Positions 1 to 64,000 of a DNA stretch of 64,000 nt are shown here, piece by piece. Under the pieces are notes generated by a model, which did no database searches, was not told where the DNA came from, and saw only the letters and a list, made by a program, of their open reading frames with translations. Made by a program: the position numbers and the translations under genes. Location: the NCBI GenBank assembly GCA_025830695.1, contig GCA_025830695.1_4111.1; one strand, given 5' to 3'. Numbering within the stretch: the first letter of the stretch is position 1; each line of letters starts with the position of its first letter. This DNA comes from a phage.

Positions 1-1
1 G

Positions 2-475
2 TTTGCTGAAAACAATCTAATGGAAGGTAATGCTAAGATTATCCGTCTAATCTGTCGTGATGAAAACCTACACCTAGCAGCAACCCAAATGATTCTACGT
101 CTTCTGAAAAAAGAAGATCCAGATATGGTAAAAATAGCAGAAGAGTGTTATGATGAAGTACTGGAAATGTTTATGTCTGCTATCCGTCAAGAAGAAGCTT
201 GGGCAGACTTCCTCTTTAAAGATGGTTCAATCATTGGGCTGAATGCAGAAATCCTAAAACAATATGTTCGTTGGATTGGTTCTAAGCGTATGACTGCACT
301 AGGAATTAAATGTCCATATACCGTATCTAAGAGTAACCCACTACCTTGGACTGAGCATTGGGTTAGTGGTGGTTCAGTACAAGTTGCACCACAAGAAACT
401 GAAATAAGTTCTTATATCATTGGTGGTATTGTGAATGATATCCAAGTAGATACATTCACACCATTCAAACTATAA
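2..475 (+). CDS. nrdB: Ribonucleotide reductase class Ia beta subunit, C-terminal part (5' end outside window)
   Basis: Frame is open from the window edge. LMEGNAKIIRLICRDENLHL...VQVAPQETEISSYIIG is colinear with the E. coli NrdB C-terminus as I recall it. Confidence 0.9.
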   Translation, partial: FAENNLMEGNAKIIRLICRDENLHLAATQMILRLLKKEDPDMVKIAEECYDEVLEMFMSAIRQEEAWADFLFKDGSIIGLNAEILKQYVRWIGSKRMTALGIKCPYTVSKSNPLPWTEHWVSGGSVQVAPQETEISSYIIGGIVNDIQVDTFTPFKL

Positions 476-488
476 ATTCTAACTAACA

Positions 489-509
489 GGGATTCTATGA
501 ATCCCTTTT
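489..509 (+). terminator. Rho-independent terminator after nrdB
   Basis: Hairpin gggattc-tat-gaatccc (489-505) followed by tttt. Confidence 0.75.
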
Positions 510-525
510 CTTATGGGTATAATAT

Positions 526-2126
<1,601 letters not shown>

Positions 2127-2160
2127 TAAAAAAAGGAGCAACATTTTGTTGCTCCTTTTA
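2127..2160. terminator. Bidirectional rho-independent terminator
   Basis: ggagcaac-attt t-gttgctcc, an 8-bp stem (2135-2155) flanked by an A-run and a T-run. Sits between convergent genes. Confidence 0.85.
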
Positions 2161-2162
2161 TT

Positions 2163-3565
<1,403 letters not shown>

Positions 3566-3650
3566 TGTTAATCTCCAATCTTATTGTTATTTTTATAAAG
3601 TATTTACCCAATTTTACGTTTTACATAGTTTATATGGAGAAAGAAGTAAT

Positions 3651-4953
<1,303 letters not shown>

Positions 4954-4980
4954 CTTGAAATGTATAAATCAGTCGAGGGA

Positions 4981-6324
4981 ATGATGAGTAAAATTAAGCT
5001 TACGGATAAGCAACAAGAAATCTTTGATGATTTTATAGATCGTGTTTACAACTATGCAGGTAAAACAATTTCAGTTTTATCTGCACCAGCAGGAACTGGA
5101 AAAACATTCACTACTGCTGAGATTGTAAAAGCACTATGTAAAAATTATAATATTGCAGTAACTTCACCTACACATAAAGCCAATGCTGTTATTCGTAATA
5201 TGCTAATTAATAATGCTGGTCTTACTAAGGAAGATGCACAAGTCAGTACTATACACTCTTTTTTAGGATTAAAATTAGTATATGAAAAGAATCGTCAAGT
5301 ACTGAAGCATGATCCACAAAGTAAAGTTAGTAATACTAACGTTGACATTCTTATTGTTGATGAGTGTAGTATGATTTCAGATGAACTATTCCAGCACATA
5401 CAAGACCAATTGTGGCGTGTCCGTCGAGCAGTTTTATTCATTGGTGATCGTTGTCAATTGCCTCCAGTTGAGTCAGAAGGAACAATGGGCGAGACTAAAT
5501 TGTCTCCTACGTTTGATGTACCTGTTCAATATGAGTTAACTGAGGTTTTACGACAAGCATTAGATAATCCGATTCTGGCAGTTGCAACTGCTATTCGTGA
5601 GTGTATTGGAACTAGTAAAAATCCATTTGATATTATGCACCAAACATATGGTTTAAGCACTATTACACCTATTGATGATGAAGATTTGTTTTTGAATGTT
5701 TATCGTGAATTCATTATGGAAAACAAGGGGTCATCTAAAAAAATATTTGATTTCGTAAATGAAAATAAAATCTTAGCATATACTAACTATAGAGTTAATT
5801 TGGCTAATATCTACATTAGAAGTCAACTATTTGAAGTACCAGATGAATTTACTAAAGGTGAGCCAATTGTTTTTGAAAGCATAACTGAGAATAGTCCATA
5901 TGTAGTACAACAAATTATACAATGTCCTGAAGTAAAACGTGAAAGTTTCATGGGAATAGATTGTTGGCAATTCCGTTTACCTAATGGTAGTTATATTTTA
6001 GGTGTAGGACCAGAAACAAGAATTGCAATGGACGAAAAACTTGATAAACTTGTTAAGGATATTGAGAAAAAAGAAATAAATCCATTGACAAAGAAACCAT
6101 ATATGTGGCAGGATTACTATGTAATTAAGAACAAATTACATATCATCAATTATCCTTATGCAACCACTGTTCATAAATCACAAGGAAGTACTTTTGATAA
6201 CATTTGGTTTGATACTGATTTTATTGAACGTATTGGTACAAATGATACTAAGTGTAGAATTTTATACACTGCCATGACACGCCCACGCTATAGTGTTATG
6301 TTGAGGCAAAATGCACGATTCTAA
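4981..6324 (+). CDS. Dda/RecD-like SF1 DNA helicase
   Basis: Walker A SAPAGTGKT, Walker B IVDECSM, C-terminal TVHKSQGSTFD. Start chosen after GAGGGA. Confidence 0.8.
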   Translation: MMSKIKLTDKQQEIFDDFIDRVYNYAGKTISVLSAPAGTGKTFTTAEIVKALCKNYNIAVTSPTHKANAVIRNMLINNAGLTKEDAQVSTIHSFLGLKLVYEKNRQVLKHDPQSKVSNTNVDILIVDECSMISDELFQHIQDQLWRVRRAVLFIGDRCQLPPVESEGTMGETKLSPTFDVPVQYELTEVLRQALDNPILAVATAIRECIGTSKNPFDIMHQTYGLSTITPIDDEDLFLNVYREFIMENKGSSKKIFDFVNENKILAYTNYRVNLANIYIRSQLFEVPDEFTKGEPIVFESITENSPYVVQQIIQCPEVKRESFMGIDCWQFRLPNGSYILGVGPETRIAMDEKLDKLVKDIEKKEINPLTKKPYMWQDYYVIKNKLHIINYPYATTVHKSQGSTFDNIWFDTDFIERIGTNDTKCRILYTAMTRPRYSVMLRQNARF

Positions 6325-6407
6325 AAGACTAAATGTTATACGTAAATATTTTTGATTTTTAATAATAAATAATCAAAAGTGTTTTGTATTATGGAGAAGA
6401 ATATACA

Positions 6408-6974
6408 ATGAACAATTTACTACAAGTATTTAAAATTGAAGTTGCAGGGACGAACCTAGATAATATCCCATATTATATGTATGGTGATTATGATTCATCT
6501 TCCCCAACAACCGCACCGACTGACCAGCAAACTATTGATAAGTCAATTGCACTTTTGCGTTACCTACAACTTTCTCGTTTGCTTTCAACTTATTCAGTAC
6601 CAGTTTATAGCAATGTTGAATTTGCTACACCAGGAACTGCAAAAACGATTCCAACTGGTGCAACAATCACCGTTGGATATATTAGTTATCAACCTTTTCT
6701 TAGTACTTTGAGTGTTGAAGAACAAGCAGCACTAACTACTGAAGATATGAAAACAGCAAAAGCTGCTGAGATTATCCAAACACTAATCAATGATTCATTG
6801 AAAGGTAATGGCACTAATGCACTAGAAAATGAAGAAATTACTGTACAAAAAACCATACAACGTATCAAGAATGCTCTTACTACGAGTACTGTTGATTTCA
6901 TTGAGTATGAGAACGTGTATCTTAATGTTCCTTCTGTTTCTGATGCATCTGTAGTATCTTACGTTAAATTATAA
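6408..6974 (+). CDS. Hypothetical protein
   Basis: Track ORF 6384..6974. ATG 6408 follows GGAGAAG. Confidence 0.6.
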   Translation: MNNLLQVFKIEVAGTNLDNIPYYMYGDYDSSSPTTAPTDQQTIDKSIALLRYLQLSRLLSTYSVPVYSNVEFATPGTAKTIPTGATITVGYISYQPFLSTLSVEEQAALTTEDMKTAKAAEIIQTLINDSLKGNGTNALENEEITVQKTIQRIKNALTTSTVDFIEYENVYLNVPSVSDASVVSYVKL

Positions 6975-6997
6975 TTTTATAACATGGAGTTCTTGAC

Positions 6998-7192
6998 ATG
7001 ACTGACAAAACATTTTATGATCGTATTATTGAAGACAAGGGAGTTTTTGATAAGGTAGTTTATGACCTAGAACTTATGATCAAAGACGCACCGAACCCCC
7101 GTGTGCGAACCCAAGCAGAATTTGCAAAAACTTATCTTGTTCAAGTTCAAGCAATCTGTGAAGCAATTAAAAAACACAATGATAGTGCTTGA
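6998..7192 (+). CDS. Hypothetical protein (64 aa)
   Basis: Track ORF with GGAG upstream. Confidence 0.55.
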   Translation: MTDKTFYDRIIEDKGVFDKVVYDLELMIKDAPNPRVRTQAEFAKTYLVQVQAICEAIKKHNDSA

Positions 7193-7217
7193 CAGAACTA
7201 ATGTTCTATCCTATAAT
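7189..7217 (+). promoter_or_regulatory. sigma70-like promoter
   Basis: TTGACA (7189-7194), 17 nt, TATAAT (7212-7217). Confidence 0.7.
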
Positions 7218-7261
7218 TACTATCGAACAAAACATTAAAATCATATTGGAGCTTTTATTAC

Positions 7262-8324
<1,063 letters not shown>

Positions 8325-8335
8325 AATATAGACTT

Positions 8336-10501
<2,166 letters not shown>

Positions 10502-10502
<1 letters not shown>

Positions 10503-11293
10503 TGCCAAGTAAGAGTAAAAGTCAGGCTAAATTCTTCGCAGCCGCCGCACACAATCCAGAATTTGCAAAGAAAGCTGGAATTTCACAAAGTGCTGCTAAA
10601 GAATGGAATGCCGCTGATGAAAAGGAAGGAAATCTTAAAAAAAGTTCTAAACTTCCTAATAAAGTAAAAGAAGCAAGTATGCGTAGTTTAGTCGATATTG
10701 TACAAGATGCAGAATTAGCTGATACAGACGACAGAACTTGTGATATAATGGATTCATGTGAAGACGACAAAGATAAGTTGGATGAAATGCCACAACGTTT
10801 CGATAGTTTTCAAGGTCAAGACCGAGACGAGTTTGTCGATAAAACTGCCGAAATGACAGGTAAGCACAACATGGTTAAGTTCGCAGAACATAAAGACTAT
10901 GATGTATATATGAACAAAAACGGTACTGGATTTATCGCTTACGATAAGTCTGGTAAACAGCTTGCTATAGTTAGTGGGCATTTATCCAATGATGCAGTAC
11001 TTGGTGTTCAAAACGTTTTTGAAATTGCCGCAACTGCTTCTAAAACTGGAACTAAAGGTATAATTTATAATATCTTTATGGATATGATATCACATGGTAT
11101 TAAAGTTCTGAGTGATAGTCTGCATACTGATGATGCGATTAAATTCTGGACCCGTTTAATTGGTTCCCATCAAGTTTATATTGTTGGTGGCGGTGAAGTA
11201 CTTGCAAAGGCGAGTCCAGATAAGGTTCATAAGTACTGGAGTGATGATGAATCAAGTCCAAGTGCCGAACTTCAACTTATGTTAGTAAAATAA
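10502..11293 (+). CDS. Hypothetical protein with DUF3008-like N-terminus
   Basis: MPSKSKSQAKFFAAAAHNPEFAKKAGISQSAAKEWN resembles the DUF3008 N-terminal signature as I recall it. TAATG overlap with the previous gene. Confidence 0.55.
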
Positions 11294-11296
11294 TAA

Positions 11297-11332
11297 TATA
11301 TCGGGACAAATCGTTCCGATATTTTTTTTTTT
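11297..11332 (+). terminator. Rho-independent terminator
   Basis: atatcgg...ccgatat stem followed by an 11-nt T-run. Confidence 0.75.
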
Positions 11333-11360
11333 GAGACAAACAAAACATTGGTGATACAAT
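11331..11360 (+). promoter_or_regulatory. sigma70-like promoter with extended -10
   Basis: TTGAGA (11331-11336), 18 nt, TGaTACAAT (11352-11360). Confidence 0.55.
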
Positions 11361-11394
11361 GTTTTATGACAAAGAGACATGATAAGGAATTCAA

Positions 11395-13359
11395 ATGGCT
11401 AAGAAAGAAAGTGCTGTTCTACAGGAACATGATGTTCAACGACTAAATGATTATCAACATGCTCGTTTGCGTACCGAGATGTATCTTGGTTCTCGTTCAG
11501 TGCATGAAAGTCAAGTACTGATTTTTGGCGAATCAGGTTATGAGGTTAAGAACGTAGAATGGGTTCCTGCAATTCTTACTGCTACACGTGAAATTATTGA
11601 TAACAGCTTAGATGAATTTAAAAAAGCTGGAACCAAAGAACCTGTTTTGAAAGTTGATTTCAATGAAGAAGAACTATCATTTGAAATTAGTGACAATGGA
11701 CGTGGTATTCCAATTGATTATGTTCCAGAGTATCAGAAAAACTTGTGTACTATGGTAATGACTGAAACAAAAACAGGCCGTAACTTTGACGATTCAAAAC
11801 GTGATGAAACGATTGGTCAGAATGGTTTAGGTGGTTCTGTTGCAATGATTGTCAGTTCTAAGGCAGAGTTAGAAATTCATCGCCAAGGTCGTCCGTATAA
11901 AACACAAAGTAGTAATGATGGTTATGATGGGTTTTATAAGTTCAATCAGAAGTTTGAGGAAGGAACTATTATGTTCCCTGAGCTTCATGTACACGAACCT
12001 ACTATTAGAAAGGTACAAACCGATAAAACTGGAACAACAATTCGTTTTACTTTGAGTAAAGAAGTTTTTCCAAACAGAAAACTACCAACCGAATTACTTT
12101 ATAGTATTCTTAAAGAAATGGCAGCAGCTAACCCAACTTATAAAATCTTTCTGAACGGGAAACGTATTGCTATTAAAGGAAACACTGAAAAAGCACTCTT
12201 CAATGCATCTAAATTAATGCAGTTGAATGTTAAAGATGATTCATTCAATTTTAACAGTACTTTTTATATTGTTCCTAATGCAGTAGCTGGCATGAACACG
12301 AATTTCCATATGCATGGGTTGGTTAACAATGCTCCTGCATTTGATGGTGGTACACATCTTGATACATTCAAGAAATTCTTCTCACTCGGTGTAGGAACTG
12401 CACTAGAGAAAGAATCTAAGAAACGTAGGATGAAACCTAATCGTTCTGATATTGAAGAAGGTTTGTTGATTTATAATGTCACAACTATGAAAGCACCTTC
12501 ATTCAACTCACAGATTAAATCTAAACTAACTAATGAAAACGTAATCCGTCCAATTCAACAAGCTATGAATACCGAATGGTTTGATGAATTAGTTAAGAAG
12601 AACAAAGAATGGGTTGATGAAATCTTCGAACGTTGTGCTGCCCGTACAAATAAGAAAGATGCAGAAGAAGATCGTCGCCTAGCAAAGAAACTTCTAAAAG
12701 GTAAAGTTGCAAAACTATTGGATAGTACTGGAACAGACCGTTCACAGTGTATTCTATTGATTGCAGAAGGTGACTCTGCAATTTCCAACATGGCTAGTGC
12801 TCGTATACCAAGTATTCATGGTATTCTACCATTGCGTGGGAAAATTATGAACGTCAGTGGTACTGAGAAAACCAAAGAATTAATGGATTCAATGGCTTTA
12901 CATGATATAATGGCTAGTATCAACTTAGTTCCAGGTGTTAAAGCAGAACGTTCTGAACTAAACTATGGCAAGCTTTACATCTGTGCTGATGAAGATGAAG
13001 ATGGGAAGAACATTGGTGCTCTAGTGTGTAACTTCTTATTTAAATTCTGGCCTGAATTGTTTCAAGACCCAGAAAATCCATTTGTGTATGTATTCAAAAC
13101 ACCATTTATCATTCTTGAGAAAGGTAAAGAATCAAAATACTACTATGGTCATAATGTGCATGAATATAACCCAGATGATTGGAAAGGCTGGAAAGCAACG
13201 CGTGCAAAAGGTTTAGGAACTTTAGAAAAAGCAAACTTCCGTGATGCATTCACTAATAGTGTTGCAGTAGCGATCACCGATGATGGCCGTCTTGGTGAAA
13301 CTCTTGATTTGATTTTCAACAAGAAACGTGCAGATGATCGTAAGAACTGGATGGAATAA
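11395..13359 (+). CDS. DNA topoisomerase II large subunit (GyrB-like ATPase + Toprim; T4 gp39-type)
   Basis: GHKL boxes EIIDNSLDE and DNGRGIP. Toprim LLIAEGDSA, PLRGKIMNV, ADEDEDG. Confidence 0.9.
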   Translation: MAKKESAVLQEHDVQRLNDYQHARLRTEMYLGSRSVHESQVLIFGESGYEVKNVEWVPAILTATREIIDNSLDEFKKAGTKEPVLKVDFNEEELSFEISDNGRGIPIDYVPEYQKNLCTMVMTETKTGRNFDDSKRDETIGQNGLGGSVAMIVSSKAELEIHRQGRPYKTQSSNDGYDGFYKFNQKFEEGTIMFPELHVHEPTIRKVQTDKTGTTIRFTLSKEVFPNRKLPTELLYSILKEMAAANPTYKIFLNGKRIAIKGNTEKALFNASKLMQLNVKDDSFNFNSTFYIVPNAVAGMNTNFHMHGLVNNAPAFDGGTHLDTFKKFFSLGVGTALEKESKKRRMKPNRSDIEEGLLIYNVTTMKAPSFNSQIKSKLTNENVIRPIQQAMNTEWFDELVKKNKEWVDEIFERCAARTNKKDAEEDRRLAKKLLKGKVAKLLDSTGTDRSQCILLIAEGDSAISNMASARIPSIHGILPLRGKIMNVSGTEKTKELMDSMALHDIMASINLVPGVKAERSELNYGKLYICADEDEDGKNIGALVCNFLFKFWPELFQDPENPFVYVFKTPFIILEKGKESKYYYGHNVHEYNPDDWKGWKATRAKGLGTLEKANFRDAFTNSVAVAITDDGRLGETLDLIFNKKRADDRKNWME

Positions 13360-13370
13360 TATAGACTAAT

Positions 13371-13393
13371 GGGGAACATGGTGTTCCCCTTTT
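13371..13393 (+). terminator. Rho-independent terminator
   Basis: ggggaaca-tgg-tgttcccc followed by tttt. Confidence 0.8.
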
Positions 13394-13409
13394 ACCAAGA
13401 GACAATGGA

Positions 13410-14822
13410 ATGGCTAAAAGTAAAAAAACAGAAAATCATAATATCGATAACCAAACACTAACTCTACTAGATTATAACAGTTCTGATTATGTGAATACAA
13501 CATCACTAGAATATTCGATGTATACACTAGACCGTGCTATTCCTGGAATTGATGGTCTAAAGAGTTCACAACGTAAAGCAATCTTCACATTATCTAAAAT
13601 TAGTGGGGAAATTAAAACAGTATCATGTGCTGGAAAAATGATTAGTGATGGTATCTATCTTCATGGGGACACGTCAGCATCGGGAACACTTCAAAATCTA
13701 GCATCTCCAGTAGCTAACAACTATCCTCTTATTGGAAAACGTGGTGGTTTTGGTACACAAGTAAACAGTACACCAGCATCTGCTCGTTACACTTATGTTA
13801 AAAAGAATAAGAGTACTGAGATGCTTGTTTTGCGTGATGCTGATATTATACCAATGAAAGAGAACTATGACGGGACAACATATGAACCTGTTCATTTCTT
13901 GCCTATTATTCCATTATCATTGTTTGGTAATGATAGTATGTCAGTTGGTTATAAGAGTACAATTCTACCACATAAAATTGAAGATATTATTGATAATTGC
14001 ATTCGTGCTATTGATAAAAAACCACTAAAAGAAATGACCCCATATTATGTTTCATGTGGTGCAAGTGATGTTGTGACTAAGCTTGATGAAAATAAGTATG
14101 AATTCTATGGTAAAGCTGAGGTTATTGATGCAAGCACTGTTAAAGTAACAGGCTTACCACCTAATTACAGTATTGAGAAATTCATCGAAAAACTAATCAA
14201 AATGAGTGATGATGGTGAGATTCGTGATTATGACAATGATAGTACTGATGTAATTGATATTACCATTAAACTTCCACGTGGAACGTCAGCTAAATGGACA
14301 GAGATGGATGTTATTGAGTATTTTGGCATTAACAAAAAAATGACTCAACATTTAACTGTTCTAGGTGAAAATGGCAAAGTGAAAGTTTACGATACTACGA
14401 TGGATTTGATTAAAGACTTCGTTGATTTCCGTTTCAAATATTACATCAAGCGTTATGAAAAGAAACTTGATGATTGTGCTGCTGAAGTTCGTTATAAAAT
14501 TCTAATTAAAGAATGTTTCGATAATGATATGATTGCTAAGGTAAAAGGATTTGCAAACCGTGCTGAAATGGTTGAATTCGTTAAATCGTTAAATACCGAA
14601 ATTGAAGCGACGGAAGAGAATATTCAAAGCATTGTAAACTTCCCTTCATATCGCTGGACGCAAGATAATTATCAATCAGTACTACAAGATATTCAAGATA
14701 ATCTTGATTTGATGGATAAGTACAATGAACTGTTATCTAATCATGACTTAATTTGGGACATTTATAAATCTGAACTAAAAGAACTAAGAAAGATTGACTT
14801 TACTCCTAAATCAGACAATTGA
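13410..14822 (+). CDS. DNA topoisomerase II medium subunit (GyrA-like cleavage-religation; T4 gp52-type)
   Basis: DGLKSSQRK and SARYTY (active-site Tyr context). Directly follows the large subunit. Confidence 0.85.
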   Translation: MAKSKKTENHNIDNQTLTLLDYNSSDYVNTTSLEYSMYTLDRAIPGIDGLKSSQRKAIFTLSKISGEIKTVSCAGKMISDGIYLHGDTSASGTLQNLASPVANNYPLIGKRGGFGTQVNSTPASARYTYVKKNKSTEMLVLRDADIIPMKENYDGTTYEPVHFLPIIPLSLFGNDSMSVGYKSTILPHKIEDIIDNCIRAIDKKPLKEMTPYYVSCGASDVVTKLDENKYEFYGKAEVIDASTVKVTGLPPNYSIEKFIEKLIKMSDDGEIRDYDNDSTDVIDITIKLPRGTSAKWTEMDVIEYFGINKKMTQHLTVLGENGKVKVYDTTMDLIKDFVDFRFKYYIKRYEKKLDDCAAEVRYKILIKECFDNDMIAKVKGFANRAEMVEFVKSLNTEIEATEENIQSIVNFPSYRWTQDNYQSVLQDIQDNLDLMDKYNELLSNHDLIWDIYKSELKELRKIDFTPKSDN

Positions 14823-14832
14823 TATATTTAAT

Positions 14833-14860
14833 GGAAGACCTTATGGGTCTTCCTTGTCCT
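14833..14860 (+). terminator. Probable terminator hairpin
   Basis: ggaagacc-ttatg-ggtcttcc, but the T-run is interrupted (ttgtccttt). Confidence 0.5.
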
Positions 14861-14909
14861 TTATATAAATAATCTATAGATAATGGCAGCTTGGCTATGG
14901 AGAATTATA

Positions 14910-17303
14910 ATGACAACTTTTACCCCACGATGGGATATAAAAGCCGATGCTCGATATATACAAGAAGGACAAGACATTCTTGTGCGTTTGAGTATCAATA
15001 AAGAAAGCACAACGGATGATAGCTATGTATTAAATGAAGATGAATACTTAGAAATGATTCTTAACATACAATGCTTGGATAGTTCAGGTGCTGTATTTGA
15101 TCCAGAACCACATTATACTTTTTATGTTGGTAATGACGAAAATACTTTTGTTCCTATTTCAGATGGTACAACTGGTAATAAATTAGTAAATGGTAAGCAT
15201 AAGTGTAAAATCAGCAAAAATGAATTTAACTTATCTGCAAGTACTAATAGTGAAGATGTTTATTTTATAAAAATTCATTGTAAAAATGATGGAACCTATA
15301 ATAATACAGAAATTATAAATTTTTATTTACAAGCAGTAAATGTTATGTATTTTGGAAATATTTCACCAAGTGGTGTTCTAGGATTAACTGATACATCAAT
15401 AACATATGATAGTCAAGAAGTTTGGGTTACACCCGGAGTTGAGATTGGTGATGACAAAAAGCTTTATTGTATTGGTGATGTTGAGTATGGCTCCAACAGT
15501 ACATTGTTCGTTCAAGGATTTGGAAGAAGACGACCTTTCATTTTGGGTACTGACATGACTACTGATATTACACCTCGTGTCTTTTTTCCAGCATATCGTT
15601 TGATTGACATGGATATTTCTGAAGTTCCAGATAAACATATTACGAATGATTTCGCAGTATTCAAGCCAGCACAATCAACATGGCCTATTTCTGGTATAAA
15701 CAAAGAAGTAAAAGTTAATATTCAAAATAGAAATGGTAATTTAATTGACACTGGAATGGTGTTCAACCCAAATGGGCAATTATTGCAAACATTTTTATAT
15801 GACTCAGATGCTTGTGATGCATATTTTAAAGTTGAGATTGTTGATATATTAAGTACATACACCGAAGAAAGTGAAAGGTTTGCTATCAATCAACGATATA
15901 AAGCATATCAAATGTGGGTTTGTCCTGAAGACATAGATACTATATATTCTATTTCAGAAAAACCACTACCCAATCATTTATATCAATTAAAAGATAATGT
16001 TGTGTATCCATACGTAATTAGTGGTGAATACGATAATGGAACAATTAAGCCCGTTTATGATAGTAGTGATTGGATTGATTTAGGATATTATGACTCTACT
16101 CTTGGTGATAATATCATTGGTATGCAAAAAATGTTCAGGGTTTTGATAAACGCAGAAGAAGGTAATAATATAAACTTTATTACTGATAGTGATTTAGGAA
16201 CCATACATGTTGGTGAATATTTTGGAGACAGTATATATCCTAAAATTGAAACTGATAGCTCTAATCAAGTTTCGTATGTTTTAGATGGTGGTGATGACAT
16301 TAGAAAGTATGGGATAGATTTGACACCAGATGGATATCTTGTAGGAACTGCATATGCCAAAAGTATTGATTTTAGTGAAAATGATGATATTAAATTATCG
16401 TTTTATGTTAAAGCATTTAGTACTGAAGGTGGTGAAGCAAGAAAAATATTTAACCTTAAGATTGTAAGAGGATTCGGACAGAATTATTTGAGTGCACATG
16501 TATTACCTTCGGTTGCATTTGAGAGAGAATGGTTTAAATGTATAAGTACTTCATCATTCACTAATCAACTATTTTTCCGACAATCTGACAATAGATATGG
16601 TCTTCAGAAAATACCGAAGATGTTATTGAAAGAAAACTTCCTAAGTCAAACGTATCCATATACTAACCTTTCTGATATCAAGAAAGTATTGAGAAATAGT
16701 ATAATTAACCCAAATGGAACTACTATTCCAAATGGAAAATTTAAAATGGTAATGGGTAATTATAAAATAATATCAGCACTTGACAATCAAGGTAACTTAC
16801 AATATGATCTATTATATAGAGAGGTTTTACCTGAAGGTTCTTTAGTATCTGTATCCAAAAATCCACGTCAATATACTCAAATCGACAACGGTCAGCTTGG
16901 TGAATTATTTGGTTTACGACAAAATATTTTTCAGGCTATTGGTGAAGACACAACCAACTTAGTAAAAGACCCAACCGATTTACAAAATCGTGGTCTATAC
17001 GTTGATGCGATACCAAGTATCAGTGATGAAATGCTTGATACGGTTCCAAGATTTATGAATCACCCATACATTGAAGATGGTATACAGAAAAAATTCATGC
17101 CTATCATTCCAGTTGCATATTGTCAACCAGGCAAAGGTGAAGCATTTTTCAACACTTTACTTCAGAACAATGAACATGGTACAATGGTAGGTGTAGAGTT
17201 CGAAATCACATCGGTTGAATTCGGATACTTTTCGCATGAATCAGTGAATTATGTTTCAGATACATTTTTGATTACATTGCAAAACAATAACATAGGAGGT
17301 TAA
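14910..17303 (+). CDS. Large hypothetical protein (797 aa), function not recognised
   Basis: Track ORF 14883..17303. ATG 14910 follows GGAGAA. No motif I can name. Confidence 0.7.
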   Translation: MTTFTPRWDIKADARYIQEGQDILVRLSINKESTTDDSYVLNEDEYLEMILNIQCLDSSGAVFDPEPHYTFYVGNDENTFVPISDGTTGNKLVNGKHKCKISKNEFNLSASTNSEDVYFIKIHCKNDGTYNNTEIINFYLQAVNVMYFGNISPSGVLGLTDTSITYDSQEVWVTPGVEIGDDKKLYCIGDVEYGSNSTLFVQGFGRRRPFILGTDMTTDITPRVFFPAYRLIDMDISEVPDKHITNDFAVFKPAQSTWPISGINKEVKVNIQNRNGNLIDTGMVFNPNGQLLQTFLYDSDACDAYFKVEIVDILSTYTEESERFAINQRYKAYQMWVCPEDIDTIYSISEKPLPNHLYQLKDNVVYPYVISGEYDNGTIKPVYDSSDWIDLGYYDSTLGDNIIGMQKMFRVLINAEEGNNINFITDSDLGTIHVGEYFGDSIYPKIETDSSNQVSYVLDGGDDIRKYGIDLTPDGYLVGTAYAKSIDFSENDDIKLSFYVKAFSTEGGEARKIFNLKIVRGFGQNYLSAHVLPSVAFEREWFKCISTSSFTNQLFFRQSDNRYGLQKIPKMLLKENFLSQTYPYTNLSDIKKVLRNSIINPNGTTIPNGKFKMVMGNYKIISALDNQGNLQYDLLYREVLPEGSLVSVSKNPRQYTQIDNGQLGELFGLRQNIFQAIGEDTTNLVKDPTDLQNRGLYVDAIPSISDEMLDTVPRFMNHPYIEDGIQKKFMPIIPVAYCQPGKGEAFFNTLLQNNEHGTMVGVEFEITSVEFGYFSHESVNYVSDTFLITLQNNNIGG

Positions 17304-17304
17304 T

Positions 17305-17616
17305 ATGTTTAATCCGTTTTTTGACCCGTCTGGAATGACGGAAAAAGAACTACAGTTAAAAATTAATGAACAGTCAATGCGTTTAACTTCTGCTCGTGCT
17401 GCTGGCCTAAGCGACATGATTATTGGTAATATGCAAACTGTCTTAAATCAATGTTATGCTGAACTAGAACTTCGCCAAGGACAAAAAGAAAAAACTGTTT
17501 ATGACGAAGAAGACCCATGTATCTTCGATATGGATTCATATCTAACTGACAACGAAGAGGCCCAGAAGAAGAAAAATGAAAGTACAAGGAAACAGATTTA
17601 TAAGTCCCAATGGTGA
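17305..17616 (+). CDS. Hypothetical protein (103 aa)
   Basis: Track ORF. AGGAGG RBS lies immediately upstream. Confidence 0.65.
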   Translation: MFNPFFDPSGMTEKELQLKINEQSMRLTSARAAGLSDMIIGNMQTVLNQCYAELELRQGQKEKTVYDEEDPCIFDMDSYLTDNEEAQKKKNESTRKQIYKSQW

Positions 17617-18094
17617 TGTGAAATGTAATCTTAACGCAGTTGTTTATGCAATCAATTGCGGTGCAGATATCCAGTACTTACAATTGCAGGAAATTGATGA
17701 ACCTGAAAGGTTGAAATTCAATGATAACTGTAAAAAATTTGGCTTAGAACAACGTATGCTGGATTATACAATTGAGCATGATAAAAATCATGAACTGTGG
17801 CGATATGATCCAGTATACGACAATATAAATCTGCGTGACTTTTTCTTACAAAAATGCACATCCGATGAAGCACGAAAACGTGTTGAGTATGAACTTGATT
17901 TATATGAATATTATAATATGACAAAGCTACTAAGATGTATGATATGGCTTGTTGATTATATGGAAGAAAATGAGATCTTTTGGGGTCTAGGTCGTGGAAG
18001 CTCTGTTGCATCATACTGTTTGTTTTTGATTGGACTACATATGGTAGATTCATTGAAGTACGAACTTGATGTTAACGAATTTTTGAAATGGTAG
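17576..18094 (+). CDS. DnaE (Pol III alpha)-like fragment ending just before the catalytic Asp motif
   Basis: RKRVEYELDLYEYYNMTKLLRCMIWLVDYMEENEIFWGLGRGSSVASYCLFLIGLHMVDSLKYELDVNEFL aligns by eye to E. coli DnaE [66 protein letters not shown]. Start is uncertain. Confidence 0.5.
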   Translation: MKVQGNRFISPNGDVKCNLNAVVYAINCGADIQYLQLQEIDEPERLKFNDNCKKFGLEQRMLDYTIEHDKNHELWRYDPVYDNINLRDFFLQKCTSDEARKRVEYELDLYEYYNMTKLLRCMIWLVDYMEENEIFWGLGRGSSVASYCLFLIGLHMVDSLKYELDVNEFLKW

Positions 18095-18112
18095 AAAAAC
18101 ATGTGATATAAT
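18083..18112 (+). promoter_or_regulatory. sigma70-like promoter, TGTGATATAAT class
   Basis: TTGAAA (18083-18088), 18 nt, TGaTATAAT (18104-18112). Confidence 0.65.
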
Positions 18113-18157
18113 GTTTATTGTAGGCTTATATCACACATACAATAAAAGGATTTTGAT

Positions 18158-18502
18158 ATGTCTAAACATACAACTTATCGTGGTACAACAATTGACATGG
18201 ATATGCTCAAGTACCAAAATCAACATCAGGTAGCATTAGGTAATGCTAATTTAAACGCACGTGGTGATAAAATCGGTTCAGGTGGAACAATTATTAAAAC
18301 TCGTGAAGAGTTGATTCAAGAAAAAGAACGAGAAATGCAAATTCCTGATTATATCCCTGAACATCAACTTCATAGTACTGAACATGGTACGGATGAAGTA
18401 TGGGATGATGAGAGTTTTGAAGTTAAGCCCGAAGAACAAGAAGCTGAGGTTTCTGAAGAGAAGAAAGCACCACGTCGAGCTAGAACCAAAGATCAGGAGT
18501 AA
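18158..18502 (+). CDS. Hypothetical protein (114 aa), acidic C-terminus
   Basis: Track ORF with AAAGGA upstream. Confidence 0.65.
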   Translation: MSKHTTYRGTTIDMDMLKYQNQHQVALGNANLNARGDKIGSGGTIIKTREELIQEKEREMQIPDYIPEHQLHSTEHGTDEVWDDESFEVKPEEQEAEVSEEKKAPRRARTKDQE

Positions 18503-18510
18503 TATATTAA

Positions 18511-18837
18511 ATGACTAATAAAGTAATGACTGCATGTAAAGGTAAAGTACTGGTAACTGAACTGGAACATGGTGAACGCAAAACAGCAGGTGGTATCGTT
18601 TTAACAAACGATGACGGTAAAATTAGAGGTATTCGTTCTCGCTGGGCAAAAGTTTATTCTGTAGGCGAAGACATTACTGATATTAAAGAAGGTCAATGGA
18701 TTTTAATTGATCATGGTCGATGGTCAAGAACTATTGAAGTTGATGGTATTGAATTAAACTTGGTTGATTATCCAGCCGCAGTTAGTTTAGTTTCAGATGA
18801 AGATCCACGAACTAAAATGCTAACCTTTGGTCGTTAA
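18511..18837 (+). CDS. GroES-like co-chaperonin (T4 gp31 functional analog)
   Basis: GKVLVTELEHGERKTAGGIVL...VGEDI..IKEGQWIL compares to GroES RVIVKR.EVETKSAGGIVL...VG. Confidence 0.75.
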   Translation: MTNKVMTACKGKVLVTELEHGERKTAGGIVLTNDDGKIRGIRSRWAKVYSVGEDITDIKEGQWILIDHGRWSRTIEVDGIELNLVDYPAAVSLVSDEDPRTKMLTFGR

Positions 18838-18851
18838 TAAAATATAATTAA

Positions 18852-18880
18852 AGCTCGGATGAATATCTGGGCTTTTTATT
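18852..18880 (+). terminator. Rho-independent terminator
   Basis: agctcgga...tctgggct stem (with G-U pairs) followed by ttttt. Confidence 0.65.
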
Positions 18881-18893
18881 TGGACAGATTTTG

Positions 18894-19163
18894 ATGATAA
18901 CTGATGATGGAAAATTTAGTTTCAAGGATGTAACATTAGTATCTAAAAACGGAAGATTCATGTTTGAAGATAGAAAAAATACCAAATATGTATATGAAGT
19001 TTCACATGATATGTTTAAAGTTTTATTAGTTGCATCAGCCCAAGCTGAAAGTACTGGGATTAAAAATAAGGCAAATTCTTTTAATTTTTTATTAAATCAA
19101 TTGGAAATGACAGAAGAACTTTTCACGGCTTTATTATATAATTCAGCCGATTGGATTCTATAA
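18894..19163 (+). CDS. Hypothetical protein (89 aa)
   Basis: Track ORF 18891..19163 (TTG or ATG start). Confidence 0.55.
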   Translation: MITDDGKFSFKDVTLVSKNGRFMFEDRKNTKYVYEVSHDMFKVLLVASAQAESTGIKNKANSFNFLLNQLEMTEELFTALLYNSADWIL

Positions 19164-19186
19164 CACGTACACATAAGGAAATACAA

Positions 19187-20140
19187 ATGACCACACTATG
19201 GACTGAAAAATATCGCCCACAATCAATGGAAGATTATGTATCAAAAAACGATGCACTACGCCAGAAAATGGAAGAATGGATTAAGACTGGTGACATTCCA
19301 CATATTGGGTTTTTTGGCCCAGCAGGAACTGGTAAAACATCTGCGATCAAAGTACTAATTAATGGACTAGTTCAAAATGGACACCTTGATCCAAGTGATG
19401 TGACCACGCTTAACATGTCCGATGAAGGCATTGATGCTGTTCGTGACAAAATCGATGCCGCAGCAAAGCTATCATGTTTTGGTAGATATCGTATTTTTGT
19501 TCTTGAAGAAATGGAGCAGATGAACCACAAAGCACAAGGTAGTTTGAAACGTGTAATGGAAGACTATCATGAAAATGCTCGCTTTATTTTAACAAGTAAC
19601 GAACCACATAAAATTCAAAAACCTATCATTTCTCGTGTTCAAGTTATTACAATCGAAAAGCATGATATGGAACAATTCATGACTCGAATTTATAATATTC
19701 TTCTAGCAGAAGGTGTTGATTTGAGTAGTGATGATAGTGTTGAACAAGTTCAAAAGTACATCAATGCTTCCTATCCTGATTTCCGTAAAACACTAAACGT
19801 ATTGCAAAGTTCAGTTGTTGATGGTAAGCTAGTAAAACTTGAAGATAGTATTGAAAATTCAGCAGGGTATCGTACTGCAATTGTTGAAGCATTAAAGGCA
19901 GGCAACATTCGCCAAATGCGTGAACAAATTGTACAAAATATCCCTGATGATGAGATGGATGCATTTTTCTCTTACTTGTACAGAAATGCTGAAATGTTCA
20001 GTACTGATGAAATCACACTGATGAAGATTAAAGTTAAAATTCGTGATGCAGTTGTTAAGCAAGCAACAGTATCAGACCGTGAAATGAATCTTAGTGCTTT
20101 ACTGTGTGAGATTGACCTAATTTGTTCGGGGAACATGTAA
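19187..20140 (+). CDS. Clamp-loader ATPase (RFC small subunit / T4 gp44-like)
   Basis: WTEKYRP, Walker A FFGPAGTGKTS, Walker B VLEEME, SRC-like ISRVQVI. ATG 19187 follows AAGGAA. Confidence 0.85.
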   Translation: MTTLWTEKYRPQSMEDYVSKNDALRQKMEEWIKTGDIPHIGFFGPAGTGKTSAIKVLINGLVQNGHLDPSDVTTLNMSDEGIDAVRDKIDAAAKLSCFGRYRIFVLEEMEQMNHKAQGSLKRVMEDYHENARFILTSNEPHKIQKPIISRVQVITIEKHDMEQFMTRIYNILLAEGVDLSSDDSVEQVQKYINASYPDFRKTLNVLQSSVVDGKLVKLEDSIENSAGYRTAIVEALKAGNIRQMREQIVQNIPDDEMDAFFSYLYRNAEMFSTDEITLMKIKVKIRDAVVKQATVSDREMNLSALLCEIDLICSGNM

Positions 20141-20766
20141 TGAAACCACGTTGTATAGTTTTTGATTGTGATGAAGTTCTATTGGACCATATGGGTATGC
20201 TTTCTGAGTTTGTAAAACAAACTTATAATATCACACCATCAACACCATACCCATTAGAATATGATTTATCAGACTGGTTGGGTGTTCCTCAACCTGAAGT
20301 TAAAAAGATTCTTGAACAGTTCAACCAACAATCATATTTGTTTGGGTTGTTAAAGCCAGTCGAACCAAATACAGTTGATATTGTACAAGAGCTACGTGAT
20401 CGTTTTCATAAAGAAAAATTCGTAGTACTCACAAAATGTGGTAAAAAAGGCTATGGTGAAGTTTTACGAAATGTAAATCTAATGCGTGAATTTGGTGAAA
20501 ACTGCTTTGATGAGATTATTATCATAGAAATGAATGAATCAAAGAAAGAAGCATTAGAGGATTTACAAACACGATATGATGTAAAACTAATGATTGATGA
20601 TTATATCAATAATATTGAAACTGCTATGGGTCTTGGTATTCCATCAGTTATGATGGGATGTTCTCATAATACTATGTATAAGAATCATAGTGGTTTTGAA
20701 TATATCGAAAACTGGACAGAACTTAGACTGAAAATTTATTCAGTACTAGGTAAATATTACAAATAA
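20140..20766 (+). CDS. HAD-superfamily hydrolase (5'-nucleotidase-like)
   Basis: N-terminal CIVFDCDEVLLDH (DxDx[TV] motif). TAATG overlap with the clamp loader. Confidence 0.6.
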   Translation: MKPRCIVFDCDEVLLDHMGMLSEFVKQTYNITPSTPYPLEYDLSDWLGVPQPEVKKILEQFNQQSYLFGLLKPVEPNTVDIVQELRDRFHKEKFVVLTKCGKKGYGEVLRNVNLMREFGENCFDEIIIIEMNESKKEALEDLQTRYDVKLMIDDYINNIETAMGLGIPSVMMGCSHNTMYKNHSGFEYIENWTELRLKIYSVLGKYYK

Positions 20767-20778
20767 AACTTTTAAATT

Positions 20779-20801
20779 GGGGTTTGATTCAAACCCCTTT
20801 T
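20779..20801 (+). terminator. Rho-independent terminator
   Basis: ggggtttga-t-tcaaacccc followed by tttt. Confidence 0.8.
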
Positions 20802-20862
20802 GTTGTATTTTAAAAGTAGTAAATAGTATTATATGTGCTAGTTTTTAAGGATAATATAAAAT

Positions 20863-21426
20863 ATGGACGATTTAGATTATACAGATAATGCTATTCAGCA
20901 GTTGTATGATAACAGTGGTATGTTAGATATACTTCTTGCTGTAGAGAAATATTTCGATGATAATGATTTATATGCGTATAAAGGAATTATTGAGGGTGAG
21001 TTGGTAGAGGGGCCAATTGTAAGTAAGTATTGGTGTACTGTTACATTTAAATACTATCGTGAAAATTTTCCCGATCCTACCGCATTCTCTATTTTAGAGA
21101 AACATGGAACTAAAGTATATGTTAAAGCTGATTATGAAATAACTCCTATTAAAGAACCAAATCGTCAAGCTGACATGAAAAGTGTAGCGACACAATCTGG
21201 CTCTGTACGTATACCAAAAAATGAAAGAATCCCAGTACTATTGGTTAGAGTGCAGATTCCACGAAACTTGATTAATCCAGAAAGTTTTGATGAATATAAA
21301 CTAATGGCAGCAGAATTCAATAGTAATCCAATGAATTCTCCTGAGAATATTGAAGAACCTGTAACTGGTGATGATGTGGATTTGGATGTAGAAGTAACGG
21401 ATGAGACACAAGAAGGTGGAATGTAA
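20863..21426 (+). CDS. Hypothetical protein, acidic C-terminus
   Basis: Track ORF with AAGGA upstream. Confidence 0.65.
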   Translation: MDDLDYTDNAIQQLYDNSGMLDILLAVEKYFDDNDLYAYKGIIEGELVEGPIVSKYWCTVTFKYYRENFPDPTAFSILEKHGTKVYVKADYEITPIKEPNRQADMKSVATQSGSVRIPKNERIPVLLVRVQIPRNLINPESFDEYKLMAAEFNSNPMNSPENIEEPVTGDDVDLDVEVTDETQEGGM

Positions 21427-22106
21427 TGAAAAAGAAATTAAATGAACAAGGCTTACGTCCGCAAGTTCTCAAAGATTTGATTCATCCTATCATTAGTGTT
21501 GATGAATATACTCCTAAAATTGAAGATAGTAATATTGTTATTATGTTTCAGGTACTTAACAACTTTGATGCAGCATATGATTTATCTTCTTTTATTGAAA
21601 AATCACCTATTGACGTAGTTGATACTGAAGCAGCAGAAACACCAAATCTAGATGGTCGTTATCAAGTTTATGTAGAAATGGAACGAAATGCTGAATTCCC
21701 AGAAAAACTATTACGTTTAATTAAAACAATTGAAAATATTTGCCCAGACCCTGGTTGGAAAATCCAACTATATGGTGTTAATGATCCAATCGATGTTGAT
21801 TTTGAAGAAATACAGCAGAGAATTGATTTGGGTATTCCTAGTTCAATTAGTGAGTTTCTTGATTACGCTGGTGTTTCAGTAATCAAAGAAGGAAACATGT
21901 TGACATTAAAAACAGCATATGGTAAATTACATTACAGTACTGGAAGCGGTTTTGTTTCAGAAACATATGTGAAAAAGTTATTAAAGAATGATACACAATT
22001 AGACACTTCGCGTCTTAGTTCCATACTAGGGGAAAGCTATACAGTACTACGAAGTGGTGATCAATATGTAATTGGAAGAAACGGGAAATATTTGGTGTTG
22101 CGATGA
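21426..22106 (+). CDS. Hypothetical protein
   Basis: Track ORF. TAATG overlap with the previous gene. Confidence 0.65.
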   Translation: MKKKLNEQGLRPQVLKDLIHPIISVDEYTPKIEDSNIVIMFQVLNNFDAAYDLSSFIEKSPIDVVDTEAAETPNLDGRYQVYVEMERNAEFPEKLLRLIKTIENICPDPGWKIQLYGVNDPIDVDFEEIQQRIDLGIPSSISEFLDYAGVSVIKEGNMLTLKTAYGKLHYSTGSGFVSETYVKKLLKNDTQLDTSRLSSILGESYTVLRSGDQYVIGRNGKYLVLR

Positions 22107-22921
22107 GAATTTTAAATATGCTTAAATCTCTTCACGAAACAACCAAATTACATCAGGATGAAAAGTATCGTCGCAGCCTTACTAAAGATTTAGCATGTCG
22201 TATGTATATGCGTAGATTTGAAATTTCAAGAATTGGTAAAGGCTGGGATGATGTAAATCGTGAAGACATTGATCCAGATGCAATTTTTAAAGCATACATG
22301 GCTAGAAAAGTTTTCATAAATGAAAAAACTTTTTATATTGATAGTGATAGAGAATTAGAAAATAAATTTACAAAAGGTTTATGGAAGATATGGTGTGTTG
22401 AAGTATTCGGTGAAGTATTACCTGAGCCACCTGTTCCAGAAACTTATAAAGATTTAAAAAGTATTTTTGATAATGAACATATACATTCAAATTTCTCATT
22501 ATATGATACTGTGTCAGAAGCTGTATTTTATGGTGAGTTACATGGTCATAACAAATACTTTGATAGTATGGTTAGTTTTGATTTGTTTTGTCACTTGCCT
22601 GGTGTATCAAGTTGGACATGTGACCAACACAGAGCAAGTAAGATTGATAAGCGAAAATTCTCGGCCCAAAGATTTATGCAAGTTGCTATGAGTATGTATA
22701 AACTTGATTATCTTGGTTGTCCAGAACCATATAAACATTTTTGGAAAGAAAGAGCACAAAAATGTTTAAACTATTGTATAATCCGTTTAATGGACACATA
22801 CATTCTTAAGTTTAGAAATGCAACTGTATACGACATGCCTGAACCACCAAAGAATGAAAAATATCCACCTGTCAAGACATTTGTATGGTACAAGGATAAA
22901 AGTAACAAAAGGATGCACTAA
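22103..22921 (+). CDS. Hypothetical protein
   Basis: Track ORF. ATGA overlap with the previous gene. Confidence 0.65.
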   Translation: MRILNMLKSLHETTKLHQDEKYRRSLTKDLACRMYMRRFEISRIGKGWDDVNREDIDPDAIFKAYMARKVFINEKTFYIDSDRELENKFTKGLWKIWCVEVFGEVLPEPPVPETYKDLKSIFDNEHIHSNFSLYDTVSEAVFYGELHGHNKYFDSMVSFDLFCHLPGVSSWTCDQHRASKIDKRKFSAQRFMQVAMSMYKLDYLGCPEPYKHFWKERAQKCLNYCIIRLMDTYILKFRNATVYDMPEPPKNEKYPPVKTFVWYKDKSNKRMH

Positions 22922-22937
22922 GGTGCGTCCTTTTTTC
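22910..22937 (+). terminator. Rho-independent terminator overlapping the stop codon
   Basis: aggatgcac-taag-gtgcgtcct followed by ttttt. Confidence 0.7.
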
Positions 22938-22947
22938 TTTTCAGGTG

Positions 22948-22976
22948 TTGACATGTGTAGTCGAAGTATGTACAAT
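22948..22976 (+). promoter_or_regulatory. sigma70-like promoter
   Basis: TTGACA (22948-22953), 17 nt, TACAAT (22971-22976). Confidence 0.7.
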
Positions 22977-23017
22977 ATCACCATAGCGTAAATTTTAATT
23001 GATTATGAGGTTTTATA

Positions 23018-24145
23018 ATGAAAGGTAAATATTTTTTCATTGAAAATGGCAAAGAAGTTGAGATTCAAGAATTTAACTATAATTATGTACTGAACTCTTT
23101 ATTGAAACAATATGACCGTTCATCAAACAAAAAATACATTTACAATGTAATTGTACGTCGCACCTATGACTCGCTGGGTAATCCGTTATTTGATGTAAAA
23201 ACTCTGTCATTAGATGAAATCTATTTTGATAATAAACGTCTGAAAGTTCTTGATTTAATGAAGGATAAAATTCATTTTAGTAATATTAGAATTGATCCTA
23301 ACATGCCAGTACCGCCATTAGAGCGTGAATATCGTGAATGGAAAGAAGGTCGTGCCAAACCACGTTTAGACTTGGTACAAACATCACCAGATGTACCTGC
23401 ACCTATTGTTCTTAAGAAAAAACCTATCAACCCAGACGATAGCAGAATTGATGACATTGAAAGATGGGTTGAATTCCCTAGTACTATTGAAAAGAATTCA
23501 GTAAAAGTACTAGACTGGTTTGTAAACTTACCAGTTTGTGCACAAGAAATTGGAACTAAGATTCAACAAATTTCAGAACGTCAATTGGATCTTAACTCAG
23601 CATTACAACAGCATAGTGATTATATTAGAATGCTTATGAATAACCTTACTGTTGCGTTGGAAACGTTGTTCCCATTGAAGCCGACCTTTACACAGAAATT
23701 GTTTGGTAAAACTGATATCAAAGTGCAACCATCAGATTTGCCAAAAGTGATGAAAGCACTAAATGAAGCAGTTAAGTATGACACTAATAAGTTTAGTGGT
23801 CTTAGTACGATGTTTTCAGAACTTAGAAACGAAGTTAATGAAATCAAAAATGAACTTGAATATGGTAAGTTGGGTTGTGAATACGCACTACGTTGTGTGG
23901 ATGATGCGTTTGAATATGAATTAACATTAGAACGTATTATGAAAATGGGAATCACCACCTCCATGACTGAAACGAGCATTATTGCAACAAGTAAGCAATA
24001 TCAAGTTGATATGAATCGTATGGTAGATATTCAAACTATTACTATTCCTTTGATTATCAATCGTTTACAATCACAGACAGGTAAAGCTGTGGATGAGAGT
24101 ACTGTAGAAATTATTCGTAATCTGGCATATGGTAACAAAGAGTAA
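23018..24145 (+). CDS. Hypothetical helical protein (possibly distant TelA-like)
   Basis: Track ORF. The C-terminal half is long and helical, loosely resembling the downstream TelA-like protein. Weak. Confidence 0.6.
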   Translation: MKGKYFFIENGKEVEIQEFNYNYVLNSLLKQYDRSSNKKYIYNVIVRRTYDSLGNPLFDVKTLSLDEIYFDNKRLKVLDLMKDKIHFSNIRIDPNMPVPPLEREYREWKEGRAKPRLDLVQTSPDVPAPIVLKKKPINPDDSRIDDIERWVEFPSTIEKNSVKVLDWFVNLPVCAQEIGTKIQQISERQLDLNSALQQHSDYIRMLMNNLTVALETLFPLKPTFTQKLFGKTDIKVQPSDLPKVMKALNEAVKYDTNKFSGLSTMFSELRNEVNEIKNELEYGKLGCEYALRCVDDAFEYELTLERIMKMGITTSMTETSIIATSKQYQVDMNRMVDIQTITIPLIINRLQSQTGKAVDESTVEIIRNLAYGNKE

Positions 24146-24154
24146 AAAAAATAC

Positions 24155-24183
24155 TTGACTATCATACGTGCTGCCCGTATAAT
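24155..24183 (+). promoter_or_regulatory. sigma70-like promoter
   Basis: TTGACT (24155-24160), 17 nt, TATAAT (24178-24183). Confidence 0.7.
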
Positions 24184-24231
24184 GTTTATCACAGAGCAGC
24201 ACATCATATTAAATTAAACGAGGAATACTAA

Positions 24232-25368
24232 ATGTCCGAGAAAGAAATCAATCCTAAAAAAGCATCCACCGCAGCTAAATCAGCAAAACGCACTACTAAA
24301 ACTGCGTCTAAAGGTCATACAATTGATGCAAGTGATATTTTTAACCAAACTACAAAATCACTACCAGTACTGAAAGATGTTAAGGGAAATACTATGTCTC
24401 TAACAGTTCAAAACATCAATACTGTTGGTACAACTGCTGGTGCTGCTGTTGGGCGTTTGGCTGATGAAATTATGTCTAAAGTTAATGTAACGGATGACAA
24501 TACCGAGTTTGGTAAATCAATCACCACAATTCTTACGTTGACTCGTGCAGTTGATATTGATAGTCTTCAAGAAGATAAATCAATTGTTGGTCGTATTAAG
24601 AAATTCTTTGTTAATGCTCAACAGAAAGTAGGTGATCAGTACAAAAACAGTAAAGAGCAAATTGACGAAATTATGAAAACTCTTCAAACTGGTATTAATC
24701 GCCAGCACGGAGAATGTGAATGGCTTGATAAAGCATATAATGAAAACAAAGAATATTTGTTTGAATTACGTGATACATTAGTTGGTTTAGAAGAAGTAAC
24801 TAAAACACAAGATGCATTATTATTAGAAATGCAAGCAGACAAAAATGTAGACTCTTTTGCTATTCAAGAGCAAAAGATGATTTGTGAAGCACTTTCTAAA
24901 CAAGAAGATAAGATTCGTCGTCTTATCATGATGTGCGAGCTAAGTGGTCCACGTTTGATGAGTATGAAAAAAGTAAACTTGAACACTGTTTCTAAGTTTG
25001 AAGATTTAAAATCTGTTGTTATTCCAGCATGGAAGTCTCAATTGGCTGAACAGTTAATTTCCGAGCGTCAACGTAAGGATAATGAACTAGGCAATCTAAT
25101 TGATAATGAGACAAACCGTCTTTTGGAAACTAACTCTAAAATGGTTGCAGCAAATATGTTGGACGCAGCAAAGGCAAACAACCGTGGTATTGTGGATATT
25201 AAAACCTTGCGTAATGTACATAAAACGATGATTGACAGTATTGAAGCAGTTATTGAAGAAGAGAAAAAAGGTAAATTGGAACGTGAACGTGCTAAACAGG
25301 AAATTGCCCAACTTTCCTATGAACTGGAAGACACTCTTCGTGAAATTGCCGAAAAAGCTAACAAGTAA
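24232..25368 (+). CDS. TelA-like (toxic anion resistance family) protein
   Basis: About 378 aa, all-helical. Size and pattern (LTRAVDIDSL...KKFF...QIDEI...L....) fit the TelA/KlaA family as I recall it. Confidence 0.5.
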   Translation: MSEKEINPKKASTAAKSAKRTTKTASKGHTIDASDIFNQTTKSLPVLKDVKGNTMSLTVQNINTVGTTAGAAVGRLADEIMSKVNVTDDNTEFGKSITTILTLTRAVDIDSLQEDKSIVGRIKKFFVNAQQKVGDQYKNSKEQIDEIMKTLQTGINRQHGECEWLDKAYNENKEYLFELRDTLVGLEEVTKTQDALLLEMQADKNVDSFAIQEQKMICEALSKQEDKIRRLIMMCELSGPRLMSMKKVNLNTVSKFEDLKSVVIPAWKSQLAEQLISERQRKDNELGNLIDNETNRLLETNSKMVAANMLDAAKANNRGIVDIKTLRNVHKTMIDSIEAVIEEEKKGKLERERAKQEIAQLSYELEDTLREIAEKANK

Positions 25369-25371
25369 TAG

Positions 25372-25400
25372 TTGACATATGAGTGCGTTTTTAATATAAT
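25372..25400 (+). promoter_or_regulatory. sigma70-like promoter nested in a terminator hairpin
   Basis: TTGACA (25372-25377), 17 nt, TATAAT (25395-25400). The -10 box lies in the loop of the 25381-25419 hairpin. Confidence 0.65.
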
Positions 25401-25424
25401 CTTATTGAAAACGCACTCTTTTTA
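25381..25424 (+). terminator. Rho-independent terminator
   Basis: gagtgcgtttt (25381-25391) pairs with aaaacgcactc (25409-25419), followed by ttttt. Confidence 0.7.
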
Positions 25425-25447
25425 ATGTACAGATAAGGAACTAACTT

Positions 25448-26137
25448 ATGAAACGTCGTCATATTAGTGTTGATATTGAAGCTCTTGGAACACCTGAACT
25501 TTCCGGTTATGATATTATTATCCCAAATTACGCAGCAGTAGTAGTTCCAAGTAAACCTGAAAATGACATTCGTCAGTTCTTATATATTAAATTACCATAC
25601 CAGGATCAAGTTGCTGCTGGTTTAAAATCAGACGCAGGTGCAATGGATTTTTGGATGAATACATGTCAGAAAGAATACCCTAATGCATATTCTGAAGTTG
25701 CCAGTACTATGAAACTCAAAGCACCTGAACTGTATGGACCGAATGGTCAATCACGACGATTTTTTGCATACAGTAGTATTGTTGATTTCTGGAAAGAATT
25801 ACGTTACAATGATTATGGTGAAGAAGTTCCTCATTCAGTCTGGGGCAACGGATGTAACTTCGATTGTAGTATTTTACAAGCAAACCATTTAAAACTAATG
25901 AACGCTGGTGAGTTGTGGAAGTATGATGCACCTGAAAATGCACGCACATTGAAACGTTTATTGAATGAAGAAGCTCGTATTGAAATGGATGAAATCGTTT
26001 CGGTACAGTTGGATAAATTTATCAGATATGCAAATACGTGTGGGATTAATGGGTTGGAGTTACATCACCCACTGTTTGATGCAGCACGTGAAGCAATCCA
26101 GATTTCATTCTGTCTAAACAAGCTTAAAATGGATTAA
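25448..26137 (+). CDS. DEDDh 3'-5' exonuclease (DnaQ/DexA-like)
   Basis: ExoI VDIEALG, ExoII WGNGCNFD, ExoIII HHPLFDAAREA. Confidence 0.65.
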   Translation: MKRRHISVDIEALGTPELSGYDIIIPNYAAVVVPSKPENDIRQFLYIKLPYQDQVAAGLKSDAGAMDFWMNTCQKEYPNAYSEVASTMKLKAPELYGPNGQSRRFFAYSSIVDFWKELRYNDYGEEVPHSVWGNGCNFDCSILQANHLKLMNAGELWKYDAPENARTLKRLLNEEARIEMDEIVSVQLDKFIRYANTCGINGLELHHPLFDAAREAIQISFCLNKLKMD

Positions 26138-26140
26138 TAC

Positions 26141-27235
26141 ATGAATTTCATTATTCTGTTAATACCTGCTCTTATCGTTGTATTCGTTATGAAATACATG
26201 TACGATAAGCATATCAGTACTAAAGAACTATTGATTCATATTGGTTGTTGTCTGGTTGGTGCGGCTCTTGTTCTTGGTATTTCATACGCAATCAACTATA
26301 GCCAGCTTTATGATGTTGAGATTCTGAATGGTCAAGTAACTTCAAAATACAGCCACAAAGAATATTGCACACAATCTAGTTCATGTAAGCACTATACATG
26401 GCATGAGAAGTGCCATACGCGATATGATAGTAAAGGTAAATCACATCGTGAGTGTGAATCATATAAGGTTTTTGATTACTCATATGAAGTTGATTGGTAT
26501 GTGAAAAGTACAGTAGGTGAGTTTGAGATTGAACGTGTGAACCGTCAAGGTACAATGACACCACCACGTTGGCAGCAAGTTATGATTGGTGACTATGCCG
26601 CCGCAGAGAGTTCATATATCAACTATCTATTTGCTGATAAGAACTCATTGTTTAGTCCTGAAGAACTACACAACATGTATGATGAAAAGTATCTTAGTAC
26701 TATTCCAGAATACCCAAGTGTAGTTGATTATTACAAAACACATCACGTAATTAACACTACAAATTACAACGTTGATGGTTACGATGAATACCTTCGTAAT
26801 GAGCTAAAAACGATGGGTGCACGAAAGCAGGTAAACATCCAAGTACTAGTTTATGATTACAAAGATGTGGATTTTGTTGATGCTACCCTTGCATCGTGGC
26901 GTGGTGGTAAGAAGAATGATGTTATTATGTTCTTTGGTATTGACAATGATGGTAACGTTGTCAAATTTTACAGTACATCATTTGCACAAGGAATGAAGAA
27001 TGAAGAGTTACATGCAAAGATGCGTATTGATGCATTAAATGAAAAATTAACTCTTGACTTACTAGTTAAAGAAGTACATAATATTGACACACAGTTTGAG
27101 AGACTCTCTAATAAAGAGTTTGAGTACTTGTCAGTAAAAATGGAACCTAGAAAAGATGTTCTTATCGGTGCTTCCATTGTTTTGTTGATTCTGTCTATTT
27201 TCATTGGCCTTTATATGAGGGATAACGATTTATGA
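26141..27235 (+). CDS. Membrane protein with N- and C-terminal TM helices and a Cys/His-rich segment
   Basis: Track ORF. MNFIILLIPALIVVFV and IGASIVLLILSIFIGLY. CTQSSSCKHYTWHEKCH...HRECESY. Confidence 0.65.
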   Translation: MNFIILLIPALIVVFVMKYMYDKHISTKELLIHIGCCLVGAALVLGISYAINYSQLYDVEILNGQVTSKYSHKEYCTQSSSCKHYTWHEKCHTRYDSKGKSHRECESYKVFDYSYEVDWYVKSTVGEFEIERVNRQGTMTPPRWQQVMIGDYAAAESSYINYLFADKNSLFSPEELHNMYDEKYLSTIPEYPSVVDYYKTHHVINTTNYNVDGYDEYLRNELKTMGARKQVNIQVLVYDYKDVDFVDATLASWRGGKKNDVIMFFGIDNDGNVVKFYSTSFAQGMKNEELHAKMRIDALNEKLTLDLLVKEVHNIDTQFERLSNKEFEYLSVKMEPRKDVLIGASIVLLILSIFIGLYMRDNDL

Positions 27236-27786
27236 ATGGTAAACTCCTTGCGTTAATTGGTATTTTGGTAGTTATTGTACTAATGGTGTTTGGTTCTATT
27301 AGTATGTATGTTGGTGCACATGATCGTGCAGTTGAGTTTGAAGGAAACATTAAAAAGTACTATGATGCATCTGAAAGTCAACTTAGCAATTATACTCTTA
27401 CTATTCAAGATAAGGTTCAAGTAGCAGATAAGTACAAAAATGCGTTGAAAGAAACGATTGAGTCATACTTTAAAGGGCGTGAAGGTGTTGACCAGAAGTT
27501 TGTAATGTCACAGATTCAACAACAGGTTCCAAATCTTGATCCTAAAATTTATCAGGAATTGATGGTGACAATTGAAGCAGGACGTACAAAGTTCAACAAT
27601 CTTCAGAAAATGAAAATTGACCAGTGTACTGATTATGCTAAGTTCCGCAAAGGCTTCTGGAATTCCAAAATTCTTGATTCGAATACGTTTCCAAGTGAAA
27701 ATATTGAACACCTTTGTACAGTAGTATCTGATACACGTACCAAGAAAGCAATGGATACTGGTATTCAAGAATCAATTAAACTATAA
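27232..27786 (+). CDS. Single-pass membrane protein (LemA-like call uncertain)
   Basis: N-terminal TM LLALIGILVVIVLMVFGSI. ATGA overlap with the upstream membrane protein. Confidence 0.6.
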   Translation: MNGKLLALIGILVVIVLMVFGSISMYVGAHDRAVEFEGNIKKYYDASESQLSNYTLTIQDKVQVADKYKNALKETIESYFKGREGVDQKFVMSQIQQQVPNLDPKIYQELMVTIEAGRTKFNNLQKMKIDQCTDYAKFRKGFWNSKILDSNTFPSENIEHLCTVVSDTRTKKAMDTGIQESIKL

Positions 27787-27795
27787 TTAAATGTT

Positions 27796-27819
27796 GGGAG
27801 TACTTTGTACTCCCCTTTT
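27796..27819 (+). terminator. Rho-independent terminator
   Basis: gggagta-ctttg-tactccc followed by c-tttt. Confidence 0.75.
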
Positions 27820-27821
27820 CT

Positions 27822-28421
27822 ATGGGGTGTACTATGTTTTTAAAAAATACTTATGAATTAATTAAAATGCTTCAAAATATGAATTCCGGTGGCTTGTTTC
27901 CCTATTACTCTGAGGATGAAACTCATCGTTTAGTCCTTAAATTGGATGAAACTGGACGTATTATATCACTAAGAACAACAGTCCCCAGTGTAGAACCAGT
28001 AATTACCAAATCAACTCAAAATTCAGGAACTGCTGTTAAAACACCACAAACATACAACTCTAATTACCAACAACCACAAATGTACACGATTAGCACTCCA
28101 CCTATTAAACGAGTTGCTTGTATTGTGAATATAAAAGTATCTAAGGACTATCGCGACTTAATATCAGTTGAATGGTCAGAACTAACATCATCATTAGCAA
28201 CAAATGGATTTGTAGTAACAAATACAGGTCTAGCACAAAATGTGAAAGAAGGACAACAGATCATGAGTGCATTGTATCTTAGTAATGGTTGTGTTATCAT
28301 CAATGGTAAGTTGTATAGCGATGCCGACCCCACTGCATTCACTGAAGATTTGATTGGTGATAAAGAATACAGCATTCTAGAAATTATGAATTTGAAAAAG
28401 GTATATGAAAACCATGACTAG
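27822..28421 (+). CDS. Hypothetical protein (possible very divergent EE-x-FFQ-x-S family member)
   Basis: Track ORF. C-terminus DPTAFTEDLIGDKEYSILEIMNLKKVY only loosely resembles the family motif. Confidence 0.6.
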   Translation: MGCTMFLKNTYELIKMLQNMNSGGLFPYYSEDETHRLVLKLDETGRIISLRTTVPSVEPVITKSTQNSGTAVKTPQTYNSNYQQPQMYTISTPPIKRVACIVNIKVSKDYRDLISVEWSELTSSLATNGFVVTNTGLAQNVKEGQQIMSALYLSNGCVIINGKLYSDADPTAFTEDLIGDKEYSILEIMNLKKVYENHD

Positions 28422-28986
28422 ATTTCATCAGGATGATTTGCCATTTATCCAAGAACTAGAAGAACTGGTGATAAGTATTATGGATGAAATTAGTACTTGG
28501 GATATAACAGTTTTTCGAAATGTATATGATAAAGTTGTGAATTTTAAAAATGTTAATATTGAAGTAAAACATAATAATTTTTACTTAACAAAACAATTCA
28601 TTCTAACTCGACCAGGATCAAAGCCAGTTAAACGTAATTTATCATTCGGACACCTGATTGGTGCAGAAAATGTACATGATGAATGGGTTGATTCAATCTA
28701 TTCGTATACAAAAGAACTTATTCCTGATATTGAGAAAAAATATTATCTTAGTATCACATTAGATGAACAAGGAAAACTAAATGCGTATTCCATAAATTCA
28801 TCAGCACACGTTCCATTACATTCAACGTCAATTGGTGATAAACAATTACTAATCGATTCATCAACATGGCACAATAGGGAAAGTTTCTCCGCTGAAACTT
28901 TTCAGTACTCGGTATCTGAACCAAAGTCTCCATTTGATTTTGTGTTTGTTAATAACATCCTTTTACGTTTTGGTGTAGGAGTCTAA
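28405..28986 (+). CDS. Hypothetical protein, divergent EE-x-FFQ-x-S family member
   Basis: C-terminal RESFSAETFQYSVSEPKSPFDFVFVNNILL. Confidence 0.6.
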   Translation: MKTMTRFHQDDLPFIQELEELVISIMDEISTWDITVFRNVYDKVVNFKNVNIEVKHNNFYLTKQFILTRPGSKPVKRNLSFGHLIGAENVHDEWVDSIYSYTKELIPDIEKKYYLSITLDEQGKLNAYSINSSAHVPLHSTSIGDKQLLIDSSTWHNRESFSAETFQYSVSEPKSPFDFVFVNNILLRFGVGV

Positions 28987-28988
28987 TT

Positions 28989-29342
28989 ATGCTAATTTAT
29001 TTGAGTGTTCTTGTTATTTCATTACTGGTATCATTAGCAGTACTGAAAGCTGTTGCCATCGGTCGTAGTAAAATTGACAGTACTGAAACGAGTTCCGTTC
29101 TAGATTTGATTATGGATCATCCTAAAGTCTGTGGTATTATTGTATTGTTTGTTATTCTGATTAATACGTATATTGTCAGGGATCATTTATATAATATGTA
29201 TGATTGTAGTGTTAGATCTATATCACAAGGTGTTGAAACTGACTATAGCTGGTACTATGAGAAATGTAGATTTAAAAATCAGCATGGTATTTGGGTTGAT
29301 TTTGACAAACTACGTGGAACTCCTTCAGGAGAAGAAGAATAA
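28989..29342 (+). CDS. Membrane protein (2 TM)
   Basis: Track ORF. MLIYLSVLVISLLVSLAVL and VCGIIVLFVILINTYIV. Confidence 0.6.
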   Translation: MLIYLSVLVISLLVSLAVLKAVAIGRSKIDSTETSSVLDLIMDHPKVCGIIVLFVILINTYIVRDHLYNMYDCSVRSISQGVETDYSWYYEKCRFKNQHGIWVDFDKLRGTPSGEEE

Positions 29343-29344
29343 TT

Positions 29345-29836
29345 ATGTTTGAGTTCCCAGAAGAGTCATTTGACTTTATTGACCCTACTGATGATGGATA
29401 CCGACACATTAACATTTATAGTAAAGCTAGAACTAAGTTAGGTAGAGATCTATCTAACTTTTCTTCACATAGCTTCACACTTGAGCCATATGGTTGGTTC
29501 CCTTCAGTTGAAACATTTTACTTTTGGTTTTTAACTGGGCAAAAACATGATGACCTTAGAAAAGTATCTGGTGCAGCAGCAAAAGCAGCCGCTAACAAAT
29601 ATATGCATGATCGAATTGAAATGACGGATGATTGTATTTCTATTATTCAAGATGCTATTTGTGCTAAGATAATTCAAAATCCAGAGTTAGCCGAAAGATT
29701 AAGAAAAAGCAAGTTACCTTTTTACCATTACTATGTATATGGTGGTAAAGTTGTAGATGTATCCGACGAACATGATTGGTTTGTTAAAACATTCGAATAT
29801 ATAAGAACGGTGTTAAAGGAAAACTATAATGGGTAA
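29345..29836 (+). CDS. NADAR (YbiA/DUF1768)-like protein
   Basis: LSNFSSHSFTLEPYGWFPSVETFYFW...ICAKIIQNPELAERLRKS resembles the NADAR pattern (SNF....F...G..Y.S.EH.YQ...KF.QNP.L...LL.T). Confidence 0.4.
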   Translation: MFEFPEESFDFIDPTDDGYRHINIYSKARTKLGRDLSNFSSHSFTLEPYGWFPSVETFYFWFLTGQKHDDLRKVSGAAAKAAANKYMHDRIEMTDDCISIIQDAICAKIIQNPELAERLRKSKLPFYHYYVYGGKVVDVSDEHDWFVKTFEYIRTVLKENYNG

Positions 29837-30107
29837 ATGTTGGGTATGCTTCAAGGTGTTTGATGAAGAATATGAAATAATATTAGATGTATTGCCACAG
29901 CAGTACATGGTGTGTAATGAAAAATACAAATTGGACACCTACCCGACCCCCAAGTACATGGGAATATGTCCTTTGTGTGATGCAAATGGCGTGTCCAATA
30001 GTGAGATTTCATTCACTAACCAAGCCACAACTAACTGTGTATCTGGGTATATAAGAGAGAATCGAGAATATTTTATTAGGAGATTATATGAACGACAAAA
30101 TCTTTGA
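29829..30107 (+). CDS. Cys-rich small protein (possible zinc ribbon)
   Basis: CWVC...CPLCDANG pairs. Confidence 0.55.
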   Translation: MGKCWVCFKVFDEEYEIILDVLPQQYMVCNEKYKLDTYPTPKYMGICPLCDANGVSNSEISFTNQATTNCVSGYIRENREYFIRRLYERQNL

Positions 30108-30318
30108 TACATATGACATCGATACTTTACTAACACCATCTGATAACAGTACTGTTAAAATGGACATGTACTGGATTGTCGTTGATAAAAAAGTATTTAG
30201 ACATAAAATTACTAAAGTTTGGCAATGTAATAAAAACAAATCTATTGTTGAAGGATTGGCACAATGCATTCCTAATGCAGAGGTTTTATTTTTACCATAT
30301 GCATATACAAAGGAATAA
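30088..30318 (+). CDS. Hypothetical protein (76 aa)
   Basis: Track ORF with AGGAGA RBS. Confidence 0.6.
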   Translation: MNDKIFDTYDIDTLLTPSDNSTVKMDMYWIVVDKKVFRHKITKVWQCNKNKSIVEGLAQCIPNAEVLFLPYAYTKE

Positions 30319-30319
30319 A

Positions 30320-30481
30320 ATGAAAAAAACTTGGAAAATATTCACAATACCTGCTATAATGTTGTTATTGGCACTTTTCACACCGCAGAGTCATGTATTG
30401 TCTCTTAACATTGTGGAAATAATTCTTCTTGTAATTCACTGTGTCGTGTGTTATAATTATGTAAAAGGTGATAAAGAATGA
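30320..30481 (+). CDS. Small membrane protein (53 aa)
   Basis: Internal ATG of track ORF 30176..30481, preceded by AAGGA. The upstream part overlaps 30088..30318 out of frame. Confidence 0.5.
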   Translation: MKKTWKIFTIPAIMLLLALFTPQSHVLSLNIVEIILLVIHCVVCYNYVKGDKE

Positions 30482-30900
30482 AGTTCTTTAAAATTCGAAT
30501 TGGTGTAAGTTCTGGTTTATCTCATTGGGTATTTTATGATTTACCTGATAGTTATACTATTGATGATGTAATTGATTTATATACCGAAGATCAACAATGG
30601 GTGTTAGATACCGAAACACATAGAATTGATTGTCAAGAGATTAGTGAAGAAGATTACAAACACGGAAAGCAAGCCATGAAGTATTTTGAAACAAATATCA
30701 AAATGCTGACTGAAAACGTATTTCCAGTAAAAGAATGGGCAATTTTACTTGCTAATCCTAAAAAACCTGTTAGAATTGGTTATCCAAATTTTCATATGGT
30801 GTATCGTATGAATGATAAGCGAGAGCTTAACTATCAATACGATTACGATTCATCTAAGTTTGGAGTTCTTAAACAATTTTTAAAGGCTTATCCAGTATGA
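30478..30900 (+). CDS. Hypothetical protein
   Basis: Track ORF with ATGA overlap. Confidence 0.65.
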   Translation: MKFFKIRIGVSSGLSHWVFYDLPDSYTIDDVIDLYTEDQQWVLDTETHRIDCQEISEEDYKHGKQAMKYFETNIKMLTENVFPVKEWAILLANPKKPVRIGYPNFHMVYRMNDKRELNYQYDYDSSKFGVLKQFLKAYPV

Positions 30901-31232
30901 GTGAAGATAGTAAAGAGTATATTTTACGTTGTTCTTGTGGCGATAAAATGGAGCATTGCGTTCACATTGCACAATTTGACTTGACAGAGGAATATGGAGA
31001 TGATAAACTTGGTCAATGTCTGATAAGTATGCGTTTAAATCCTTTTTTAAAATGGTATAACCGTGTATGGGTTGCAGTAAAGTATGTTTTTGGTGTAAAC
31101 GACTATCAATATGTAGAAGCAACAATTGATGTTGACATTCTAAAAGAAGTTGTGTTACAATTAGAAGATACTAGAACTGATGAGGTTAAAAAAGAACAAA
31201 GAGAAAAACGTACTGATGTGAAGGTTTTATGA
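30897..31232 (+). CDS. Hypothetical protein
   Basis: Track ORF with ATGA overlap. Confidence 0.6.
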   Translation: MSEDSKEYILRCSCGDKMEHCVHIAQFDLTEEYGDDKLGQCLISMRLNPFLKWYNRVWVAVKYVFGVNDYQYVEATIDVDILKEVVLQLEDTRTDEVKKEQREKRTDVKVL

Positions 31233-31423
31233 GTACTGAACTTTATGAAAAAAAGTACTGTACAAATTGCTCAACTGAGTATACAATACAAGGTATGTTG
31301 ATTTGTACAATATGTCAGTCAAAGAAATCAGCAACTTTCATCGTTGATGATAGATTTGGTGATTTGAAACAGTTTAAAGCAAACCGCAATCTTCGTATTT
31401 TTAGCAATCTAAATAAGGAATAA
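31229..31423 (+). CDS. Small Cys4 protein (possible zinc ribbon)
   Basis: CTNC...CTIC. ATGA overlap. Confidence 0.55.
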   Translation: MSTELYEKKYCTNCSTEYTIQGMLICTICQSKKSATFIVDDRFGDLKQFKANRNLRIFSNLNKE

Positions 31424-31426
31424 TAT

Positions 31427-31855
31427 ATGAATATCGAACAAACTATCCGTGAACATTCTTTCTTCGCTCCAGAAACTGGTCGTGTTATTGAGAGCGTCAA
31501 AATCGAAGAACTAATGGTCAATGTTAAATACAAAGAACCAAATGATGAGATTAGCAGTACTTTTTGTGCTCTACGTGCACCATTCCGTAATGAAAAAGCT
31601 AAGAAACCAGCATATGTTCTTGCCATTGCACTGGGTTGTGTTGTAAAACTTGCAGTTGATGAAAATCTTCTGAATATTAAAGTTGCACCAAGCAATGACG
31701 ATGAAAACATTGATTTGAACTTTGATGGTTCTCTTGATGAAGATGTATTTTTCCAACAGTCACTTGTTTACGACTTCCGTACAGTGACACATTCTCACAT
31801 CAAGTTCATTAATGAAATGGTTGAGATTGTTGCTGAATACGAAGAATCTCTCTAA
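31427..31855 (+). CDS. EE-x-FFQ-x-S family paralog
   Basis: C-terminal LDEDVFFQQSLVYDFRTVTHSHIKFINEMV. Confidence 0.7.
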   Translation: MNIEQTIREHSFFAPETGRVIESVKIEELMVNVKYKEPNDEISSTFCALRAPFRNEKAKKPAYVLAIALGCVVKLAVDENLLNIKVAPSNDDENIDLNFDGSLDEDVFFQQSLVYDFRTVTHSHIKFINEMVEIVAEYEESL

Positions 31856-31864
31856 GTAAATACA

Positions 31865-31889
31865 AAAGCCTCCATTATGGAGGCTTTTA
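31865..31889 (+). terminator. Rho-independent terminator
   Basis: aaagcctcc-attat-ggaggcttt followed by a T-run. Confidence 0.8.
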
Positions 31890-31908
31890 TCACATAAGGA
31901 AATGAAAT

Positions 31909-32460
31909 ATGATAGACCAAATTAAAATCCTTACAAAGCAAATCACTGATTTTCTTTCTGATAAAGATGGATTTAATACAGAAGTAAAAATGCACGGTGT
32001 TAGTGTTGATGTAATTGCACCAAATGGTAATGTAACAAGTTACGACATGTATGAATTACTTCTTTATACTCTAGCAGTACGTAAACTAGGTAGTGATATT
32101 GAACTCAATATCAATACTGATGAAAGTGGGAATAAAATTTTTGCAATCAACACCAGTGCTAAATTCGATATCAGTACTGAAATTAAAAAAATAAATGAAA
32201 GTTTTATTGGCTTTAAGCATGAATCAATTCAAAGTGTTTTTATTGGAAAGCAAACTTCTAATAGTGAATGCCCATATTGTGTAATGACTTTATATAAAGA
32301 TGGAAACTGGATGCGTCAAGATTTAGTATTTGCTGAACTTCTGTATGCATTTACACATGAACTTAAAATCGAATTGGACGATAGTGTTTATTGCTTTAAG
32401 AAAATTCGAAATATAACTAAAGATATACAAACCCAACTTAAAGAATTAAATGATAAATAA
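31909..32460 (+). CDS. Hypothetical protein (183 aa)
   Basis: Track ORF with AAGGAA upstream. Confidence 0.65.
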   Translation: MIDQIKILTKQITDFLSDKDGFNTEVKMHGVSVDVIAPNGNVTSYDMYELLLYTLAVRKLGSDIELNINTDESGNKIFAINTSAKFDISTEIKKINESFIGFKHESIQSVFIGKQTSNSECPYCVMTLYKDGNWMRQDLVFAELLYAFTHELKIELDDSVYCFKKIRNITKDIQTQLKELNDK

Positions 32461-32575
32461 ATATACCAGAAATGGTTAACATATCATGTTACTTTCCTCC
32501 CTTACATAATAATGATGCGTTATTATATTTTCATTTTGTTCTTATTCCCCTTTTGGTACAAAATCATTTTAGTAC

Positions 32576-32599
32576 TGCCCCGATCTTCGGGGCATTTTT
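32576..32599 (+). terminator. GC-stem hairpin plus T-run (terminator or 5'-UTR stem-loop)
   Basis: gcccc...ggggc stem followed by a-ttttt, 20 nt before the next start codon. Confidence 0.55.
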
Positions 32600-32620
32600 C
32601 TTATCTAAAATTGAGGATAT

Positions 32621-33016
32621 ATGAAGAACAATATTGGAACTTCAATAATTAAACCACTTTCTTATTACCTTGAAAAATTTAGAAGCACAAATGGTAATAA
32701 ATTTAATAATATATTTCAGTTCTCTCATAAAGAATATATTACAATTGATCATTTTTCAAAGAAACTAATGTATGTAAATGATAATAGTCATATTATTAAA
32801 TTATCATTCGATATTGAGTTAGATAAATTAACATTTACGGAATACATTAATCAAAAAACTTCTTTTTTATGTCAATACAATAGGAAAGTATATAGTAATA
32901 TTTCTATGTATCTAAATGATGAATATCACTTTCAACAATCTACAATAGAAGAAGTATTGTTCAGTACTGAAGAATTAAAAGAACTATATTACTGGTATAA
33001 TTATTTCACATCTTGA
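32621..33016 (+). CDS. EE-x-FFQ-x-S family paralog
   Basis: C-terminal LNDEYHFQQSTIEEVLFSTEELKELY. Confidence 0.7.
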   Translation: MKNNIGTSIIKPLSYYLEKFRSTNGNKFNNIFQFSHKEYITIDHFSKKLMYVNDNSHIIKLSFDIELDKLTFTEYINQKTSFLCQYNRKVYSNISMYLNDEYHFQQSTIEEVLFSTEELKELYYWYNYFTS

Positions 33017-33041
33017 CATTATTGTGGGTTTATCCTACAAT
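33013..33041 (+). promoter_or_regulatory. sigma70-like promoter
   Basis: TTGACA (33013-33018, overlapping the stop codon), 17 nt, TACAAT (33036-33041). Confidence 0.65.
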
Positions 33042-33071
33042 ACATGATGATGCTGCATTGAGGATAAATTT

Positions 33072-33482
33072 ATGAGTTTAGATTTACACAATGAACTAAA
33101 ATATTTTTTAGATTTGGACATATCAGAATTGAACCACCACGTCAATCATATGACTAGTACTGTATGGTGGTCTAATGATCAAGACGACCCAATTATCCAA
33201 CTAAGTGATGAATCGTCAATTATGCGATTTTATAAGATTAATTATAAAAAGAACATCAAGATCACATATGTACCATACAAAAACATACTACTAGTCGAAA
33301 CACTTAATCCAAGTTCTTTATTAAAAATCACAGATTTAGATACATTACAAACAAGTGAATCTTTATTCCAACGTTCATTAGTTGATGATCTTGGTGGTAT
33401 TACTTTTGAAGATATATTACAATTGAAGAATATGTATAGTGAATTGTTGGAGATTAAAAACACTTTAGTAATGGGGAATTGA
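33072..33482 (+). CDS. EE-x-FFQ-x-S family paralog
   Basis: C-terminal QTSESLFQRSLVDDLGGITFEDILQLKNMY. Confidence 0.7.
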   Translation: MSLDLHNELKYFLDLDISELNHHVNHMTSTVWWSNDQDDPIIQLSDESSIMRFYKINYKKNIKITYVPYKNILLVETLNPSSLLKITDLDTLQTSESLFQRSLVDDLGGITFEDILQLKNMYSELLEIKNTLVMGN

Positions 33483-33483
33483 T

Positions 33484-33888
33484 ATGGTAAGTTTACTAGA
33501 TATTGATAATACCAGTTTAGTGCTGGTGAAAAAAGGTTTAATTCCCAATTCTACAAAAATTGATTATGCTGTTATTGAAACAAATATTGGAAATATCTGG
33601 TACGACTCTGAAAGGGATATTGTGTTTAGCTGTGTAGACAGTGATCGATCTGAATGTTGTAGAGTCGGTCATGACGGACAATTTGTTTTTGAATTTCGTT
33701 ATTGGAAGGACGCAAAATTTCACCAAGAACTGGTTGCTTTGTCAAATGAACTATATACAGAAGAATCGTTCTTCATGGCTAGTACTATTAATGATTTTGG
33801 TTCAGTTACATTTGAGTACTATAAAAAGATATACGCACTATCCAGAGAAGTTATGAAAATTATCAGAACTGCTGAAGGTAAAGAATAA
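33484..33888 (+). CDS. EE-x-FFQ-x-S family paralog
   Basis: C-terminal YTEESFFMASTINDFGSVTFEYYKKIY. Confidence 0.7.
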   Translation: MVSLLDIDNTSLVLVKKGLIPNSTKIDYAVIETNIGNIWYDSERDIVFSCVDSDRSECCRVGHDGQFVFEFRYWKDAKFHQELVALSNELYTEESFFMASTINDFGSVTFEYYKKIYALSREVMKIIRTAEGKE

Positions 33889-33889
33889 C

Positions 33890-34267
33890 ATGACTACTAT
33901 ATATGATATTTTGGGTGTTCTGAGTAGAAATATAGATGATGATTTTGTTATTGTTCAAGATACTAGAAATACATTTCAACTACCAATAGGTTCACCAGAT
34001 AGGTTAATTTTTAATAGATACTCAAATGAACTAACTTACATCCATGATGGGATTGCAATTGTATCAGTTTCTATAAACGACTATACAATACGATATGTAT
34101 ATGACTTCAACGATTATTGTACAAGAATCCACAGTATTGATATTTCCGAAGAGGAACTATTCCAATTGTCATTGATTGAGAAAAATGTAATAGGAATTAC
34201 AGAAATTGGTATTATTAAAAAAGCATTAAACTATACAAATATAAGAATTAATGGTGGGTGCAGATGA
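33890..34267 (+). CDS. EE-x-FFQ-x-S family paralog
   Basis: C-terminal ISEEELFQLSLIEKNVIGITEIGIIKK. Confidence 0.7.
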   Translation: MTTIYDILGVLSRNIDDDFVIVQDTRNTFQLPIGSPDRLIFNRYSNELTYIHDGIAIVSVSINDYTIRYVYDFNDYCTRIHSIDISEEELFQLSLIEKNVIGITEIGIIKKALNYTNIRINGGCR

Positions 34268-34719
34268 ATGTTGACGAAATAAAAAATCATTTTGAAATTG
34301 CAATGTCATGTGAATTTGACACACAACGTGTTCATGACCCGAAAGAACATATACGCATTTGTTGTGAATTGTCAGATGATTGTAATATTTTTATTGGAAA
34401 AACCTATGACATGATCGATCTTTCATGTATAGATCCATTGGAAAGAAAAACAAAATATTTATATCTGTACAACACAACATCAGATACGATTGCAATACAA
34501 CTAATATCAACCACAACATCCCAAAGTTATTATAACATAACTGAGGTTAGTAGTTTAACGTTAACCGAAGAAGGATTCTTTCAACAATCGCTTATTCGTG
34601 AAATTGGTGTTAGTTATGATGAGTTAAATGTATTAGTAGATTGTTTCGAAAAATTGAGTACTTTTGTATTATCCCTTTTTAATATACAGTCGCAAAATCC
34701 AATGGTGGTGAAATGCTAA
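34258..34719 (+). CDS. EE-x-FFQ-x-S family paralog
   Basis: C-terminal LTEEGFFQQSLIREIGVSYDELNVLV. Confidence 0.7.
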   Translation: MQMNVDEIKNHFEIAMSCEFDTQRVHDPKEHIRICCELSDDCNIFIGKTYDMIDLSCIDPLERKTKYLYLYNTTSDTIAIQLISTTTSQSYYNITEVSSLTLTEEGFFQQSLIREIGVSYDELNVLVDCFEKLSTFVLSLFNIQSQNPMVVKC

Positions 34720-35153
34720 ATCCAAGTAAATTTCTCCACTTACTTTCGATAACATCAATACCGGATCTTACCAGTGAAACTAATGAATATCGTGAAGCTG
34801 GGGTGGTGTCTATGGAACTCGATACATTTGACCACAAATGCTATGTGACATATGACCCACCGCGTTATGGTAAAGAACATTCTTCTTTTATTTTTGTATT
34901 CGTATACACTGTATATGATAATACAACACTTGATGATGTTTGTATTGACACTTACGAAATTTGTGATAATATCATAACTGATGACAACAATAACTCATTT
35001 GATATGTCACTATATAACACAGAAGAATCGTTGTTTCAACTTAGTACTGTTATTGATGCACCATCATTAGAAGATATAAAACAATTTCAAGAACATCTTG
35101 ACGCAGTTCGTGAGATGTTCTATAATCATTATCCAGAAGTAGAGTTCAATTAA
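34713..35153 (+). CDS. EE-x-FFQ-x-S family paralog
   Basis: C-terminal NTEESLFQLSTVIDAPSLEDIKQFQ. Confidence 0.7.
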   Translation: MLNPSKFLHLLSITSIPDLTSETNEYREAGVVSMELDTFDHKCYVTYDPPRYGKEHSSFIFVFVYTVYDNTTLDDVCIDTYEICDNIITDDNNNSFDMSLYNTEESLFQLSTVIDAPSLEDIKQFQEHLDAVREMFYNHYPEVEFN

Positions 35154-35167
35154 CTAAAGGTAATAAG

Positions 35168-35428
35168 ATGACTAAAGTAGTTCGTAAACGCCACATGATG
35201 AACATGGATGAATTTCGCACATTTGACAAATATCGTACTATGTTTCGTATGCTTTCACAGGGCCGTCCAATCGTCATTGTAACAGAGAATTACATGTCAC
35301 CTGAGATTATGTTTGGTAATTATGAAAAGGTCTTCATGTTGTACGTGAAGCGTGGATTACTTACAATCAAGACATTAGCTGAAGCAACTGATGAAGATAT
35401 GGATGGTGATAATACCTTTACCATGTGA
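35168..35428 (+). CDS. Hypothetical protein (86 aa)
   Basis: Track ORF with AAGG upstream. Confidence 0.6.
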   Translation: MTKVVRKRHMMNMDEFRTFDKYRTMFRMLSQGRPIVIVTENYMSPEIMFGNYEKVFMLYVKRGLLTIKTLAEATDEDMDGDNTFTM

Positions 35429-35500
35429 GGAAATATATGTCTGAAAAGCCAAAAGAACCATTAGATCGTGATGATGATTTTTATGACGAACGATATGGAG

Positions 35501-35758
35501 ATGATGATGAGTGAACATAGTGCTGTGCTTAAAAAGATTTTAAAGGAACTTGATGGTGAGTTTAATGTCACAGAAGAAGACTATCAGCATTGGAAGAAAG
35601 GTTTTGAACAACTAACCGAGTATGATAAAGTGTTCAATATGATTGGCGTAATTAGCCAGTACTTACTCGGTGGAGGACGTGCAAGTGCTTCAATTCTGGC
35701 ATCTGCAATCATCTGTACATCACGATGGTGTGATGAAAAAAGTTTGGAAGATTTCTAA
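35501..35758 (+). CDS. Hypothetical protein (~85 aa)
   Basis: Track ORF 35468..35758. Start is uncertain (run of ATG codons at 35501-35509). Confidence 0.5.
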   Translation: MMMSEHSAVLKKILKELDGEFNVTEEDYQHWKKGFEQLTEYDKVFNMIGVISQYLLGGGRASASILASAIICTSRWCDEKSLEDF

Positions 35759-35773
35759 ATAAGATGCTATAAT
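35744..35773 (+). promoter_or_regulatory. sigma70-like promoter with extended -10
   Basis: TTGGAA (35744-35749), 18 nt, TGcTATAAT (35765-35773). Confidence 0.6.
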
Positions 35774-35810
35774 ATATTATAGTACCTTAACAATATAAAA
35801 AGGATTTTAT

Positions 35811-36671
35811 ATGAAACCTATCCGAGTACTTTCTCTTTTTAATGGAATGAGTGTGGGATATATGGCATTGCAAGATGCTGGTATCCCAGTTGAAAAATAT
35901 TATTCATCCGAAATTGATAAGTACGCAATAGCTGAATCTCAATCTAACTTTCCTGATATTATCCAATTGGGTGATGTAACTAAGTGGAGAGAATGGGATA
36001 TTGAGTGGGACAAAATAGATTTATTAATGGGTGGTTTCCCATGCCAAGCCTGGTCAGTTGCAGGTAAACAGGGTGGTTTAAATGATATACGTGGGCAGTT
36101 ATTTTTAGTAATGGTTGAAATTTTTGATCATATCAAAAGTCTCAATCCTAACTTGAAATTTCTGTTTGAAAATGTTAAAATGAAGGAAGATTTCAAAGAA
36201 TACATTAATAGTATTTTAGGAATCACGCCAGTACTGATAAACTCCCAGCATTATACGCCTCACTTCAGGCAGAGATATTACTGGTACAGTACTGATAAGC
36301 TTTTTATACCACCTGCATTATCCAATGCACCTAAACTTCAAGATATTATTGAAGATGGTTGGTACACTGACAGAACCGCTTCGTACTGTATAGATGCTAA
36401 CTATTTTAAAGGTGGTGATTGTAACCAGTACTTTAATAAATCCAGACGACAATTGGTGTTTCGTGACCCAGTGATCAGTCGTCAATATCTATTAGAGAAT
36501 GGCAAAAGAAATATTGACTATAGACACTTAAGTGTAGTAGAATGTTGTAAATTACAGGGTGTTCCTGAAGATTTCTTTAAAGTGTCTAGTAAGACACAAG
36601 CATACAAAATGCTTGGGAATGGATGGACTATGCCAGTTATATCACATTTACTAAGAGAGATATTCTTTTGA
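35811..36671 (+). CDS. DNA (cytosine-5)-methyltransferase, no adjacent endonuclease recognised
   Basis: Motif I LSLFNGMSVG, motif IV GGFPCQAWS, motif VI FENV, motif VIII-like RQRYYW, motif X GNGWTMPV. Confidence 0.85.
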   Translation: MKPIRVLSLFNGMSVGYMALQDAGIPVEKYYSSEIDKYAIAESQSNFPDIIQLGDVTKWREWDIEWDKIDLLMGGFPCQAWSVAGKQGGLNDIRGQLFLVMVEIFDHIKSLNPNLKFLFENVKMKEDFKEYINSILGITPVLINSQHYTPHFRQRYYWYSTDKLFIPPALSNAPKLQDIIEDGWYTDRTASYCIDANYFKGGDCNQYFNKSRRQLVFRDPVISRQYLLENGKRNIDYRHLSVVECCKLQGVPEDFFKVSSKTQAYKMLGNGWTMPVISHLLREIFF

Positions 36672-37153
36672 ACATAAACAAATACCAAACTTATATAAAA
36701 CGTACAGAAAGTTTCAAACGGCTGGCTGTAAAATCTGAATTAGAATTTAATTTGTATTATCCTAATATTGGTGATGAGGTATTTTATTGCTCTCATTCAA
36801 AGAATGGAACTTTACTTAAATCGGGTAAAGGAACTATTGTTGATATGACCGCAAATTTCAGAGGTAAACTTAATGTAATGTACAAAGTACAAGATTCAAG
36901 TACTGAGTGTATTCATGAAGTGATGCATAACATACCTGCATATCCAAAAGATTTTGTTCAGCTAATATCTCGAAGGGAGAAACCTATGTTTTATTGTGGT
37001 TACGATAAATTAACCAAACAAATTATTCCTAATACTATGGGAAAATTTAAAAGTGATGTGAAATCTGAACTTGAAAAGAAATTTGGCACGTCATGGGAAA
37101 CTGAAAACGAGTTTATCGAAATTCGTTTAATTGAAATTACTATACTTGAATAA
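36668..37153 (+). CDS. Hypothetical protein
   Basis: Track ORF 36623..37153. The upstream part overlaps the methyltransferase. An in-frame TTG at 36668 overlaps its stop, so the start is uncertain. Confidence 0.5.
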   Translation: MNINKYQTYIKRTESFKRLAVKSELEFNLYYPNIGDEVFYCSHSKNGTLLKSGKGTIVDMTANFRGKLNVMYKVQDSSTECIHEVMHNIPAYPKDFVQLISRREKPMFYCGYDKLTKQIIPNTMGKFKSDVKSELEKKFGTSWETENEFIEIRLIEITILE

Positions 37154-37158
37154 TTACA

Positions 37159-37182
37159 AATCCACGCATTGCGTGGATTTTT
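37159..37182 (+). terminator. Rho-independent terminator
   Basis: aatccacgc-att-gcgtggatt followed by ttt. Confidence 0.8.
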
Positions 37183-37195
37183 CATAGGTGCATAT

Positions 37196-37711
37196 ATGCC
37201 AATTCCTTATGTTAAAATTATTAATAATATTCTCGATTCATGGGAAGATGTTATTACTGGTAAAAAGAAACCATCACCAGTACATGCTTTATCTGGGAAA
37301 CTTCAATTCAGAATGTCAAACCAAACTGAAACATTTAATAATCATGATATTTGCATTACATTAAAAACACCTGTTAGTATTGTAATTAAAAAAAATAAAG
37401 ATGATGAATTGACATTATCTATTGGTCGTGATAAAATCATTTTAAGTAATTTGTCTGAAGAAGAATTCTTTCAAAGAAGTACTATTATCGATATGAAAGA
37501 TTTCACATATGAATCATTGGTTGAACTCAATACACGTTTTAACGATATTCAGGAACGATTGCGACCAATTCTTCGTATCGAAGAAGAAGCCTGGATTGAA
37601 AGTATTAGGAAGATGCAAGAAATGTTGAAAGAAAATATTAACAATCTGGGTAAAGCTACAATGGAATTTGGTAAAACTTTTAAACTGAACTTTTCAAAGG
37701 ATCGTAAATGA
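37196..37711 (+). CDS. EE-x-FFQ-x-S family paralog
   Basis: LSEEEFFQRSTIIDMKDFTYESLVELN. ATG 37196 follows AGGTG; the track start 37169 lies inside the terminator. Confidence 0.7.
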   Translation: MPIPYVKIINNILDSWEDVITGKKKPSPVHALSGKLQFRMSNQTETFNNHDICITLKTPVSIVIKKNKDDELTLSIGRDKIILSNLSEEEFFQRSTIIDMKDFTYESLVELNTRFNDIQERLRPILRIEEEAWIESIRKMQEMLKENINNLGKATMEFGKTFKLNFSKDRK

Positions 37712-38163
37712 AAATTGATAATTTGATTCATGTTTTAGGATCTTTACATAAAATATTATCACATCTACATGAGATAAAGAAACTGGGATTTAACATCTCA
37801 AATTCAATTGAAACTACATTTAAATATCAATCAATTACTGGTGATGGTTATTACATAATCGAATATACTTATGAAACCGATCCAGACTTCTATCCTCTTA
37901 CGTTGAGAATTTATCCAACAAATCCGAGAGGAATTCACGACATATCATCAATTTCACTTGATCCAGATGGTGAAACGAGTATTGAATACAATAATGATTC
38001 AAAACCAGAATTTTACATTGATGATATTAAAATGATGTTCAACGATGAATATGTTTTCCAACAAAGTACTGTGCATGATGTTGGAAGTACTAATGGACAA
38101 TTTTGGAATACATGTTATTATCATATGATTGAAATTTGTAAATTACTAAAAGGTGATGAATAA
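37708..38163 (+). CDS. EE-x-FFQ-x-S family paralog
   Basis: C-terminal FNDEYVFQQSTVHDVGSTNGQFW. ATGA overlap. Confidence 0.7.
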   Translation: MKIDNLIHVLGSLHKILSHLHEIKKLGFNISNSIETTFKYQSITGDGYYIIEYTYETDPDFYPLTLRIYPTNPRGIHDISSISLDPDGETSIEYNNDSKPEFYIDDIKMMFNDEYVFQQSTVHDVGSTNGQFWNTCYYHMIEICKLLKGDE

Positions 38164-38546
38164 TGAAATACTGCATTGAAGTACATTACACTACAGGGGA
38201 CACTGAAACTGAAGATTCAGTTACCAATACATTGGATGTTCAATGGGAATCAAAGGATGAGGCAGTTGTAGCATTACAGTCTTTGAAAGAGCATTGGGTA
38301 TTCTTTAAGAAACTCGATGATGCATATAGTAACGAACGTGCTACAATAATCGATGAAGCCAAACATAAAGAATGGTTTGATCCAATGTCATGTGAATTCT
38401 CTTTCTTTGTAAAAATTGGAGATGAAAAAATCCCAGTACGTACACCGTGGAACGGCTACTTTGAAACTCTTCATAATGCACGAGTTGTCGCTGTTGATAA
38501 TCCTGAACAAATCGATTTCGATTCATTGGACTGGAAAAAACTATGA
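38163..38546 (+). CDS. Hypothetical protein (127 aa)
   Basis: Track ORF with TAATG overlap. Confidence 0.65.
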   Translation: MKYCIEVHYTTGDTETEDSVTNTLDVQWESKDEAVVALQSLKEHWVFFKKLDDAYSNERATIIDEAKHKEWFDPMSCEFSFFVKIGDEKIPVRTPWNGYFETLHNARVVAVDNPEQIDFDSLDWKKL

Positions 38547-38986
38547 CAGTACTGCACCAATTGAAGAAGGTTAAGCATCCAGTTGTATATGAGGACTGGA
38601 AACGTCAGAAGCTGATGGGTGATTTTTATTTCCCAAAATCTAAAGTACTAGCAACGTCAAAAGCTATATACTTGAAATATAAGGATGAAGATTGTTTGTG
38701 TATTCAAATGGGATTCCATCCTAAAGTTGGTTTGTTTACAACAAATCAAACATTTTATAAATTTAGAATTCAAAAAGATACATTTAGTATTCATATCGAA
38801 AAACATGATGTACAAGATACAATTTATCGTGTGGAAAGTGAGCCTTTGAATCTTGTTGAGATCCCGTACAATAATTTAGAAGAAATGTACTTTCAGCAGT
38901 TGACAATACAAGAAGACTTTGGTATGATAGGACTTCAAGAGTTAGAGATGATTAAACAAATTCGTGATATCTACTTTAAGGAGTAA
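38543..38986 (+). CDS. EE-x-FFQ-x-S family paralog
   Basis: C-terminal NNLEEMYFQQLTIQEDFGMIGLQELEMIK. ATGA overlap. Confidence 0.7.
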   Translation: MTVLHQLKKVKHPVVYEDWKRQKLMGDFYFPKSKVLATSKAIYLKYKDEDCLCIQMGFHPKVGLFTTNQTFYKFRIQKDTFSIHIEKHDVQDTIYRVESEPLNLVEIPYNNLEEMYFQQLTIQEDFGMIGLQELEMIKQIRDIYFKE

Positions 38987-38988
38987 CT

Positions 38989-39132
38989 ATGCCAGTACGT
39001 AACAGTACTTCACGCTTTACGCTTCAACAGAAAGCAGATCTTTTGAATATGGCAAACAAAGATTCTAATTTTCACTATCTAGTGCTCGGTGGGTCAGTAG
39101 AAAAGATTGACCTACGTGAGTGTATGAAATAA
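38989..39132 (+). CDS. Small hypothetical protein (47 aa)
   Basis: Hand-translated MPVRNSTSRFTLQQK...RECMK. AAGGAG RBS at 38978-38983. Confidence 0.5.
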   Translation: MPVRNSTSRFTLQQKADLLNMANKDSNFHYLVLGGSVEKIDLRECMK

Positions 39133-39146
39133 CAAAAGGGGCTAAA

Positions 39147-39317
39147 ATGAGTCTACGTGAATCATGGGAACAATTTAAAGAAGAGATTGGTTATCGTGGT
39201 GTTAAGATTGAACCAATCAATCGTACTGAAAGCATCAAAGCTAGTACTAATGGTACTACCTATGATCGTTATGATGAAAAGTATGGTTTACATTCTAAAC
39301 CAAAGGATACTGAGTAA
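39147..39317 (+). CDS. Small hypothetical protein (56 aa)
   Basis: Track ORF 39120..39317. ATG 39147 follows AAAGGGG. Confidence 0.5.
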   Translation: MSLRESWEQFKEEIGYRGVKIEPINRTESIKASTNGTTYDRYDEKYGLHSKPKDTE

Positions 39318-39460
39318 TGGTGTATACTAATATTTTTACTGGTATTATGCGTAAATTTATTAATGGTACTGGATACGTATCTAATGATAACGGTAGTACA
39401 TGGGTAAAAAATAATACGTCTGAATCTTTAGTAAAAAGTCTTCCGTATTATAAAGCTTGA
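39317..39460 (+). CDS. Small hypothetical protein (47 aa)
   Basis: Hand-translated MVYTNIFTGIMRKF...PYYKA. TAATG overlap. Confidence 0.4.
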   Translation: MVYTNIFTGIMRKFINGTGYVSNDNGSTWVKNNTSESLVKSLPYYKA

Positions 39461-39485
39461 CACATGAAAATGGAGTATATATAAT
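39457..39485 (+). promoter_or_regulatory. sigma70-like promoter
   Basis: TTGACA (39457-39462), 17 nt, TATAAT (39480-39485). Confidence 0.7.
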
Positions 39486-39517
39486 ACTCCTATATTAATT
39501 AAACGAGGATATACGAA

Positions 39518-40090
39518 ATGGCTGGTGTTGATAAAATTTGTGAATTCAGTTCAGATTATGAAGGTTACGAGATGTACAAGTCCAAGCGTAATCACATTCA
39601 AGTACTGTCAAAGTACCGTAAAGAATTCAGAGGCCACAAAGCAACATTGTATGTTTTTGAGAATGGATATTCTGAAGTTTTTACAAGTGGTGGGTACAGT
39701 ACAGCTAACATGGCACATATCAACCCAAACCCAACTGAAGATGATTGGAATAGTGGTAACGCTTTTCGTATTTCAATTTTGAATAAAATGAATCGTTACG
39801 ACCGTTATTGTACATTCTTTGAAAATATTTCAGAATACAAGCAAGCATTAAAGAAATATAATCAACGCTTACTAATGAATTATGATTACATTCTTCATGT
39901 GCCAACTGTTCCAGGTCAGGTTAATGGTCTGTATACGAATAGTACACATGATTTAACTGCGGTGAAGCGTCGCCTCAAACGTATGTTGGGTTGTCGTAAT
40001 TTAACAATCAAGGTTGTGCGTAATGAATCAATGTATAACTTTTTAGATGTACTACACTACACATTGAAGGATAATAATGGAAACGATTAA
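39518..40090 (+). CDS. Hypothetical protein (190 aa)
   Basis: Track ORF with GAGGA upstream. Confidence 0.65.
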   Translation: MAGVDKICEFSSDYEGYEMYKSKRNHIQVLSKYRKEFRGHKATLYVFENGYSEVFTSGGYSTANMAHINPNPTEDDWNSGNAFRISILNKMNRYDRYCTFFENISEYKQALKKYNQRLLMNYDYILHVPTVPGQVNGLYTNSTHDLTAVKRRLKRMLGCRNLTIKVVRNESMYNFLDVLHYTLKDNNGND

Positions 40091-40274
40091 GTTTATGTTT
40101 GAGGTGTTTGTTGCATTCATCTTATGTGCTGTGTCTATTACTATTGCTTTAATCCCAGTAATCGTTTACCAAGTTAATGGTGGGACAGATCCAACAATTG
40201 ATATTTTACTTCGTTGTTTCGGGTTTTTTATATGGTTGGCGATGTTTATGTACTACATGCATCTTGAGGATTGA
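40077..40274 (+). CDS. Small membrane protein (2 TM)
   Basis: Track ORF with hydrophobic segments. Confidence 0.55.
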   Translation: METIKFMFEVFVAFILCAVSITIALIPVIVYQVNGGTDPTIDILLRCFGFFIWLAMFMYYMHLED

Positions 40275-40276
40275 TT

Positions 40277-41107
40277 ATGTCATTAGAAAAAATAATCATT
40301 TCTGAATTCCGAAAGTATATCATGGATTGTGATAGAGATGTACAGCGTAAGTTCAATGAGTACCTTGACAAATATCCGTATTTGATGTTTAATCCGTTTG
40401 AAACTGATGATGATTTATATCTTGGTTTTTACATAGGATTTACTCAACGAATTCTTCATAAAGATGAAATGAAACAATCTGAGATTTGGGTAGAAACTGA
40501 CTCATCCGAGTCTAATGTTTTTTATCTTTATACATATTATGCCGAAATTGTTAGAGATACGACACCTGATGGTTGTCTATTTGTACAATCTTCTGATATT
40601 GAAAGAATATATATCGAACCTGTATCTTTAGATATGGTTGCACAGCTTCCAACTATCCAACAGTTAGGTGCAGACGAATTAACTTATTCTGTATTTGAAT
40701 ATCTAGGTAGAGATGATTTGACTCAAGAAATTGATAAAATGGTTTCTAAATATACTTCATCACTTATTTCGAATGGTAAACTTAAATTAGAATTAATTTT
40801 TGAAGATACTAGTATTAATCCAGTAAGAGGGGTTACAATTGGAAAAGTTACCATACGTGTTGTTTACGATAATGAAGTACTAGGATATATTTCAAAACGT
40901 GGACATGATTTATGTATAATTAGTACATTCGTTATTTCTCGTAAAAAATGGAATGATTTAATGCAAAAAATCGTGGACGGCAGTAAAATTCGTGATATAA
41001 TATGTAATGACATGGTAATTATGAATCCTGATGTTGACTGTGATGTATATTTTCCAGTTCCTGGATTTACACGAGAAAACTTTAGTAAATTGAAGGATAC
41101 GAAATGA
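40277..41107 (+). CDS. Hypothetical protein
   Basis: Track ORF 40271..41107; the first ATG is at 40277. Confidence 0.65.
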   Translation: MSLEKIIISEFRKYIMDCDRDVQRKFNEYLDKYPYLMFNPFETDDDLYLGFYIGFTQRILHKDEMKQSEIWVETDSSESNVFYLYTYYAEIVRDTTPDGCLFVQSSDIERIYIEPVSLDMVAQLPTIQQLGADELTYSVFEYLGRDDLTQEIDKMVSKYTSSLISNGKLKLELIFEDTSINPVRGVTIGKVTIRVVYDNEVLGYISKRGHDLCIISTFVISRKKWNDLMQKIVDGSKIRDIICNDMVIMNPDVDCDVYFPVPGFTRENFSKLKDTK

Positions 41108-41394
41108 AAATTTTAGAAGTCTTGCTAGAAAAAGATGCATCTGGTACTCTTTATGTTGGTAATGAGTTCAGTCCAGATCCAATTGATATGTTACAGAGAA
41201 TCCAAACACTGACTCAAAACATCTCGGTTAAAAAACCGTTTCAGAAAGAATTGGAAATCTTTTGTGATAAAGATATTGAACAGCATGATAATGTGATTTC
41301 AGATATTAAAAGTCTATTGACAAAAAATGGTTATGTAGAGTATAATCCTCCTATCGTAATCGTTATTCCAGACTTCATGAAAGGAACAATCTAA
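41104..41394 (+). CDS. Hypothetical protein (96 aa)
   Basis: Track ORF with ATGA overlap. Confidence 0.6.
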   Translation: MKILEVLLEKDASGTLYVGNEFSPDPIDMLQRIQTLTQNISVKKPFQKELEIFCDKDIEQHDNVISDIKSLLTKNGYVEYNPPIVIVIPDFMKGTI

Positions 41395-41663
41395 TGACTA
41401 AAGACGAAATGAAATCTCGCTTAAGCGAACTGAAGAAAGAACGTAAACTAGTACGTTTAGACTGGGATATCCTTAACAGGAAAGATGAGCAATCATATGC
41501 TAACTGGAGTTCTGATAAAGTACGAAATGACCGTTCTAAAGAAGATGCAAAGCAATTCATGGCATTATCGAAGCGACTATCATCTTTGAACAGTGAAATT
41601 ACTGGCCTTCAGAAAGAGATCATTTCCATTCTTAAAGCGGAGATTGAATCACTCTATGAATAA
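41394..41663 (+). CDS. Coiled-coil-like small protein
   Basis: Track ORF, Lys/Glu/Leu-rich heptad-like sequence. TAATG overlap. Confidence 0.6.
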   Translation: MTKDEMKSRLSELKKERKLVRLDWDILNRKDEQSYANWSSDKVRNDRSKEDAKQFMALSKRLSSLNSEITGLQKEIISILKAEIESLYE

Positions 41664-41952
41664 ACATGAAGTAATTCATTTTGATGATAAGATCTATATT
41701 CCAAATATTGATAGTACTGAAACATATTACCTAATCAATAAGATTATGGCTGAAACAAATACGTGTTGTCGTCAACAGCCAGGAAAATATGAGTTCAGTC
41801 AGACTATTGGTTATTACCGATATGATATGTTAGAATCATTTACAATTGATAAGTCTAAAGTTATTGACATTCTTGTACAGAATGGATATAATGAACAACG
41901 TGTAAATGATACAGATTTACCAGTTTCAAAAATTGTTCTTTCTAATAATTAA
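41656..41952 (+). CDS. Hypothetical protein (98 aa)
   Basis: Track ORF 41593..41952. An internal ATG at 41656 avoids the long overlap. Confidence 0.55.
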   Translation: MNKHEVIHFDDKIYIPNIDSTETYYLINKIMAETNTCCRQQPGKYEFSQTIGYYRYDMLESFTIDKSKVIDILVQNGYNEQRVNDTDLPVSKIVLSNN

Positions 41953-41955
41953 AAA

Positions 41956-41984
41956 TTGGACAAGAACAGATATTGTGATATAAT
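41956..41984 (+). promoter_or_regulatory. sigma70-like promoter, TGTGATATAAT class
   Basis: TTGGAC (41956-41961), 17 nt, TGaTATAAT (41976-41984). Confidence 0.7.
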
Positions 41985-42067
41985 GTTTGTTATCGGCAGA
42001 TATTAAAATGCAAACCATTCCTCAATGATGAGGGTTTTTCATAAAAAAGAAATAAAAGGGTATTAAA

Positions 42068-42277
42068 ATGGCTAAAGAAACTAACGCACAAGTACTAGAT
42101 ATCACCGACTTCGACCGCACTGTGAACTACATTCAATTCCAGATTCATCAAGCAGAAGAAGCTCTAGCAGTATTCCACGGTACTGGTGCAAGGCCAATCC
42201 GTTTTGCTCACTTGATTGCATGGAAGAAAAGTCTTCAAGAAGAACTATCTGAACTGCGTAAAGCAAATCGTAAGTAA
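42068..42277 (+). CDS. Hypothetical protein (69 aa)
   Basis: Track ORF with AAAGGG upstream. Confidence 0.6.
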   Translation: MAKETNAQVLDITDFDRTVNYIQFQIHQAEEALAVFHGTGARPIRFAHLIAWKKSLQEELSELRKANRK

Positions 42278-42288
42278 TTTATCTTACC

Positions 42289-42315
42289 GCCTCATCATTT
42301 TTGATGGGGCATTTT
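42289..42315 (+). terminator. Rho-independent terminator
   Basis: gcctcatc-attttt-gatggggc followed by a-tttt. Confidence 0.7.
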
Positions 42316-42342
42316 AATCATATAAAGTAAGAGGATTTATAA

Positions 42343-42849
42343 ATGAGTGTTGAATATTGGTTTTTATTTGTGTGTATTGGTACACTTGCATTAATCACCA
42401 TTGGATTGATTTTCAATACCATGATTAGTGGAAGTAAGTACTTTAAGACATTCCAACTTTTAATGTCTGCTATGCCATATAGTGCTGATGCCGAAAAAAC
42501 AATTTCTCTAATTTTAGATAAGTTCGATGCAAATCTTTTGGTGGCTAAAATTTCAGCATGTGATACAAATATTTCATTCTACTCGGTAGACACGGATCTA
42601 GATGGAATTGATACACAATACTCAAATCCAGTAGTTGCTGAAATTTTCATTGGTTCAAAATATTATGCATATGGATATGTAAGAAAATATTATTCAGAAG
42701 CAAAAGCTGAGTTGACGAAGAAGCGACCATCAATAAAAACTTTAAAACGCATCATTGCGTTGGAAAAATCACTTCGTGGTCAAACAAGCGTTAATGAGCC
42801 ACCATCAGTGATTAAATCCAAAAAAAGTAATGTTGTGGAGTTGGAGTAA
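42343..42849 (+). CDS. Membrane-anchored hypothetical protein
   Basis: N-terminal WFLFVCIGTLALITIGLIF. GAGGA RBS. Confidence 0.65.
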   Translation: MSVEYWFLFVCIGTLALITIGLIFNTMISGSKYFKTFQLLMSAMPYSADAEKTISLILDKFDANLLVAKISACDTNISFYSVDTDLDGIDTQYSNPVVAEIFIGSKYYAYGYVRKYYSEAKAELTKKRPSIKTLKRIIALEKSLRGQTSVNEPPSVIKSKKSNVVELE

Positions 42850-43139
42850 TGGAACCAGAAAAATCAAGAAAAATTCTTATTGATGTCCAAACTAAATTAC
42901 TAGATATTATGGAAATCATCAATGAGTTACCACAGGGTTATCAGTACAAAGTTCGTGAAATGTTATCTTGTGCCGAAACCGTTGTTTCTATGTACGATGA
43001 TATTCAACATGGTATTATCCCTGATATTCTCAAAGATGACGTAAATATTAACACTGAGGTAAAAGAAACTAAATTAGAATCAGAAACAGTATCTAATAAA
43101 AAAGTTCTAGACCTTAGTGGTATAAAAATTAATATCTAA
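42849..43139 (+). CDS. Hypothetical protein (96 aa)
   Basis: Track ORF with TAATG overlap. Confidence 0.6.
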   Translation: MEPEKSRKILIDVQTKLLDIMEIINELPQGYQYKVREMLSCAETVVSMYDDIQHGIIPDILKDDVNINTEVKETKLESETVSNKKVLDLSGIKINI

Positions 43140-43161
43140 AAAACATCCAATAGGAGAAGTA

Positions 43162-43311
43162 ATGAGTAATCAAAAAATCGACTTAGTAGTAAAACTTCAA
43201 GAGATTCAAGCACTAGCTAAAGACCTTGATAACACACGTGCATCAGTAGTTGATTCACTATGTGCAACAATCCTGACTGTTTTTACAGATTACGAAAAGA
43301 AATCTGATTAA
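43162..43311 (+). CDS. Small hypothetical protein (49 aa)
   Basis: Hand-translated MSNQKIDLVVKLQEIQ...DYEKKSD. AGGAGAAG RBS. Confidence 0.5.
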   Translation: MSNQKIDLVVKLQEIQALAKDLDNTRASVVDSLCATILTVFTDYEKKSD

Positions 43312-43324
43312 ACGTTACTTTGTA

Positions 43325-43354
43325 AATACCCAGTCAAGTACTGGGTATTTTTTT
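43325..43354 (+). terminator. Rho-independent terminator
   Basis: aatacccagt-caagt-actgggtatt followed by a T-run. Confidence 0.85.
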
Positions 43355-43365
43355 AAGGAAATAAA

Positions 43366-43758
43366 ATGACTGAATCAGAACTACACGAAATGATAGATTT
43401 CATTTATGAAATGGTACAAGATAAAAATAACATCAATACAATTGCATCAGGCCCAAGACAAATTGGTAACCAAATAACATATTCTTTGTCCTTATGGTTA
43501 CACCCGTGCATTAAGGTTGATTGTTTGTATTTCCGTCCTGATATTGATGCTTATTATTTTGTCAATCATGATGCATTAATGAAACCACATAATCGTCCAG
43601 TTGATGATACCTTTGTGACACACCCATTTTACCTGGCTGATTCCGAAGAAGATGAGTTTCAAAAGAACACAACGTTAAGCCCAGGTGAAATTTGCATCCC
43701 TTACGTACTTAAAGATAAAATGAATCACATCACAGAAGTTATGAAAACATGCTGGTAG
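43366..43758 (+). CDS. EE-x-FFQ-x-S family paralog
   Basis: C-terminal ADSEEDEFQKNTTLSPGEICIPYVLKDK. Confidence 0.65.
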   Translation: MTESELHEMIDFIYEMVQDKNNINTIASGPRQIGNQITYSLSLWLHPCIKVDCLYFRPDIDAYYFVNHDALMKPHNRPVDDTFVTHPFYLADSEEDEFQKNTTLSPGEICIPYVLKDKMNHITEVMKTCW

Positions 43759-43781
43759 ATGCAATGAAACTCTGATATAAT
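43753..43781 (+). promoter_or_regulatory. Extended -10 promoter (weak -35)
   Basis: TGaTATAAT (43773-43781). The -35 region TGGTAG is poor. Confidence 0.4.
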
Positions 43782-43806
43782 ACAAATAATGATAATAGGA
43801 GGATAT

Positions 43807-44025
43807 ATGAAATTTATTGATTTTGATATTTCTAAGGCCAAAGAATTATTTGTAAGAAATGAAGTTTATGATATCATGTTACATAACGGCACTGTACAAG
43901 AAGATGTTGTGTTGTTTTCGTTTGATGGTGAAAATCTCGAAACTATATATAAATTCAGCAACTTAGATGGTGACTTTTGGGAAACCAGTGCTGTTAAAAT
44001 GTATAGAATTAAAAAGGAGCATTAA
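43807..44025 (+). CDS. Hypothetical protein (72 aa)
   Basis: Track ORF 43789..44025. ATG 43807 follows AGGAGGA. Confidence 0.6.
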   Translation: MKFIDFDISKAKELFVRNEVYDIMLHNGTVQEDVVLFSFDGENLETIYKFSNLDGDFWETSAVKMYRIKKEH

Positions 44026-44026
44026 C

Positions 44027-44515
44027 ATGCCAATTCGTGGTGTACCAGAACCATTAATGGAAGTTATTAAGCATGTTCGCATTGGAGATCGAGAAGTTAA
44101 TCTTCGCCGTAATAACATTTATTACTTTAAAACTTCAGAAATGAGTTCTGTACAGATTGTCATTGGTACATCTATTAAGATTACTCGTGTACTTGATGGT
44201 AGTACTGACTTCGTTGAATATAATGTACTTACTAATAAAGTAACGCATATATATAAATGGAGTGGGTATAAAACTATTAAGTATGAATTTGACTTAGCTA
44301 GAACTGAAGAAGAACGATTTATGCTGAGTACTATCAATCCAGCAAACTATCCCGATCTTGATGCATTTTTGCTAATTTTAAAATTGTATAATGAAGCAAA
44401 TCAGAAAGCTAAAGAGTATGATAGAATCATGTATGAACGCCGAAAAGAACGTGCACAAAAAAGTTATGATCTGTATGATAGCCCATACGTGAAATATAGT
44501 AAGGGGTCGAAATGA
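44027..44515 (+). CDS. EE-x-FFQ-x-S family paralog
   Basis: ARTEEERFMLSTINPANYPDLDAFLLILK. ATG 44027 follows AAGGAG. Confidence 0.65.
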   Translation: MPIRGVPEPLMEVIKHVRIGDREVNLRRNNIYYFKTSEMSSVQIVIGTSIKITRVLDGSTDFVEYNVLTNKVTHIYKWSGYKTIKYEFDLARTEEERFMLSTINPANYPDLDAFLLILKLYNEANQKAKEYDRIMYERRKERAQKSYDLYDSPYVKYSKGSK

Positions 44516-44916
44516 ATAAAGAAGTTCAAATTATCATAACTCCACCTATACAAAGTCTGGATGTATCCATTAGTGATTTTTTGGAAAAATACTATGAATG
44601 GTTTAATGAAGATTCAGTAATTTATAACCATTCATTACCAGATGGTTTCGTGGAGCTTATCGAATTAAATTCAAAATCACTATACTTCTGTGTTGAATAC
44701 AATGATTATATGACAGATGAAGCTTATCGCTTTCGTTGTACATTGTATCCGAATTATTTTTCAATAGGTTATAAAGATTACCAGTACTGTACCACTAACT
44801 ATAGTGTTGAGGAAGAATTTCAGTACAATTTACTTTATCCTGATTTAGATTATACGATTGCAGTACTGTTGACTAAAATCATGGATTTTTATAAAGATAA
44901 ATATAATGCAGCCTAA
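44512..44916 (+). CDS. EE-x-FFQ-x-S family paralog
   Basis: C-terminal YSVEEEFQYNLLYPDLDYTIAVLLTKI. ATGA overlap. Confidence 0.65.
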   Translation: MNKEVQIIITPPIQSLDVSISDFLEKYYEWFNEDSVIYNHSLPDGFVELIELNSKSLYFCVEYNDYMTDEAYRFRCTLYPNYFSIGYKDYQYCTTNYSVEEEFQYNLLYPDLDYTIAVLLTKIMDFYKDKYNAA

Positions 44917-45091
44917 GACATTTGATGAGTGGTTTAATCTACACTATAATATAAATGCAGCAGATATATACTATTTTAAGCTTGAATTGTATATATCATT
45001 GCGTAACCCAATTGAGTACTATAACAACATTATCAATTGTGATGATTTTGGTACATATTTTAGTATAGCCGTTATGGATATTAAGAGATGA
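44906..45091 (+). CDS. Hypothetical protein (61 aa)
   Basis: Track ORF. Confidence 0.5.
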   Translation: MQPKTFDEWFNLHYNINAADIYYFKLELYISLRNPIEYYNNIINCDDFGTYFSIAVMDIKR

Positions 45092-45267
45092 CACATGAAG
45101 AATGGATGGCAATGATGAAAAAACGTTATGACCAGTTTGGAAATGGATTTATTGATGGTCATTTCGATATTTTACGAGACAAATATAAGTTCGAATCATA
45201 TGTACTAGATGAGAATGGAAATCGTTGGTTCATCTATGAGCTTGCGGTTAGAGACAAAAAAATATAA
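45088..45267 (+). CDS. MTHEEWM mini-protein family, copy 1 (59 aa)
   Basis: Hand-translated MTHEEWMAMMKKRYDQFGNGFIDGHFDILRDKYKFESYVLDENGNRWFIYELAVRDKKI. ATGA overlap. Confidence 0.6.
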   Translation: MTHEEWMAMMKKRYDQFGNGFIDGHFDILRDKYKFESYVLDENGNRWFIYELAVRDKKI

Positions 45268-45270
45268 TAA

Positions 45271-45344
45271 CCTTTTCCATTGTCCATTGCAATGCTTTCT
45301 TTACAGAAGAATAAATGAAACACTTAATTGAACTGGATACATAA
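45271..45344 (+). pseudogene. Decayed duplicate of the 3' end of ORF 45648..45863
   Basis: SIVHCNAFFTEE*MKHLIELDT* vs intact SIVHDSAFFTKEEMQHLIVLDT*. About 80% nt identity by eye; in-frame TAA at 45312-45314. Confidence 0.6.
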
Positions 45345-45345
45345 A

Positions 45346-45522
45346 ATGACACATGAAGAATGGATAGAGTCACTAAAATATAAACATGATCATTTTGGAT
45401 TTGGTATACGCCAAGGCCATTATGATGTTTTGAACGATAAAAAAACGTTCGAATCATTGGTTTTGGACGAAGATTCCAACCACTGGTTCATCTACGAGCT
45501 TGCTATTAGAGATAAAAAATAG
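45346..45522 (+). CDS. MTHEEWM mini-protein family, copy 2 (58 aa)
   Basis: MTHEEWIESLKYKHDHFGFGIRQGHYDVLNDKKTFESLVLDEDSNHWFIYELAIRDKK (internal ATG of track ORF 45328). Confidence 0.6.
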   Translation: MTHEEWIESLKYKHDHFGFGIRQGHYDVLNDKKTFESLVLDEDSNHWFIYELAIRDKK

Positions 45523-45527
45523 TAAGA

Positions 45528-45863
<336 letters not shown>

Positions 45864-45864
45864 A

Positions 45865-46047
45865 ATGACACACGAAGAATGGATGTCCAAACAGCATAAA
45901 GAACATGACTGCTTTGGGAATGGCATTCGTCAGGTACATTATGATATATTAAGAGATGAAAATCTTTTCAGGTCATATGTTTTGGATACCAGAAAACCCT
46001 GGTTTATATGCGAACTGGCATTTAGAAAGTCAAATAATCAAAACTAA
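45865..46047 (+). CDS. MTHEEWM mini-protein family, copy 3 (60 aa)
   Basis: MTHEEWMSKQHKEHDCFGNGIRQVHYDILRDENLFRSYVLDTRKPWFICELAFRK (internal ATG of track ORF 45847). Confidence 0.6.
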   Translation: MTHEEWMSKQHKEHDCFGNGIRQVHYDILRDENLFRSYVLDTRKPWFICELAFRKSNNQN

Positions 46048-46063
46048 ACAAGGAATACAAAAA

Positions 46064-46282
46064 ATGGAAACAACTTTATTTGAAGTTATTCAATCATTAA
46101 AACCTGAAGATGAGGTTCAAGTACTACTACATGGTTATCGTGTAAAAGGTACTGTGGTTTTAGTCAATGATACAACATTGGTTATTACAGAAACAAACCC
46201 ATATGATAGTAATCAACTTGCCAATATCCATATCGATATCACTGGAATTATTGGTGTCGGTGTATCTAAAACACTTGCATAA
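46064..46282 (+). CDS. Hypothetical protein (72 aa)
   Basis: Track ORF 45956..46282. ATG 46064 follows AAGGAA. Confidence 0.55.
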   Translation: METTLFEVIQSLKPEDEVQVLLHGYRVKGTVVLVNDTTLVITETNPYDSNQLANIHIDITGIIGVGVSKTLA

Positions 46283-46335
46283 ATCATTAATTCATTATAT
46301 AATGATTATCACTGGTTCTAGATGAGGATAATATT

Positions 46336-46608
46336 ATGCATTTTGAAAAATTCAACGTAAATCGTAACACACGCATTGAAGTTCTTTATGAAACTCAAGA
46401 CACCATTAGTATTCGTACAAGTAGTGGGGATGTATATCATGACTGTACGATTGGCTGGGAACAGGGAAGGACGCGTAGTGCAGTATTTGATAATTATCGC
46501 TTTTATCAAGGAGACACTACGATTTGGCCTGAATACGTAGAAGATATTGCGTTTGAAGATGAACATAAAGATGAATTTATCAAATTTAATCCTCAAACTG
46601 AATCATAA
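46336..46608 (+). CDS. Hypothetical protein (90 aa)
   Basis: Track ORF with GAGGA upstream. Confidence 0.6.
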   Translation: MHFEKFNVNRNTRIEVLYETQDTISIRTSSGDVYHDCTIGWEQGRTRSAVFDNYRFYQGDTTIWPEYVEDIAFEDEHKDEFIKFNPQTES

Positions 46609-46612
46609 ATAA

Positions 46613-46742
<130 letters not shown>

Positions 46743-46745
46743 AAT

Positions 46746-46846
<101 letters not shown>

Positions 46847-46848
46847 CA

Positions 46849-47009
<161 letters not shown>

Positions 47010-47013
<4 letters not shown>

Positions 47014-47170
47014 CACATGAAGAATGGATGAATGACATTAATTTTAGATATTCGGGTATCGGTAAATGGCTAAAGTATCATTGGGAATTCATTTCAGAGC
47101 CACATCTGTATGATAAACTTATCAACGATCCAGCATATGAAATGTACTTAATTGAACTACTGGTACGATT

Positions 47171-47174
<4 letters not shown>
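47010..47174 (+). CDS. MTHEEWM mini-protein family, copy 5 (54 aa)
   Basis: MTHEEWMNDINFRYSGIGKWLKYHWEFISEPHLYDKLINDPAYEMYLIELLVRL. The first ~55 nt are almost identical to copy 4. ATGA overlap. Confidence 0.6.
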
Positions 47175-47336
<162 letters not shown>

Positions 47337-47344
47337 AAAAAAAG

Positions 47345-47754
<410 letters not shown>

Positions 47755-47758
<4 letters not shown>

Positions 47759-47784
47759 CTAAATAATTCAGTACTGAGGATATT
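47755..47784 (+). promoter_or_regulatory. Second copy of the promoter cassette (weak -10)
   Basis: TTGACT (47755-47760) + AAATAATTCAGTACTGA. The best -10 is GATATT (47779-47784). Confidence 0.4.
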
Positions 47785-47815
47785 AATATGTTTAAAGATG
47801 AACGTCCAGATTTGT

Positions 47816-47853
<38 letters not shown>

Positions 47854-47859
47854 GAATTC

Positions 47860-48201
47860 CACAATCAGACGTATATGGTGTAAGTTACGTCGATGCAATC
47901 CAGAACAAGATCTCTGGTACTCTAGGAAGTGGTGAATGTTAACCTAGACGGGTTTGATAATTGGACGATAGGCAATTATTACTTGACTAGCAGGTTTAAA
48001 CTAGAGGTGACTATCCTTCACCAAACTGGAAAACCGGATGGACTTTTATTTAAAAGGGTAAGGCGTGGAAATATGTTTACAGAAGTTGCTTTTAGTAGCC
48101 TGTACGCCCCACGTCAAGGTAGCCGAAAGGCAAGTTAAGACGGGTGGTTATAAAGCTGAATTAACAGCGGCGTTTAAAAGCGTCACCATCCATTTTTTTT
48201 T
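47860..48201 (+). ncRNA. Candidate structured RNA or long structured leader (~340 nt), class unknown
   Basis: Lies downstream of a strong promoter and is locally more G+C-rich. No ORF with an RBS. Helices ggcgtgg/ccacgtc (48061-48067 with 48107-48113) and gcc-GAAA-ggc. Terminal stem gggtggt/accatcc (48142-48148 with 48185-48191) followed by T9. Confidence 0.35.
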
Positions 48202-48217
48202 AATTAAAGTTGGTGAT

Positions 48218-49027
<810 letters not shown>

Positions 49028-49051
49028 ACGAAATTACAATAGGAAATTAAA

Positions 49052-49237
49052 ATGCAACTTTTAATTCTTTCAATATTGTATATTATTATAATGGTTCCGA
49101 TATCAATACGTTTAATTACACTTGAACGATTTTTATCGAAACATGGAAATAGATCTATGATCTTAGTACCAATCGGGCTTATATTGTTTGGTATTTTTGC
49201 ATTTATAATGGGAATTAACGCTACATTCATTTCATAG
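49052..49237 (+). CDS. Small membrane protein (61 aa)
   Basis: Track ORF with two hydrophobic segments. AGGAAA upstream. Confidence 0.55.
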   Translation: MQLLILSILYIIIMVPISIRLITLERFLSKHGNRSMILVPIGLILFGIFAFIMGINATFIS

Positions 49238-49246
49238 GAAACAAAT

Positions 49247-49504
<258 letters not shown>

Positions 49505-49512
49505 GAATTTAA

Positions 49513-49914
49513 ATGAAAAAGAATGACTTGATCAAAATGCTTCAAGAAATTGACGGCAATCCAGAGATTGTTATTTGGAATGGATACGTCGATGATTATA
49601 TGAACATCGAAAAAGGCTTGACTAAAATCACTCTAGTCAAAGAAACCGAACAGTTTCTTCAGGGTGCATTAGAGCACGAATGGTGTGAACGTAACAATAC
49701 ATTCGACATTCCAGAAGACCAACGAACCAAGATTGCAGAACGTGCTAAAGAACTGCATAAGAAACGTGAATACGATTTCCAGAACCCATATGTCACTGAA
49801 GACGAATTCAATCGCTGGTACGGTAAAAAGAAATTGATAAAGTATGTCCTTTCACCTAAACTACGTGGTAAGACTTCACTTGGTGTATTCAACGCCGCAG
49901 ACTTAAACTACTAA
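49513..49914 (+). CDS. Hypothetical protein (133 aa)
   Basis: Track ORF with AGGAA upstream. Confidence 0.65.
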   Translation: MKKNDLIKMLQEIDGNPEIVIWNGYVDDYMNIEKGLTKITLVKETEQFLQGALEHEWCERNNTFDIPEDQRTKIAERAKELHKKREYDFQNPYVTEDEFNRWYGKKKLIKYVLSPKLRGKTSLGVFNAADLNY

Positions 49915-49926
49915 GAGAGTATTTAA

Positions 49927-50694
<768 letters not shown>

Positions 50695-50696
50695 TA

Positions 50697-50753
<57 letters not shown>

Positions 50754-50838
50754 AGTAAGAGTAAAAATGAAAGTAAGTAAAAAAACTACCAAGCAGCTTG
50801 AAGAACTTTGTAGTGCTGCACCTATGCCGACTCTTGGC

Positions 50839-50939
<101 letters not shown>

Positions 50940-50951
50940 TATCTTACTTCT

Positions 50952-51041
<90 letters not shown>

Positions 51042-51047
51042 TACACT

Positions 51048-51473
51048 ATGAAATACAACATTGTTAAAATGGTGAACTATATATTAAAAAACAACGCATG
51101 GTCACTGCATGATGTACAATTAGAAGATATTGGTGAAGTTAGAGTATTTTGCTATGATCCAGATTTGAATCAAACCACAGATTTGAGTAAATGTTTTAAT
51201 ATTTTTCTTGGTTATGAATTCAATAATCATTTTTATTCATTTGATGTGTATTTTGAAAAAGTTATATTCAGAAGTTATGAATGTGATAATGAAGATTATG
51301 ATTATGATGATGAATCAATTGAATTGAATGTTAACGATATTGATACTGAAGAAAAATTCTTCCAGTACTGCCTCCTTAACGACACATTAGGATTAACATT
51401 TGAGGACATTAAAGCTATACTTAAAGTTCAAAAGTTGATTCCAGAAGAGGTTCTAAATCCATTAAATGACTAG
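51048..51473 (+). CDS. EE-x-FFQ-x-S family paralog
   Basis: C-terminal DIDTEEKFFQYCLLNDTLGLTFEDIKAILK. Confidence 0.7.
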   Translation: MKYNIVKMVNYILKNNAWSLHDVQLEDIGEVRVFCYDPDLNQTTDLSKCFNIFLGYEFNNHFYSFDVYFEKVIFRSYECDNEDYDYDDESIELNVNDIDTEEKFFQYCLLNDTLGLTFEDIKAILKVQKLIPEEVLNPLND

Positions 51474-51831
51474 TCTAATAGTACGTATAATGCAAGATGT
51501 TTGTAATAACCTTTATACAGGCAATTTTGACGATCCGAACATAAAAATATTATGTTATGATGGTTTTACAATGGTACATCCATCCTATTCAAATAATATC
51601 TACGTAGCATATACAGGTGAAAATCTATTATATCAATTTGATATATATAGTACAATGACAAAGATAATTTTGGATGCCTCTAAACCAGCAATCTTTATTG
51701 CTTCTCATGATTACCATTACACTGAAGAATCACTATTTCAGTACTCAATGATTAATGACATTGGTGGGTTGACATTGGATGAGGTTAATGCTATACTAGC
51801 TGTCTCACGTTTGGTTAAAACCCACAATTAG
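51466..51831 (+). CDS. EE-x-FFQ-x-S family paralog
   Basis: C-terminal HYTEESLFQYSMINDIGGLTLDEVNAIL. Confidence 0.7.
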   Translation: MTSLIVRIMQDVCNNLYTGNFDDPNIKILCYDGFTMVHPSYSNNIYVAYTGENLLYQFDIYSTMTKIILDASKPAIFIASHDYHYTEESLFQYSMINDIGGLTLDEVNAILAVSRLVKTHN

Positions 51832-51840
51832 GAGATTCAT

Positions 51841-52032
51841 ATGTTCTGGAATTTATTATGCTTGTTTGGTCGTACATTGGTTCTTGCTATTATTCATACA
51901 CCTGGTATTCGTAATTATGTTTCTTATGAATTTAAGAAAAATTATCACAACAATACTGAAGTTCGTACAACTAAGATGTGCAAAGACTTCAAGGTAGATG
52001 TTCCACCATTCAAGAAGTACGAGGATGAATAA
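51841..52032 (+). CDS. Small hypothetical protein (63 aa), hydrophobic N-terminus
   Basis: Track ORF with AGGAGA RBS. Confidence 0.55.
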   Translation: MFWNLLCLFGRTLVLAIIHTPGIRNYVSYEFKKNYHNNTEVRTTKMCKDFKVDVPPFKKYEDE

Positions 52033-52316
52033 TGGAATTCATTGTTGCACCTGATGAACTTAAAACATTCACGTTCAGAGATAATAACAATTATCCTTAT
52101 ACAAATCATTCATTGAATTCATTACATGTTATTGCAATCATTGCATCTGAATACAGGGATAATCCATGTATTGATTTTAAAACCACTGATGGCGAATATA
52201 CATGGGTGATCCCAAAAGATAAATATAGTTATCAAGGGGCAGTAGAAATTCGTGACTCGATTCTAAAACAAATCGAAGATGGAAATACTCATCCTAAACT
52301 AAACACTCAGTACTGA
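52032..52316 (+). CDS. Hypothetical protein (94 aa)
   Basis: Track ORF with TAATG overlap. Confidence 0.6.
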   Translation: MEFIVAPDELKTFTFRDNNNYPYTNHSLNSLHVIAIIASEYRDNPCIDFKTTDGEYTWVIPKDKYSYQGAVEIRDSILKQIEDGNTHPKLNTQY

Positions 52317-52329
52317 AATCGTTTAACCC

Positions 52330-52384
52330 GATAGCTTCTAGTCAGTACTGATTCCTCCTTATGTATAGAAGCTATCACTTTTTT
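52330..52384 (+). terminator. Rho-independent terminator with TCAGTACTGA in the loop
   Basis: gatagcttcta (52330-52340) pairs with tagaagctatc (52366-52376), followed by ac-tttttt. Confidence 0.7.
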
Positions 52385-52472
52385 ACGTATAATGATATTA
52401 CCCTCAAATTCATTATATTCGTTACCCTCTAACAGTATCTTTTTATTCCTCTTGGATGCTGTAATTTAGAAG

Positions 52473-52502
52473 TTGACTTTTTAACTTCTACTGTGTTATA
52501 CT
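52473..52502 (+). promoter_or_regulatory. sigma70-like promoter with extended -10
   Basis: TTGACT (52473-52478), 18 nt, TGtTATACT (52494-52502). Confidence 0.6.
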
Positions 52503-52503
52503 T

Positions 52504-52532
52504 AAGGCTGATTCGATGAATCGGCCTTTTTT
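52504..52532 (+). terminator. Strong hairpin plus T-run abutting the promoter (promoter/stem-loop cassette)
   Basis: aaggctgattc-gat-gaatcggcctt followed by tttt. Confidence 0.6.
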
Positions 52533-52550
52533 CTTATATAGGTGAATGCA

Positions 52551-52970
52551 ATGAGTTATTTGTTTACTTTAATTGATAAGTATGTTGACATTGTATACCG
52601 TCAAGTTTGTAGTGATACGTTTGAAACAAAAAACCCAATTAGAGATGGCATTTTTGATGTTGTCGTTGGATCATTTTTGAATGGATACACCGAGACATTA
52701 TACAACAGTAATAATATTTTTATTTCAGTTCAATCCAGACATACATCAGACTATGCTGTTAGCATTGATATTTGGGAAAATAATATAGAAATAGATATAA
52801 CGGAACATACTAACATTCATGTTGATGATACATTTAATCAATTAACTGAAGAAATGTACTTGCAGTTGAATTTTGTACATGATCTTACAAATATCAGTTA
52901 TGATACATTAAGGAAAATATGTTTTCTTAGTGGGGCGATCCGTAGTAATATGAGTAAGGATGGGAAGTGA
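52551..52970 (+). CDS. EE-x-FFQ-x-S family paralog
   Basis: NQLTEEMYLQLNFVHDLTNISYDTLRKI. ATG 52551 follows AGGTGA. Confidence 0.65.
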   Translation: MSYLFTLIDKYVDIVYRQVCSDTFETKNPIRDGIFDVVVGSFLNGYTETLYNSNNIFISVQSRHTSDYAVSIDIWENNIEIDITEHTNIHVDDTFNQLTEEMYLQLNFVHDLTNISYDTLRKICFLSGAIRSNMSKDGK

Positions 52971-52971
52971 A

Positions 52972-53388
52972 ATGTTAAAAATTCCACCTAAGTCGTTAAC
53001 ACATCTTATTGAATGTGGTGTAATATTTTCCGAAGGTGATACCTCATCATACACATTGGTCGATGAACCTTATAATTTTTCATACCAATCTTATAAAAAT
53101 AATTCTAAAATTTCTTGTAGAGATGCTGAAAACATATTAATAGATGTTTCGTTACATAATGTTCCGAAATTTTACATTGATATCTTTGGTGATTCTTTGA
53201 CAATTCGAACATATGATTATTTTATTAATAACGACCTCTTGAGTCTTCCAATTGAACATGATACTATAGATTCAGAGATGTTCTTTCAACTATCAACAGT
53301 TTACGATTTACAGGGTTTAACTGTTGAGCAGTTGAATGGAATATTTGAGATTTCACGAAACATACGAAGCAGGAATAAAAATGTCTAA
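52972..53388 (+). CDS. EE-x-FFQ-x-S family paralog
   Basis: TIDSEMFFQLSTVYDLQGLTVEQLNGIF. The first ATG after the previous stop. Confidence 0.7.
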   Translation: MLKIPPKSLTHLIECGVIFSEGDTSSYTLVDEPYNFSYQSYKNNSKISCRDAENILIDVSLHNVPKFYIDIFGDSLTIRTYDYFINNDLLSLPIEHDTIDSEMFFQLSTVYDLQGLTVEQLNGIFEISRNIRSRNKNV

Positions 53389-53797
53389 TATTTTAAATGA
53401 AAAAACAGTTGATGTTGTTATTGGTGTTCTTAACACCGCAACTTCATTTCAGAAGAAACACAGTACTGTATACTTCGGTGACGATTGTTGGCTGAACTAT
53501 ACATCTGATAATTCGTTTATAATTCGTGTTGAGAAGGGTGATATTGGATTAACGATACATGCTTCCCACACTAAAACTGATAAGAAAATCACTGTTATTG
53601 CAAACAAGCCAAGTGTCTCAGATTTCTGGGATAGAATTGATGATTGCGACCATTTCATGTCAACATTCTATAAAACAGAAGAAGAACATTTCATGGATAG
53701 TACGGTCAAAGAATTAGCTATTCCATTTAAACTTATGAAAGCAGTAAGAGATTTTATTTTAAAATACAAAAAAATAGGAGTTACTAATGCAATTTAA
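53381..53797 (+). CDS. EE-x-FFQ-x-S family paralog
   Basis: YKTEEEHFMDSTVKELAIPFKLMKAVRDF. ATG 53381 follows AGGAA. Confidence 0.65.
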   Translation: MSNILNEKTVDVVIGVLNTATSFQKKHSTVYFGDDCWLNYTSDNSFIIRVEKGDIGLTIHASHTKTDKKITVIANKPSVSDFWDRIDDCDHFMSTFYKTEEEHFMDSTVKELAIPFKLMKAVRDFILKYKKIGVTNAI

Positions 53798-54233
53798 TGG
53801 TAAAGTTTCCAAAGTAGGTTTGGTTTTTGAAAACTGTGAATTTGTTGATATTGATGTAAAGAATGTTTTATGGATGCATATTGCTGATGAGAAGACTCTT
53901 TGTAGCCGTTTTTCAAACGGACTGACAATTAGTACTGTTATCGGTGAGTTCGGTATTGCATTACGCAGCAATACACCATCGGATTTCATGGACAACTCTA
54001 CACTGTTAGACCGTTTAAAAATGCGTGACGTTACACATGTTTATCTATATGATACTAACGGTGTTGAACAGCGTTATGTAGTTGAATGGGCTAATTATAA
54101 CCTTAGTGATCAATATTCAGTAAACCAGCGTGTTCAACTCACCCCTGGTGGTAATATTGTGTTTGTTAGTTCAACTGGTAAATTAATCAGTGTAGATGAT
54201 AAAAACATTGACCTATTCACCGCATATAACTAA
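53787..54233 (+). CDS. Hypothetical protein (148 aa)
   Basis: Track ORF with AGGAG upstream. Confidence 0.65.
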   Translation: MQFNGKVSKVGLVFENCEFVDIDVKNVLWMHIADEKTLCSRFSNGLTISTVIGEFGIALRSNTPSDFMDNSTLLDRLKMRDVTHVYLYDTNGVEQRYVVEWANYNLSDQYSVNQRVQLTPGGNIVFVSSTGKLISVDDKNIDLFTAYN

Positions 54234-54244
54234 TACGAGCTTCC

Positions 54245-54664
54245 ATGAAAACAATCCAAATTCATTTCAAAGACACTTGGACAGAAGTAAGTACTGGTAA
54301 TATTCAGGATATTTTATATAGTACTGAAACTATTCATGTTTATGATGAAGAGACTGCTTCCGAGCAGTTAAAAGTTTTGCATCGTAGTGTTGGTGTGCAC
54401 ACTGAATATGGCATTAAACATACTCGTGAATTACTTAATACTAATCACATTGAAACCCGTAAAGCAAACTTATCAAAAGAAGAAATGTTCGATTTCATCC
54501 TGAACCATAAAGTTCATATTGAGCCTGATGGGTCTATATGGGAGAACACTGCTGGACAAAAAGTGCTGAAAAAATATCATGTTTCAATTGATAATGTAAA
54601 AATGTCAGGGTATGATTTGGAAGATGCAATTAATGAATATGTATCTAGGCAGAGGGCAAATTGA
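54245..54664 (+). CDS. Hypothetical protein (139 aa)
   Basis: Track ORF. Confidence 0.65.
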   Translation: MKTIQIHFKDTWTEVSTGNIQDILYSTETIHVYDEETASEQLKVLHRSVGVHTEYGIKHTRELLNTNHIETRKANLSKEEMFDFILNHKVHIEPDGSIWENTAGQKVLKKYHVSIDNVKMSGYDLEDAINEYVSRQRAN

Positions 54665-55035
54665 TGAGCTTGATAACATTTACAATTATTTGTTGCATTA
54701 CTATTGTACTTTGTCGCCTGATTCATGTATACTCATATCATAAAGCGTTGCGAATCGAACAAGAGATTTACAACGAAAACCGAGAACCAGAACCAGTCAA
54801 GAAGCCACCATCACCTTATGGGTTGAAACGTGAGATGCATTCTCAAAGTAAAAAGTGGGGTTATGCAATTACTAAAAATGGCTACATCTATACTGCAAGT
54901 AATGGTTATTTTCAAATTCACCACGAATTAGAAGTGGCAGTTCAAATTTTGTGGGAGATGGAGGACATTGGTGGTTATGAGCGTACTAAGTTTGAATTCA
55001 TATCAAATGATCCAGGAACTTCACGAGAAACATGA
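54664..55035 (+). CDS. Membrane-anchored hypothetical protein
   Basis: Track ORF 54661..55035. N-terminal LITFTIICCITIVLCRLI. Confidence 0.6.
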   Translation: MSLITFTIICCITIVLCRLIHVYSYHKALRIEQEIYNENREPEPVKKPPSPYGLKREMHSQSKKWGYAITKNGYIYTASNGYFQIHHELEVAVQILWEMEDIGGYERTKFEFISNDPGTSRET

Positions 55036-55041
55036 TATAAT
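55013..55041 (+). promoter_or_regulatory. Extended -10 promoter (weak -35)
   Basis: TGaTATAAT (55033-55041). Confidence 0.35.
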
Positions 55042-55069
55042 TGTTGATGTGGAGAAGAAGGAAGTCGTT

Positions 55070-55180
55070 ATGAAAAAGCAAGCATATAGAATTTTAGAAG
55101 ACTTCCATCTAAAAGCATTTATAATGAAGTTCTGTACAGATGAACATCTTACCGGACGAGTAATACGTAAGGAGTTGTAA
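55070..55180 (+). CDS. Very small hypothetical protein (36 aa)
   Basis: Internal ATG of track ORF 54968..55180, preceded by GAAGGAAG. The upstream part overlaps 54664..55035. Confidence 0.35.
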   Translation: MKKQAYRILEDFHLKAFIMKFCTDEHLTGRVIRKEL

Positions 55181-55522
55181 ATGAACTTAAGTTCAACAAT
55201 TCAGTACTTGAGCAGTAACTTCGAGAAAATTATTTCTCGCGGTGGGATGATTGTACACCCAGAAACAGAGGAAATGTACATCATTGGATTTGATAAAAAT
55301 TCTTATGATCAAGTACTTGTAATTTCCAAGTTAGAAAGTTATAATGAAGTTGTTCAGTTTTGCTGTACCGAATTTGGTATCTATATTAAAGACGCTGAAA
55401 CTAATACAATTTCGCATTATTTTTACCACACACTGATGGGTACTAAAGACTTCGGCTTGAAGTTCGATGATTTAGTACAATGTCACTATATGTTTAAAAC
55501 CTTCCCAGCTAGTGGGCATTAA
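55181..55522 (+). CDS. Hypothetical protein, divergent EE-x-FFQ-x-S family member
   Basis: C-terminal ISHYFYHTLMGTKDFGLKFDDLVQCHYMF parallels FFQ.S...D.GG.TFEDI. AAGGAG RBS. Confidence 0.6.
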   Translation: MNLSSTIQYLSSNFEKIISRGGMIVHPETEEMYIIGFDKNSYDQVLVISKLESYNEVVQFCCTEFGIYIKDAETNTISHYFYHTLMGTKDFGLKFDDLVQCHYMFKTFPASGH

Positions 55523-55535
55523 GGAGTATATCAAT

Positions 55536-56324
55536 ATGAGCAACATTTTCTTCAAAACTATTTCTTTCAAAAAAGCATCTTACTCCTACGCCTACGTTGA
55601 TGGTAAAGTGCTTAATATTGTACTGGATGGTGTTGACGTACCAGTTGAATTTAAAACACATGAAGAAGCAGTTGAAGGTGCTAAAGAATTGAATTCAATT
55701 CTTAATGGTGAAGTAAGTCAAAAACAACATGTAAAATCTGATTTAGATGTACTTTTGGAAAAAATCAAAACTGGTGAAGTATTAGAAATTTTAGACAACT
55801 GTAATGAAAAACTTCGTAATGTAGTTAATAATGTTCGTGACCAGATTCAAGAAAAAGCACTAGAGCAAGCATTCAAACATGTATCCAAGAATGCTGAATC
55901 TCGTATTGACGGTATGGTTAAAAATCTTGATGATGTACTATCTCATCTCTTTACTAAAGAATACGAACAAGAAGTTGAAGAAGAACCAGTAAAAGAAACT
56001 AAAAAAGAAAAACGTAGCTTTGGCTCAGGTGATGATGTGTTTGGTTTTACGAATGTCCGAACAAGTGCAGATGAACCAAAAGAAATTAGTGAGATGCTCA
56101 TTGGTGACATGACAACTAAGCAGCTTCGTAATGAAATTGACAAGTTTGTAACTAGTTGTATCAAATCAGAACGTGCACAAAGTATGTTTAAAAGCATTAG
56201 TGAGAACTTTGGTCCAGAAGCAACTGAGCAGGCACTAACTGCATTTAAAGAATTGATTTATAATGTAGCCATTAGCAATCCAGATAAAACACTTGAAGAA
56301 GTTCTACGTGACAATTTCAAATAA
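55536..56324 (+). CDS. Hypothetical protein (262 aa)
   Basis: Track ORF 55512..56324. ATG 55536 follows AAGGAG. Confidence 0.65.
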   Translation: MSNIFFKTISFKKASYSYAYVDGKVLNIVLDGVDVPVEFKTHEEAVEGAKELNSILNGEVSQKQHVKSDLDVLLEKIKTGEVLEILDNCNEKLRNVVNNVRDQIQEKALEQAFKHVSKNAESRIDGMVKNLDDVLSHLFTKEYEQEVEEEPVKETKKEKRSFGSGDDVFGFTNVRTSADEPKEISEMLIGDMTTKQLRNEIDKFVTSCIKSERAQSMFKSISENFGPEATEQALTAFKELIYNVAISNPDKTLEEVLRDNFK

Positions 56325-56336
56325 TTAGATAAAATT

Positions 56337-56365
56337 AAAGCCACTACAATGTAGTGGCTTTTTTT
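56337..56365. terminator. Bidirectional rho-independent terminator
   Basis: aaagccactac-aat-gtagtggcttt flanked by an A-run and a T-run, between convergent genes. Confidence 0.85.
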
Positions 56366-56366
56366 A

Positions 56367-57521
56367 TTATGCGTTGTAACCAACTATTACGACTGAGCAG
56401 TCAAGCGGTTCTACTACTTTAAGAATTACATTATCATCTTCATCCACTTGTATTTCACTATGAACTACATGATTGTCTGAAGAATATAATTGAACTTGTG
56501 GTAGTGCTTTACCATGTTCAGTTACTGGAACTGAGATAGAGTACATAGAGTCTTCACCGAGAACCCACTCACTTAAAGTATATTCTTTATGGAAAGGAGT
56601 AGTATGCAGTGTTTTTCCGATTATACTCAAAGAAACAGGTAAATTGTCAGTTTGATACACAGTAATATTACCTTCTGCGTCTACAGAAAGATCTACACCA
56701 ACTTGATATAAGTCACCACTGTATGCTTGAAGTGCTAAGTACTGTCCACGATCATGAACATCAAATGGAACAACCGCAGAAAATACACCTTCCGAAACAG
56801 GTTCAAATTGGGATAGAAGAACTGATGTAACAAAATCAATATCCTCACCACTTTCAAGAACATCAAATTCCACCACTTTAGTGTTATAATATGGAGAAGT
56901 GAGTGTAGCAGTACCTTTTCCTGATTGTGTGATAACATCAACTGGAATTGTAAATGCATCATTAACAAATTGGGTAGTAAAGTATTCTGTTCCGTCTGGT
57001 AATACGATTGTTATTACCATACCGTTAGTATCAATTTCTGAACCAGTATTGAATAATTTACCACTAATTGAGTCATTACCAACAAATACTGGTGAAATGA
57101 GAATATTATCTATATCACGATCTATAATACCACATTCAGGTGTATACATATGATACAAGGTTTGTGAACTACCTAAAATTGTTCTATGTAGCATGAATTT
57201 ATATACAAATCCAGTATCAGTTTCTTGTGGCTCTTCAGAATATCCACGAACAAAGAAACAATTTTTATTAATTTCACTTAATAGTTGGTCATTAGTTTTA
57301 TTGTAATTTAATAGATAACCTTTATTATCTTTAGTTGTTATTTGTACTTTACGATATATTATATTAGTTCTTGGATCAACTAAATCATATAATCTATGGC
57401 TTCTTTGGCGATAGATTCTAATATTTTTTAGTCTAGTTCCATCATTGAGGATTGCACCATCAACAACATAACCACATTCACCAAACTTATAGCGTCCAGC
57501 CGCAGCAATTGACCTTGACAT
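56367..57521 (-). CDS. Hypothetical protein (384 aa), lone minus-strand gene
   Basis: Track ORF. GGAGGG RBS on the minus strand. Beta-rich sequence, function not recognised. Confidence 0.7.
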   Translation of the reverse strand: MSRSIAAAGRYKFGECGYVVDGAILNDGTRLKNIRIYRQRSHRLYDLVDPRTNIIYRKVQITTKDNKGYLLNYNKTNDQLLSEINKNCFFVRGYSEEPQETDTGFVYKFMLHRTILGSSQTLYHMYTPECGIIDRDIDNILISPVFVGNDSISGKLFNTGSEIDTNGMVITIVLPDGTEYFTTQFVNDAFTIPVDVITQSGKGTATLTSPYYNTKVVEFDVLESGEDIDFVTSVLLSQFEPVSEGVFSAVVPFDVHDRGQYLALQAYSGDLYQVGVDLSVDAEGNITVYQTDNLPVSLSIIGKTLHTTPFHKEYTLSEWVLGEDSMYSISVPVTEHGKALPQVQLYSSDNHVVHSEIQVDEDDNVILKVVEPLDCSVVIVGYNA

Positions 57522-57543
57522 TTATCCCTCCATTGGTATAATT

Positions 57544-57572
57544 ATTATAACGTATTTATTATGCATATCCAA
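57544..57572 (-). promoter_or_regulatory. sigma70-like promoter for the minus-strand gene
   Basis: Reverse complement reads TTGGAT (57572-57567), 17 nt, TATAAT (57549-57544). Confidence 0.6.
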
Positions 57573-57581
57573 AAAATGAGC

Positions 57582-57610
57582 TTGACTGGTGTATGATTTG
57601 GTGTTATCAT
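57582..57610 (+). promoter_or_regulatory. sigma70-like promoter (divergent partner)
   Basis: TTGACT (57582-57587), 17 nt, TGtTATCAT (57602-57610). Confidence 0.55.
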
Positions 57611-57637
57611 GTAGTGAATGAATAATGAGGTGTTTTT

Positions 57638-58222
57638 ATGAATGTTATTGATAATAGATTAGTACTGAAAAATGGAAAAATGACTGTTAAGTTATATAAA
57701 GATGAAGCTGATTCTTTTATGGCAAAAGCGATTGAAAAATCAGAACGATATAAACTTTTGGCTCCAGCAAGTAAATCGCCATATGGTTTTAATCATGCAC
57801 ATAGTCATTTTGTTGGTATGGTGTGTGAGCACGCATCTTTAGTACTTTTTAATGAAATTGAAAACAATACTGGTATTAAACTTAATATCGATCCAGCATT
57901 CCAAAATGAAGCACGTGACGGTGAATGTGATATTAAGGTAAACAACCTTCGTATTGAAGTAAAAGGTATCAAGTATAAATCATGGACTGACTTTGGACCA
58001 TGTGTTAGTACTCGACAGTTAAAAAATATCCAGAAAAAAGCTGACGTAATACTATGGGTATTGTATAATGAGAAAAAACAAGAGTTCACGTTTGAGGGAT
58101 TCAACTATGTAAAAGATATTAGTTCTATCCCAGTTATCCTCACTGGTGTACCAGGGCGACCAATGATTGAAAATCACCCAGTACTCGGTATTATGAAACC
58201 ACTACAGGAGTTACCATTGTGA
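57638..58222 (+). CDS. PD-(D/E)XK nuclease-like protein
   Basis: ARDGECDIKVNNLRIEVKGIK fits D...(D/E)xK spacing. Weak, motif-only call. Confidence 0.4.
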   Translation: MNVIDNRLVLKNGKMTVKLYKDEADSFMAKAIEKSERYKLLAPASKSPYGFNHAHSHFVGMVCEHASLVLFNEIENNTGIKLNIDPAFQNEARDGECDIKVNNLRIEVKGIKYKSWTDFGPCVSTRQLKNIQKKADVILWVLYNEKKQEFTFEGFNYVKDISSIPVILTGVPGRPMIENHPVLGIMKPLQELPL

Positions 58223-58446
58223 TTACTGCAACTGTATATCAAGATATCAATGAAGAATTTCATTCTAAAATTGCGTTCTTATCATTTCCTGTACTCCCAG
58301 CAGTTGGGTCAACGTTGAATCTTACCATTTGTGGTTTTGAGAAATATTATAAAGTACTAGATATTGAGTACTGTGCTGATGTATATTCATGTAATAGTGA
58401 AATTGCAATTCCAGTATCAATCGATATTATTGTAAAAGAGGTTTGA
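58219..58446 (+). CDS. Hypothetical protein (75 aa)
   Basis: Track ORF. GTG start in a GTGA overlap. Confidence 0.5.
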   Translation: MITATVYQDINEEFHSKIAFLSFPVLPAVGSTLNLTICGFEKYYKVLDIEYCADVYSCNSEIAIPVSIDIIVKEV

Positions 58447-58448
58447 TT

Positions 58449-58904
58449 ATGTTTAAGAATTTTATGGTTATCGTAGCAGTACTGTTTGGTACATCATGTT
58501 TCATTTCCCCAGTACACGCAGAAGAACAACGTCAAACTATTAAAACTATTGGGACTGGTAAAACTCCCCCTAAACGTACTGCTGAAGAATACATGCCTGA
58601 AATGCGTGAACGTTATCGTCAGACATACAGGGAAAAACATGCTAATGATAAACCCATCAAGAAGCATAAATGGGAAGTTGTTAAATCTCCTTCATTTTGT
58701 GCTGGATATGCTAAAGTAAAGATTGAGCAGCACAAAAACCAGTACTATAAAGATATGTATTCCTTCTATGACTCCAGAATTTCTGACACAGATATGATGG
58801 CAGGGAAGGTTGATAAAGAAGAATTTCTACAAGGCTATGATATGATGGACGATGACAAAATCATGGAATGCGTTGAAGTGTATGAAAAATACAGAGGCTT
58901 CTGA
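58449..58904 (+). CDS. Secreted or periplasmic hypothetical protein
   Basis: Signal-peptide-like MFKNFMVIVAVLFGTSCFISPVHA-EEQ. Confidence 0.6.
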   Translation: MFKNFMVIVAVLFGTSCFISPVHAEEQRQTIKTIGTGKTPPKRTAEEYMPEMRERYRQTYREKHANDKPIKKHKWEVVKSPSFCAGYAKVKIEQHKNQYYKDMYSFYDSRISDTDMMAGKVDKEEFLQGYDMMDDDKIMECVEVYEKYRGF

Positions 58905-59380
58905 TGTTAACAATAGTGTTGTTGGTAAGTCCATTTGTGTATTTTGTGCTGTATAATATTTTTAGTAATGCTAATCATTTTAAATATGCACAAACAATTG
59001 CAAAGCATGAAGGTTTTTGGAATTTTTTCCCAGCATTACTATGCTCATATCTATACCATGAACGCTATTTCATTTTTCCTGAATATAAAAATTATGGTTA
59101 TGATTCTAAAGTAAATGGTATAATTGAGTACTGTATAAGAAATTATCTTAATAATAATGATAACGTCCAAGTAAGAATAGGAAATGGTAATATATCAAGA
59201 ATAGTTTTCATACCTGATATACAAGATCCAATATACTTATATCCATATGATTATAGTATTAGTGTAGGTTGTTCGATACATGGTAGTAAATCTATGTACG
59301 ATTACTTTATCTTACCACCAACACAAATTAGATTAATAGAAAAATATTTGAGGGAAAAGTTTGACAACAAAGATTCTTAG
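58904..59380 (+). CDS. Membrane-anchored hypothetical protein
   Basis: Track ORF. N-terminal LTIVLLVSPFVYFVLYNIF. ATGA-type overlap. Confidence 0.6.
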   Translation: MLTIVLLVSPFVYFVLYNIFSNANHFKYAQTIAKHEGFWNFFPALLCSYLYHERYFIFPEYKNYGYDSKVNGIIEYCIRNYLNNNDNVQVRIGNGNISRIVFIPDIQDPIYLYPYDYSISVGCSIHGSKSMYDYFILPPTQIRLIEKYLREKFDNKDS

Positions 59381-59389
59381 TATTATAAT
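59361..59389 (+). promoter_or_regulatory. sigma70-like promoter
   Basis: TTGACA (59361-59366), 17 nt, TATAAT (59384-59389). Confidence 0.65.
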
Positions 59390-59421
59390 TAACACACCAA
59401 GTAACCCAAGGGGGGTGGAAA

Positions 59422-59880
59422 ATGGATGTATTAGCTACAAATTTCAAACGTAATGTTGAAGAGCGTGAAGGTTATTTTAGTATTAGTGAAGTTGTCGATG
59501 ACAATTTTAAACAATACATTTTTAATAGTGCAATTAAATTAAAATGCACAAAAGATTCACCTGATCGTAGCTTTACTAAATGGATTGCGTATTGGGAAGA
59601 TTCACCAGTTGCAATTGAAATGACTGTGATTACAACAGTACTTGAAACTGGTTACATCAAAGCCATTATAGTTGATAAGAAAGTCCGTACTCTTGATGAA
59701 ATTAATCCATATCCAGCCCGAAATTCTAAAGTTTTTGGTGTGTTGGTTGATGGTAAATTTATGATAGAAAAAGATGCAAAGGAATATGTAATTAATAAAC
59801 TTCAAACTACATCAGAAAAAAAGGAAGTAGTGGACCAAAACTCTGTTGATGCAATCAAAAAAGCATGGGGACTAAAGTAA
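59422..59880 (+). CDS. Hypothetical protein (152 aa)
   Basis: Track ORF with AAGGGGGG RBS. Confidence 0.65.
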   Translation: MDVLATNFKRNVEEREGYFSISEVVDDNFKQYIFNSAIKLKCTKDSPDRSFTKWIAYWEDSPVAIEMTVITTVLETGYIKAIIVDKKVRTLDEINPYPARNSKVFGVLVDGKFMIEKDAKEYVINKLQTTSEKKEVVDQNSVDAIKKAWGLK

Positions 59881-59881
59881 T

Positions 59882-60304
59882 ATGTTCACACTAAGTAATG
59901 CAAAATATCTTTTTCTTATTAGTATTATTGGTTGGGTTATGGCTCCAGTGCTAAATGCACTGGGGTTTTCCGATGAACATAAACTTTTAAATGTTTCAGG
60001 TTTAATTCAGGGTATTTCATGGTATACATTAATTACATTTTCAGTGTGCATCAATACATTTGCCCGTGATTATCGACGTTTGTTATATCTGAAAGTATTT
60101 GGAACTACACGATATAGTTTTGTTTACACTTTCATTTTAGTACCGTGTATGTTATATGCATTTGTATTTGATTACTATACATATCTATGGGTATGTGGAA
60201 CTATGTTTGTTATGTTGGAATACATCAGAACTGTTCAAAACTCATATGCCGATGAGTTTCATGATCTAGAAGTTAAACGAAAATTAACGGAGCTAAACAA
60301 ATGA
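59882..60304 (+). CDS. Multi-pass membrane protein
   Basis: Track ORF with about 4 hydrophobic segments. Confidence 0.65.
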   Translation: MFTLSNAKYLFLISIIGWVMAPVLNALGFSDEHKLLNVSGLIQGISWYTLITFSVCINTFARDYRRLLYLKVFGTTRYSFVYTFILVPCMLYAFVFDYYTYLWVCGTMFVMLEYIRTVQNSYADEFHDLEVKRKLTELNK

Positions 60305-60726
60305 GAGGCTATAATAAGATTTGTATTTTTGTATTTTTAGTTTGTGCATTCAATTCGTTTGGTTACTACTGTACAGAAAATAATATTTCATATGGTTTAA
60401 ATCCTTTGTGGTTTACAATTTCCAATGTAGCACAAATTGGTATTGCTCTTATGTCTGCACTTATGTTCTGTCCAATTGTCACTATGGATACTGATCATGA
60501 AAGGCTTGGATTTCTCCGTGATACTGGAGACGAACCTTACAGTAGATTGATTGTGTTGTATCCATTTATTGTTATTTTAGGTACTAACATCCAACTTGGG
60601 TCATTATCTAATAGTGTTACATCAGCAGCTATTGCTATATTTGCATTCACATTTTTTATGGTACACAAATCAGTACTTAATTGGTATATCACAAAAATGG
60701 CAGAAGAAGGTACTAAAAATACTTGA
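60301..60726 (+). CDS. Multi-pass membrane protein
   Basis: Track ORF with about 4 hydrophobic segments. ATGA overlap. Confidence 0.65.
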   Translation: MRGYNKICIFVFLVCAFNSFGYYCTENNISYGLNPLWFTISNVAQIGIALMSALMFCPIVTMDTDHERLGFLRDTGDEPYSRLIVLYPFIVILGTNIQLGSLSNSVTSAAIAIFAFTFFMVHKSVLNWYITKMAEEGTKNT

Positions 60727-60751
60727 CATAATTTAGTATGTTATATATAAT
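60723..60751 (+). promoter_or_regulatory. sigma70-like promoter
   Basis: TTGACA (60723-60728), 17 nt, TATAAT (60746-60751). Confidence 0.7.
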
Positions 60752-60785
60752 TATTTTGTTAAAAACAAATTAGAGTAAGGAACTT

Positions 60786-61037
60786 ATGAACATCGATAAG
60801 GTCAAAGAACTTAGTGCTGCACTAATTAAGAATGAAGAAGTTTGTGAAGAACTTCGCAGTACTATCAAAGTTGAGTACGCACGACTCCAAGGTATGCTTC
60901 AAGAATCAGAATGGGTAGTAACTAAATCTATCGAAGCAATCTATAAGGATATCGAATCCCTTTTCAACAAGAAAAGTAAGATTGAATCTGATTCATATAA
61001 CAAACGTAAAGAGTTATCTACTGCACTTGGTATCTAA
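60786..61037 (+). CDS. Hypothetical protein (83 aa)
   Basis: Track ORF with AAGGAA upstream. Confidence 0.6.
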   Translation: MNIDKVKELSAALIKNEEVCEELRSTIKVEYARLQGMLQESEWVVTKSIEAIYKDIESLFNKKSKIESDSYNKRKELSTALGI

Positions 61038-61043
61038 AAGTAT

Positions 61044-61072
61044 TTGACATAACAAATAATATGGAGTACAAT
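61044..61072 (+). promoter_or_regulatory. sigma70-like promoter
   Basis: TTGACA (61044-61049), 17 nt, TACAAT (61067-61072). Confidence 0.7.
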
Positions 61073-61111
61073 GTGCTCCTAATTTAATTATCAGCTAGAA
61101 AGGAAAACATT

Positions 61112-61372
61112 ATGAAATCTATTCTCGTTGCAGTTAACTTGGTTGCTTCCCCATCTTTCAACTTCAAACAAGTTGTTGCTGATAATCTGAAGAAGATCTG
61201 TCCAAACGCTGAATTAACTTTCTGTGTGTTTGATTCAGAAAAAGTAACTAAAGTTGATCTAAACTATCTTTTGAACGAAGTAAAAAGCGTTTCTGGTGAA
61301 AGTAACTTAAAAGTTCTTCATGATATTGCTGATGATTATGATGATACACTTGTAATTTCGGAGAAATTCTAA
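61112..61372 (+). CDS. Hypothetical protein (86 aa)
   Basis: Track ORF with AAAGGAAA upstream. Confidence 0.6.
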   Translation: MKSILVAVNLVASPSFNFKQVVADNLKKICPNAELTFCVFDSEKVTKVDLNYLLNEVKSVSGESNLKVLHDIADDYDDTLVISEKF

Positions 61373-61377
61373 ATAAA

Positions 61378-61797
61378 ATGTTTAGATTTCTTCAGTACTT
61401 AATCATTAAGTTCTTTGGTTATCATACGATTGAAGGAAAAGCTACACTTGCACATAAAATCTTTGTAGCATTATGTACGGGTGATTATGACGTATTGAAT
61501 AAGTACTGTAAATCGCAAGCATGTATTGATATAATGGCACTTCGTATCTATGAGTGCCAGTTCAATAGATATAATTTTTACCAGTACAGATTTGATAAAG
61601 AAGAATTTGATAGCATCAAAATGCTAAAGAATTTATGTAACAATAAAAAGAATATGCATATATCAGAATTTGTTGCTTTGTATTTTTATTTAAAAAGTTC
61701 ATTGTATATGAACACGATGCAAAGATTCGATACTAGAATTAATGTATTCACCGATAAAGAATTTTATATATACGATAAATTCTTAGATAAGGTTTAA
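61378..61797 (+). CDS. Hypothetical protein (139 aa)
   Basis: Track ORF. Confidence 0.6.
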   Translation: MFRFLQYLIIKFFGYHTIEGKATLAHKIFVALCTGDYDVLNKYCKSQACIDIMALRIYECQFNRYNFYQYRFDKEEFDSIKMLKNLCNNKKNMHISEFVALYFYLKSSLYMNTMQRFDTRINVFTDKEFYIYDKFLDKV

Positions 61798-61798
61798 T

Positions 61799-62296
61799 AT
61801 GACAACTGTTTATATTGATAAACGATTAAATTTATTGATTACCGATTCTAGAGTTACGTCAACTATACCACGAAACTTATTTGGTTTTTTCCCACTAAGA
61901 CCAAAATATCAATATGGAGTTGTTAATCAAAAAACTTTATATGTACATGACCGTTTATTCAGTGCTAGTGGGGTAGTAAGTGAAATTGATAAAGTACTGG
62001 ATTGGTTAATTAATAAAGTACCAGTTATACCTGACAGAAAGTTAAGTTGCCATTGTGTGCTTCTTTCTAAAGATTATGTTATTCATATGATTTTAACTAA
62101 AGGAAAGTTTATTAAAAAACTTGAATATCTACATGAAGACTACACTTTCTTTATGGGAAGTGGTGGAGAATACATGCTAGATGCTGCTATTCATGAAGAA
62201 CATACAACTTTATATGATAAAGTGTTTAGTACTTTCATGGATGTGCACAACCATGATTGCTTCACAGATGATAATATTAATGTATATCGATTTTGA
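61799..62296 (+). CDS. HslV / proteasome beta-like Ntn-hydrolase homolog
   Basis: [21 protein letters not shown] (Thr right after Met). [26 protein letters not shown] vs HslV [41 protein letters not shown] vs LIAIGSGGPYAQAAA. Confidence 0.5.
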   Translation: [165 protein letters not shown]

Positions 62297-62317
62297 TTTC
62301 GTCATTAGGAGATGTAA

Positions 62318-63283
62318 GTGAAAAAGCTTGATTTAAATACAATTGCCGAAGAAGTTCTGGATGAATGTTTTGCTAATGAAGAAGTCAACACACTAGAAGC
62401 CTTAGATTTCGTTGAAGATAAAGATGATAATGAAGGTAAAGTACAAAGCAGTTTCAAATATAATATTACACTTAAGCGACCACCAAATGTTTCCAATGAA
62501 GATCTAATTCGTGATATTCAAGCTGGTATCAATGTAAAGAAAAACACTGAACTGTTAGTTCGTTACAATTATGGACTGATTATTGATGTAGCAAGTAAAT
62601 GTACTTGTTATATCCCATTTGAAGATAAGATTTCATATGGTGTTGAGGGGTTCATGAGAGCACTAAAAACCTTTGATCTTAATAAGAATGTTAAGTTCAT
62701 TACCTATGCTTCTTCTAGTATTTACATGACAGTCTATAACGAAAGTTCTGACGCTAACTATATGGTACACTTCCCACGTTATATGAGTGTTCATAAGATC
62801 AAAGTAAAAAGATTCTGCCAGGAATATATGCGTAAACATGGTGTTCGCCCAACACCTGAAATAATCTCAGAGGGTACTGGGATTGAGATTCAGCATGTTA
62901 ATAATTGTTTATTATTTCAAAGCGAATACACTTCACTGGATGCACCATTAGACGGTGTTACAGATGGTACATTAGGTGACATTATTCATTCACCTGCTTC
63001 TGATTTTAACCTCAATGTTGATAGTATCCGTGCACCTTTACGTTATGCTATCAATGAACTAACTAACGAATTGAGTACTAAAGAACGTGAGATTATCCAG
63101 CGTGTTCATGGTCTAGGTGAATATGAACCTGAAACGCTTCGTGAGATTGCTGATAATGGTTTTGTTGATGATAATGGAAAATATGTTAAATCCCGTTCAT
63201 CAATACACCGAAAGTACAGTGAAGCTATGCAAAAGCTTAAGAAGTTAGTACTTGCAAAAGGGTACGAATACGAAGATTTCTAA
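62318..63283 (+). CDS. Sigma-70 family RNA polymerase sigma factor
   Basis: Region-2-like YGLIIDVASKC...YGVEGFMRALKTFD...KFITYASSSIYMTVYN. Region-4-like LSTKEREIIQRVHGL...TLREIAD...SRSSIHRKYSEAMQKLKK. GTG start after AGGAGA. Confidence 0.7.
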   Translation: MKKLDLNTIAEEVLDECFANEEVNTLEALDFVEDKDDNEGKVQSSFKYNITLKRPPNVSNEDLIRDIQAGINVKKNTELLVRYNYGLIIDVASKCTCYIPFEDKISYGVEGFMRALKTFDLNKNVKFITYASSSIYMTVYNESSDANYMVHFPRYMSVHKIKVKRFCQEYMRKHGVRPTPEIISEGTGIEIQHVNNCLLFQSEYTSLDAPLDGVTDGTLGDIIHSPASDFNLNVDSIRAPLRYAINELTNELSTKEREIIQRVHGLGEYEPETLREIADNGFVDDNGKYVKSRSSIHRKYSEAMQKLKKLVLAKGYEYEDF

Positions 63284-63289
63284 AGAACA

Positions 63290-63316
63290 AGGGTTGGCTT
63301 ATGCCAACCTTTTTTT
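63290..63316 (+). terminator. Rho-independent terminator
   Basis: agggttggc-ttat-gccaacct followed by a T-run. Confidence 0.85.
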
Positions 63317-63317
63317 A

Positions 63318-63346
63318 TGGGATGAAGTAAAAGTTTGTGATATAAT
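63318..63346 (+). promoter_or_regulatory. Promoter, TGTGATATAAT class
   Basis: TGGGAT (63318-63323), 17 nt, TGaTATAAT (63338-63346). Confidence 0.65.
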
Positions 63347-63354
63347 TATCTTGT

Positions 63355-63830
63355 ACAATTCTGTTGGCATGATATTCATGTACCTGATCCACTCGAAAAC
63401 GTAGAGGGCAGTTGAGCAGTCCGACAGTGCGAACAGCAAAAGAAACCCGTTAGATGTGGGCATAGTTTGAACCCCTCACGGCAATGCGGCTGTATAAAGA
63501 ACCACGTTAGGATAGCTGGTGGTTCCTTGATAGACATATAAGGATAACACCTTACGAATTATCTAAGGGAGAGTTATCGAATTTTGTACAGGAAAGTTGC
63601 GTCCAAAATTTGAGTACTCACATTAAGTATTTGATTGCATAGATACTTAATGAAGATACACTATGTTTAAAAGTGTAGACCGTCATATGAAACTGAAGTA
63701 GAGAGAAACAGGATGACCCGCTTTCGCACTCGTTATGAGTAATCTTCAATGCAATAGCTCTGATACCATCAGCGTCAAATTTCCCTCCTTGTGGGGGGAA
63801 GAAAAATCCCTTCCTCAAATCCCGTCAATA
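63355..63830 (+). ncRNA. Candidate large structured ncRNA (~470 nt), class unknown
   Basis: Own promoter and no credible + strand ORF. Locally G+C-richer. Helices include gaaccac/gtggttc (63499-63527), nested gataac-cctta...taagg-gttatc (63543-63578), aagtat/atactt (63625-63648) and ttccctcc-ttgt-ggggggaa (63781-63800). The next promoter is at 63841. Confidence 0.4.
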
Positions 63831-63840
63831 TTAAAAGTCC

Positions 63841-63869
63841 TTGACAGTTATTAATCATTCGCGTAGAAT
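63841..63869 (+). promoter_or_regulatory. sigma70-like promoter
   Basis: TTGACA (63841-63846), 17 nt, TAGAAT (63864-63869). Confidence 0.65.
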
Positions 63870-63933
63870 ACGTAGTATTAGAAGCGAACAGACATCTCGA
63901 AGAGATGGATGATTAACCATTAAGGAATATCCA

Positions 63934-64000
63934 ATGAATTCAGTAATCTTTTTAGTAATAGCTTTTTCTGTTAATTCCGGTGTACAAATAACCCCAATGA
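63934..64000 (+). CDS. Start of a hypothetical protein with hydrophobic N-terminus (3' end outside window)
   Basis: ATG 63934 after TAAGGAA. MNSVIFLVIAFSVNSGVQITPM... runs off the window. Confidence 0.5.
   Translation, partial: MNSVIFLVIAFSVNSGVQITPM

Follow-up and report, generated by a model that had tools for sequence, protein, structure and literature searches.

The gene at positions 17576-18094 on the plus strand of the phage DNA analyzed here (GCA_025830695.1, contig 4111.1; 64,000 nucleotides, the whole stretch being referred to as the window) is real and functional and is one piece of a split gene. Its product most probably serves as the N-terminal nucleotide-binding subunit (N-unit) of a two-gene, stripped-down C-family nucleotidyltransferase of Rak2-like and related large myoviruses. 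The N-unit would supply the first segment of the palm with its β-strand and GRGSS loop, which in DnaE and PolC hold the triphosphate of the incoming dNTP, while the product of a distant gene, gp488 (C-unit), would contribute the three catalytic aspartates together with much reduced fingers (RPxK, KxHAxAY). Together, the two halves hold every element of the C-family palm and rudimentary fingers, and the catalytic and dNTP-binding residues are invariant.

The window comes from an Asteriusvirus (PBECO4/121Q-like, Rak2-like), a jumbo myovirus of Escherichia coli, and corresponds to about 194009-258008 of PBECO4 (NC_027364) in reversed orientation. Between 17000 and 18600, it matches Escherichia phage BAU.Micro_ELP-22 at 100% identity and PBECO4 at 99.9%. 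The open reading frame (ORF) begins with an ATG at 17576 and terminates with a stop codon ending at 18094 (172 aa plus stop), exactly as given in a preliminary description of this DNA. It is the same gene as PBECO4 gp449 (NC_027364, 239915-240433), 121Q gp56, and CBB_328, and belongs to PHROG 11127. Its labels in GenBank and RefSeq vary between "hypothetical protein", "DNA polymerase", and "DNA polymerase III alpha subunit".

Homology of the N-unit to Pol III α

As judged by sequence comparison, the homology to Pol III α covers residues ~58-172 of the ORF (17747-18091, plus strand), which correspond to the first palm segment (E. coli DnaE ~280-393). Pfam PF07733 (DNA_pol3_alpha) matches the ORF with E=1.9e-9 and 37.9 bits, above its gathering score of 23.9; the match spans residues 92-171 and covers only positions 16-95 of the 260 of the profile. 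The NCBIfam DnaE models align residues 58-170 collinearly with ~280-390 (E=1.6e-8 to 1e-4), at scores that are all far under the full-length cut-offs of those models. BLASTP against E. coli DnaE places residues 98-170 on 320-392 (E=1e-4), and a profile built from 35 N-unit members, searched against all PDB sequences, retrieved Pol III α chains only, with residues 84-171 aligned to DnaE 286-393. The closest structures to the predicted model of the N-unit are DnaE and PolC (PDB 2HNH, 5FKU, 2HPI, 3F2B), and the three-dimensional fold of the palm is present.

The homology to DnaE that had previously been proposed by eye is thus borne out, although the E. coli string quoted on that occasion, RLDYELGVI, was inexact (the real sequence is RLETELQVI). 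The same holds for the claim that the ORF stops where DnaE continues into the PDFDxDF motif: its last position, 171, corresponds to DnaE 393, 7 residues ahead of the catalytic D401 (PDFDVDF). The ORF covers only ~10% of a DnaE and carries none of the catalytic aspartates.

Within the palm segment, the "GS" loop W136-G-L-G-R-G-S-S143 (17981-18004, plus strand) aligns with G359-S364 of E. coli DnaE (GPGRGS). It is the motif by which the Pol-β-like nucleotidyltransferase palm binds the triphosphate of the incoming dNTP, as in the structures of DnaE and PolC. Its residues G137, G139, R140, G141, and S142 show no variation among 35-36 diverse members of the N-unit family; the invariant positions of the family as a whole are W75, R102, E106, L119, the G137-x-G-R-G-S142 loop, S146, L149, H155, and F169.

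Residues 1-57 (17576-17746, plus strand) form a family-specific N-terminal extension, and the alignments to the DnaE profiles begin at residue 58 or later. The extension is predicted to fold into a β-hairpin and two helices (AlphaFold model) and is conserved within the family (dN/dS 0-0.09). No counterpart of it in DnaE was detected, either with the NCBIfam models or with the family profile against the PDB. Its interpretation as a vestige of the first strand-helix-strand of the PHP domain is without profile support, given where the alignments start. A circular permutation was also considered, on account of a BLASTP match (E=0.072) between residues 43-68 of the ORF (PERLKFNDNC...) and DnaE 394-417 (PERVSMPDFDVDF...). 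It was rejected because the family keeps only an F/Y-N pair in this region and no DxD, the true DxD strand being located on gp488.

gp488 and the pairing of the two genes

The candidate for the missing half, PBECO4 gp488 (212 aa, NC_027364 270767-271405, PHROG 11778), lies outside the window. The protein starts with MQDSTDSKHYRKARTDIDIDF, opening a few residues ahead of the strand TDIDIDF, and also contains the segments PHNSGV, GYQKVDIL, MIRPGK, and KKPHAYAYS. Its motifs are collinear with DnaE at 401-421, 544-642, and 752-767. In the first of these regions, D16, D18, and D20 correspond to E. coli D401, D403, and D405; in the second, hhalign places residues 72-153 on DnaE 544-642, covering the K553-x-D555 strand and the FRPGP motif of the fingers; in the third, the KxHAxAY region corresponds to KSHSAAY. 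The three catalytic aspartates of E. coli DnaE (D401, D403, D555) are accordingly matched by D16, D18, and D82 of gp488. Among 35 diverse homologues of 190-220 aa, the invariant residues of the C-unit are D16, D18, D20, H48, G51, K80, D82, R149, P150, K152, H190, and Y194.

Profile statistics are less telling for the C-unit. A search of gp488 against Pfam gave no match at E≤0.01, PF17657 was found below threshold in 12 of 35 members, and the C-unit profile recovered DnaE from the PDB as its only match with E=0.3. The AlphaFold model of gp488, in turn, matches only the C-family polymerases DnaE and PolC. The assignment of gp488 as one half of a Pol III α rests on the collinearity of the motifs and on the predicted structure, the sequence-only statistics being weak. 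In the model, the DxD strand is followed by one helix and a β-hairpin and then directly by the HxxGV strand. Since the chain runs straight to this strand, the thumb is absent and the fingers are cut down to a few helices. No Pfam match to PHP, thumb, full fingers, β-binding, or OB domains was obtained in either protein, whose combined length is 384 aa.

The break point can be defined closely. With the N-unit reaching DnaE 393 and the C-unit beginning just ahead of 401, the two halves complement each other and leave no gap or overlap. Because the ORF ends at that point and the aspartates are located on gp488, it cannot be a polymerase by itself, as the preliminary description had already argued.

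Each half occurs once in the genome. When E. coli DnaE was compared by tblastn with the complete phage genome, taken as the window plus the remainder of PBECO4, the search returned only noise (E≥4) and missed the ORF itself; the method being too insensitive, family HMMs and the annotation were used instead. The HMMs of both units, applied to all ORFs of 40 codons or more across the genome, found one copy of each, and this six-frame scan revealed no other DnaE-like ORF. The complete annotation of PBECO4 labels three other genes as polymerases (gp488, gp495, and gp512) and contains no further Pol III α candidates beyond the two units. Two annotated proteins were rejected as pieces of DnaE: gp495 (272 aa, "DNA polymerase exonuclease subunit") is a DnaQ/RNase_T exonuclease, and gp512 (1001 aa, "DNA polymerase") is a T4 gp43-like family-B enzyme (DNA_pol_B_exo1 and DNA_pol_B) and the main replicase of the phage.

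Compared at the level of genus in a phage collection, the two units have matching distributions, with N-unit/C-unit counts of 34/34 for Escherichia, 11/11 for Pseudomonas, 10/11 for Klebsiella, 8/8 each for Salmonella and Erwinia, 4/4 each for Xanthomonas and Yersinia, and 2/2 for Cronobacter. The N-unit gave additional matches in Streptomyces and Bacillus phages, all of them to full-length DnaE genes. The non-jumbo Alishewanella phage Slickus01 (141 kb) likewise has both halves, 11 kb apart and with the clamp loader between them. The option of a split gene raised in the preliminary description is supported by the single-copy gp488, its aspartates and reduced fingers, and the co-occurrence by genus.

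The two genes are found on the same strand, ~30.3 kb apart in PBECO4 coordinates. Asteriusvirus has ~30 kb between them, RaK2 33 kb, Paride 43 kb, CM1 14 kb, and Atu_ph07 182 kb; across all cases they are never adjacent but 11 to 182 kb apart. Such an arrangement is unusual for obligate partners and counts against the reading as a split enzyme.

The surroundings of the N-unit gene are themselves conserved. Upstream, the end of a 103-aa gene (17305-17616, plus strand; PHROG 15348) runs 41 nt into the start of the N-unit gene in another frame, and the same overlap is annotated in 121Q, RaK2, and GAP32. The promoter previously noted for the next gene corresponds to a near-consensus, TG-extended σ70-like motif (TTGAAA-18-TATAAT, 18083-18112, plus strand), a consensus match only (11/12 positions) that overlaps the last codons of the N-unit. 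It is followed by a 114-aa gene (PHROG 14844) and a 108-aa Cpn10/GroES-like gene (together 18158-18837, plus strand; PHROG and Pfam matches), which are orthologous to 0088 and 0089 of Pseudomonas phage Paride (46% and 39% identity). After one further small gene comes a gp44/RFC-type AAA+ subunit of the clamp loader (19151-20140, plus strand; Pfam DNA_pol3_delta2, AAA, Gp44_lid). Subunits of topoisomerase II are encoded upstream of the block. Paride, XacN1, and Atu_ph07 show the same order of the block, with the neighbor annotated as a clamp loader. Among relatives, the small genes that separate the clamp loader from the Cpn10-like gene vary in number and size. In the unannotated record of RsoM2USA, the N-unit is located ~1.7 kb upstream of a gene of clamp-loader size. 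The neighbors of gp488 are a primase, a UvsW-type helicase, the DnaQ-like exonuclease, UvsX/UvsY, and gp32. Both halves therefore reside in replication and recombination neighborhoods.

Proposed assembly and alternative readings

The N-unit and gp488 may associate noncovalently and rebuild one β-sheet of the palm. The strand and the GRGSS loop of the N-unit would pack against the DxD strand of the C-unit to give an active nucleotidyltransferase, probably a distributive one. A small auxiliary DNA polymerase engaged in repair, gap filling, or one-strand work beside the family-B replicase appears the most likely outcome, given the gene context and the retention of the fingers motifs specific to the C-family; it could cooperate with the DnaQ-like exonuclease of the phage. 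Assembly, polymerase activity, and biological role of the pair are all inferred.

A variant of this proposal, to which a rather low probability is assigned, gives the N-unit an additional task. It may tether the mini-polymerase to the clamp or clamp loader of the phage, or regulate when the C-unit turns active, which would amount to a switchable second polymerase. The idea derives from the 57-residue N-terminal domain and from the deeply conserved linkage to the 114-aa, Cpn10-like, and clamp-loader genes.

The same two features could be read in favor of an N-unit that works without any C-unit, for instance as a decoy for parts of the host replisome or as a nucleotide-binding regulator of the clamp-loader module: the N-terminal domain is under purifying selection, and the synteny extends to distant phages, whereas the C-unit is always located elsewhere. 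This reading is considered unlikely. The distribution of the N-unit among genera matches that of the C-unit, and its best-conserved residues form the dNTP-binding loop, which is meaningful only beside a DxD strand. Moreover, the monomer model of the N-unit leaves the strand expected to pair with the DxD strand as unpaired coil and has a C-terminal tail of low confidence; the unpaired strand fits the need for a partner but is no proof of one. The related suggestion that the fragment was kept in order to bind components of the host replisome finds no support, the dNTP-binding loop being the most conserved part and the homologous segment of DnaE not being known as a binding site for ε, β, or τ.

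Alternatively, the two halves might assemble into an enzyme other than a templated DNA polymerase, with a function in terminal transferase-like tailing, in primer synthesis or extension on RNA, or in the synthesis of a nucleotide signal. Enzymes of the Pol-β fold have many activities, and the pair has lost the thumb and most of the fingers along with the β-clamp-binding, OB, and PHP domains. With no thumb and tiny fingers, stable binding of a primer-template is doubtful, and the activity might be a different nucleotidyl transfer. Even so, such a function is improbable in view of the invariant RPxK and KxHAxAY motifs, which are specific to the fingers of C-family DNA polymerases, the clamp loader and topoisomerase near the N-unit, the replication and recombination genes around the C-unit, and closest structures that are exclusively DnaE and PolC.

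That the ORF is a decaying remnant of a once full-length dnaE of phage or host origin, as its small share of a DnaE, the lost aspartates, and the term "truncated" in the paper on phage CBB might suggest, is very improbable. Relative to 121Q, the ORF differs at 20 nucleotides, every one a synonymous change, and comparisons with fEgEco12, RaK2, and GAP32 gave dN/dS values of 0.01-0.08, with dS near saturation. Full-length N-unit proteins with 77-100% identity are found in all Rak2-like genera, and homologues of 170-183 aa with the same EFLK/EFFR/EFLE ending occur in PA5oct-like phages, XacN1, Atu_ph07, and RsoM2USA; length and end are likewise kept in Slickus01. When 1.84 billion representative proteins were scanned with HMMER, at least 475 clusters (50% identity) were obtained at E≤1e-30. 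The best 150 of these at least 475 metagenomic clusters all measure 156-196 aa and align up to the last position of the profile, and neither longer forms nor fusions of the N- and C-units occur among these 150 representatives.

None of the features of a pseudogene, namely relaxed selection, variable truncation points, and patchy retention, is observed. The GRGSS loop is invariant, the whole-genome HMM scan found no flanking DnaE-like sequence, and there is no overlapping gene in another frame annotated across relatives that could account for the conservation. The strong purifying selection and the fixed length across hundreds of lineages contradict the option of a remnant of a larger gene put forward in the preliminary description, and the comparison with orthologous loci proposed there showed the same length and end point in relatives.

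An artefact or a covalent rejoining of the halves, through a sequencing frameshift, an interruption by an intron or homing endonuclease, or a split intein, has precedents in the split-intein DnaE of cyanobacteria and the split or interrupted polymerase genes of T4-like phages, but is extremely improbable here. More than 70 independently sequenced genomes share the same ORF boundaries, and no frameshift connects the ORF with a full-length polymerase. The partner gene lies at a distance of 11 to 182 kb. The N-units end 0-14 residues after EFLK and leave no room for an N-intein of ~100 aa, and several C-units begin with M(M)DIDIDF, leaving none for a C-intein or a nucleophile residue.

Relation to known systems

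The split minimal Pol III α is already known as a computational prediction, and the ORF is annotated in GenBank. Buttimer et al. (2017) described a "truncated" 172-aa Pol III α (CBB_328) and a DnaQ ε-like protein in phage CBB (PMC5259590), and Attai et al. (2018) pointed to "Pol III alpha and epsilon" genes as conserved in Atu_ph07 and the Rak2-like phages (PMC6102473). The split enzyme was recognized in the group 2.2 jumbo phages by Iyer, Anantharaman, Krishnan, Burroughs, and Aravind (2021, Viruses 13:63; PMC7824862). These authors predict that the halves are "likely to reconstitute" an active enzyme and argue that its minimal form may show what the ancestral form looked like. Only this study was retrieved when the literature was searched for subsequent experiments on the split enzyme.

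The present analysis adds the explicit gene pair of Asteriusvirus and its break point, support from structure prediction for both halves, figures on selection and co-occurrence, the size of the family and its uniform length, and its presence in a non-jumbo phage. If the active site is rebuilt as proposed, the pair would rank by a wide margin as the smallest C-family polymerase, with ~384 residues in two chains compared with more than 1,100. It would provide a natural experiment on the minimal needs of the core of a bacterial replicase, and a large, widespread group of big myoviruses would possess a second, bacterial-type DNA polymerase beside the T4-like family-B enzyme.

The phage pair appears to belong to the family of Iyer et al., its identity being deduced from their description: a stand-alone N-terminal NTP-binding unit (the N-unit), a separate and distant C-terminal unit binding Mg2+ and template (gp488), and a family-B polymerase alongside (gp512) in a genome with no other Pol III domains. 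Each of these points was recovered independently in the present genome. With DnaE and PolC, the pair shares the homologous palm segment with its GS loop and a partner bearing the DxD, the third aspartate, and the fingers motifs. Unlike these enzymes, which comprise 1,000-1,400 aa in one chain, it consists of ~384 aa in two, is devoid of the PHP, thumb, β-binding, OB, and τ-binding domains, and carries its catalytic residues and its dNTP-binding loop on different polypeptides.

Two other kinds of split genes invite comparison. The split-intein DnaE of cyanobacteria (DnaE-n/DnaE-c) is encoded by two distant genes, has its break at a far downstream point of a full-length enzyme, and is restored by protein trans-splicing. 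The phage system likewise divides a dnaE-type coding sequence between two distant genes. However, its break falls inside the catalytic palm of a minimal enzyme, and intein sequences are absent from the junction. Replication genes are also split in T4-like phages, as in the two-part gp43 of some Aeromonas phages and the gp39/gp60/gp52 topoisomerase, where the components usually lie side by side or have a mobile element between them. In both cases, one enzyme is made as separate polypeptides; these assemble noncovalently in the T4-like phages and would do so in the pair described here. In contrast to the T4-like examples, different protein families are involved, and the halves of the phage enzyme are held tens of kilobases apart, stably across deep lineages.

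Distribution of the split polymerase and of the palm break point

The split mini Pol III, composed of the N-unit (PBECO4 gp449, the first palm segment of Pol III alpha) and the C-unit (gp488, carrying the catalytic aspartates) as two separate genes, also occurs in Alishewanella phage Slickus01, whose genome of 141,644 bp is far under the 200-kb threshold for "jumbo" phages. Its two halves (8533-9045 and 19884-20495 of the analyzed Slickus01 stretch, L017) lie 11 kb apart, with an RFC-type clamp loader in between. Since both halves are present in this phage, the split mini Pol III is not confined to jumbo phages.

When PHROG was searched with the N-unit ORF, two phage families of about 460 aa matched it near their own C-termini (phrog_13169, profile positions 339-409 of 463; phrog_7513, 363-438 of 461), and a 782-aa family, phrog_11165, matched it near its own N-terminus (37-111). 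These sequence matches suggest that DnaE-type polymerases of other phage lineages are also broken, or begin, near the same point of the palm.

Gene neighborhood of the N-unit

The 5′ neighbor of the N-unit is a 103-aa gene on the + strand (window 17305-17616, PHROG 15348), whose 3′ end runs 41 nt into the start of the N-unit ORF (from 17576) in another reading frame. The identical overlap is also annotated in 121Q, RaK2, and GAP32, and in Paride, Atu_ph07, and RsoM2USA the N-unit start is overlapped by 4-38 nt by an upstream gene of other size. Translational coupling could be the reason for this arrangement.

Directly downstream, on the + strand, follow a 114-aa gene, whose product has the conserved motif …LGNANLNARGDKIGSGG… in its N-terminal part, and a 108-aa Cpn10/GroES-like gene (together window 18158-18837). 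From Asteriusvirus to PA5oct-like phages, the order of the N-unit and these two genes is constant, with identities of 46% (114-aa protein) and 39% (108-aa protein). The co-chaperonin-like gene keeps its place with the polymerase fragment on one side and the clamp loader on the other. Another GroES-like gene of PBECO4, gp507, is found at a separate place.

Candidate proofreader and other features of the genome

PBECO4 gp495 (272 aa; 18742-19560 of the PBECO4 stretch L011, outside the window), a DnaQ/RNase_T-type 3′-5′ exonuclease with a short QSregVF_b match in its C-terminal part, has its gene 5 kb away from that of the C-unit. This exonuclease is a candidate for proofreading in the split mini Pol III, which itself has no PHP domain.

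Elsewhere, six tRNA genes (Gly-TCC, Ser-TGA, Ser-GCT, Met-CAT, Asn-GTT, and Thr-TGT) are clustered on the + strand at window 45550-51031. Outside the window, PBECO4 carries ten paralogous tandem genes of about 300-405 aa each (157841-170100; 7841-20100 of stretch L010), all ten annotated as "regulator of chromosome condensation" (RCC1-like) and located on the strand opposite to that of most neighbors.

The gene after the clamp loader

Immediately 3′ of the gp44-type clamp loader lies an NT5C/HAD-type 5′-nucleotidase gene (window 20122-20766; Pfam NT5C, E=1e-8). According to the phage CBB paper (Buttimer et al. 2017, PMC5259590), Rak2-like phages are without a homologue of gp62 or gp45. In T4, gp44 is followed by gp62, whereas here the 5′-nucleotidase occupies that position.

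Follow-up and report, generated by a model that had tools for sequence, protein, structure and literature searches.

The paralog array and its surroundings

The window, that is, the whole stretch of 64,000 nucleotides that was analyzed, stems from an Asteriusvirus jumbo coliphage with approximately 98% identity to PBECO4, 121Q, and ELP-22. Its plus strand carries a real array of small paralogous genes, far beyond chance expectation. The ORFs concerned and three promoters are listed below.

31427..31855, +, secure member, 142 aa, motif DEDVFFQQSLVYD; leave-one-out E=4.8e-6; full-family HMM E=1.1e-15; RaK2 orthologue, 136 bits
32621..33016, +, secure member, 131 aa, motif NDEYHFQQSTIE; leave-one-out E=1.5e-8; full-family HMM E=4.2e-12
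33013..33041, +, sigma70-like promoter by consensus match, TTGACA-17 nt-TACAAT, 11/12 positions; gap 5' of the five-gene run 33072-35153
33072..33482, +, secure member, 136 aa, motif TSESLFQRSLVDDLGGITFEDI; leave-one-out E=9.1e-11; RaK2 orthologue, 46 bits
33484..33888, +, secure member, 134 aa, the modelled copy; leave-one-out E=6.8e-10; RaK2 orthologue, 48 bits
33890..34267, +, weakest secure member, 125 aa; leave-one-out E=2.7e-3; large HMM E=9.7e-10
34264..34719, +, secure member, 151 aa from ATG 34264 (GTG 34258 possible); leave-one-out E=3.8e-9
34713..35153, +, secure member, 146 aa, pI 4.1; leave-one-out E=5.4e-12
37196..37711, +, secure member, 171 aa, basic C-terminal extension of ~45 aa, pI 7.8; leave-one-out E=3.2e-9
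37708..38163, +, secure member, 151 aa; leave-one-out E=1.9e-6; RaK2 orthologue, 24 bits
38543..38986, +, secure member, 147 aa; leave-one-out E=2e-7; RaK2 orthologue, 30 bits
43366..43758, +, possible degenerate member (EEDEFQKNT), not established; HMM E=2.5; hhalign motif only, P=0.011
44027..44515, +, secure member, 162 aa, motif TEEERFMLSTIN, basic C-terminal extension; leave-one-out E=3.8e-4; HMM E=1.5e-14; RaK2 orthologue, 59 bits
44512..44916, +, possible member (SVEEEFQYNLL); HMM E=0.042, full-length alignment; hhalign P=0.01
47346..47373, +, sigma70-like promoter, TTGACT-16 nt-TATAAT, 11/12 positions; immediately 5' of member 47405
47405..47758, +, secure member, 117 aa, motif TEEEYFQMSTVQE; leave-one-out E=8.8e-8
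48218..48595, +, probable member, 125 aa, ADEEDEFQKRTV; E=0.0076, full-length alignment, HMM without 48218
50638..50665, +, perfect sigma70 consensus, TTGACA-16 nt-TATAAT, 12/12; 5' of tRNA-Thr and the run 51048-53797
51048..51473, +, secure member, 141 aa; pairwise E=7e-11 to 51466
51466..51831, +, secure member, 121 aa, motif TEESLFQYSMINDIGGLTLDEV; leave-one-out E=1.3e-12
52551..52970, +, secure member, 139 aa; leave-one-out E=4e-6; N-terminal-only HMM E=4e-4
52972..53388, +, secure member, 138 aa; leave-one-out E=6.9e-9
53381..53797, +, secure member, 138 aa, motif TEEEHFMDSTVKE; leave-one-out E=6e-4; RaK2 orthologue, 51 bits
55181..55522, +, doubtful degenerate member (motif lost, DFG-LKFDDL kept); HMM E=0.29; hhalign P=0.009 over the turn and second helix

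Pairwise phmmer searches connect a core group of members, and HMM iteration ends with a stable set of 17 ORFs. In a leave-one-out analysis against the 243 window ORFs, all 17 were recovered at E values from 1e-12 to 3e-3. A 135-sequence HMM finds the secure members at 1e-19 to 1e-9; as it contains these 17 and leaves out only 48218, the non-circular support for them is the leave-one-out test. In addition, searching for a strict 8-residue pattern gives 12 hits, always on the plus strand and between 31.7 and 53.7 kb, compared to 0.04 to 0.08 in shuffled sequences.

The first-pass annotation had proposed at least 20 paralogs. The array stands, but sequence comparison points to a smaller count of 17 to 18: the secure members (117 to 171 aa, with 48218 included in this range) plus 48218, which is probable by HMM. 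The latter is the best or near-best nonmember match in almost every leave-one-out run (E, 1.5e-4 to 0.1) and is absent from UE-S1. ORF 44512 is a possible member, and the matches of 43366 and 55181 are confined to the motif region (hhalign P, ~0.01). Among the three ORFs previously suggested as degenerate copies, 55181 is doubtful, and 27822 and 28405 receive no support from pairwise phmmer or the 135-sequence HMM. Three further divergent copies lie downstream of the window region in a 98%-identical genome. For the member at 34264, the chosen start is the one annotated in ELP-22, and its identity to the UE-S1 copy is only 49%. Members 51048 and 51466 form a younger duplicate pair, the former scoring higher within the genome (36 bits) than against RaK2 (18 bits).

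As described earlier, starts and stops overlap or abut, and the family genes are interleaved with six tRNA genes and a C5 DNA methyltransferase gene. The proteins had been called acidic overall; this applies to 13 of the 18 members (pI <5), the remaining five having pI values of 6.4 to 9.2. The family is nevertheless more acidic than the neighboring genes (median pI, 4.7 versus 5.5; p=0.02).

Sigma70-type consensus promoters indeed precede genes of the array. Strong consensus sites (at least 11/12 positions) are enriched and strand specific in the window, with 29 on the plus strand and 1 on the minus strand against approximately 3.7 expected per strand; several fall within genes. On the basis of these consensus promoters, family members are probably expressed early.

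The C-terminal module and predicted architecture

The family signal resides mainly in a C-terminal module of approximately 45 aa, with the consensus [ST]-E-E-x-[FY]-F-Q-x-S-[TL]-[VI]-x-D-[FL]-G-x-[LI]-[ST]-x-E-[DE]. Across 136 diverged sequences, the most conserved columns are F (135), E (129), E (128), S (125), Q (120), and D (103), such that conservation of F, E, E, S, and Q amounts to 88 to 99%. For the conserved Ser, codons of both families occur (TCN, 7; AGY, 6), and the Phe is encoded by TTT (nine) and TTC (seven), a mix that indicates selection on the protein rather than on the DNA. The motif had been placed 30 to 45 residues before the C terminus. In most window members this distance is 34 to 50 residues, but C-terminal extensions move the motif further from the end in 37196 (84 residues) and 44027. 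The description of the N-terminal part as barely alignable was borne out: an N-terminal-only HMM ranks just 6 of the 18 members first and does not demonstrate N-terminal homology across all copies.

An AlphaFold2 model of the 33484 copy (pLDDT, 76; pTM, 0.65) contains six beta strands followed by helices at residues 93 to 102 and 110 to 131. This is the acceptable model for one paralog only, an earlier one based on 18 sequences having failed in the N-terminal part. The predicted architecture is a poorly conserved, six-strand antiparallel beta meander, followed by the conserved ~45-residue helix-turn-helix. Both helix starts carry canonical capping (hydrophobic staple, Ser/Thr N-cap, and acidic residue at N3), which accounts for the segments L-T-E-E-E-F and L-T-x-E-D-L. 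However, the near invariance of F, Q, S, D, and the E pair goes beyond what capping explains.

These features bear on whether the members are adaptors, in which the helix-turn-helix would dock one shared partner or oligomerize and the N-terminal parts would bring in cargoes or targets. The partner could be a host hub (for example, RNA polymerase, a protease, or a chaperone), a phage protein, or another copy in a homo- or hetero-oligomer. Such a role would fit a signal that lies almost wholly in the 45-aa module, with N-terminal parts barely detectable alone, as well as polar E, E, Q, S, and D residues at 76 to 95%, for which core packing and helix capping are insufficient, and a Ser retained across both codon families. 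Moreover, the module is unchanged where 37196, 44027, P0128, and P0139 add extensions or extra N-terminal domains. However, the AlphaFold model packs the module into a single compact domain, and the motif could merely be the folding nucleus of that domain. The sole apparent domain swap, P0017 (RecQ HTH plus module), was seen just once, on a contig of 1 kb; its N-terminal part is 75 to 88% identical to bacterial RecQ, and it is probably a chimeric assembly. On balance, we regard an adaptor family as rather unlikely.

The helix-turn-helix geometry of the C-terminal module, in which a turn Gly precedes [LI]-[ST], might instead suggest small nucleic acid-binding regulators or, given the low median pI reminiscent of DNA mimics, nucleic acid mimics that reprogram transcription. 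Yet acidic residues mark the second helix (T-x-E-[DE]), the opposite of a DNA recognition helix, and five members in the window have a neutral or basic pI. No HTH family occurs among the Pfam matches listed, except for the probably chimeric P0017, and fold searches revealed no structural likeness to Ocr, ArdA, or other mimics. This makes a regulator or mimic function improbable.

Distribution, selection, and virion content

The family had not been recognized in the first-pass annotation, and database searches agree: Pfam, NCBIfam, and PDB yielded no match, and PHROGs splits it among more than a dozen groups of unknown function. Among 1.84 billion proteins, 139 clusters (50% identity) were found at E<=1e-3, nearly all 105 to 190 aa long with the motif 33 to 50 residues from the C terminus. 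The consensus module matches 72 of 50,697 phage records; the complete records among the 60 of these 72 matches listed all belong to jumbo phages of 310 to 386 kb. Among the matches listed, the module appears restricted to RaK2/121Q-like jumbo phages. Related phages carry 12 (RaK2), 17 (UE-S1), and 18 (phAPEC6) copies, and arrays are also present on two unrelated metagenomic contigs. In the RaK2 paper, the family is not described, and approximately 10% of the RaK2 gene products are reported to be paralogues.

RaK2, which belongs to another genus, contains orthologues of eight copies in collinear arrangement, and gene order is kept between the genera at approximately 30% orthologue identity. This collinearity implies an ancient expansion and does not support the lineage-specific expansion suggested earlier, if that is taken to mean a recent one. 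A fast-diverging remainder, likewise proposed, was not supported either. UE-S1 orthologues have a median identity of 91%, the same as neighboring genes, and evolve no faster than these (omega, 0.19 for the family and 0.15 for neighbors). By part, omega equals 0.11 for the motif, 0.25 for the N-terminal part, which is likewise under purifying selection, and 0.34 for the C-terminal helix. All copies tested show purifying selection (omega, ~0.1 to 0.5), and no positive selection was seen in the UE-S1 orthologue comparison, unlike in many arms-race genes.

The region itself is plastic and rich in tRNAs, raising the option that the copies are duplicated ORFs without function, or selfish ones, and merely persist there. 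It is mosaic, with dS between adjacent genes ranging from 0 to 1.4, homing endonucleases are present in the same region of relatives, and copy number varies from 12 to 18 among phages. However, the selection and synteny data effectively refute this option, and protein-level conservation of the motif extends over 136 clusters.

With regard to location, the virion proteome of phAPEC6 (62 proteins) contains none of gp079c to gp148c, the span holding all members; its entries pass from gp077 and gp078c to gp149c. Likewise, the RaK2 record gives no virion annotation to any of the 12 members there, though it does for neighboring genes. This evidence comprises one proteome for phAPEC6 and the record annotation only for RaK2. 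The family products look like nonstructural accessory proteins and would be expected in the cytoplasm.

These data weigh against virion-internal or ejected proteins, for which the models would be the internal proteins of T4 or the coat-binding helix-turn-helix domain of the P22 scaffolding protein. On this view, the module would act as a signal for capsid targeting or scaffold binding, or as a prohead protease site. A short conserved module with a variable remainder does recall T4 internal-protein loci; these phages possess an inner body and many head proteins; and E-x-x-[YF]-F-Q-x-S superficially resembles a protease site. In contrast, the promoters are host type rather than late type, and the module is predicted to form folded helices and not an exposed linker. 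A virion-internal role is disfavored and seems highly improbable.

Proposed role and comparison with known systems

The best explanation, to which we assign a probability of about 0.42, is an ancient RaK2/121Q-like family of early, nonvirion, stoichiometric binders or inhibitors of host proteins. Members would form a battery acting in host takeover, in anti-defense, or as immunity-like factors. The variable beta sheet could give each copy its own target, and the conserved C-terminal module would provide a common scaffold or common contact. The products would be small, soluble, mostly acidic proteins, made from a genome part transcribed by the host RNA polymerase from early-type sigma70 promoters. 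The only direct hint toward anti-defense, host takeover, or nucleic acid mimicry is an Acb2/Tad1 sponge gene located directly 3' of a family member, and overlapping its end, on the related metagenomic contigs L003, L004, and L005.

Colicin/pyocin DNase immunity proteins (Im9 type) are similarly small, acidic inhibitors, and tandem arrays of diverged immunity paralogs are a known pattern in polymorphic-toxin loci. Helices I and II of Im9 (S-D-Y-T-E-A-E-F-L-Q-L-V...S-E-E-E-L) resemble the module (T-E-E-x-F-F-Q...T-x-E-D-L). The match is not significant (E=0.64, one variant chain only); Colicin_Pyocin is not among the 25 of 52 Pfam families listed for members, and Im proteins are all-alpha and ~85 aa long, in contrast to the predicted beta6 plus two helices. 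Polo-box (beta6-alpha) folds and acidic p32/MAM33-type folds of a beta sheet with helices gave generic beta-meander scores, no better than porins or Rhs shells, at 4 to 11% identity, and the fold searches do not support common ancestry.

T4 internal proteins (IPI/II/III and the variable ip loci) are also small, with a short conserved module and a variable remainder, and IPI* has a known anti-defense role. They differ in carrying an N-terminal 10-residue capsid-targeting signal and in being cleaved by the prohead protease and packaged, whereas the module described here is C-terminal, predicted to be folded, and belongs to proteins not found in the phAPEC6 virion proteome. The SPO1 host-takeover module and the early "hyperplastic" regions of T4 and T5 likewise form long blocks of small, mostly unknown genes, with strong host-type early promoters, interleaved tRNAs, and homing endonucleases. 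The genes in those blocks are mostly unrelated, whereas here roughly a third of the block is one paralogous family.

Comparable in organization are the MGF360/505/110 families of ASFV and the poxvirus ankyrin-PRANC proteins, which are similarly many tandem, diverged, small nonstructural paralogs in an accessory region of a very large genome, with a function presumed to be host interaction, as for the phage family. If the members were adaptors, their counterparts would be the F-box/PRANC or BTB expansions of large eukaryotic viruses. Among phages, Bacillus phage G contains a zinc-ribbon expansion of approximately 35 copies (Iyer et al. 2021, PMC7824862). The present family has no sequence or fold relationship to the ASFV, poxvirus, or phage G families; it differs from them in being ancient and collinear across genera instead of recently expanded, and in concentrating its conservation in one 45-aa C-terminal helix-turn-helix.

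A family of small paralogs with a conserved C-terminal module

Between 30 and 50 kb, the window is 98 to 99% identical over 95 to 100% of its length to the Asteriusvirus coliphages BAU.Micro_ELP-22, E9.1, and PBECO4, and 97% identical over 89% of its length to 121Q (genomes of 348 to 373 kb). In these records, all genes of the family described here are annotated as "hypothetical protein". Therapeutic use of RaK2/121Q-like jumbo phages has been proposed against E. coli, Klebsiella, Salmonella, Cronobacter, and Erwinia, and approximately 83% of their genes carry no annotation.

Pairwise phmmer comparisons link a core of window ORFs, named here by their start coordinates (e.g., 51048 with 51466, E = 7e-11; 33072 with 51466, E = 4e-6). 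An iterated HMM over the 243 ORFs in the window with 50 or more amino acids converged on 17 members, and leave-one-out HMMs recovered 17 of 17 among these ORFs with E values of 1.3e-12 to 2.7e-3, in alignments that mostly reach well past the motif. An HMM of 135 diverged family sequences returned the same 17 members at E values of 1e-19 to 1e-9. Since this HMM contains the 17 and leaves out 48218 alone, their noncircular support is the leave-one-out test. ORF 48218 is the next match (E = 0.0076, full-length alignment), 44512 ranks after it (E = 0.042), and 55181 (E = 0.29) and 43366 (E = 2.5) are inseparable from background; 27822 and 28405 gave no family signal by phmmer or HMM. Membership in the window hence stands at 17 secure ORFs and one probable ORF, plus at most three candidates with the motif alone; profile alignment puts the motif-like segments of these three in the correct place (P of ~0.01 each). 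The first-pass annotation had claimed an array of at least 20 paralogs with a shared motif; the family is real, and the count of 20 to 23 was somewhat too high. The motif similarity is also statistically significant: besides the leave-one-out values, 12 window sites, all on the plus strand between 31.7 and 53.7 kb, match the stringent pattern [ED][ED]x[FYLHV]F[QM]x[SC], versus 0.04 to 0.08 sites in nucleotide or residue shuffles.

Across an alignment of 136 diverged family sequences, mean column identity is 8%, yet one block is almost invariant.

Residues of the conserved block (number of sequences out of 136)
Position 1: T 92, S 27
Position 2: E 129
Position 3: E 128
Position 4: variable, E 59
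Position 5: F 61, Y 42
Position 6: F 135
Position 7: Q 120, M 16
Position 8: variable
Position 9: S 125
Position 10: T 81, L 47
Position 11: V 69, I 44, L 22
Position 12: variable
Position 13: D 103

Position 13 is followed by [FL]-G-x-[LI]-[TS]-[YLF]-E-[DE]-[LI]-K-x-[IL] and then by an amphipathic heptad pattern. Codon use at the conserved positions is mixed in the window paralogs: Ser has seven TCN and six AGY codons, Phe nine TTT and seven TTC, and Gln ten CAA and five CAG. Conservation of the motif hence acts on the protein and not on the DNA. Readings of the motif as a TEV-like protease site (E-x-x-Y-x-Q|S), an EF-hand, a helix-hairpin-helix, or an FFAT-like element were rejected by eye, as the segment is predicted to be helical and its spacing is wrong for them. 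As initially noted, the N-terminal part can hardly be aligned: an HMM of this part alone, with close relatives removed, puts just 6 of the 18 window members in first place (E values of 4e-4 to 0.1). Common ancestry of all N-terminal parts is no more than plausible.

An exhaustive search of 1.84 billion cluster representatives identified 139 family clusters (E ≤ 1e-3), nearly all 105 to 190 amino acids long and nearly all with the motif 33 to 50 residues before the C terminus. This was the informative search, as a word-index protein homolog search gave mostly close orthologs; the exact back-translated TEEEYFQQST pattern had no match in IMG/VR. When queried by tblastn against 50,697 phage records, the 45-amino-acid consensus module matched 72 records, and the complete records among the matches listed (60 of 72) all measure 310 to 386 kb. 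Module-bearing phages infect Escherichia, Klebsiella, Salmonella, Erwinia, Yersinia, Pectobacterium, Serratia, and Cronobacter, with one Xanthomonas phage. Array copies number 18 in phAPEC6 (homologous stretch), 17 in UE-S1, and 12 in RaK2 (syntenic 40 kb). A diverged metagenomic contig, whose nearest named relative is Erwinia phage Hallingskeid, carries 11 copies in 20 kb, other such contigs carry 6 to 7, and ELP-22 has three more divergent copies (172 to 229 amino acids) located 4 to 40 kb past the end of the window.

In P0139 (233 amino acids), a metagenomic protein of another phage, a homolog of the nonfamily ORF 35468-35758, with 49% identity to the window ORF over 67 amino acids, precedes a complete member in the same reading frame. 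The two gene types may be linked here by fusion, or the sequence could be an assembly or frameshift artifact.

Age, selection, and mosaicism of the array

For eight window paralogs, the best partner is a RaK2 gene (24 to 136 bits, versus 13 to 23 bits for any paralog of the same genome), and these partners follow the same order along the RaK2 genome. RaK2 belongs to a different genus, in which the ortholog of 33484 is approximately 30% identical. Only the pair 51048 and 51466 resembles younger duplicates. Compared to UE-S1 (~91% nucleotide identity), the members show a median identity of 91% and an omega of 0.19, and 35 neighboring genes show 91% and 0.15. Pooled over members, omega is lowest in the 13-residue motif (0.11), compared with 0.25 in the N-terminal part and 0.34 in the C-terminal helix. 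Based on the collinear RaK2 orthologs and the UE-S1 omega values, the family is old and collinear, with individually maintained copies, and is not a fast-evolving recent expansion. The first-pass annotation had proposed a lineage-specific expansion with a fast-diverging remainder. Members as conserved as their neighbors, with purifying selection even on the N-terminal part, do not support fast divergence, and the RaK2 orthologs do not support a lineage-specific expansion in the sense of a recent one. The selection data likewise disfavor the explanation that the genes are junk duplicates. Copies that are old, collinear, and individually conserved rather argue that each may have its own, nonredundant job.

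The dS of adjacent genes relative to UE-S1 ranges from ~0 to 1.4, and 34264, 34713, and 43807 are far more diverged from UE-S1 than their flanking genes. This unevenness, together with the outlier genes, indicates probable mosaic recombination or allelic replacement within the array. The three genes at window positions 34264-35153 and 43807-44025 share 49%, 66%, and 52% identity with UE-S1, versus 90 to 100% for the flanking genes.

The array region also contains six tRNAs and a C5 DNA methyltransferase gene, the latter identified solely from deposited annotations. Approximately 40 nonfamily ORFs between 27.8 and 55.5 kb had no Pfam match and consequently give no functional context. The methyltransferase spans 286 amino acids in the window (35811-36671) and 626 amino acids as annotated in UE-S1 (L007, 14807-16687); as just 209 residues align, the UE-S1 gene appears to carry an extra domain or insertion. 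A second, smaller duplicated family comprises ORFs 45328-45522 and 45847-46047 (plus strand; 64 and 66 amino acids), obvious mutual paralogs that both start with M-x-W-I-H-K-M-T-H-E-E-W and flank ORF 45648-45863 near tRNA-Gly (45550-45622). The tRNA-Met at 48865-48943, located 5 nt from tRNA-Asn, measures 79 nt with its anticodon at position 37, exceeding the standard class I tRNA length. Inside the RaK2 array lies ORF188 (L008, 20401-20814), annotated as similar to archaeal-type peptidyl-tRNA hydrolase and with counterparts named peptidyl-tRNA hydrolase in K64-1 and Muenster; no gene occupies the corresponding place in the window. Downstream of and outside the window, ELP-22 (L009, 346.7-351.9 kb and 333.8-346.6 kb) carries ~24 tiny tandem ORFs of 59 to 69 amino acids each, as well as a minus-strand array of ~11 paralogs of the "regulator of chromosome condensation" type, which probably correspond to the virion proteins of phAPEC6 labeled "DNA condensation".

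Predicted fold and comparison with known families

With the 18 paralogs as input, AlphaFold2 modeled the C-terminal helices alone and left the N-terminal part unusable (pLDDT of 53). With 136 sequences, the model of 33484 (134 amino acids) reached a pLDDT of 76 and a pTM of 0.65, and consists of six antiparallel strands (residues 30 to 86), a helix carrying the motif (93 to 102), a turn, and a second helix (110 to 131). In this model, both C-terminal helices would open with textbook capping (hydrophobic N', Ser/Thr N-cap, acidic N3, and hydrophobic N4), as in L-T-E-E-E-F for the first and L-T-x-E-D-L for the second. Capping may account for part of the motif; the near-invariant F, Q, S, and D and the paired E would go beyond it. 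Foldseek comparison of the model to the PDB yielded nothing below E = 0.2, and the recognizable matches in a BFVD fold search are family members in RaK2 (TM of 0.71), GAP32, and CBB. Scores to polo-box and p32/MAM33-type folds fell within the range common to beta meanders in general.

The family is likewise unrecognized in profile databases, in line with the initial reading, and no known housekeeping or structural domain could be assigned from Pfam, NCBIfam, PHROGs, or PDB sequences. A Pfam scan of 10 members and then of all 136 aligned sequences returned no family matched by more than one sequence, NCBIfam gave 0 matches for 18 members, and no single annotated PHROG covers the paralogs. Instead, the window members are assigned one by one to separate small "unknown function" PHROGs (e.g., 24941, 24510, 17453, 30548, and 21500), with weak cross-matches. 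The sole above-threshold Pfam match is P0017, a metagenomic sequence of 115 amino acids combining a RecQ-1-like HTH (46.6 bits) with the module. Its N-terminal 63% is 75 to 88% identical to bacterial RecQ C termini, and P0017 most likely arose as an assembly chimera with its junction at the GAA-rich "EEE"; being a singleton on a 1-kb contig, it was dismissed as proof of modularity.

Profile searches of PDB sequences peaked at E values of 0.53 and 0.64, neither of which is significant. The latter match is one Im9 variant, whose helices I and II read S-D-Y-T-E-A-E-F-L-Q...S-E-E-E-L. A colicin/pyocin immunity identity, suggested by this nonsignificant match, was rejected: Colicin_Pyocin is absent among the Pfam matches listed (25 of 52), and Im9-type proteins are all-alpha four-helix proteins of ~85 amino acids, in contrast to the six-strand sheet plus two helices of the 134-amino-acid family model.

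Expression, virion data, and possible function

In the window, 29 plus-strand sites and 1 minus-strand site agree with the sigma70 consensus at 11 or more of its 12 positions, with ~3.7 expected per strand; nine of them match 12/12. A looser scan showed no enrichment (114 versus 113), so the signal is carried by the near-perfect sites only. Consensus matches for the sigma70-type promoters proposed for the array were recovered, including in gaps ahead of family runs.

Sigma70-like promoters ahead of family runs
33013-33041, plus strand, gap ahead of a family run
47346-47373, plus strand, gap ahead of a family run
50638-50665, plus strand, gap ahead of a family run

The phage carries its own sigma factor gene, and it is plausible that promoters of the host type belong to early genes. 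No enrichment was seen for the T4-type late promoter TATAAATA (3 sites versus ~7 expected per strand), which provides no temporal contrast; the literature searched yielded no Asteriusvirus transcriptome.

The phAPEC6 virion proteome (62 proteins) includes none of gp079c to gp148c, the range holding all family members; its list runs from gp077 and gp078c to gp149c. In the RaK2 record, 0 of 12 members are labeled as virion structural, a label borne by five nearby genes (annotation only). These data disfavor the possibility that the members are virion-internal proteins. T4-type internal or capsid-targeted proteins have an N-terminal targeting peptide that the prohead protease removes, whereas the conserved element of this family is C-terminal and predicted to be helical. 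DNA binding or mimicry seems unlikely from the charge data (a median pI of 4.7, with 8% of the family basic), and Ocr/ArdA had no match in Pfam or fold searches.

On three related metagenomic jumbo-phage contigs, an Acb2/Tad1 sponge gene (anti-CBASS/anti-Thoeris) lies directly downstream of a family member and overlaps its 3' end (L003, 4354-4578; L004, 10497-10721; L005, 1944-2168). The L003 gene matches PF24729 (Acb2_Tad1_hairpin) with 60.6 bits (cutoff, 27). The family members themselves do not match PF24729, only this neighboring gene on L003 does, and no Acb2/Tad1 match was found among the window ORFs scanned against Pfam. This adjacency is the only direct link of the family to anti-defense.

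We tentatively favor, with a probability of about 0.4, a battery of host-protein binders or inhibitors. The members would be small, early, cytoplasmic, nonstructural proteins that each bind something different, with the conserved helix-turn-helix as a common scaffold or contact. Alternatively, the module might dock all copies onto one shared hub; although unlikely, this reading is kept alive by the way conservation concentrates in the module's polar residues. In a more novel and similarly unlikely version, the invariant 45-residue helix-turn-helix would be a portable docking signal by which ~20 different small "heads" are plugged onto one hub early in infection. Such a hub could be a host machine (e.g., RNA polymerase, a protease or chaperone, or the degradosome), a phage-encoded platform, or a mixed paralog oligomer.

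No description of the family was found in the literature searched. The RaK2 paper mentions that ~10% of the gene products are paralogs and nothing more on them, and the CBB paper counted 22 paralogous ORFs. One family, with an exact signature, a predicted fold, and an assigned age, now takes the place of approximately 20 "hypothetical proteins" in each genome and of at least 139 clusters in the databases; its invariant F, Q, and S residues and its E-E pair can be tested. If the host-factor or defense inhibitor reading holds, ~20 new inhibitor-target pairs would emerge at once; a shared hub would be a new organizing principle for phage takeover. Multigene families in giant viruses are already known; this family is new, and its conservation profile is unusual. 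If the portable docking signal proves true, it would constitute a combinatorial adaptor system in a phage, the bacterial-virus counterpart of the F-box/PRANC/BTB adaptor expansions in giant eukaryotic viruses.

Follow-up and report, generated by a model that had tools for sequence, protein, structure and literature searches.

The NADAR-like gene and its genomic setting

Does a small open reading frame (ORF) in the genome of a jumbo coliphage encode a NADAR enzyme, and if so, on what would such an enzyme act during infection? We addressed this question for an ORF in a 64-kb stretch of phage DNA (hereafter the window), for which an earlier note had proposed, from a short sequence pattern, a possible NADAR domain with a candidate role in the reversal of ADP-ribosylation or in anti-defence. 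The ORF listing of the window gives a plus-strand frame that runs from ATG to TAA and encodes 163 amino acids, with exactly the coordinates given in the note (Table 1), and both NADAR-like strings quoted there occur in the translation, LSNFSSHSFTLEPYGWFPSVETFYFW as residues 36-61 and QDAICAKIIQNPELAERLRKS as residues 102-122. The ATG start is supported by orthologs that begin with MFEFPEE and, weakly, by an AGGAG 13 nt upstream. The TAA stop codon of the upstream ORF (positions 29340-29342) lies 2 nt before this ATG, the 3' end of the gene overlaps the next ORF by 8 nt, and the surroundings consist of a long same-direction run of tightly packed genes. Terminator-like hairpins, at 27796-27814 and 32576-32594, lie on either side of the NADAR-like gene. 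The window shares 99.9-100% identity with PBECO4/121Q-like jumbo coliphages (genus Asteriusvirus), and the annotation of the PBECO4 ortholog, YP_009150746.1, reads "hypothetical protein".

A Pfam scan of the ten neighbouring ORFs gave a Rv2179c-like exoribonuclease as its sole match and no ART, Macro, SLOG or NAD-pathway gene. The PBECO4 annotation contains no DarT or ADP-ribosyltransferase gene across the whole 64-kb stretch, and when the 357 six-frame ORFs of the window were searched with the gp30.3-clade and YbiA-clade HMMs, no second NADAR appeared. The gene had no Megablast match in complete E. coli genomes and is therefore not a common prophage or host gene.

Table 1. Coordinates of the NADAR-like gene and of its active-site features in the window
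Feature	Position	Strand	Basis or remark
Possible Shine-Dalgarno AGGAG, 13 nt upstream of ATG	29327..29331	+	Sequence reading; weak evidence, spacing longish
CDS, single-domain NADAR-fold protein, 163 aa	29345..29836	+	Ortholog of PBECO4 YP_009150746.1
LSNF substrate-cleft motif, L36-S37-N38-F39	29450..29461	+	94-99% conserved in family
E56, equivalent of catalytic ribose-positioning Glu	29510..29512	+	175/175 family domains
L63, at phosphate-binding Lys position	29531..29533	+	Alignment; Lys in 14/175
K80, equivalent of PnNADAR K75 in AKKLGR loop	29582..29584	+	99% conserved; aligned with 8BAU AKKLGR
H128-Y129-Y130, start of last beta-hairpin	29726..29734	+	H128 98-100%, Y129/Y130 97-99% conserved

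Membership in the NADAR superfamily

Direct searches with the 163-aa protein gave no match to known families or structures. The Pfam search that the earlier note had proposed (PF08719) left the protein unmatched even with the threshold relaxed to E <= 10, and the same held for PF08010; NCBIfam and PADLOC gave no significant model, and phmmer against PDB sequences gave no match. At the level of the family, a profile built from an alignment of 27 homologs was searched against all 177,635 distinct PDB sequences and matched two chains only, both of them NADARs, namely the Phytophthora NADAR 8BAU (E 1.1e-4) and E. coli YbiA 2B3W (E 4.8e-4). PF08719 (gathering threshold 35.1 bits) was matched below threshold by 5 of the 27 relatives, with a best E of 0.024, and against PF08010 (gathering threshold 36 bits) the relatives scored at most 27 bits, the score of T4 gp30.3 being 237.5 bits.

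For profile-profile comparison, an 85-sequence alignment of the family was used in hhalign together with alignments of the T4 gp30.3/AdfN clade (n = 108) and the YbiA clade (n = 106). The family matched the gp30.3/AdfN clade at 97.9% (E 6e-13, 129 columns, query residues 22-156) and the YbiA clade at 96.1% (E 3e-9, query residues 19-159), while the positive control, the gp30.3 clade against the YbiA clade, gave 97.5% (E 5e-12). Judged by these scores, the control included, the family thus stands about as far from either clade as the gp30.3 clade stands from the YbiA clade. At E <= 1e-3 the family HMM matched 105 of the 108 gp30.3 sequences and 99 of the 106 YbiA sequences, with scores of no more than 33 bits compared with 165-235 bits within the family, a gap that indicates that the family is a distinct clade. 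In the opposite direction, the gp30.3-clade HMM (E 0.0056) and the independently built YbiA-clade HMM (E 0.0022) each placed the ORF at the top of the window's 357 six-frame ORFs. A single PHROG, phrog_652, labelled "unknown function", matches both the 163-aa protein (5.9e-45) and T4 gp30.3/AdfN (9.2e-51); YbiA matches phrog_1017, and phrog_652 more weakly.

The template-free AlphaFold2 model of the 163-aa protein was confident (pLDDT 90.7, pTM 0.84). Its top three Foldseek matches in the PDB were the three NADAR structures, each with a probability of 1.00, and in BFVD the family's own members were followed by dozens of viral 'NADAR domain-containing' proteins. The NADAR identity put forward in the earlier note, which had named profile-profile comparison and structure prediction as checks, is thus supported by hhalign, the family profile against the PDB, Foldseek, the reciprocal HMMs and phrog_652, and the protein almost certainly belongs to the NADAR superfamily. 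It is a genuine but divergent NADAR, which fails the Pfam thresholds (PF08719, PF08010) and lacks a conserved lysine, and the sequence comparisons place it in what is best described as a NADAR-superfamily clade sister to gp30.3 rather than in the gp30.3 family or the DarG1 family.

Active-site residues

Residue conservation was counted over 175 family domains, taken from clusters at <=50% identity. The LSNF of the protein aligns with the LSNF of 8BAU, the FSNF of YbiA and the LSNF of T4 AdfN, and is common to all NADAR clades. The glutamate that NADARs carry in helix alpha-1 (PnNADAR E43, E. coli C7 E88, T4 AdfN E36; PMC11543638, PMC11257639) aligns with E56, as does E48 of YbiA. On the last beta-hairpin, which in the AlphaFold2 model comprises strands 129-132 and 135-138, the YbiA family has Glu, the DarT1-associated NADARs have Asp and phage gp30.3 has His (PMC11543638, PMC11125620). 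H128 is paired by hhalign with H123 of T4 (LKH), a histidine that all 108 gp30.3-clade sequences have; in the YbiA comparison H128 falls on H126, beside E125, in a register that is uncertain by one residue. Together with N23, Y129 and Y130, the residues E56 and H128 are 97-100% conserved across the 175 sequences, and by the alignment and near-invariance of this Glu and His the protein is a His-type NADAR like AdfN.

The one surprise is the family-wide loss of a lysine held to be essential. This diphosphate-binding residue lies seven positions after the glutamate, and its replacement inactivated both the C7 NADAR (K95A) and T4 AdfN (K43A) (PMC11543638, PMC11257639). The equivalents of L63 are Pn K50, E. 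coli C7 K95 and T4 K43; within the family the column holds Ser in 43, Gly in 40, Leu in 39, Lys in 14 and Ala in 12 of the 175 sequences, so that lysine accounts for 8%, and in the gp30.3 clade the same column is Lys in 104 of 108. Any Lys or Arg within residues 57-65 was found in only 19 of the 175 family sequences. A search for a residue co-varying with the missing lysine revealed no distinct pattern at K27, R34 or R84 in the 15 sequences that have Lys or Arg at that column.

Other contacts are kept to varying degrees. In the PnNADAR-ADPr complex K75, G78 and R79 shield the pyrophosphate (PMC11543638), and the glycine and arginine of this AK..GR loop are represented in the family by G83 (94%) and R/K84 (73%), the 163-aa protein itself having A83 and N84. 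The position of Pn R93 has no consistently basic counterpart in the family, and Pn D130 and W133 are lost with a stretch of five residues that the family and the gp30.3 clade both lack. Specific to the family are an N-terminal motif, DG..HINIYSKG.T.LGR, and the aromatic EGYWYW in helix alpha-1.

Distribution, fusion partners and gene neighbours

An HMM search of 1.84 billion cluster representatives recovered 2,089 clusters (50% identity) at E <= 1e-3 and 1,651 at E <= 1e-10, and the family is mostly viral. By tblastn the protein was found in 506 of 50,697 phage records (~1%), in all of which it is annotated as hypothetical; the carriers include Asteriusvirus, Alcyoneusvirus K64-1, Kuttervirus and other Ackermannviridae (CBA120 orf012, Det7, PhiSH19), Erwinia, Serratia and Xanthomonas jumbo phages, and Vibrio phages. 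Proteins of the gp30.3 type occurred in 1,511 phage records, all the matches listed being T4-like, and the family and the gp30.3 clade appear to inhabit largely different phage groups. A pattern scan of one genome per species for 185,579 bacterial and archaeal species detected 11 loci only. Separately, tblastn of a YbiA fragment against phages showed that canonical NADARs occur in other phage groups.

The family is strongly coupled in evolution to ADP-ribose-processing domains. Among 87 multidomain relatives, DUF4326 was present in 25, YAcAr SLOG in 18, DprA-like SLOG in 10, Macro in 6 and DUF488-N3a in 6, and there was one instance each of a canonical PF08719 NADAR in tandem, a metallophosphatase and a Rv2179c-like exoribonuclease; 31 relatives carry DUF4326 or DUF488-N3a, and about 30 carry SLOG domains (YAcAr, DprA-like, YpsA). 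The architectures include Macro-DUF4326-domain (P0086), DUF4326-domain-YpsA (P0057), domain-YAcAr-DUF4326 (P0120) and NADAR-domain-DUF4326 (P0096, the tandem NADAR). Separate genes next to family members include a 392-aa ADP-ribosyltransferase that adjoins one homolog, an arrangement that recalls T4, in which alt is only a few kb away from gene 30.3. A 2H phosphoesterase, a metallophosphatase and a phosphoribosyltransferase were found near another. In Robinsoniella peoriensis the gene order is Thg1-like, family gene, then immediately a separate DUF488-N3a gene, an order that mirrors the P0024 fusion.

Proposed function and alternative explanations

As the best overall explanation, we propose that the protein is a NADAR ADP-ribose N-glycohydrolase, most likely in counter-defence, a reading whose chances as a whole we consider to be even. 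It would be a stand-alone NADAR (YbiA-fold) enzyme whose large and mainly viral clade is sister to the 'phage NADAR' clade of T4 gp30.3/AdfN. By analogy with the NADARs studied, the LSNF loop, helix alpha-1, the AK..G loop and the last beta-hairpin would together line an open cleft that holds the ADP-ribose part of the substrate. The distal ribose would be positioned by E56, while H128 would act from the other side and help to hydrolyse the bond between ribose C1'' and nitrogen, with release of ADP-ribose. During infection such an enzyme could remove the ADP-ribose that host toxins such as DarT1 put on the bases of replicating phage DNA (or RNA). Hydrolysis of an ADP-ribose-type N-glycosidic bond is probable in our judgement, and reversal of nucleobase ADP-ribosylation specifically is a tentative prediction to which we assign slightly less than an even chance.

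Nucleobase reversal was put first because all NADAR families tested so far remove guanine-ADP-ribose from DNA/RNA in vitro (PMC12945103), because three phage NADARs, T4 AdfN among them, strip ADP-ribose from DNA and so neutralise DarTG1, which restores phage growth (PMC11257639), and because DarTG1 is an E. coli system, one that a coliphage would therefore meet. Against this model stand L63 in place of the essential lysine, A83/N84, the lack of a consistently basic residue near the R93 position and of the D130/W133 segment, the failure of every Pfam, NCBIfam and PADLOC model to score significantly on the protein, the absence of ADP-ribose genes beside the gene in the window, and fusion partners that have been read by Iyer et al. 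as acting on soluble ADP-ribose derivatives, not DNA adducts (PMC9503650).

An enzyme of the same fold and chemistry might take a soluble ADP-ribose derivative, not a nucleic-acid adduct, as its substrate, candidates being a host immune signal or toxin (such as a cyclic ADP-ribose isomer or ADPr-1''-phosphate) or a compound that NAD-dependent RNA repair yields as a by-product, and it would then act in series with the phosphatase-like (DUF4326, DUF488-N3a), Macro and SLOG domains. This reading, the main rival, which we place on the unlikely side, draws on the frequency of DUF4326/DUF488-N3a, SLOG and Macro among the multidomain relatives, on the Robinsoniella gene order, on the homolog situated near a 2H phosphoesterase, a metallophosphatase and a phosphoribosyltransferase, and on the view of Iyer et al. 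that phage NADAR/Macro/SLOG/DUF4326 proteins mainly target low-molecular-weight ADP-ribose derivatives (PMC9503650); the altered diphosphate-binding residues, with no Lys at +7, are also compatible with a different ligand. Every experimentally tested NADAR, however, three phage proteins among them, acts on ADP-ribose linked to the bases of nucleic acids, the NADAR literature examined demonstrates no activity on soluble ADP-ribose derivatives, and the window protein is single-domain and without such neighbours.

It is unlikely, if conceivable, that the family is a fifth NADAR clade, His-type and without the 'essential' lysine, with a substrate unlike that of any studied NADAR and so with a new counter-defence activity. 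The diphosphate-binding face would in that event have been rebuilt (the EGYWYW helix plus DG..HINIYSK) for another base-ADPr adduct or for an ADP-ribose-derived immune signal, and the enzyme would work with the DUF4326/DUF488-N3a phosphatase-like and SLOG domains.

That the protein is a catalytically dead NADAR fold, which would only bind or sequester molecules containing ADP-ribose, or nucleic acid modified by it, and so serve as a sponge or shield, is improbable: the missing residue is the lysine whose mutation inactivates AdfN and also the NADAR of E. coli C7, but the near-invariance of E56, H128, N23, Y129 and Y130 described above amounts to a maintained active-site pattern, and the gp30.3 clade is active with the same Glu/His pair. 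Quite improbable, too, is an N-glycosidase for a ribosyl compound other than ADP-ribose (cf. YbiA, riboflavin-pathway intermediates) or for a modified nucleotide. YbiA is annotated as an 'N-glycosidase', one family member has a weak match (E 0.02) to TIGR02464 (riboflavin-intermediate N-glycosidase), and the contacts to the ADP diphosphate are altered; on the other side, the equivalents of the pyrophosphate-shielding K75, G78 and R79 are kept in the family, the fusion partners are domains of the ADP-ribose network, and riboflavin damage control meets no evident need of a phage. A chance match of a short motif in an unrelated fold, for which the lack of a direct Pfam match speaks, was rejected as having a negligible probability, as the profile, HMM, Foldseek, BFVD and PHROG tests all give NADAR only.

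Novelty and significance

Four NADAR families are recognised in the experimental literature (PMC12945103), and the 'phage NADAR' set of Schuller et al. comprises T4-like phages only. The clade described here is not among the four and is uncharacterised. The surveys of the Aravind group have very probably already counted it as 'NADAR', since its relatives have the architectures that the group assigns to "NADAR" in large DNA viruses. Systems of this kind are known, PHROGs already groups the clade with gp30.3, and the protein is a divergent addition. Experiments on phage NADARs have so far concerned T4-like gp30.3 proteins and two others, and a separate, much less visible clade exists: GenBank leaves it unannotated, Pfam, NCBIfam and PADLOC miss it, and PHROGs labels it 'unknown function'. 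In about 500 phage genome records a 'hypothetical protein' could become a NADAR-family protein.

Should the family be active, anti-ADP-ribosylation counter-defence would reach phage groups that are considered for therapy, and the lysine regarded as essential for NADAR catalysis would prove to be dispensable or replaceable. Should its substrate differ, the family would open a direct way into the DUF4326/SLOG/Macro/NADAR network of large DNA viruses, which is poorly understood.

Comparison with known NADAR systems

T4 gp30.3, which is AdfN (anti-DarT factor NADAR, PF08010 Phage_30_3), resembles the protein in its membership of phrog_652, its size and its single domain, as well as in the Glu of helix alpha-1, the His in place of Glu/Asp on the last beta-hairpin and the absence of the D130/W133 segment. 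A C-terminal helix is present in both the protein and AdfN, and loss of this helix inactivated RB69 AdfN (PMC11257639). The two differ in that identity is only ~21%, that AdfN K43 is replaced by L, S or G in the family, and that the family has its own DG..HINIYSKG.T.LGR motif and aromatic EGYWYW helix; moreover, the family resides in Asteriusvirus, other jumbo phages, Ackermannviridae and Vibrio phages, whereas AdfN resides in T4-like phages.

With YbiA (2B3W) and the Phytophthora NADAR (8BAU), both PF08719, the protein has in common LSNF, the catalytic Glu, the AK..G loop and the K(F/I).QNP helix, at an identity of 15-17%. It departs from them in its His for Glu (E125) and in the five-residue deletion, and the Lys at +7, R93, D130 and W133 of YbiA/8BAU are not kept in its family. 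The DarG1/DarT1-associated antitoxins (BC4488 family; G. lovleyi 8BAT, E. coli C7) plausibly carry out the same reaction, the reversal of guanine ADP-ribosylation, and the conserved lysine of the DarG1 family (C7 K115 = Pn K75) corresponds to K80 of the protein; unlike DarG1, the protein has no adjacent DarT gene, has His rather than Asp on the last strand and has no equivalent of K95.

NADAR-Bas32 and NADAR-Bas60 (Johannesman et al.) are orphan single-domain NADARs of lytic non-T4 coliphages that counter DarTG1, much like the scenario proposed here. As compared by description only, they are conventional NADARs found by DELTA-BLAST that cluster with archaeal and bacterial ones, whereas the present family escapes Pfam NADAR (PMC11257639). 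Finally, the Macro/DUF4326/SLOG/NADAR proteins of large DNA viruses (Iyer, Burroughs and Aravind, 2021, 2022) have the same architectures as the relatives of the protein; the window protein, unlike those multidomain proteins, is a bare domain.

Genomic organization around the NADAR-like gene

The NADAR-like gene lies among ~12 small co-directional genes in the ~4.7 kb between two GC-rich hairpins, a block that may constitute a single transcription unit; terminator-like sites in the region numbered 7, compared with 3.3 expected from shuffled sequences. The 92-aa Cys-rich ORF overlaps the stop of the NADAR-like gene by 8 nt, which suggests that the two are translationally coupled. To judge from their paired CxxC motifs, this ORF, for which a Pfam search returned zero matches, and the 64-aa ORF look like zinc ribbons.

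The order TelA, a few genes, homolog was common to the window and a metagenomic contig (L012), yet the L012 homolog is just 50% identical to the window's NADAR-like protein. The arrangement is a case of conserved synteny. The Rv2179c-like exoribonuclease and the NADAR-like domain may be functionally linked, because a distant relative of this domain occurs in one protein together with an Rv2179c-like domain.

Features of the window and of loci and proteins carrying relatives
Source	Position	Strand	Feature	Remarks
Window	24232-25368	+	TelA-like 'tellurite resistance' gene	~4 kb upstream of NADAR-like gene
Window	25372-25400	+	Sigma-70 promoter	perfect consensus TTGACA-17-TATAAT; upstream of Rv2179c-like gene
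Window	25381-25418		Terminator-like hairpin, 16 bp	overlapped by the promoter
Window	25448-26137	+	Rv2179c-like 3'-5' exoribonuclease, 229 aa	Pfam 1.1e-8
Window	27796-27814	+	GC-rich hairpin, then T-run	left edge of block
Window	29829-30107	+	Cys-rich ORF, 92 aa	CWVC...CPLC
Window	31229-31423	+	Cys-rich ORF, 64 aa	CTNC...CTIC
Window	32576-32594	+	GC-rich hairpin, then T-run	right edge of block
L008	6001-6435		NADAR-like homolog	adjoins ADP-ribosyltransferase gene
L008	6500-7678	-	ADPrib_exo_Tox/ART-family ADP-ribosyltransferase, 392 aa	
L012	2704-3822		TelA gene	
L013			Thg1-like tRNA-His guanylyltransferase	first; 1.4e-29
L013			NADAR-like gene	second
L013			DUF488-N3a gene	third; 3e-14
P0096	10-143		Canonical NADAR	PF08719
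P0096	548-698		Divergent NADAR-like domain	
P0096	1185-1274		DUF4326	

Relatives in other genomes

Three genes stand back-to-back in Robinsoniella peoriensis NZ_JBHTNY010000008.1 (L013 4030-5861), in a region that may be prophage; their content hints at a module for RNA repair or ADP-ribose processing in this bacterial genome. A 1415-aa metagenomic protein, P0096, carries three domains in one polypeptide, and the presence of both NADAR types within it argues that the canonical and divergent forms are non-redundant.

The PHROGs label of phrog_652, 'unknown function', is out of date because its member T4 gp30.3 has since been characterised as AdfN (anti-DarT factor NADAR); relabelling as NADAR / anti-DarT is possible. 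On a 117-kb phage-like contig (L008), a homolog and an ADP-ribosyltransferase gene are convergent, a pairing similar to that in T4 (L001), where alt lies close to gene 30.3.

What the first reader, a model, noticed from the sequence alone, without database searches (positions are those of the whole stretch)
47860..48217. ~340-nt structured, ORF-poor segment between a strong promoter and a family gene: ncRNA or regulatory leader
The third promoter cassette (-10 at 47848-47853) is followed by about 340 nt that are visibly more G+C-rich than their surroundings. The segment contains helices such as ggcgtgg/ccacgtc (48061-48067 with 48107-48113) and a GNRA-capped gcc-GAAA-ggc. It ends in a stem (48142-48148 with 48185-48191) followed by nine T residues at 48193-48201. 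This lies only about 15 nt before the RBS and ATG (48218) of an EE-x-FFQ-x-S paralog. The two ORFs the track places here (47929..48138, and the N-terminal extension from 48065) lack RBSs and cross the helices. The segment is therefore either a stand-alone stable RNA or a terminator-controlled leader (attenuator or riboswitch-like) for the downstream gene.
Basis: partly seen in the sequence, partly recalled or inferred. Interest (0 to 1): 0.55.

Follow-up and report, generated by a model that had tools for sequence, protein, structure and literature searches.

The report
Two structured RNAs in phage tRNA-region
The 340-base stretch encodes two separate folded non-coding RNAs; one of them, 190 bases with three pseudoknots, belongs to an uncatalogued family that unrelated large phages carry among their tRNA genes, and its function is unknown.

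Summary
A near-consensus promoter (47825-47853) is followed by a G+C-enriched, ORF-poor segment that ends in a stem plus nine T. The window is a Rak2-like jumbo coliphage (Asteriusvirus, about 98% PBECO4), and the segment lies in its tRNA region.

It is two autonomous modules, not one 340-nt unit.
- Module A (47857-48043) is a 190-nt RNA with seven helices and three pseudoknots. Covariation is strong: 93% of cells paired against 25-41% in slid controls, with 27 compensatory pairs.
- At 72-93% identity, A occurs in Bragavirus (T4-like), Novosibvirus (T5-like), Aeromonas T4-like phages, KP13-16 and RaK2. There it usually starts right after a tRNA's CCA and often ends a few bases before the next tRNA.
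- Module B (48058-48201) is a long hairpin, a GAAA hairpin and a conserved three-way junction plus U9.

Natural variants carry A+B, A only, B only or neither. The ORFs are not conserved. There is no Rfam match even at E=10, and no homologue in E. coli or other bacterial genomes.

These are stand-alone stable RNAs of the kind known from T4 (RNAC/RNAD) and T5, but a new family. The riboswitch or attenuator reading is not supported. Function remains inferred.

The parts
47825..47853 (+). Sigma-70-type promoter: TTGACT, 17-nt spacer with TG, TATAAT. The expected start is about 47859-47861, at the first helix strand of module A.
   Evidence: 11 of 12 matches. The same cassette sits in front of module A in 121Q, EJP2 and L020. 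It is fused directly to module B in JNE01 and to the downstream gene in G17.
47857..48043 (+). Module A: a ~190-nt structured non-coding RNA with seven helices and three pseudoknots. It belongs to a family found in phage tRNA clusters.
   Evidence: Homologues. Covariance model R1 finds 19 distinct members at 138-221 bits and only one copy in the window. Covariation.
47859..47862 (+). PK1 5' strand (CCAC). It pairs with 47929-47932 (GUGG), which lies in the loop of P4 directly after the P4 5' strand.
   Evidence: The outer pair is C-G in 12 sequences, G-C in 5 and U-A in 2. This helix was not part of the model used to make the alignment.
47865..47893 (+). P2 hairpin (47865-47873 with 47886-47893). 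Its loop carries the conserved YGRYGUA motif.
   Evidence: 6 of 8 pairs have changes on both sides, and 87% of cells are paired despite imperfect alignment of the divergent lineages.
47900..47917 (+). P3 hairpin (47900-47904 with 47913-47917). Its length varies between lineages.
   Evidence: The hairpin is replaced by different self-complementary sequences in SdyM006, Proteus phage 1, KP13-16 and the Aeromonas phages.
47921..47948 (+). P4 (47921-47928 with 47939-47948). Its loop holds the PK1 3' strand at 47929-47932.
   Evidence: 100% of cells paired, and 5 of 6 counted pairs have changes on both sides.
47956..47980 (+). P5 hairpin (47956-47963 with 47973-47980), with the conserved loop GGACGAUA.
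   Evidence: 93% paired, and 5 of 8 pairs have changes on both sides.
47981..48004 (+). P6 hairpin (47981-47985 with 47991-47995) and PK2. PK2 pairs the P6 loop CUAG (47987-47990) with CUAG at 48001-48004.
   Evidence: The PK2 strands read CUAG/CUAG, CUGG/CCAG, CAAG/CUUG and CAGG/CUUG in different lineages; 100% paired.
48002..48028 (+). Alternative helix: 48002-48004 with 48026-48028. It extends P7 and excludes PK2. Both pairings covary, which suggests two conformers.
   Evidence: All cells are paired. The three strands change together: U/A/U becomes A/U/A in AS-yj and CC2.
48006..48022 (+). P7 hairpin (48006-48010 with 48018-48022).
   Evidence: 100% paired. The fourth pair is G-C, A-U or U-A.
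48013..48043 (+). PK3: the P7 loop (48013-48016) pairs with the 3' tail (48040-48043). This marks the 3' end of module A. The window's copy has an A-C mismatch at the outermost pair.
   Evidence: One pair is U-A in 13 sequences and C-G in 6. Another is G-C in 10, A-U in 5 and G-U in 1.
48044..48057 (+). AU-rich linker (UUUUAUUUAAAAGG) between modules A and B. It is a candidate endonuclease cleavage site (inferred).
   Evidence: Sequence. The module boundary follows from EJP2 (A only) and JNE01 (B only).
48062..48115 (+). Module B, hairpin B1. Outer helix 48062-48068 with 48109-48115; middle helix 48078-48082 with 48100-48104; apical helix 48085-48090 with 48094-48099.
   Evidence: Fold. Covariation is modest: 97% paired and 3 compensatory pairs among 6 sequences. 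B1 is shared with Kuravirus phages and with a metagenomic relative, where it follows tRNA-Arg.
48122..48131 (+). Module B, GCC-GAAA-GGC hairpin.
   Evidence: The identical hairpin stands in the EJP2 tRNA-Ser/tRNA-Arg spacer and in L021.
48142..48191 (+). Module B, three-way junction B2. Closing stem 48142-48148 with 48185-48191; arm a 48155-48158 with 48165-48168; arm b 48169-48174 with 48179-48184.
   Evidence: Folds. There are 11 distinct copies, including three in RaK2. 97% of cells are paired and 6 pairs have changes on both sides.
48193..48201 (+). Run of nine U directly after the closing stem. This is the probable intrinsic termination point of the A-B transcript.
   Evidence: The run is U7-U9 in Asteriusvirus copies but AAAUUUUAAUU in RaK2-type copies.
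48218..48595 (+). Downstream 125-aa gene of unknown function (phrog_38341). It is not part of the RNAs. No promoter-like site was found between the U-run and its ATG, so read-through is its likely source of transcription.
   Evidence: In G17 the same promoter sits directly in front of this gene.

Best explanation
The segment is a small non-coding RNA operon, not a leader.

Transcript. A strong early-type promoter (47825-47853) makes a primary transcript of about 342 nt. This transcript ends, at least partly, at the three-way junction plus U9 (48142-48201). Read-through feeds the downstream 125-aa gene.

Module A (47857-48043). It folds into a compact RNA: hairpins P2, P3 and P5, then P6 and P7, tied together by three pseudoknots. 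PK1 ties down the 5' end and PK3 ties down the 3' end. That is the architecture expected of a nuclease-resistant, stable RNA.

Module B (48058-48201). It is a long irregular hairpin, a GNRA hairpin and a three-way junction that doubles as the terminator.

Maturation. In other phages the same modules lie inside tRNA operons. Module A usually starts at the base after an encoded CCA and often ends 5-15 nt before the next tRNA. There it would be released by the tRNA-maturation nucleases (RNase E and 3' trimming on the 5' side, RNase P on the 3' side). This is how I recall T4 RNAC being matured.

What is shown and what is inferred:
- Shown here: the non-coding nature, the strand, the helices and pseudoknots, the modularity, the distribution, dispensability, and absence from bacterial genomes and Rfam.
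- Inferred: the transcript ends, processing in the AU-rich linker, and action in trans.

Function. My best guess (about 35%) is that module A binds and titrates a conserved host protein of tRNA/RNA metabolism or a tRNA-directed defence nuclease. On this view it is an accessory host-takeover or counter-defence RNA spread between phages along with tRNA genes. The two mutually exclusive pairings, PK2 and the P7 extension, both kept by covariation, suggest that it switches conformation when it folds or binds.
For: Conservation above the flanks. Module A+B is 97-99% identical among Asteriusvirus genomes whose surrounding 1 kb is only 87-93% identical. Examples: slurp01 98.9% against 89.0%, UB 97.5% against 87.0%.

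Spread across unrelated phages. Module A is 92-93% identical to copies in the T4-like phages PM2 and Mm5, and 84-86% to those in SdyM006 and the T5-like Proteus phage 1. These genomes are otherwise unrelated. It is recognisable in KP13-16 and about 20 Aeromonas phages.

tRNA context. The RNA begins directly after a tRNA's CCA in five lineages. It ends 5-15 nt before the next tRNA in Bragavirus, Mm5, Novosibvirus and EJP2.

Structure.
- 53 pairs, 93.4% of cells paired against 25-41% with partners slid by 1-3 columns.
- 27 pairs changed on both sides; 0 of 500 shuffles reach the observed score.
- The three pseudoknots were not in the model that made the alignment, yet are 97-100% paired with compensatory changes.
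- Abundant G-U pairs on the + strand show that the structure belongs to the RNA of that strand.

Not coding. The ORF is broken in 12 of 19 homologues.

Module B. The three-way junction and hairpin covary.

Modularity and dispensability. EJP2 has A only, JNE01 has B only with the promoter fused to B, and G17 has neither.

Not a known family.
- Nothing in Rfam at E up to 10 in five lineages.
- ARAGORN calls no tRNA or tmRNA there.
- No E. coli genome match.
- Nothing real in 185,579 species genomes.

Precedent. T4 RNAC/RNAD and eight T5 'stable RNAs with unknown functions' are annotated in the tRNA regions of those phages (PMC3014915; PMC9697503).
Against: - There are no expression data. The transcript ends, the stability, processing between A and B, and action in trans are all inferred.
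- The -10 box lies only 5 nt before PK1. A primary transcript starting at the usual distance would lose one or two PK1 pairs in this phage.
- The window's copy has an A-C mismatch in PK3.
- By position the segment is the 5' leader of the downstream gene, and the U9 terminator must modulate that gene.
- The sequences fall into about six lineages, so the number of independent compensatory events is smaller than the cell counts suggest.
- No partner protein was found. No protein family is shared next to module A across lineages.
- The decoy or counter-defence role is a guess from context only.
Confidence: 0.75

Rival explanations
1. The segment is a cis-acting leader (attenuator or riboswitch-like) that controls the downstream 125-aa gene through the terminator at 48142-48201.
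For: - It lies between the promoter and the gene.
- The U9 terminator ends 16 nt before the ATG, with no promoter-like site found in between.
- G17 shows that this promoter serves this gene.
- Module A has two mutually exclusive pairings that both covary.
Against: - Module A occurs in six other lineages between tRNA genes with no such gene downstream.
- Module B and its junction also follow tRNAs.
- EJP2 keeps A but has a tRNA after it.
- The alternative pairing lies inside module A, 115 nt from the terminator stem, and does not compete with it.
- In RaK2-type copies the U-run is interrupted.
- There is no Rfam riboswitch or leader match.
Confidence: 0.1
2. The segment is one single ~340-nt RNA (a large ornate RNA such as GOLLD or ROOL, or a tmRNA or RNase P-like RNA) whose two halves work together.
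For: - A and B are adjacent in 35 phage records, and also in RaK2-type phages.
- The total length is close to that of tmRNA or RNase P RNA.
- The MFE fold pairs the 5' and 3' parts.
Against: - A and B occur separately in EJP2 and JNE01. A occurs alone in all non-Rak2 lineages.
- RaK2 has a 54-nt insertion between them.
- PK3 closes module A at 48043.
- No Rfam family matches, and ARAGORN finds no tmRNA.
Confidence: 0.05
3. The conservation reflects a DNA-level element, such as a homing-endonuclease target, a recombination hotspot or an origin, rather than an RNA.
For: - tRNA regions of T4 and T5 carry homing endonuclease genes, and SdyM006 has a segD-like gene next to the element.
- The modules behave as cassettes.
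- In T5 the slot between tRNA-Leu and tRNA-Ser holds the HNH endonuclease gene hegC. Proteus phage 1 has module A between the same kinds of tRNA.
Against: - Compensatory changes keep Watson-Crick and G-U pairs on the + strand only. Several pairs are G-U in most sequences, which would be C-A on the other strand.
- The elements are always on the tRNA strand.
- Homing may explain how they spread, but not why the helices are kept.
Confidence: 0.04
4. The segment encodes small proteins: 47929-48138, 69 aa, or an N-terminal extension of the downstream gene from 48065.
For: Both ORFs exist mechanically. Some GenBank records annotate 'hypothetical protein' over the region.
Against: - The frame of 47929-48138 carries stops or frameshifts in 12 of 19 homologues.
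- Substitutions are not concentrated at third codon positions: 26, 13 and 25 at positions 1, 2 and 3.
- The GTG 'start' is the PK1 strand.
- The ORF spans modules that occur apart.
- The 48065 extension runs through the terminator stem and the U9 run.
Confidence: 0.02

Closest known systems
Bacteriophage T4 RNAC and RNAD (species 1 and 2 stable RNAs of the tRNA region)
   Same: - Non-tRNA stable RNAs encoded on the tRNA strand inside a phage tRNA cluster, abutting tRNA genes.
- Biological role unknown (PMC3014915, PMC9697503).
- Module A sits in exactly this kind of slot in the T4-like Bragavirus phages.
   Different: - No sequence or structure similarity. Model R1 and blastn find nothing in the T4 region.
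- T4 RNAC is 139 nt and RNAD is 119 nt, against 190 nt for module A.
- RNAC ends in a tRNA-like T-arm, whereas module A ends in a pseudoknot.
- In the window the RNA has its own promoter and terminator.
Bacteriophage T5 stable RNAs (RNAI, RNAIII, RNAIV, RNA1, RNA2, RNA2H, RNA3, RNAX), annotated 'stable RNA with unknown functions' in NC_005859
   Same: - They have the same genomic habitat and are interleaved with tRNAs, small ORFs, strong promoters and homing endonuclease genes.
- The T5-like Proteus phage 1 carries module A between tRNA-Leu and tRNA-Ser.
   Different: No homology was detected. The best R1 score in the T5 tRNA region with filters off is 6.6 bits at E 0.75, which is noise. blastn gives only chance words.
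Type III toxin-antitoxin RNA antitoxins (ToxI) and phage 'pseudo-ToxI' mimics
   Same: These are pseudoknotted, protein-binding RNAs that phages can carry to neutralise a host abortive-infection nuclease. This rests on my own knowledge. It is the kind of mechanism I consider most likely for module A.
   Different: ToxI-type antitoxins are tandem arrays of short (~36 nt) repeats processed by the toxin. There is no tandem repeat here, and no toxin partner is known.
Rho-independent terminators
   Same: In the window the B2 closing stem (7 bp, including one G-U pair) is followed after one base by nine U.
   Different: - The stem encloses a conserved 36-nt two-armed insert, forming a three-way junction, rather than a short loop. 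The consensus scan does not call it.
- Junction nucleotides (UUAUAAA and CUGAAUU.ACAG) are conserved beyond what termination would need.
- RaK2-type copies lack an uninterrupted U-run.

Membership tests
Stable non-tRNA RNAs of phage tRNA operons (T4 RNAC/RNAD, T5 RNAI etc.), a kind defined by context | Encoded inside or beside a phage tRNA gene cluster, on the tRNA strand | tested here: met
   Window tRNAs lie at 45550, 46652, 48621, 48865, 48948 and 50958, all on the + strand. Homologues are flanked by tRNAs.
Stable non-tRNA RNAs of phage tRNA operons (T4 RNAC/RNAD, T5 RNAI etc.), a kind defined by context | Non-coding and not a canonical tRNA | tested here: met
   The ORF is broken in 12 of 19 homologues. 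There is no ARAGORN or Rfam tRNA call on the element.
Stable non-tRNA RNAs of phage tRNA operons (T4 RNAC/RNAD, T5 RNAI etc.), a kind defined by context | Accumulates as a discrete stable RNA, released by tRNA-processing nucleases | not testable with these tools
   This needs Northern blots, RNA-seq or end mapping. Only the abutment to the tRNA CCA and both ends locked in pseudoknots speak for it.
Stable non-tRNA RNAs of phage tRNA operons (T4 RNAC/RNAD, T5 RNAI etc.), a kind defined by context | Sequence or structure homology to T4 rnaC/rnaD or to the T5 stable RNAs | tested here: not met
   R1 finds nothing in the T4 region. Its best hit in the T5 region with filters off is 6.6 bits at E 0.75. 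blastn finds nothing.
Riboswitch or transcription-attenuation leader | Consistently placed upstream of the same gene or gene class | tested here: not met
   Depending on the phage, module A is followed by tRNA-Asp, tRNA-Ser, tRNA-Glu, tRNA-Thr or module B.
Riboswitch or transcription-attenuation leader | Alternative pairing that competes with the terminator stem | tested here: not met
   The only covarying alternative pairing (48002-48004 with 47987-47990 or with 48026-48028) lies inside module A, not at the terminator.
Riboswitch or transcription-attenuation leader | Match to a curated riboswitch or leader family | tested here: not met
   Only chance-level hits with E above 4. None overlap the element in four other lineages.
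Large ornate or housekeeping RNAs (GOLLD, ROOL, tmRNA, RNase P RNA, 6S, group I intron, YrlA) | Covariance-model match | tested here: not met
   Rfam 15 at gathering threshold and at E up to 10. ARAGORN finds no tmRNA.
Intrinsic terminator | Stable stem directly followed by a U-run | tested here: met
   Stem 48142-48148 with 48185-48191, then A plus U9. The stem-loop folds at -19.2 kcal/mol, z -3.3.
Intrinsic terminator | Compact hairpin with a short loop, and a U-run kept in homologues | tested here: not met
   The stem closes a 36-nt branched insert and is not called by the scan. RaK2, L021 and L022 copies are followed by AAAUUUUAAUU, and the EJP2 copy by a tRNA.
Type III antitoxin RNA (ToxI-like) | Tandem array of short repeats | tested here: not met
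   No tandem repeat in 47700-48300.

The most novel reading that the evidence does not exclude
Module A is a trans-acting RNA counter-defence or host-takeover factor. On this reading it is a compact triple-pseudoknot RNA that toggles between two covariation-supported conformers. It binds and disables a host nuclease or other protein that acts on tRNAs. It travels between unrelated virulent phages as a cassette in their tRNA operons. It would be the first functional assignment for the 50-year-old class of 'stable RNAs' of phage tRNA regions.
Probability: 0.2. Interest if true: 0.85.

Novelty: new variant of a known kind. Interest (0 to 1): 0.6.

Why it matters
Stable non-tRNA RNAs in the tRNA regions of T4 and T5 are long known, and their roles are still listed as unknown (PMC3014915, PMC9697503).

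This family gives that question better handles than the T4 and T5 RNAs do:
- A well-defined fold with three pseudoknots and a possible switch.
- Presence in at least six unrelated phage lineages that infect Enterobacterales and Aeromonas.
- A natural deletion series within one genus (A+B, A only, B only, neither).

Such material allows direct tests: competition of near-isogenic phages on strain panels, pull-down of the partner, and structure determination.

It also shows that current annotation calls 'hypothetical proteins' over a structured RNA in many jumbo-phage records.

Tried and rejected
- Rfam scans of the window at gathering threshold and of the region at E up to 10, and of five other lineages, gave nothing but tRNAs.
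- ARAGORN found no tRNA or tmRNA in the segment.
- blastn against all complete E. coli genomes found no match, so this is not a copy of a host RNA.
- Pattern scans of IMG/VR found only the known isolates.
- The metagenome scan added five true members. Its other hits (L018, L019, L023, L024) and both genome-scan hits (L027, L028) were chance matches.
- I looked for a protein family shared next to module A across lineages. The only hits were spurious ORFs over the RNA and the tRNAs.
- Homology to T4 RNAC/RNAD and to the T5 stable RNAs was rejected.
- P8 (48026-48029 with 48034-48037) is weak. It is unpaired or gapped in the Aeromonas and KP13-16 copies and has no compensatory change.
- A CsrA-sponge idea, judged by eye, was dropped because the GGA motifs are not conserved in the Aeromonas copies.
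- An apparent Shine-Dalgarno-like GAGGU in P7 has no start codon after it.
- Literature searches found no description of this RNA. The catalogue paper PMC10690425 holds no searchable supplement. One preprint could not be opened.
- The PA5oct ncRNAs (PMC7318152) are reported to match nothing in GenBank except the isolate MIJ3.
Full report
**Where the window comes from**

The 1-kb stretch around the finding is 98% identical to Escherichia phage PBECO4 and 95-98% identical to 121Q and other ~350-kb phages. Close relatives with the same locus (EJP2, JNE01, G17) are classified as Asteriusvirus, a genus of Rak2-like jumbo phages. The finding lies in the phage's tRNA region. ARAGORN finds six tRNA genes on the + strand between 45550 and 51031. 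These are interleaved with short ORFs of unknown function and near-consensus sigma-70 promoters.

**Checking the observation**

- The promoter is real as a consensus match: TTGACT, 17 nt with TG, TATAAT at 47825-47853, 11 of 12.
- G+C rises to 0.37-0.44 over 47800-48250, against 0.28-0.30 on both sides.
The GAAA hairpin is at 48122-48131.
- The terminal stem (48142-48148 with 48185-48191), the nine T (48193-48201) and the ATG at 48218 are exact.
- Folding energy alone is unimpressive: z = -2.1 for the whole segment.

**Two modules, not one**

blastn of the segment against 50,697 phage records splits it in two.
- Bases 1-188 of the query are module A. They match T4-like phages of Proteus, Morganella and Shigella (Bragavirus) at 86-93%, T5-like Proteus phages (Novosibvirus) at 84.5%, Klebsiella phage KP13-16 at 72%, and Aeromonas T4-like phages over a 64-nt core.
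- Bases 198-362 are module B. They match only Rak2-like phages, plus a 54-nt piece in ~77-kb Kuravirus podophages.
- Within Asteriusvirus, EJP2 has A followed after 15 nt by tRNA-Ser. JNE01 has the promoter fused directly to B.
- G17 and its relatives keep the promoter and the first 37 nt, then run straight into the RBS of the downstream gene.
- RaK2 has both modules, with 54 extra bases between them.
- The segment is far better conserved than its surroundings. For slurp01 the figures are 98.9% against 89.0% for the 1-kb query; for UB they are 97.5% against 87.0%.

**Genomic habitat of module A**

- In PM2 and SdyM006 it starts at the base after the CCA of tRNA-Gly and ends 8-9 nt before tRNA-Asp.
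- In Proteus phage 1 it lies between tRNA-Leu and tRNA-Ser.
- In Mm5 it ends 5 nt before tRNA-Glu.
- In KP13-16 and a metagenomic relative it follows tRNA-Leu.
- In all the Aeromonas phages it follows tRNA-Pro.
- Only in Asteriusvirus does it have its own promoter.
- About 65 phage records carry it.
- Exact-pattern scans found it in no new IMG/VR contig beyond the known isolates. They found five metagenome contigs and none of 185,579 species genomes. Complete E. coli genomes have no match.
- It therefore looks like a gene of virulent phages of Enterobacterales and Aeromonas. It was probably moved horizontally, since otherwise unrelated genomes share it at up to 93% identity.

**Structure of module A**

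I derived the helices by hand from the alignments. I then built covariance model R1 from the nested helices only. R1 recovers 19 distinct sequences at 138-221 bits and a single copy in the window.

On the resulting alignment, the full structure with three pseudoknots has 53 pairs:
- 93.4% of cells are paired, against 25-41% when the partners are slid by 1-3 columns.
- 27 pairs have changes on both sides.
- 0 of 500 shuffles reach the observed covariation score.

The pseudoknots were not in the model, so the alignment was not fitted to them:
- PK1 (47859-47862 with 47929-47932) has an outer pair that is C-G, G-C or U-A.
- PK2 (47987-47990 with 48001-48004) reads CUAG/CUAG, CUGG/CCAG, CAAG/CUUG or CAGG/CUUG.
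- PK3 (48013-48016 with 48040-48043) switches U-A to C-G, and G-C to A-U or G-U.

PK1 stacks on P4 and captures the 5' end. PK3 captures the 3' end and fixes the module boundary at 48043.

A second pairing of 48002-48004, with 48026-48028, extends P7 and excludes PK2. It is also paired in every sequence, and the three strands change together in AS-yj and CC2. Two conformers are therefore likely.

Many pairs are G-U on the + strand, so the structure belongs to the + strand RNA. The ORF 47929-48138, whose GTG is the PK1 strand, is interrupted in 12 of 19 homologues.

One caveat applies. The sequences form about six lineages, so independent compensatory events are fewer than the cell counts suggest.

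**Structure of module B**

Folding gives three elements in the window, JNE01 and RaK2 alike.
- B1 (48062-48115) is a three-tier hairpin. It is 97% paired, with three compensatory pairs among six sequences. These include a Kuravirus copy and a metagenomic copy that follows tRNA-Arg.
- The GAAA hairpin recurs unchanged in the EJP2 tRNA-Ser/tRNA-Arg spacer.
- B2 (48142-48191) is a three-way junction with conserved junction and arm-a sequence. Eleven distinct copies were found: three in RaK2, two in L022, and one each in EJP2, L020, L021, JNE01, an IMG/VR contig (L037) and the window. They are 97% paired, with six pairs changed on both sides.
- In Asteriusvirus, B2 is followed by U7-U9 and should terminate transcription. 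In RaK2-type copies the U-run is broken, so B2 may have a function beyond termination.

**What it is not**

- No Rfam 15 family matches the segment, even at E = 10, in the window or in four other lineages. This covers riboswitches, leaders, GOLLD, ROOL, tmRNA, RNase P RNA, 6S, group I introns and YrlA.
- There is no tandem repeat.
- R1 finds nothing in the T4 tRNA region, which holds rnaC and rnaD.
- R1 finds only noise in the T5 tRNA region, which holds eight annotated 'stable RNAs with unknown functions'. blastn agrees.
- No protein family is shared next to module A across lineages.

**Most likely working**

The promoter makes an A-B transcript that stops, at least partly, at B2 plus U9. No promoter-like site was found between the U-run and its ATG, so read-through is the downstream gene's likely source of transcription. 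In G17 the same promoter serves that gene directly.

A and B are autonomous RNAs. In other phages they would be cut out of tRNA precursors by the tRNA-maturation nucleases, and both ends of A are protected by pseudoknots. Several features point to a trans-acting accessory RNA that binds a conserved host factor:
- its dispensability;
- its patchy distribution;
- its horizontal spread;
- its restriction to virulent phages of related hosts;
- its association with tRNA genes.

I put about 35% on a host protein of tRNA/RNA metabolism or a tRNA-directed defence nuclease. This step is inference.

**Comparison with the known**

The closest known things are the T4 RNAC/RNAD and T5 stable RNAs. They share the habitat, and their function is equally unknown (PMC3014915, PMC9697503). 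There is no detectable homology. I therefore file module A as a new family of a known kind, not as a member of any described family.

**Verdict**

Module A is an uncatalogued, strongly supported, pseudoknot-rich RNA family. It is worth experimental follow-up, and the natural deletion series is a convenient starting point.

Noticed in passing
window 46746-46824 (+): A tRNA-like gene directly after tRNA-Ser(UGA). It has a UCU (Arg) anticodon loop, almost no D-arm and a ~20-nt variable region. It scores 32.6 bits on the Rfam tRNA model (gathering score 29). ARAGORN and the whole-window gathering scan both missed it. JNE01 has the same element (33.3 bits).
   Followed up: partly
L006 1150-1785 (Escherichia phage vB-EcoP-XT18, Kuravirus): A ~630-nt unannotated, G+C-rich, apparently highly structured non-coding stretch next to an endonuclease gene. 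It contains a copy of the module B1 hairpin (83% over 54 nt) and a GGACGAUA motif like the P5 loop of module A. No Rfam match at E up to 0.1.
   Followed up: partly
L007 2334-2450 (RaK2), also L022 257-372: Another conserved non-coding element of ~117 nt between tRNA-Gly and a copy of the three-way junction, just upstream of module A. It is absent from the window.
   Followed up: no
L004 1581-1670, L010 685-763, L029 704-775, L030 690-776 (Aeromonas phages): A conserved ~90-nt spacer (81-92% identity) between module A and tRNA-Thr. It may be yet another small RNA of the tRNA operon.
   Followed up: no
L065 4023-4709 (phage T5) compared with L003 2341-2787 (Proteus phage 1): In T5 the slot between tRNA-Leu and tRNA-Ser holds the HNH homing endonuclease gene hegC. 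The T5-like Proteus phage 1 has module A between the same kinds of tRNA. SdyM006 has a segD-like endonuclease gene just upstream of the tRNA-Gly that precedes module A. This fits cassette exchange driven by homing endonucleases.
   Followed up: no
window 46849-47335 (+): Three tandem paralogous 54-aa ORFs (MTHEEWM...), assigned to phrog_10970 of unknown function, with overlapping stop and start codons. They lie between the odd tRNA-like gene and the 117-aa gene.
   Followed up: no
L009 (Morganella phage vB_Mm5, PP397179.1): The record annotates its tRNA genes on the strand opposite to the one on which Rfam finds them. The deposited tRNA strands appear to be wrong.
   Followed up: partly
window 45550-45622 (+): ARAGORN calls tRNA-Gly(UCC) here, but it is missing from the Rfam gathering-threshold list for the whole window (five tRNAs against six).
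   Followed up: no
window 47755-47784, 47825-47853, 48586-48614: The promoter cassette (ttgactaaatagttcagtactgatataat) recurs with small changes in front of successive units of the tRNA region. A degenerate copy lies only 70 nt upstream of the one that serves module A.
   Followed up: no
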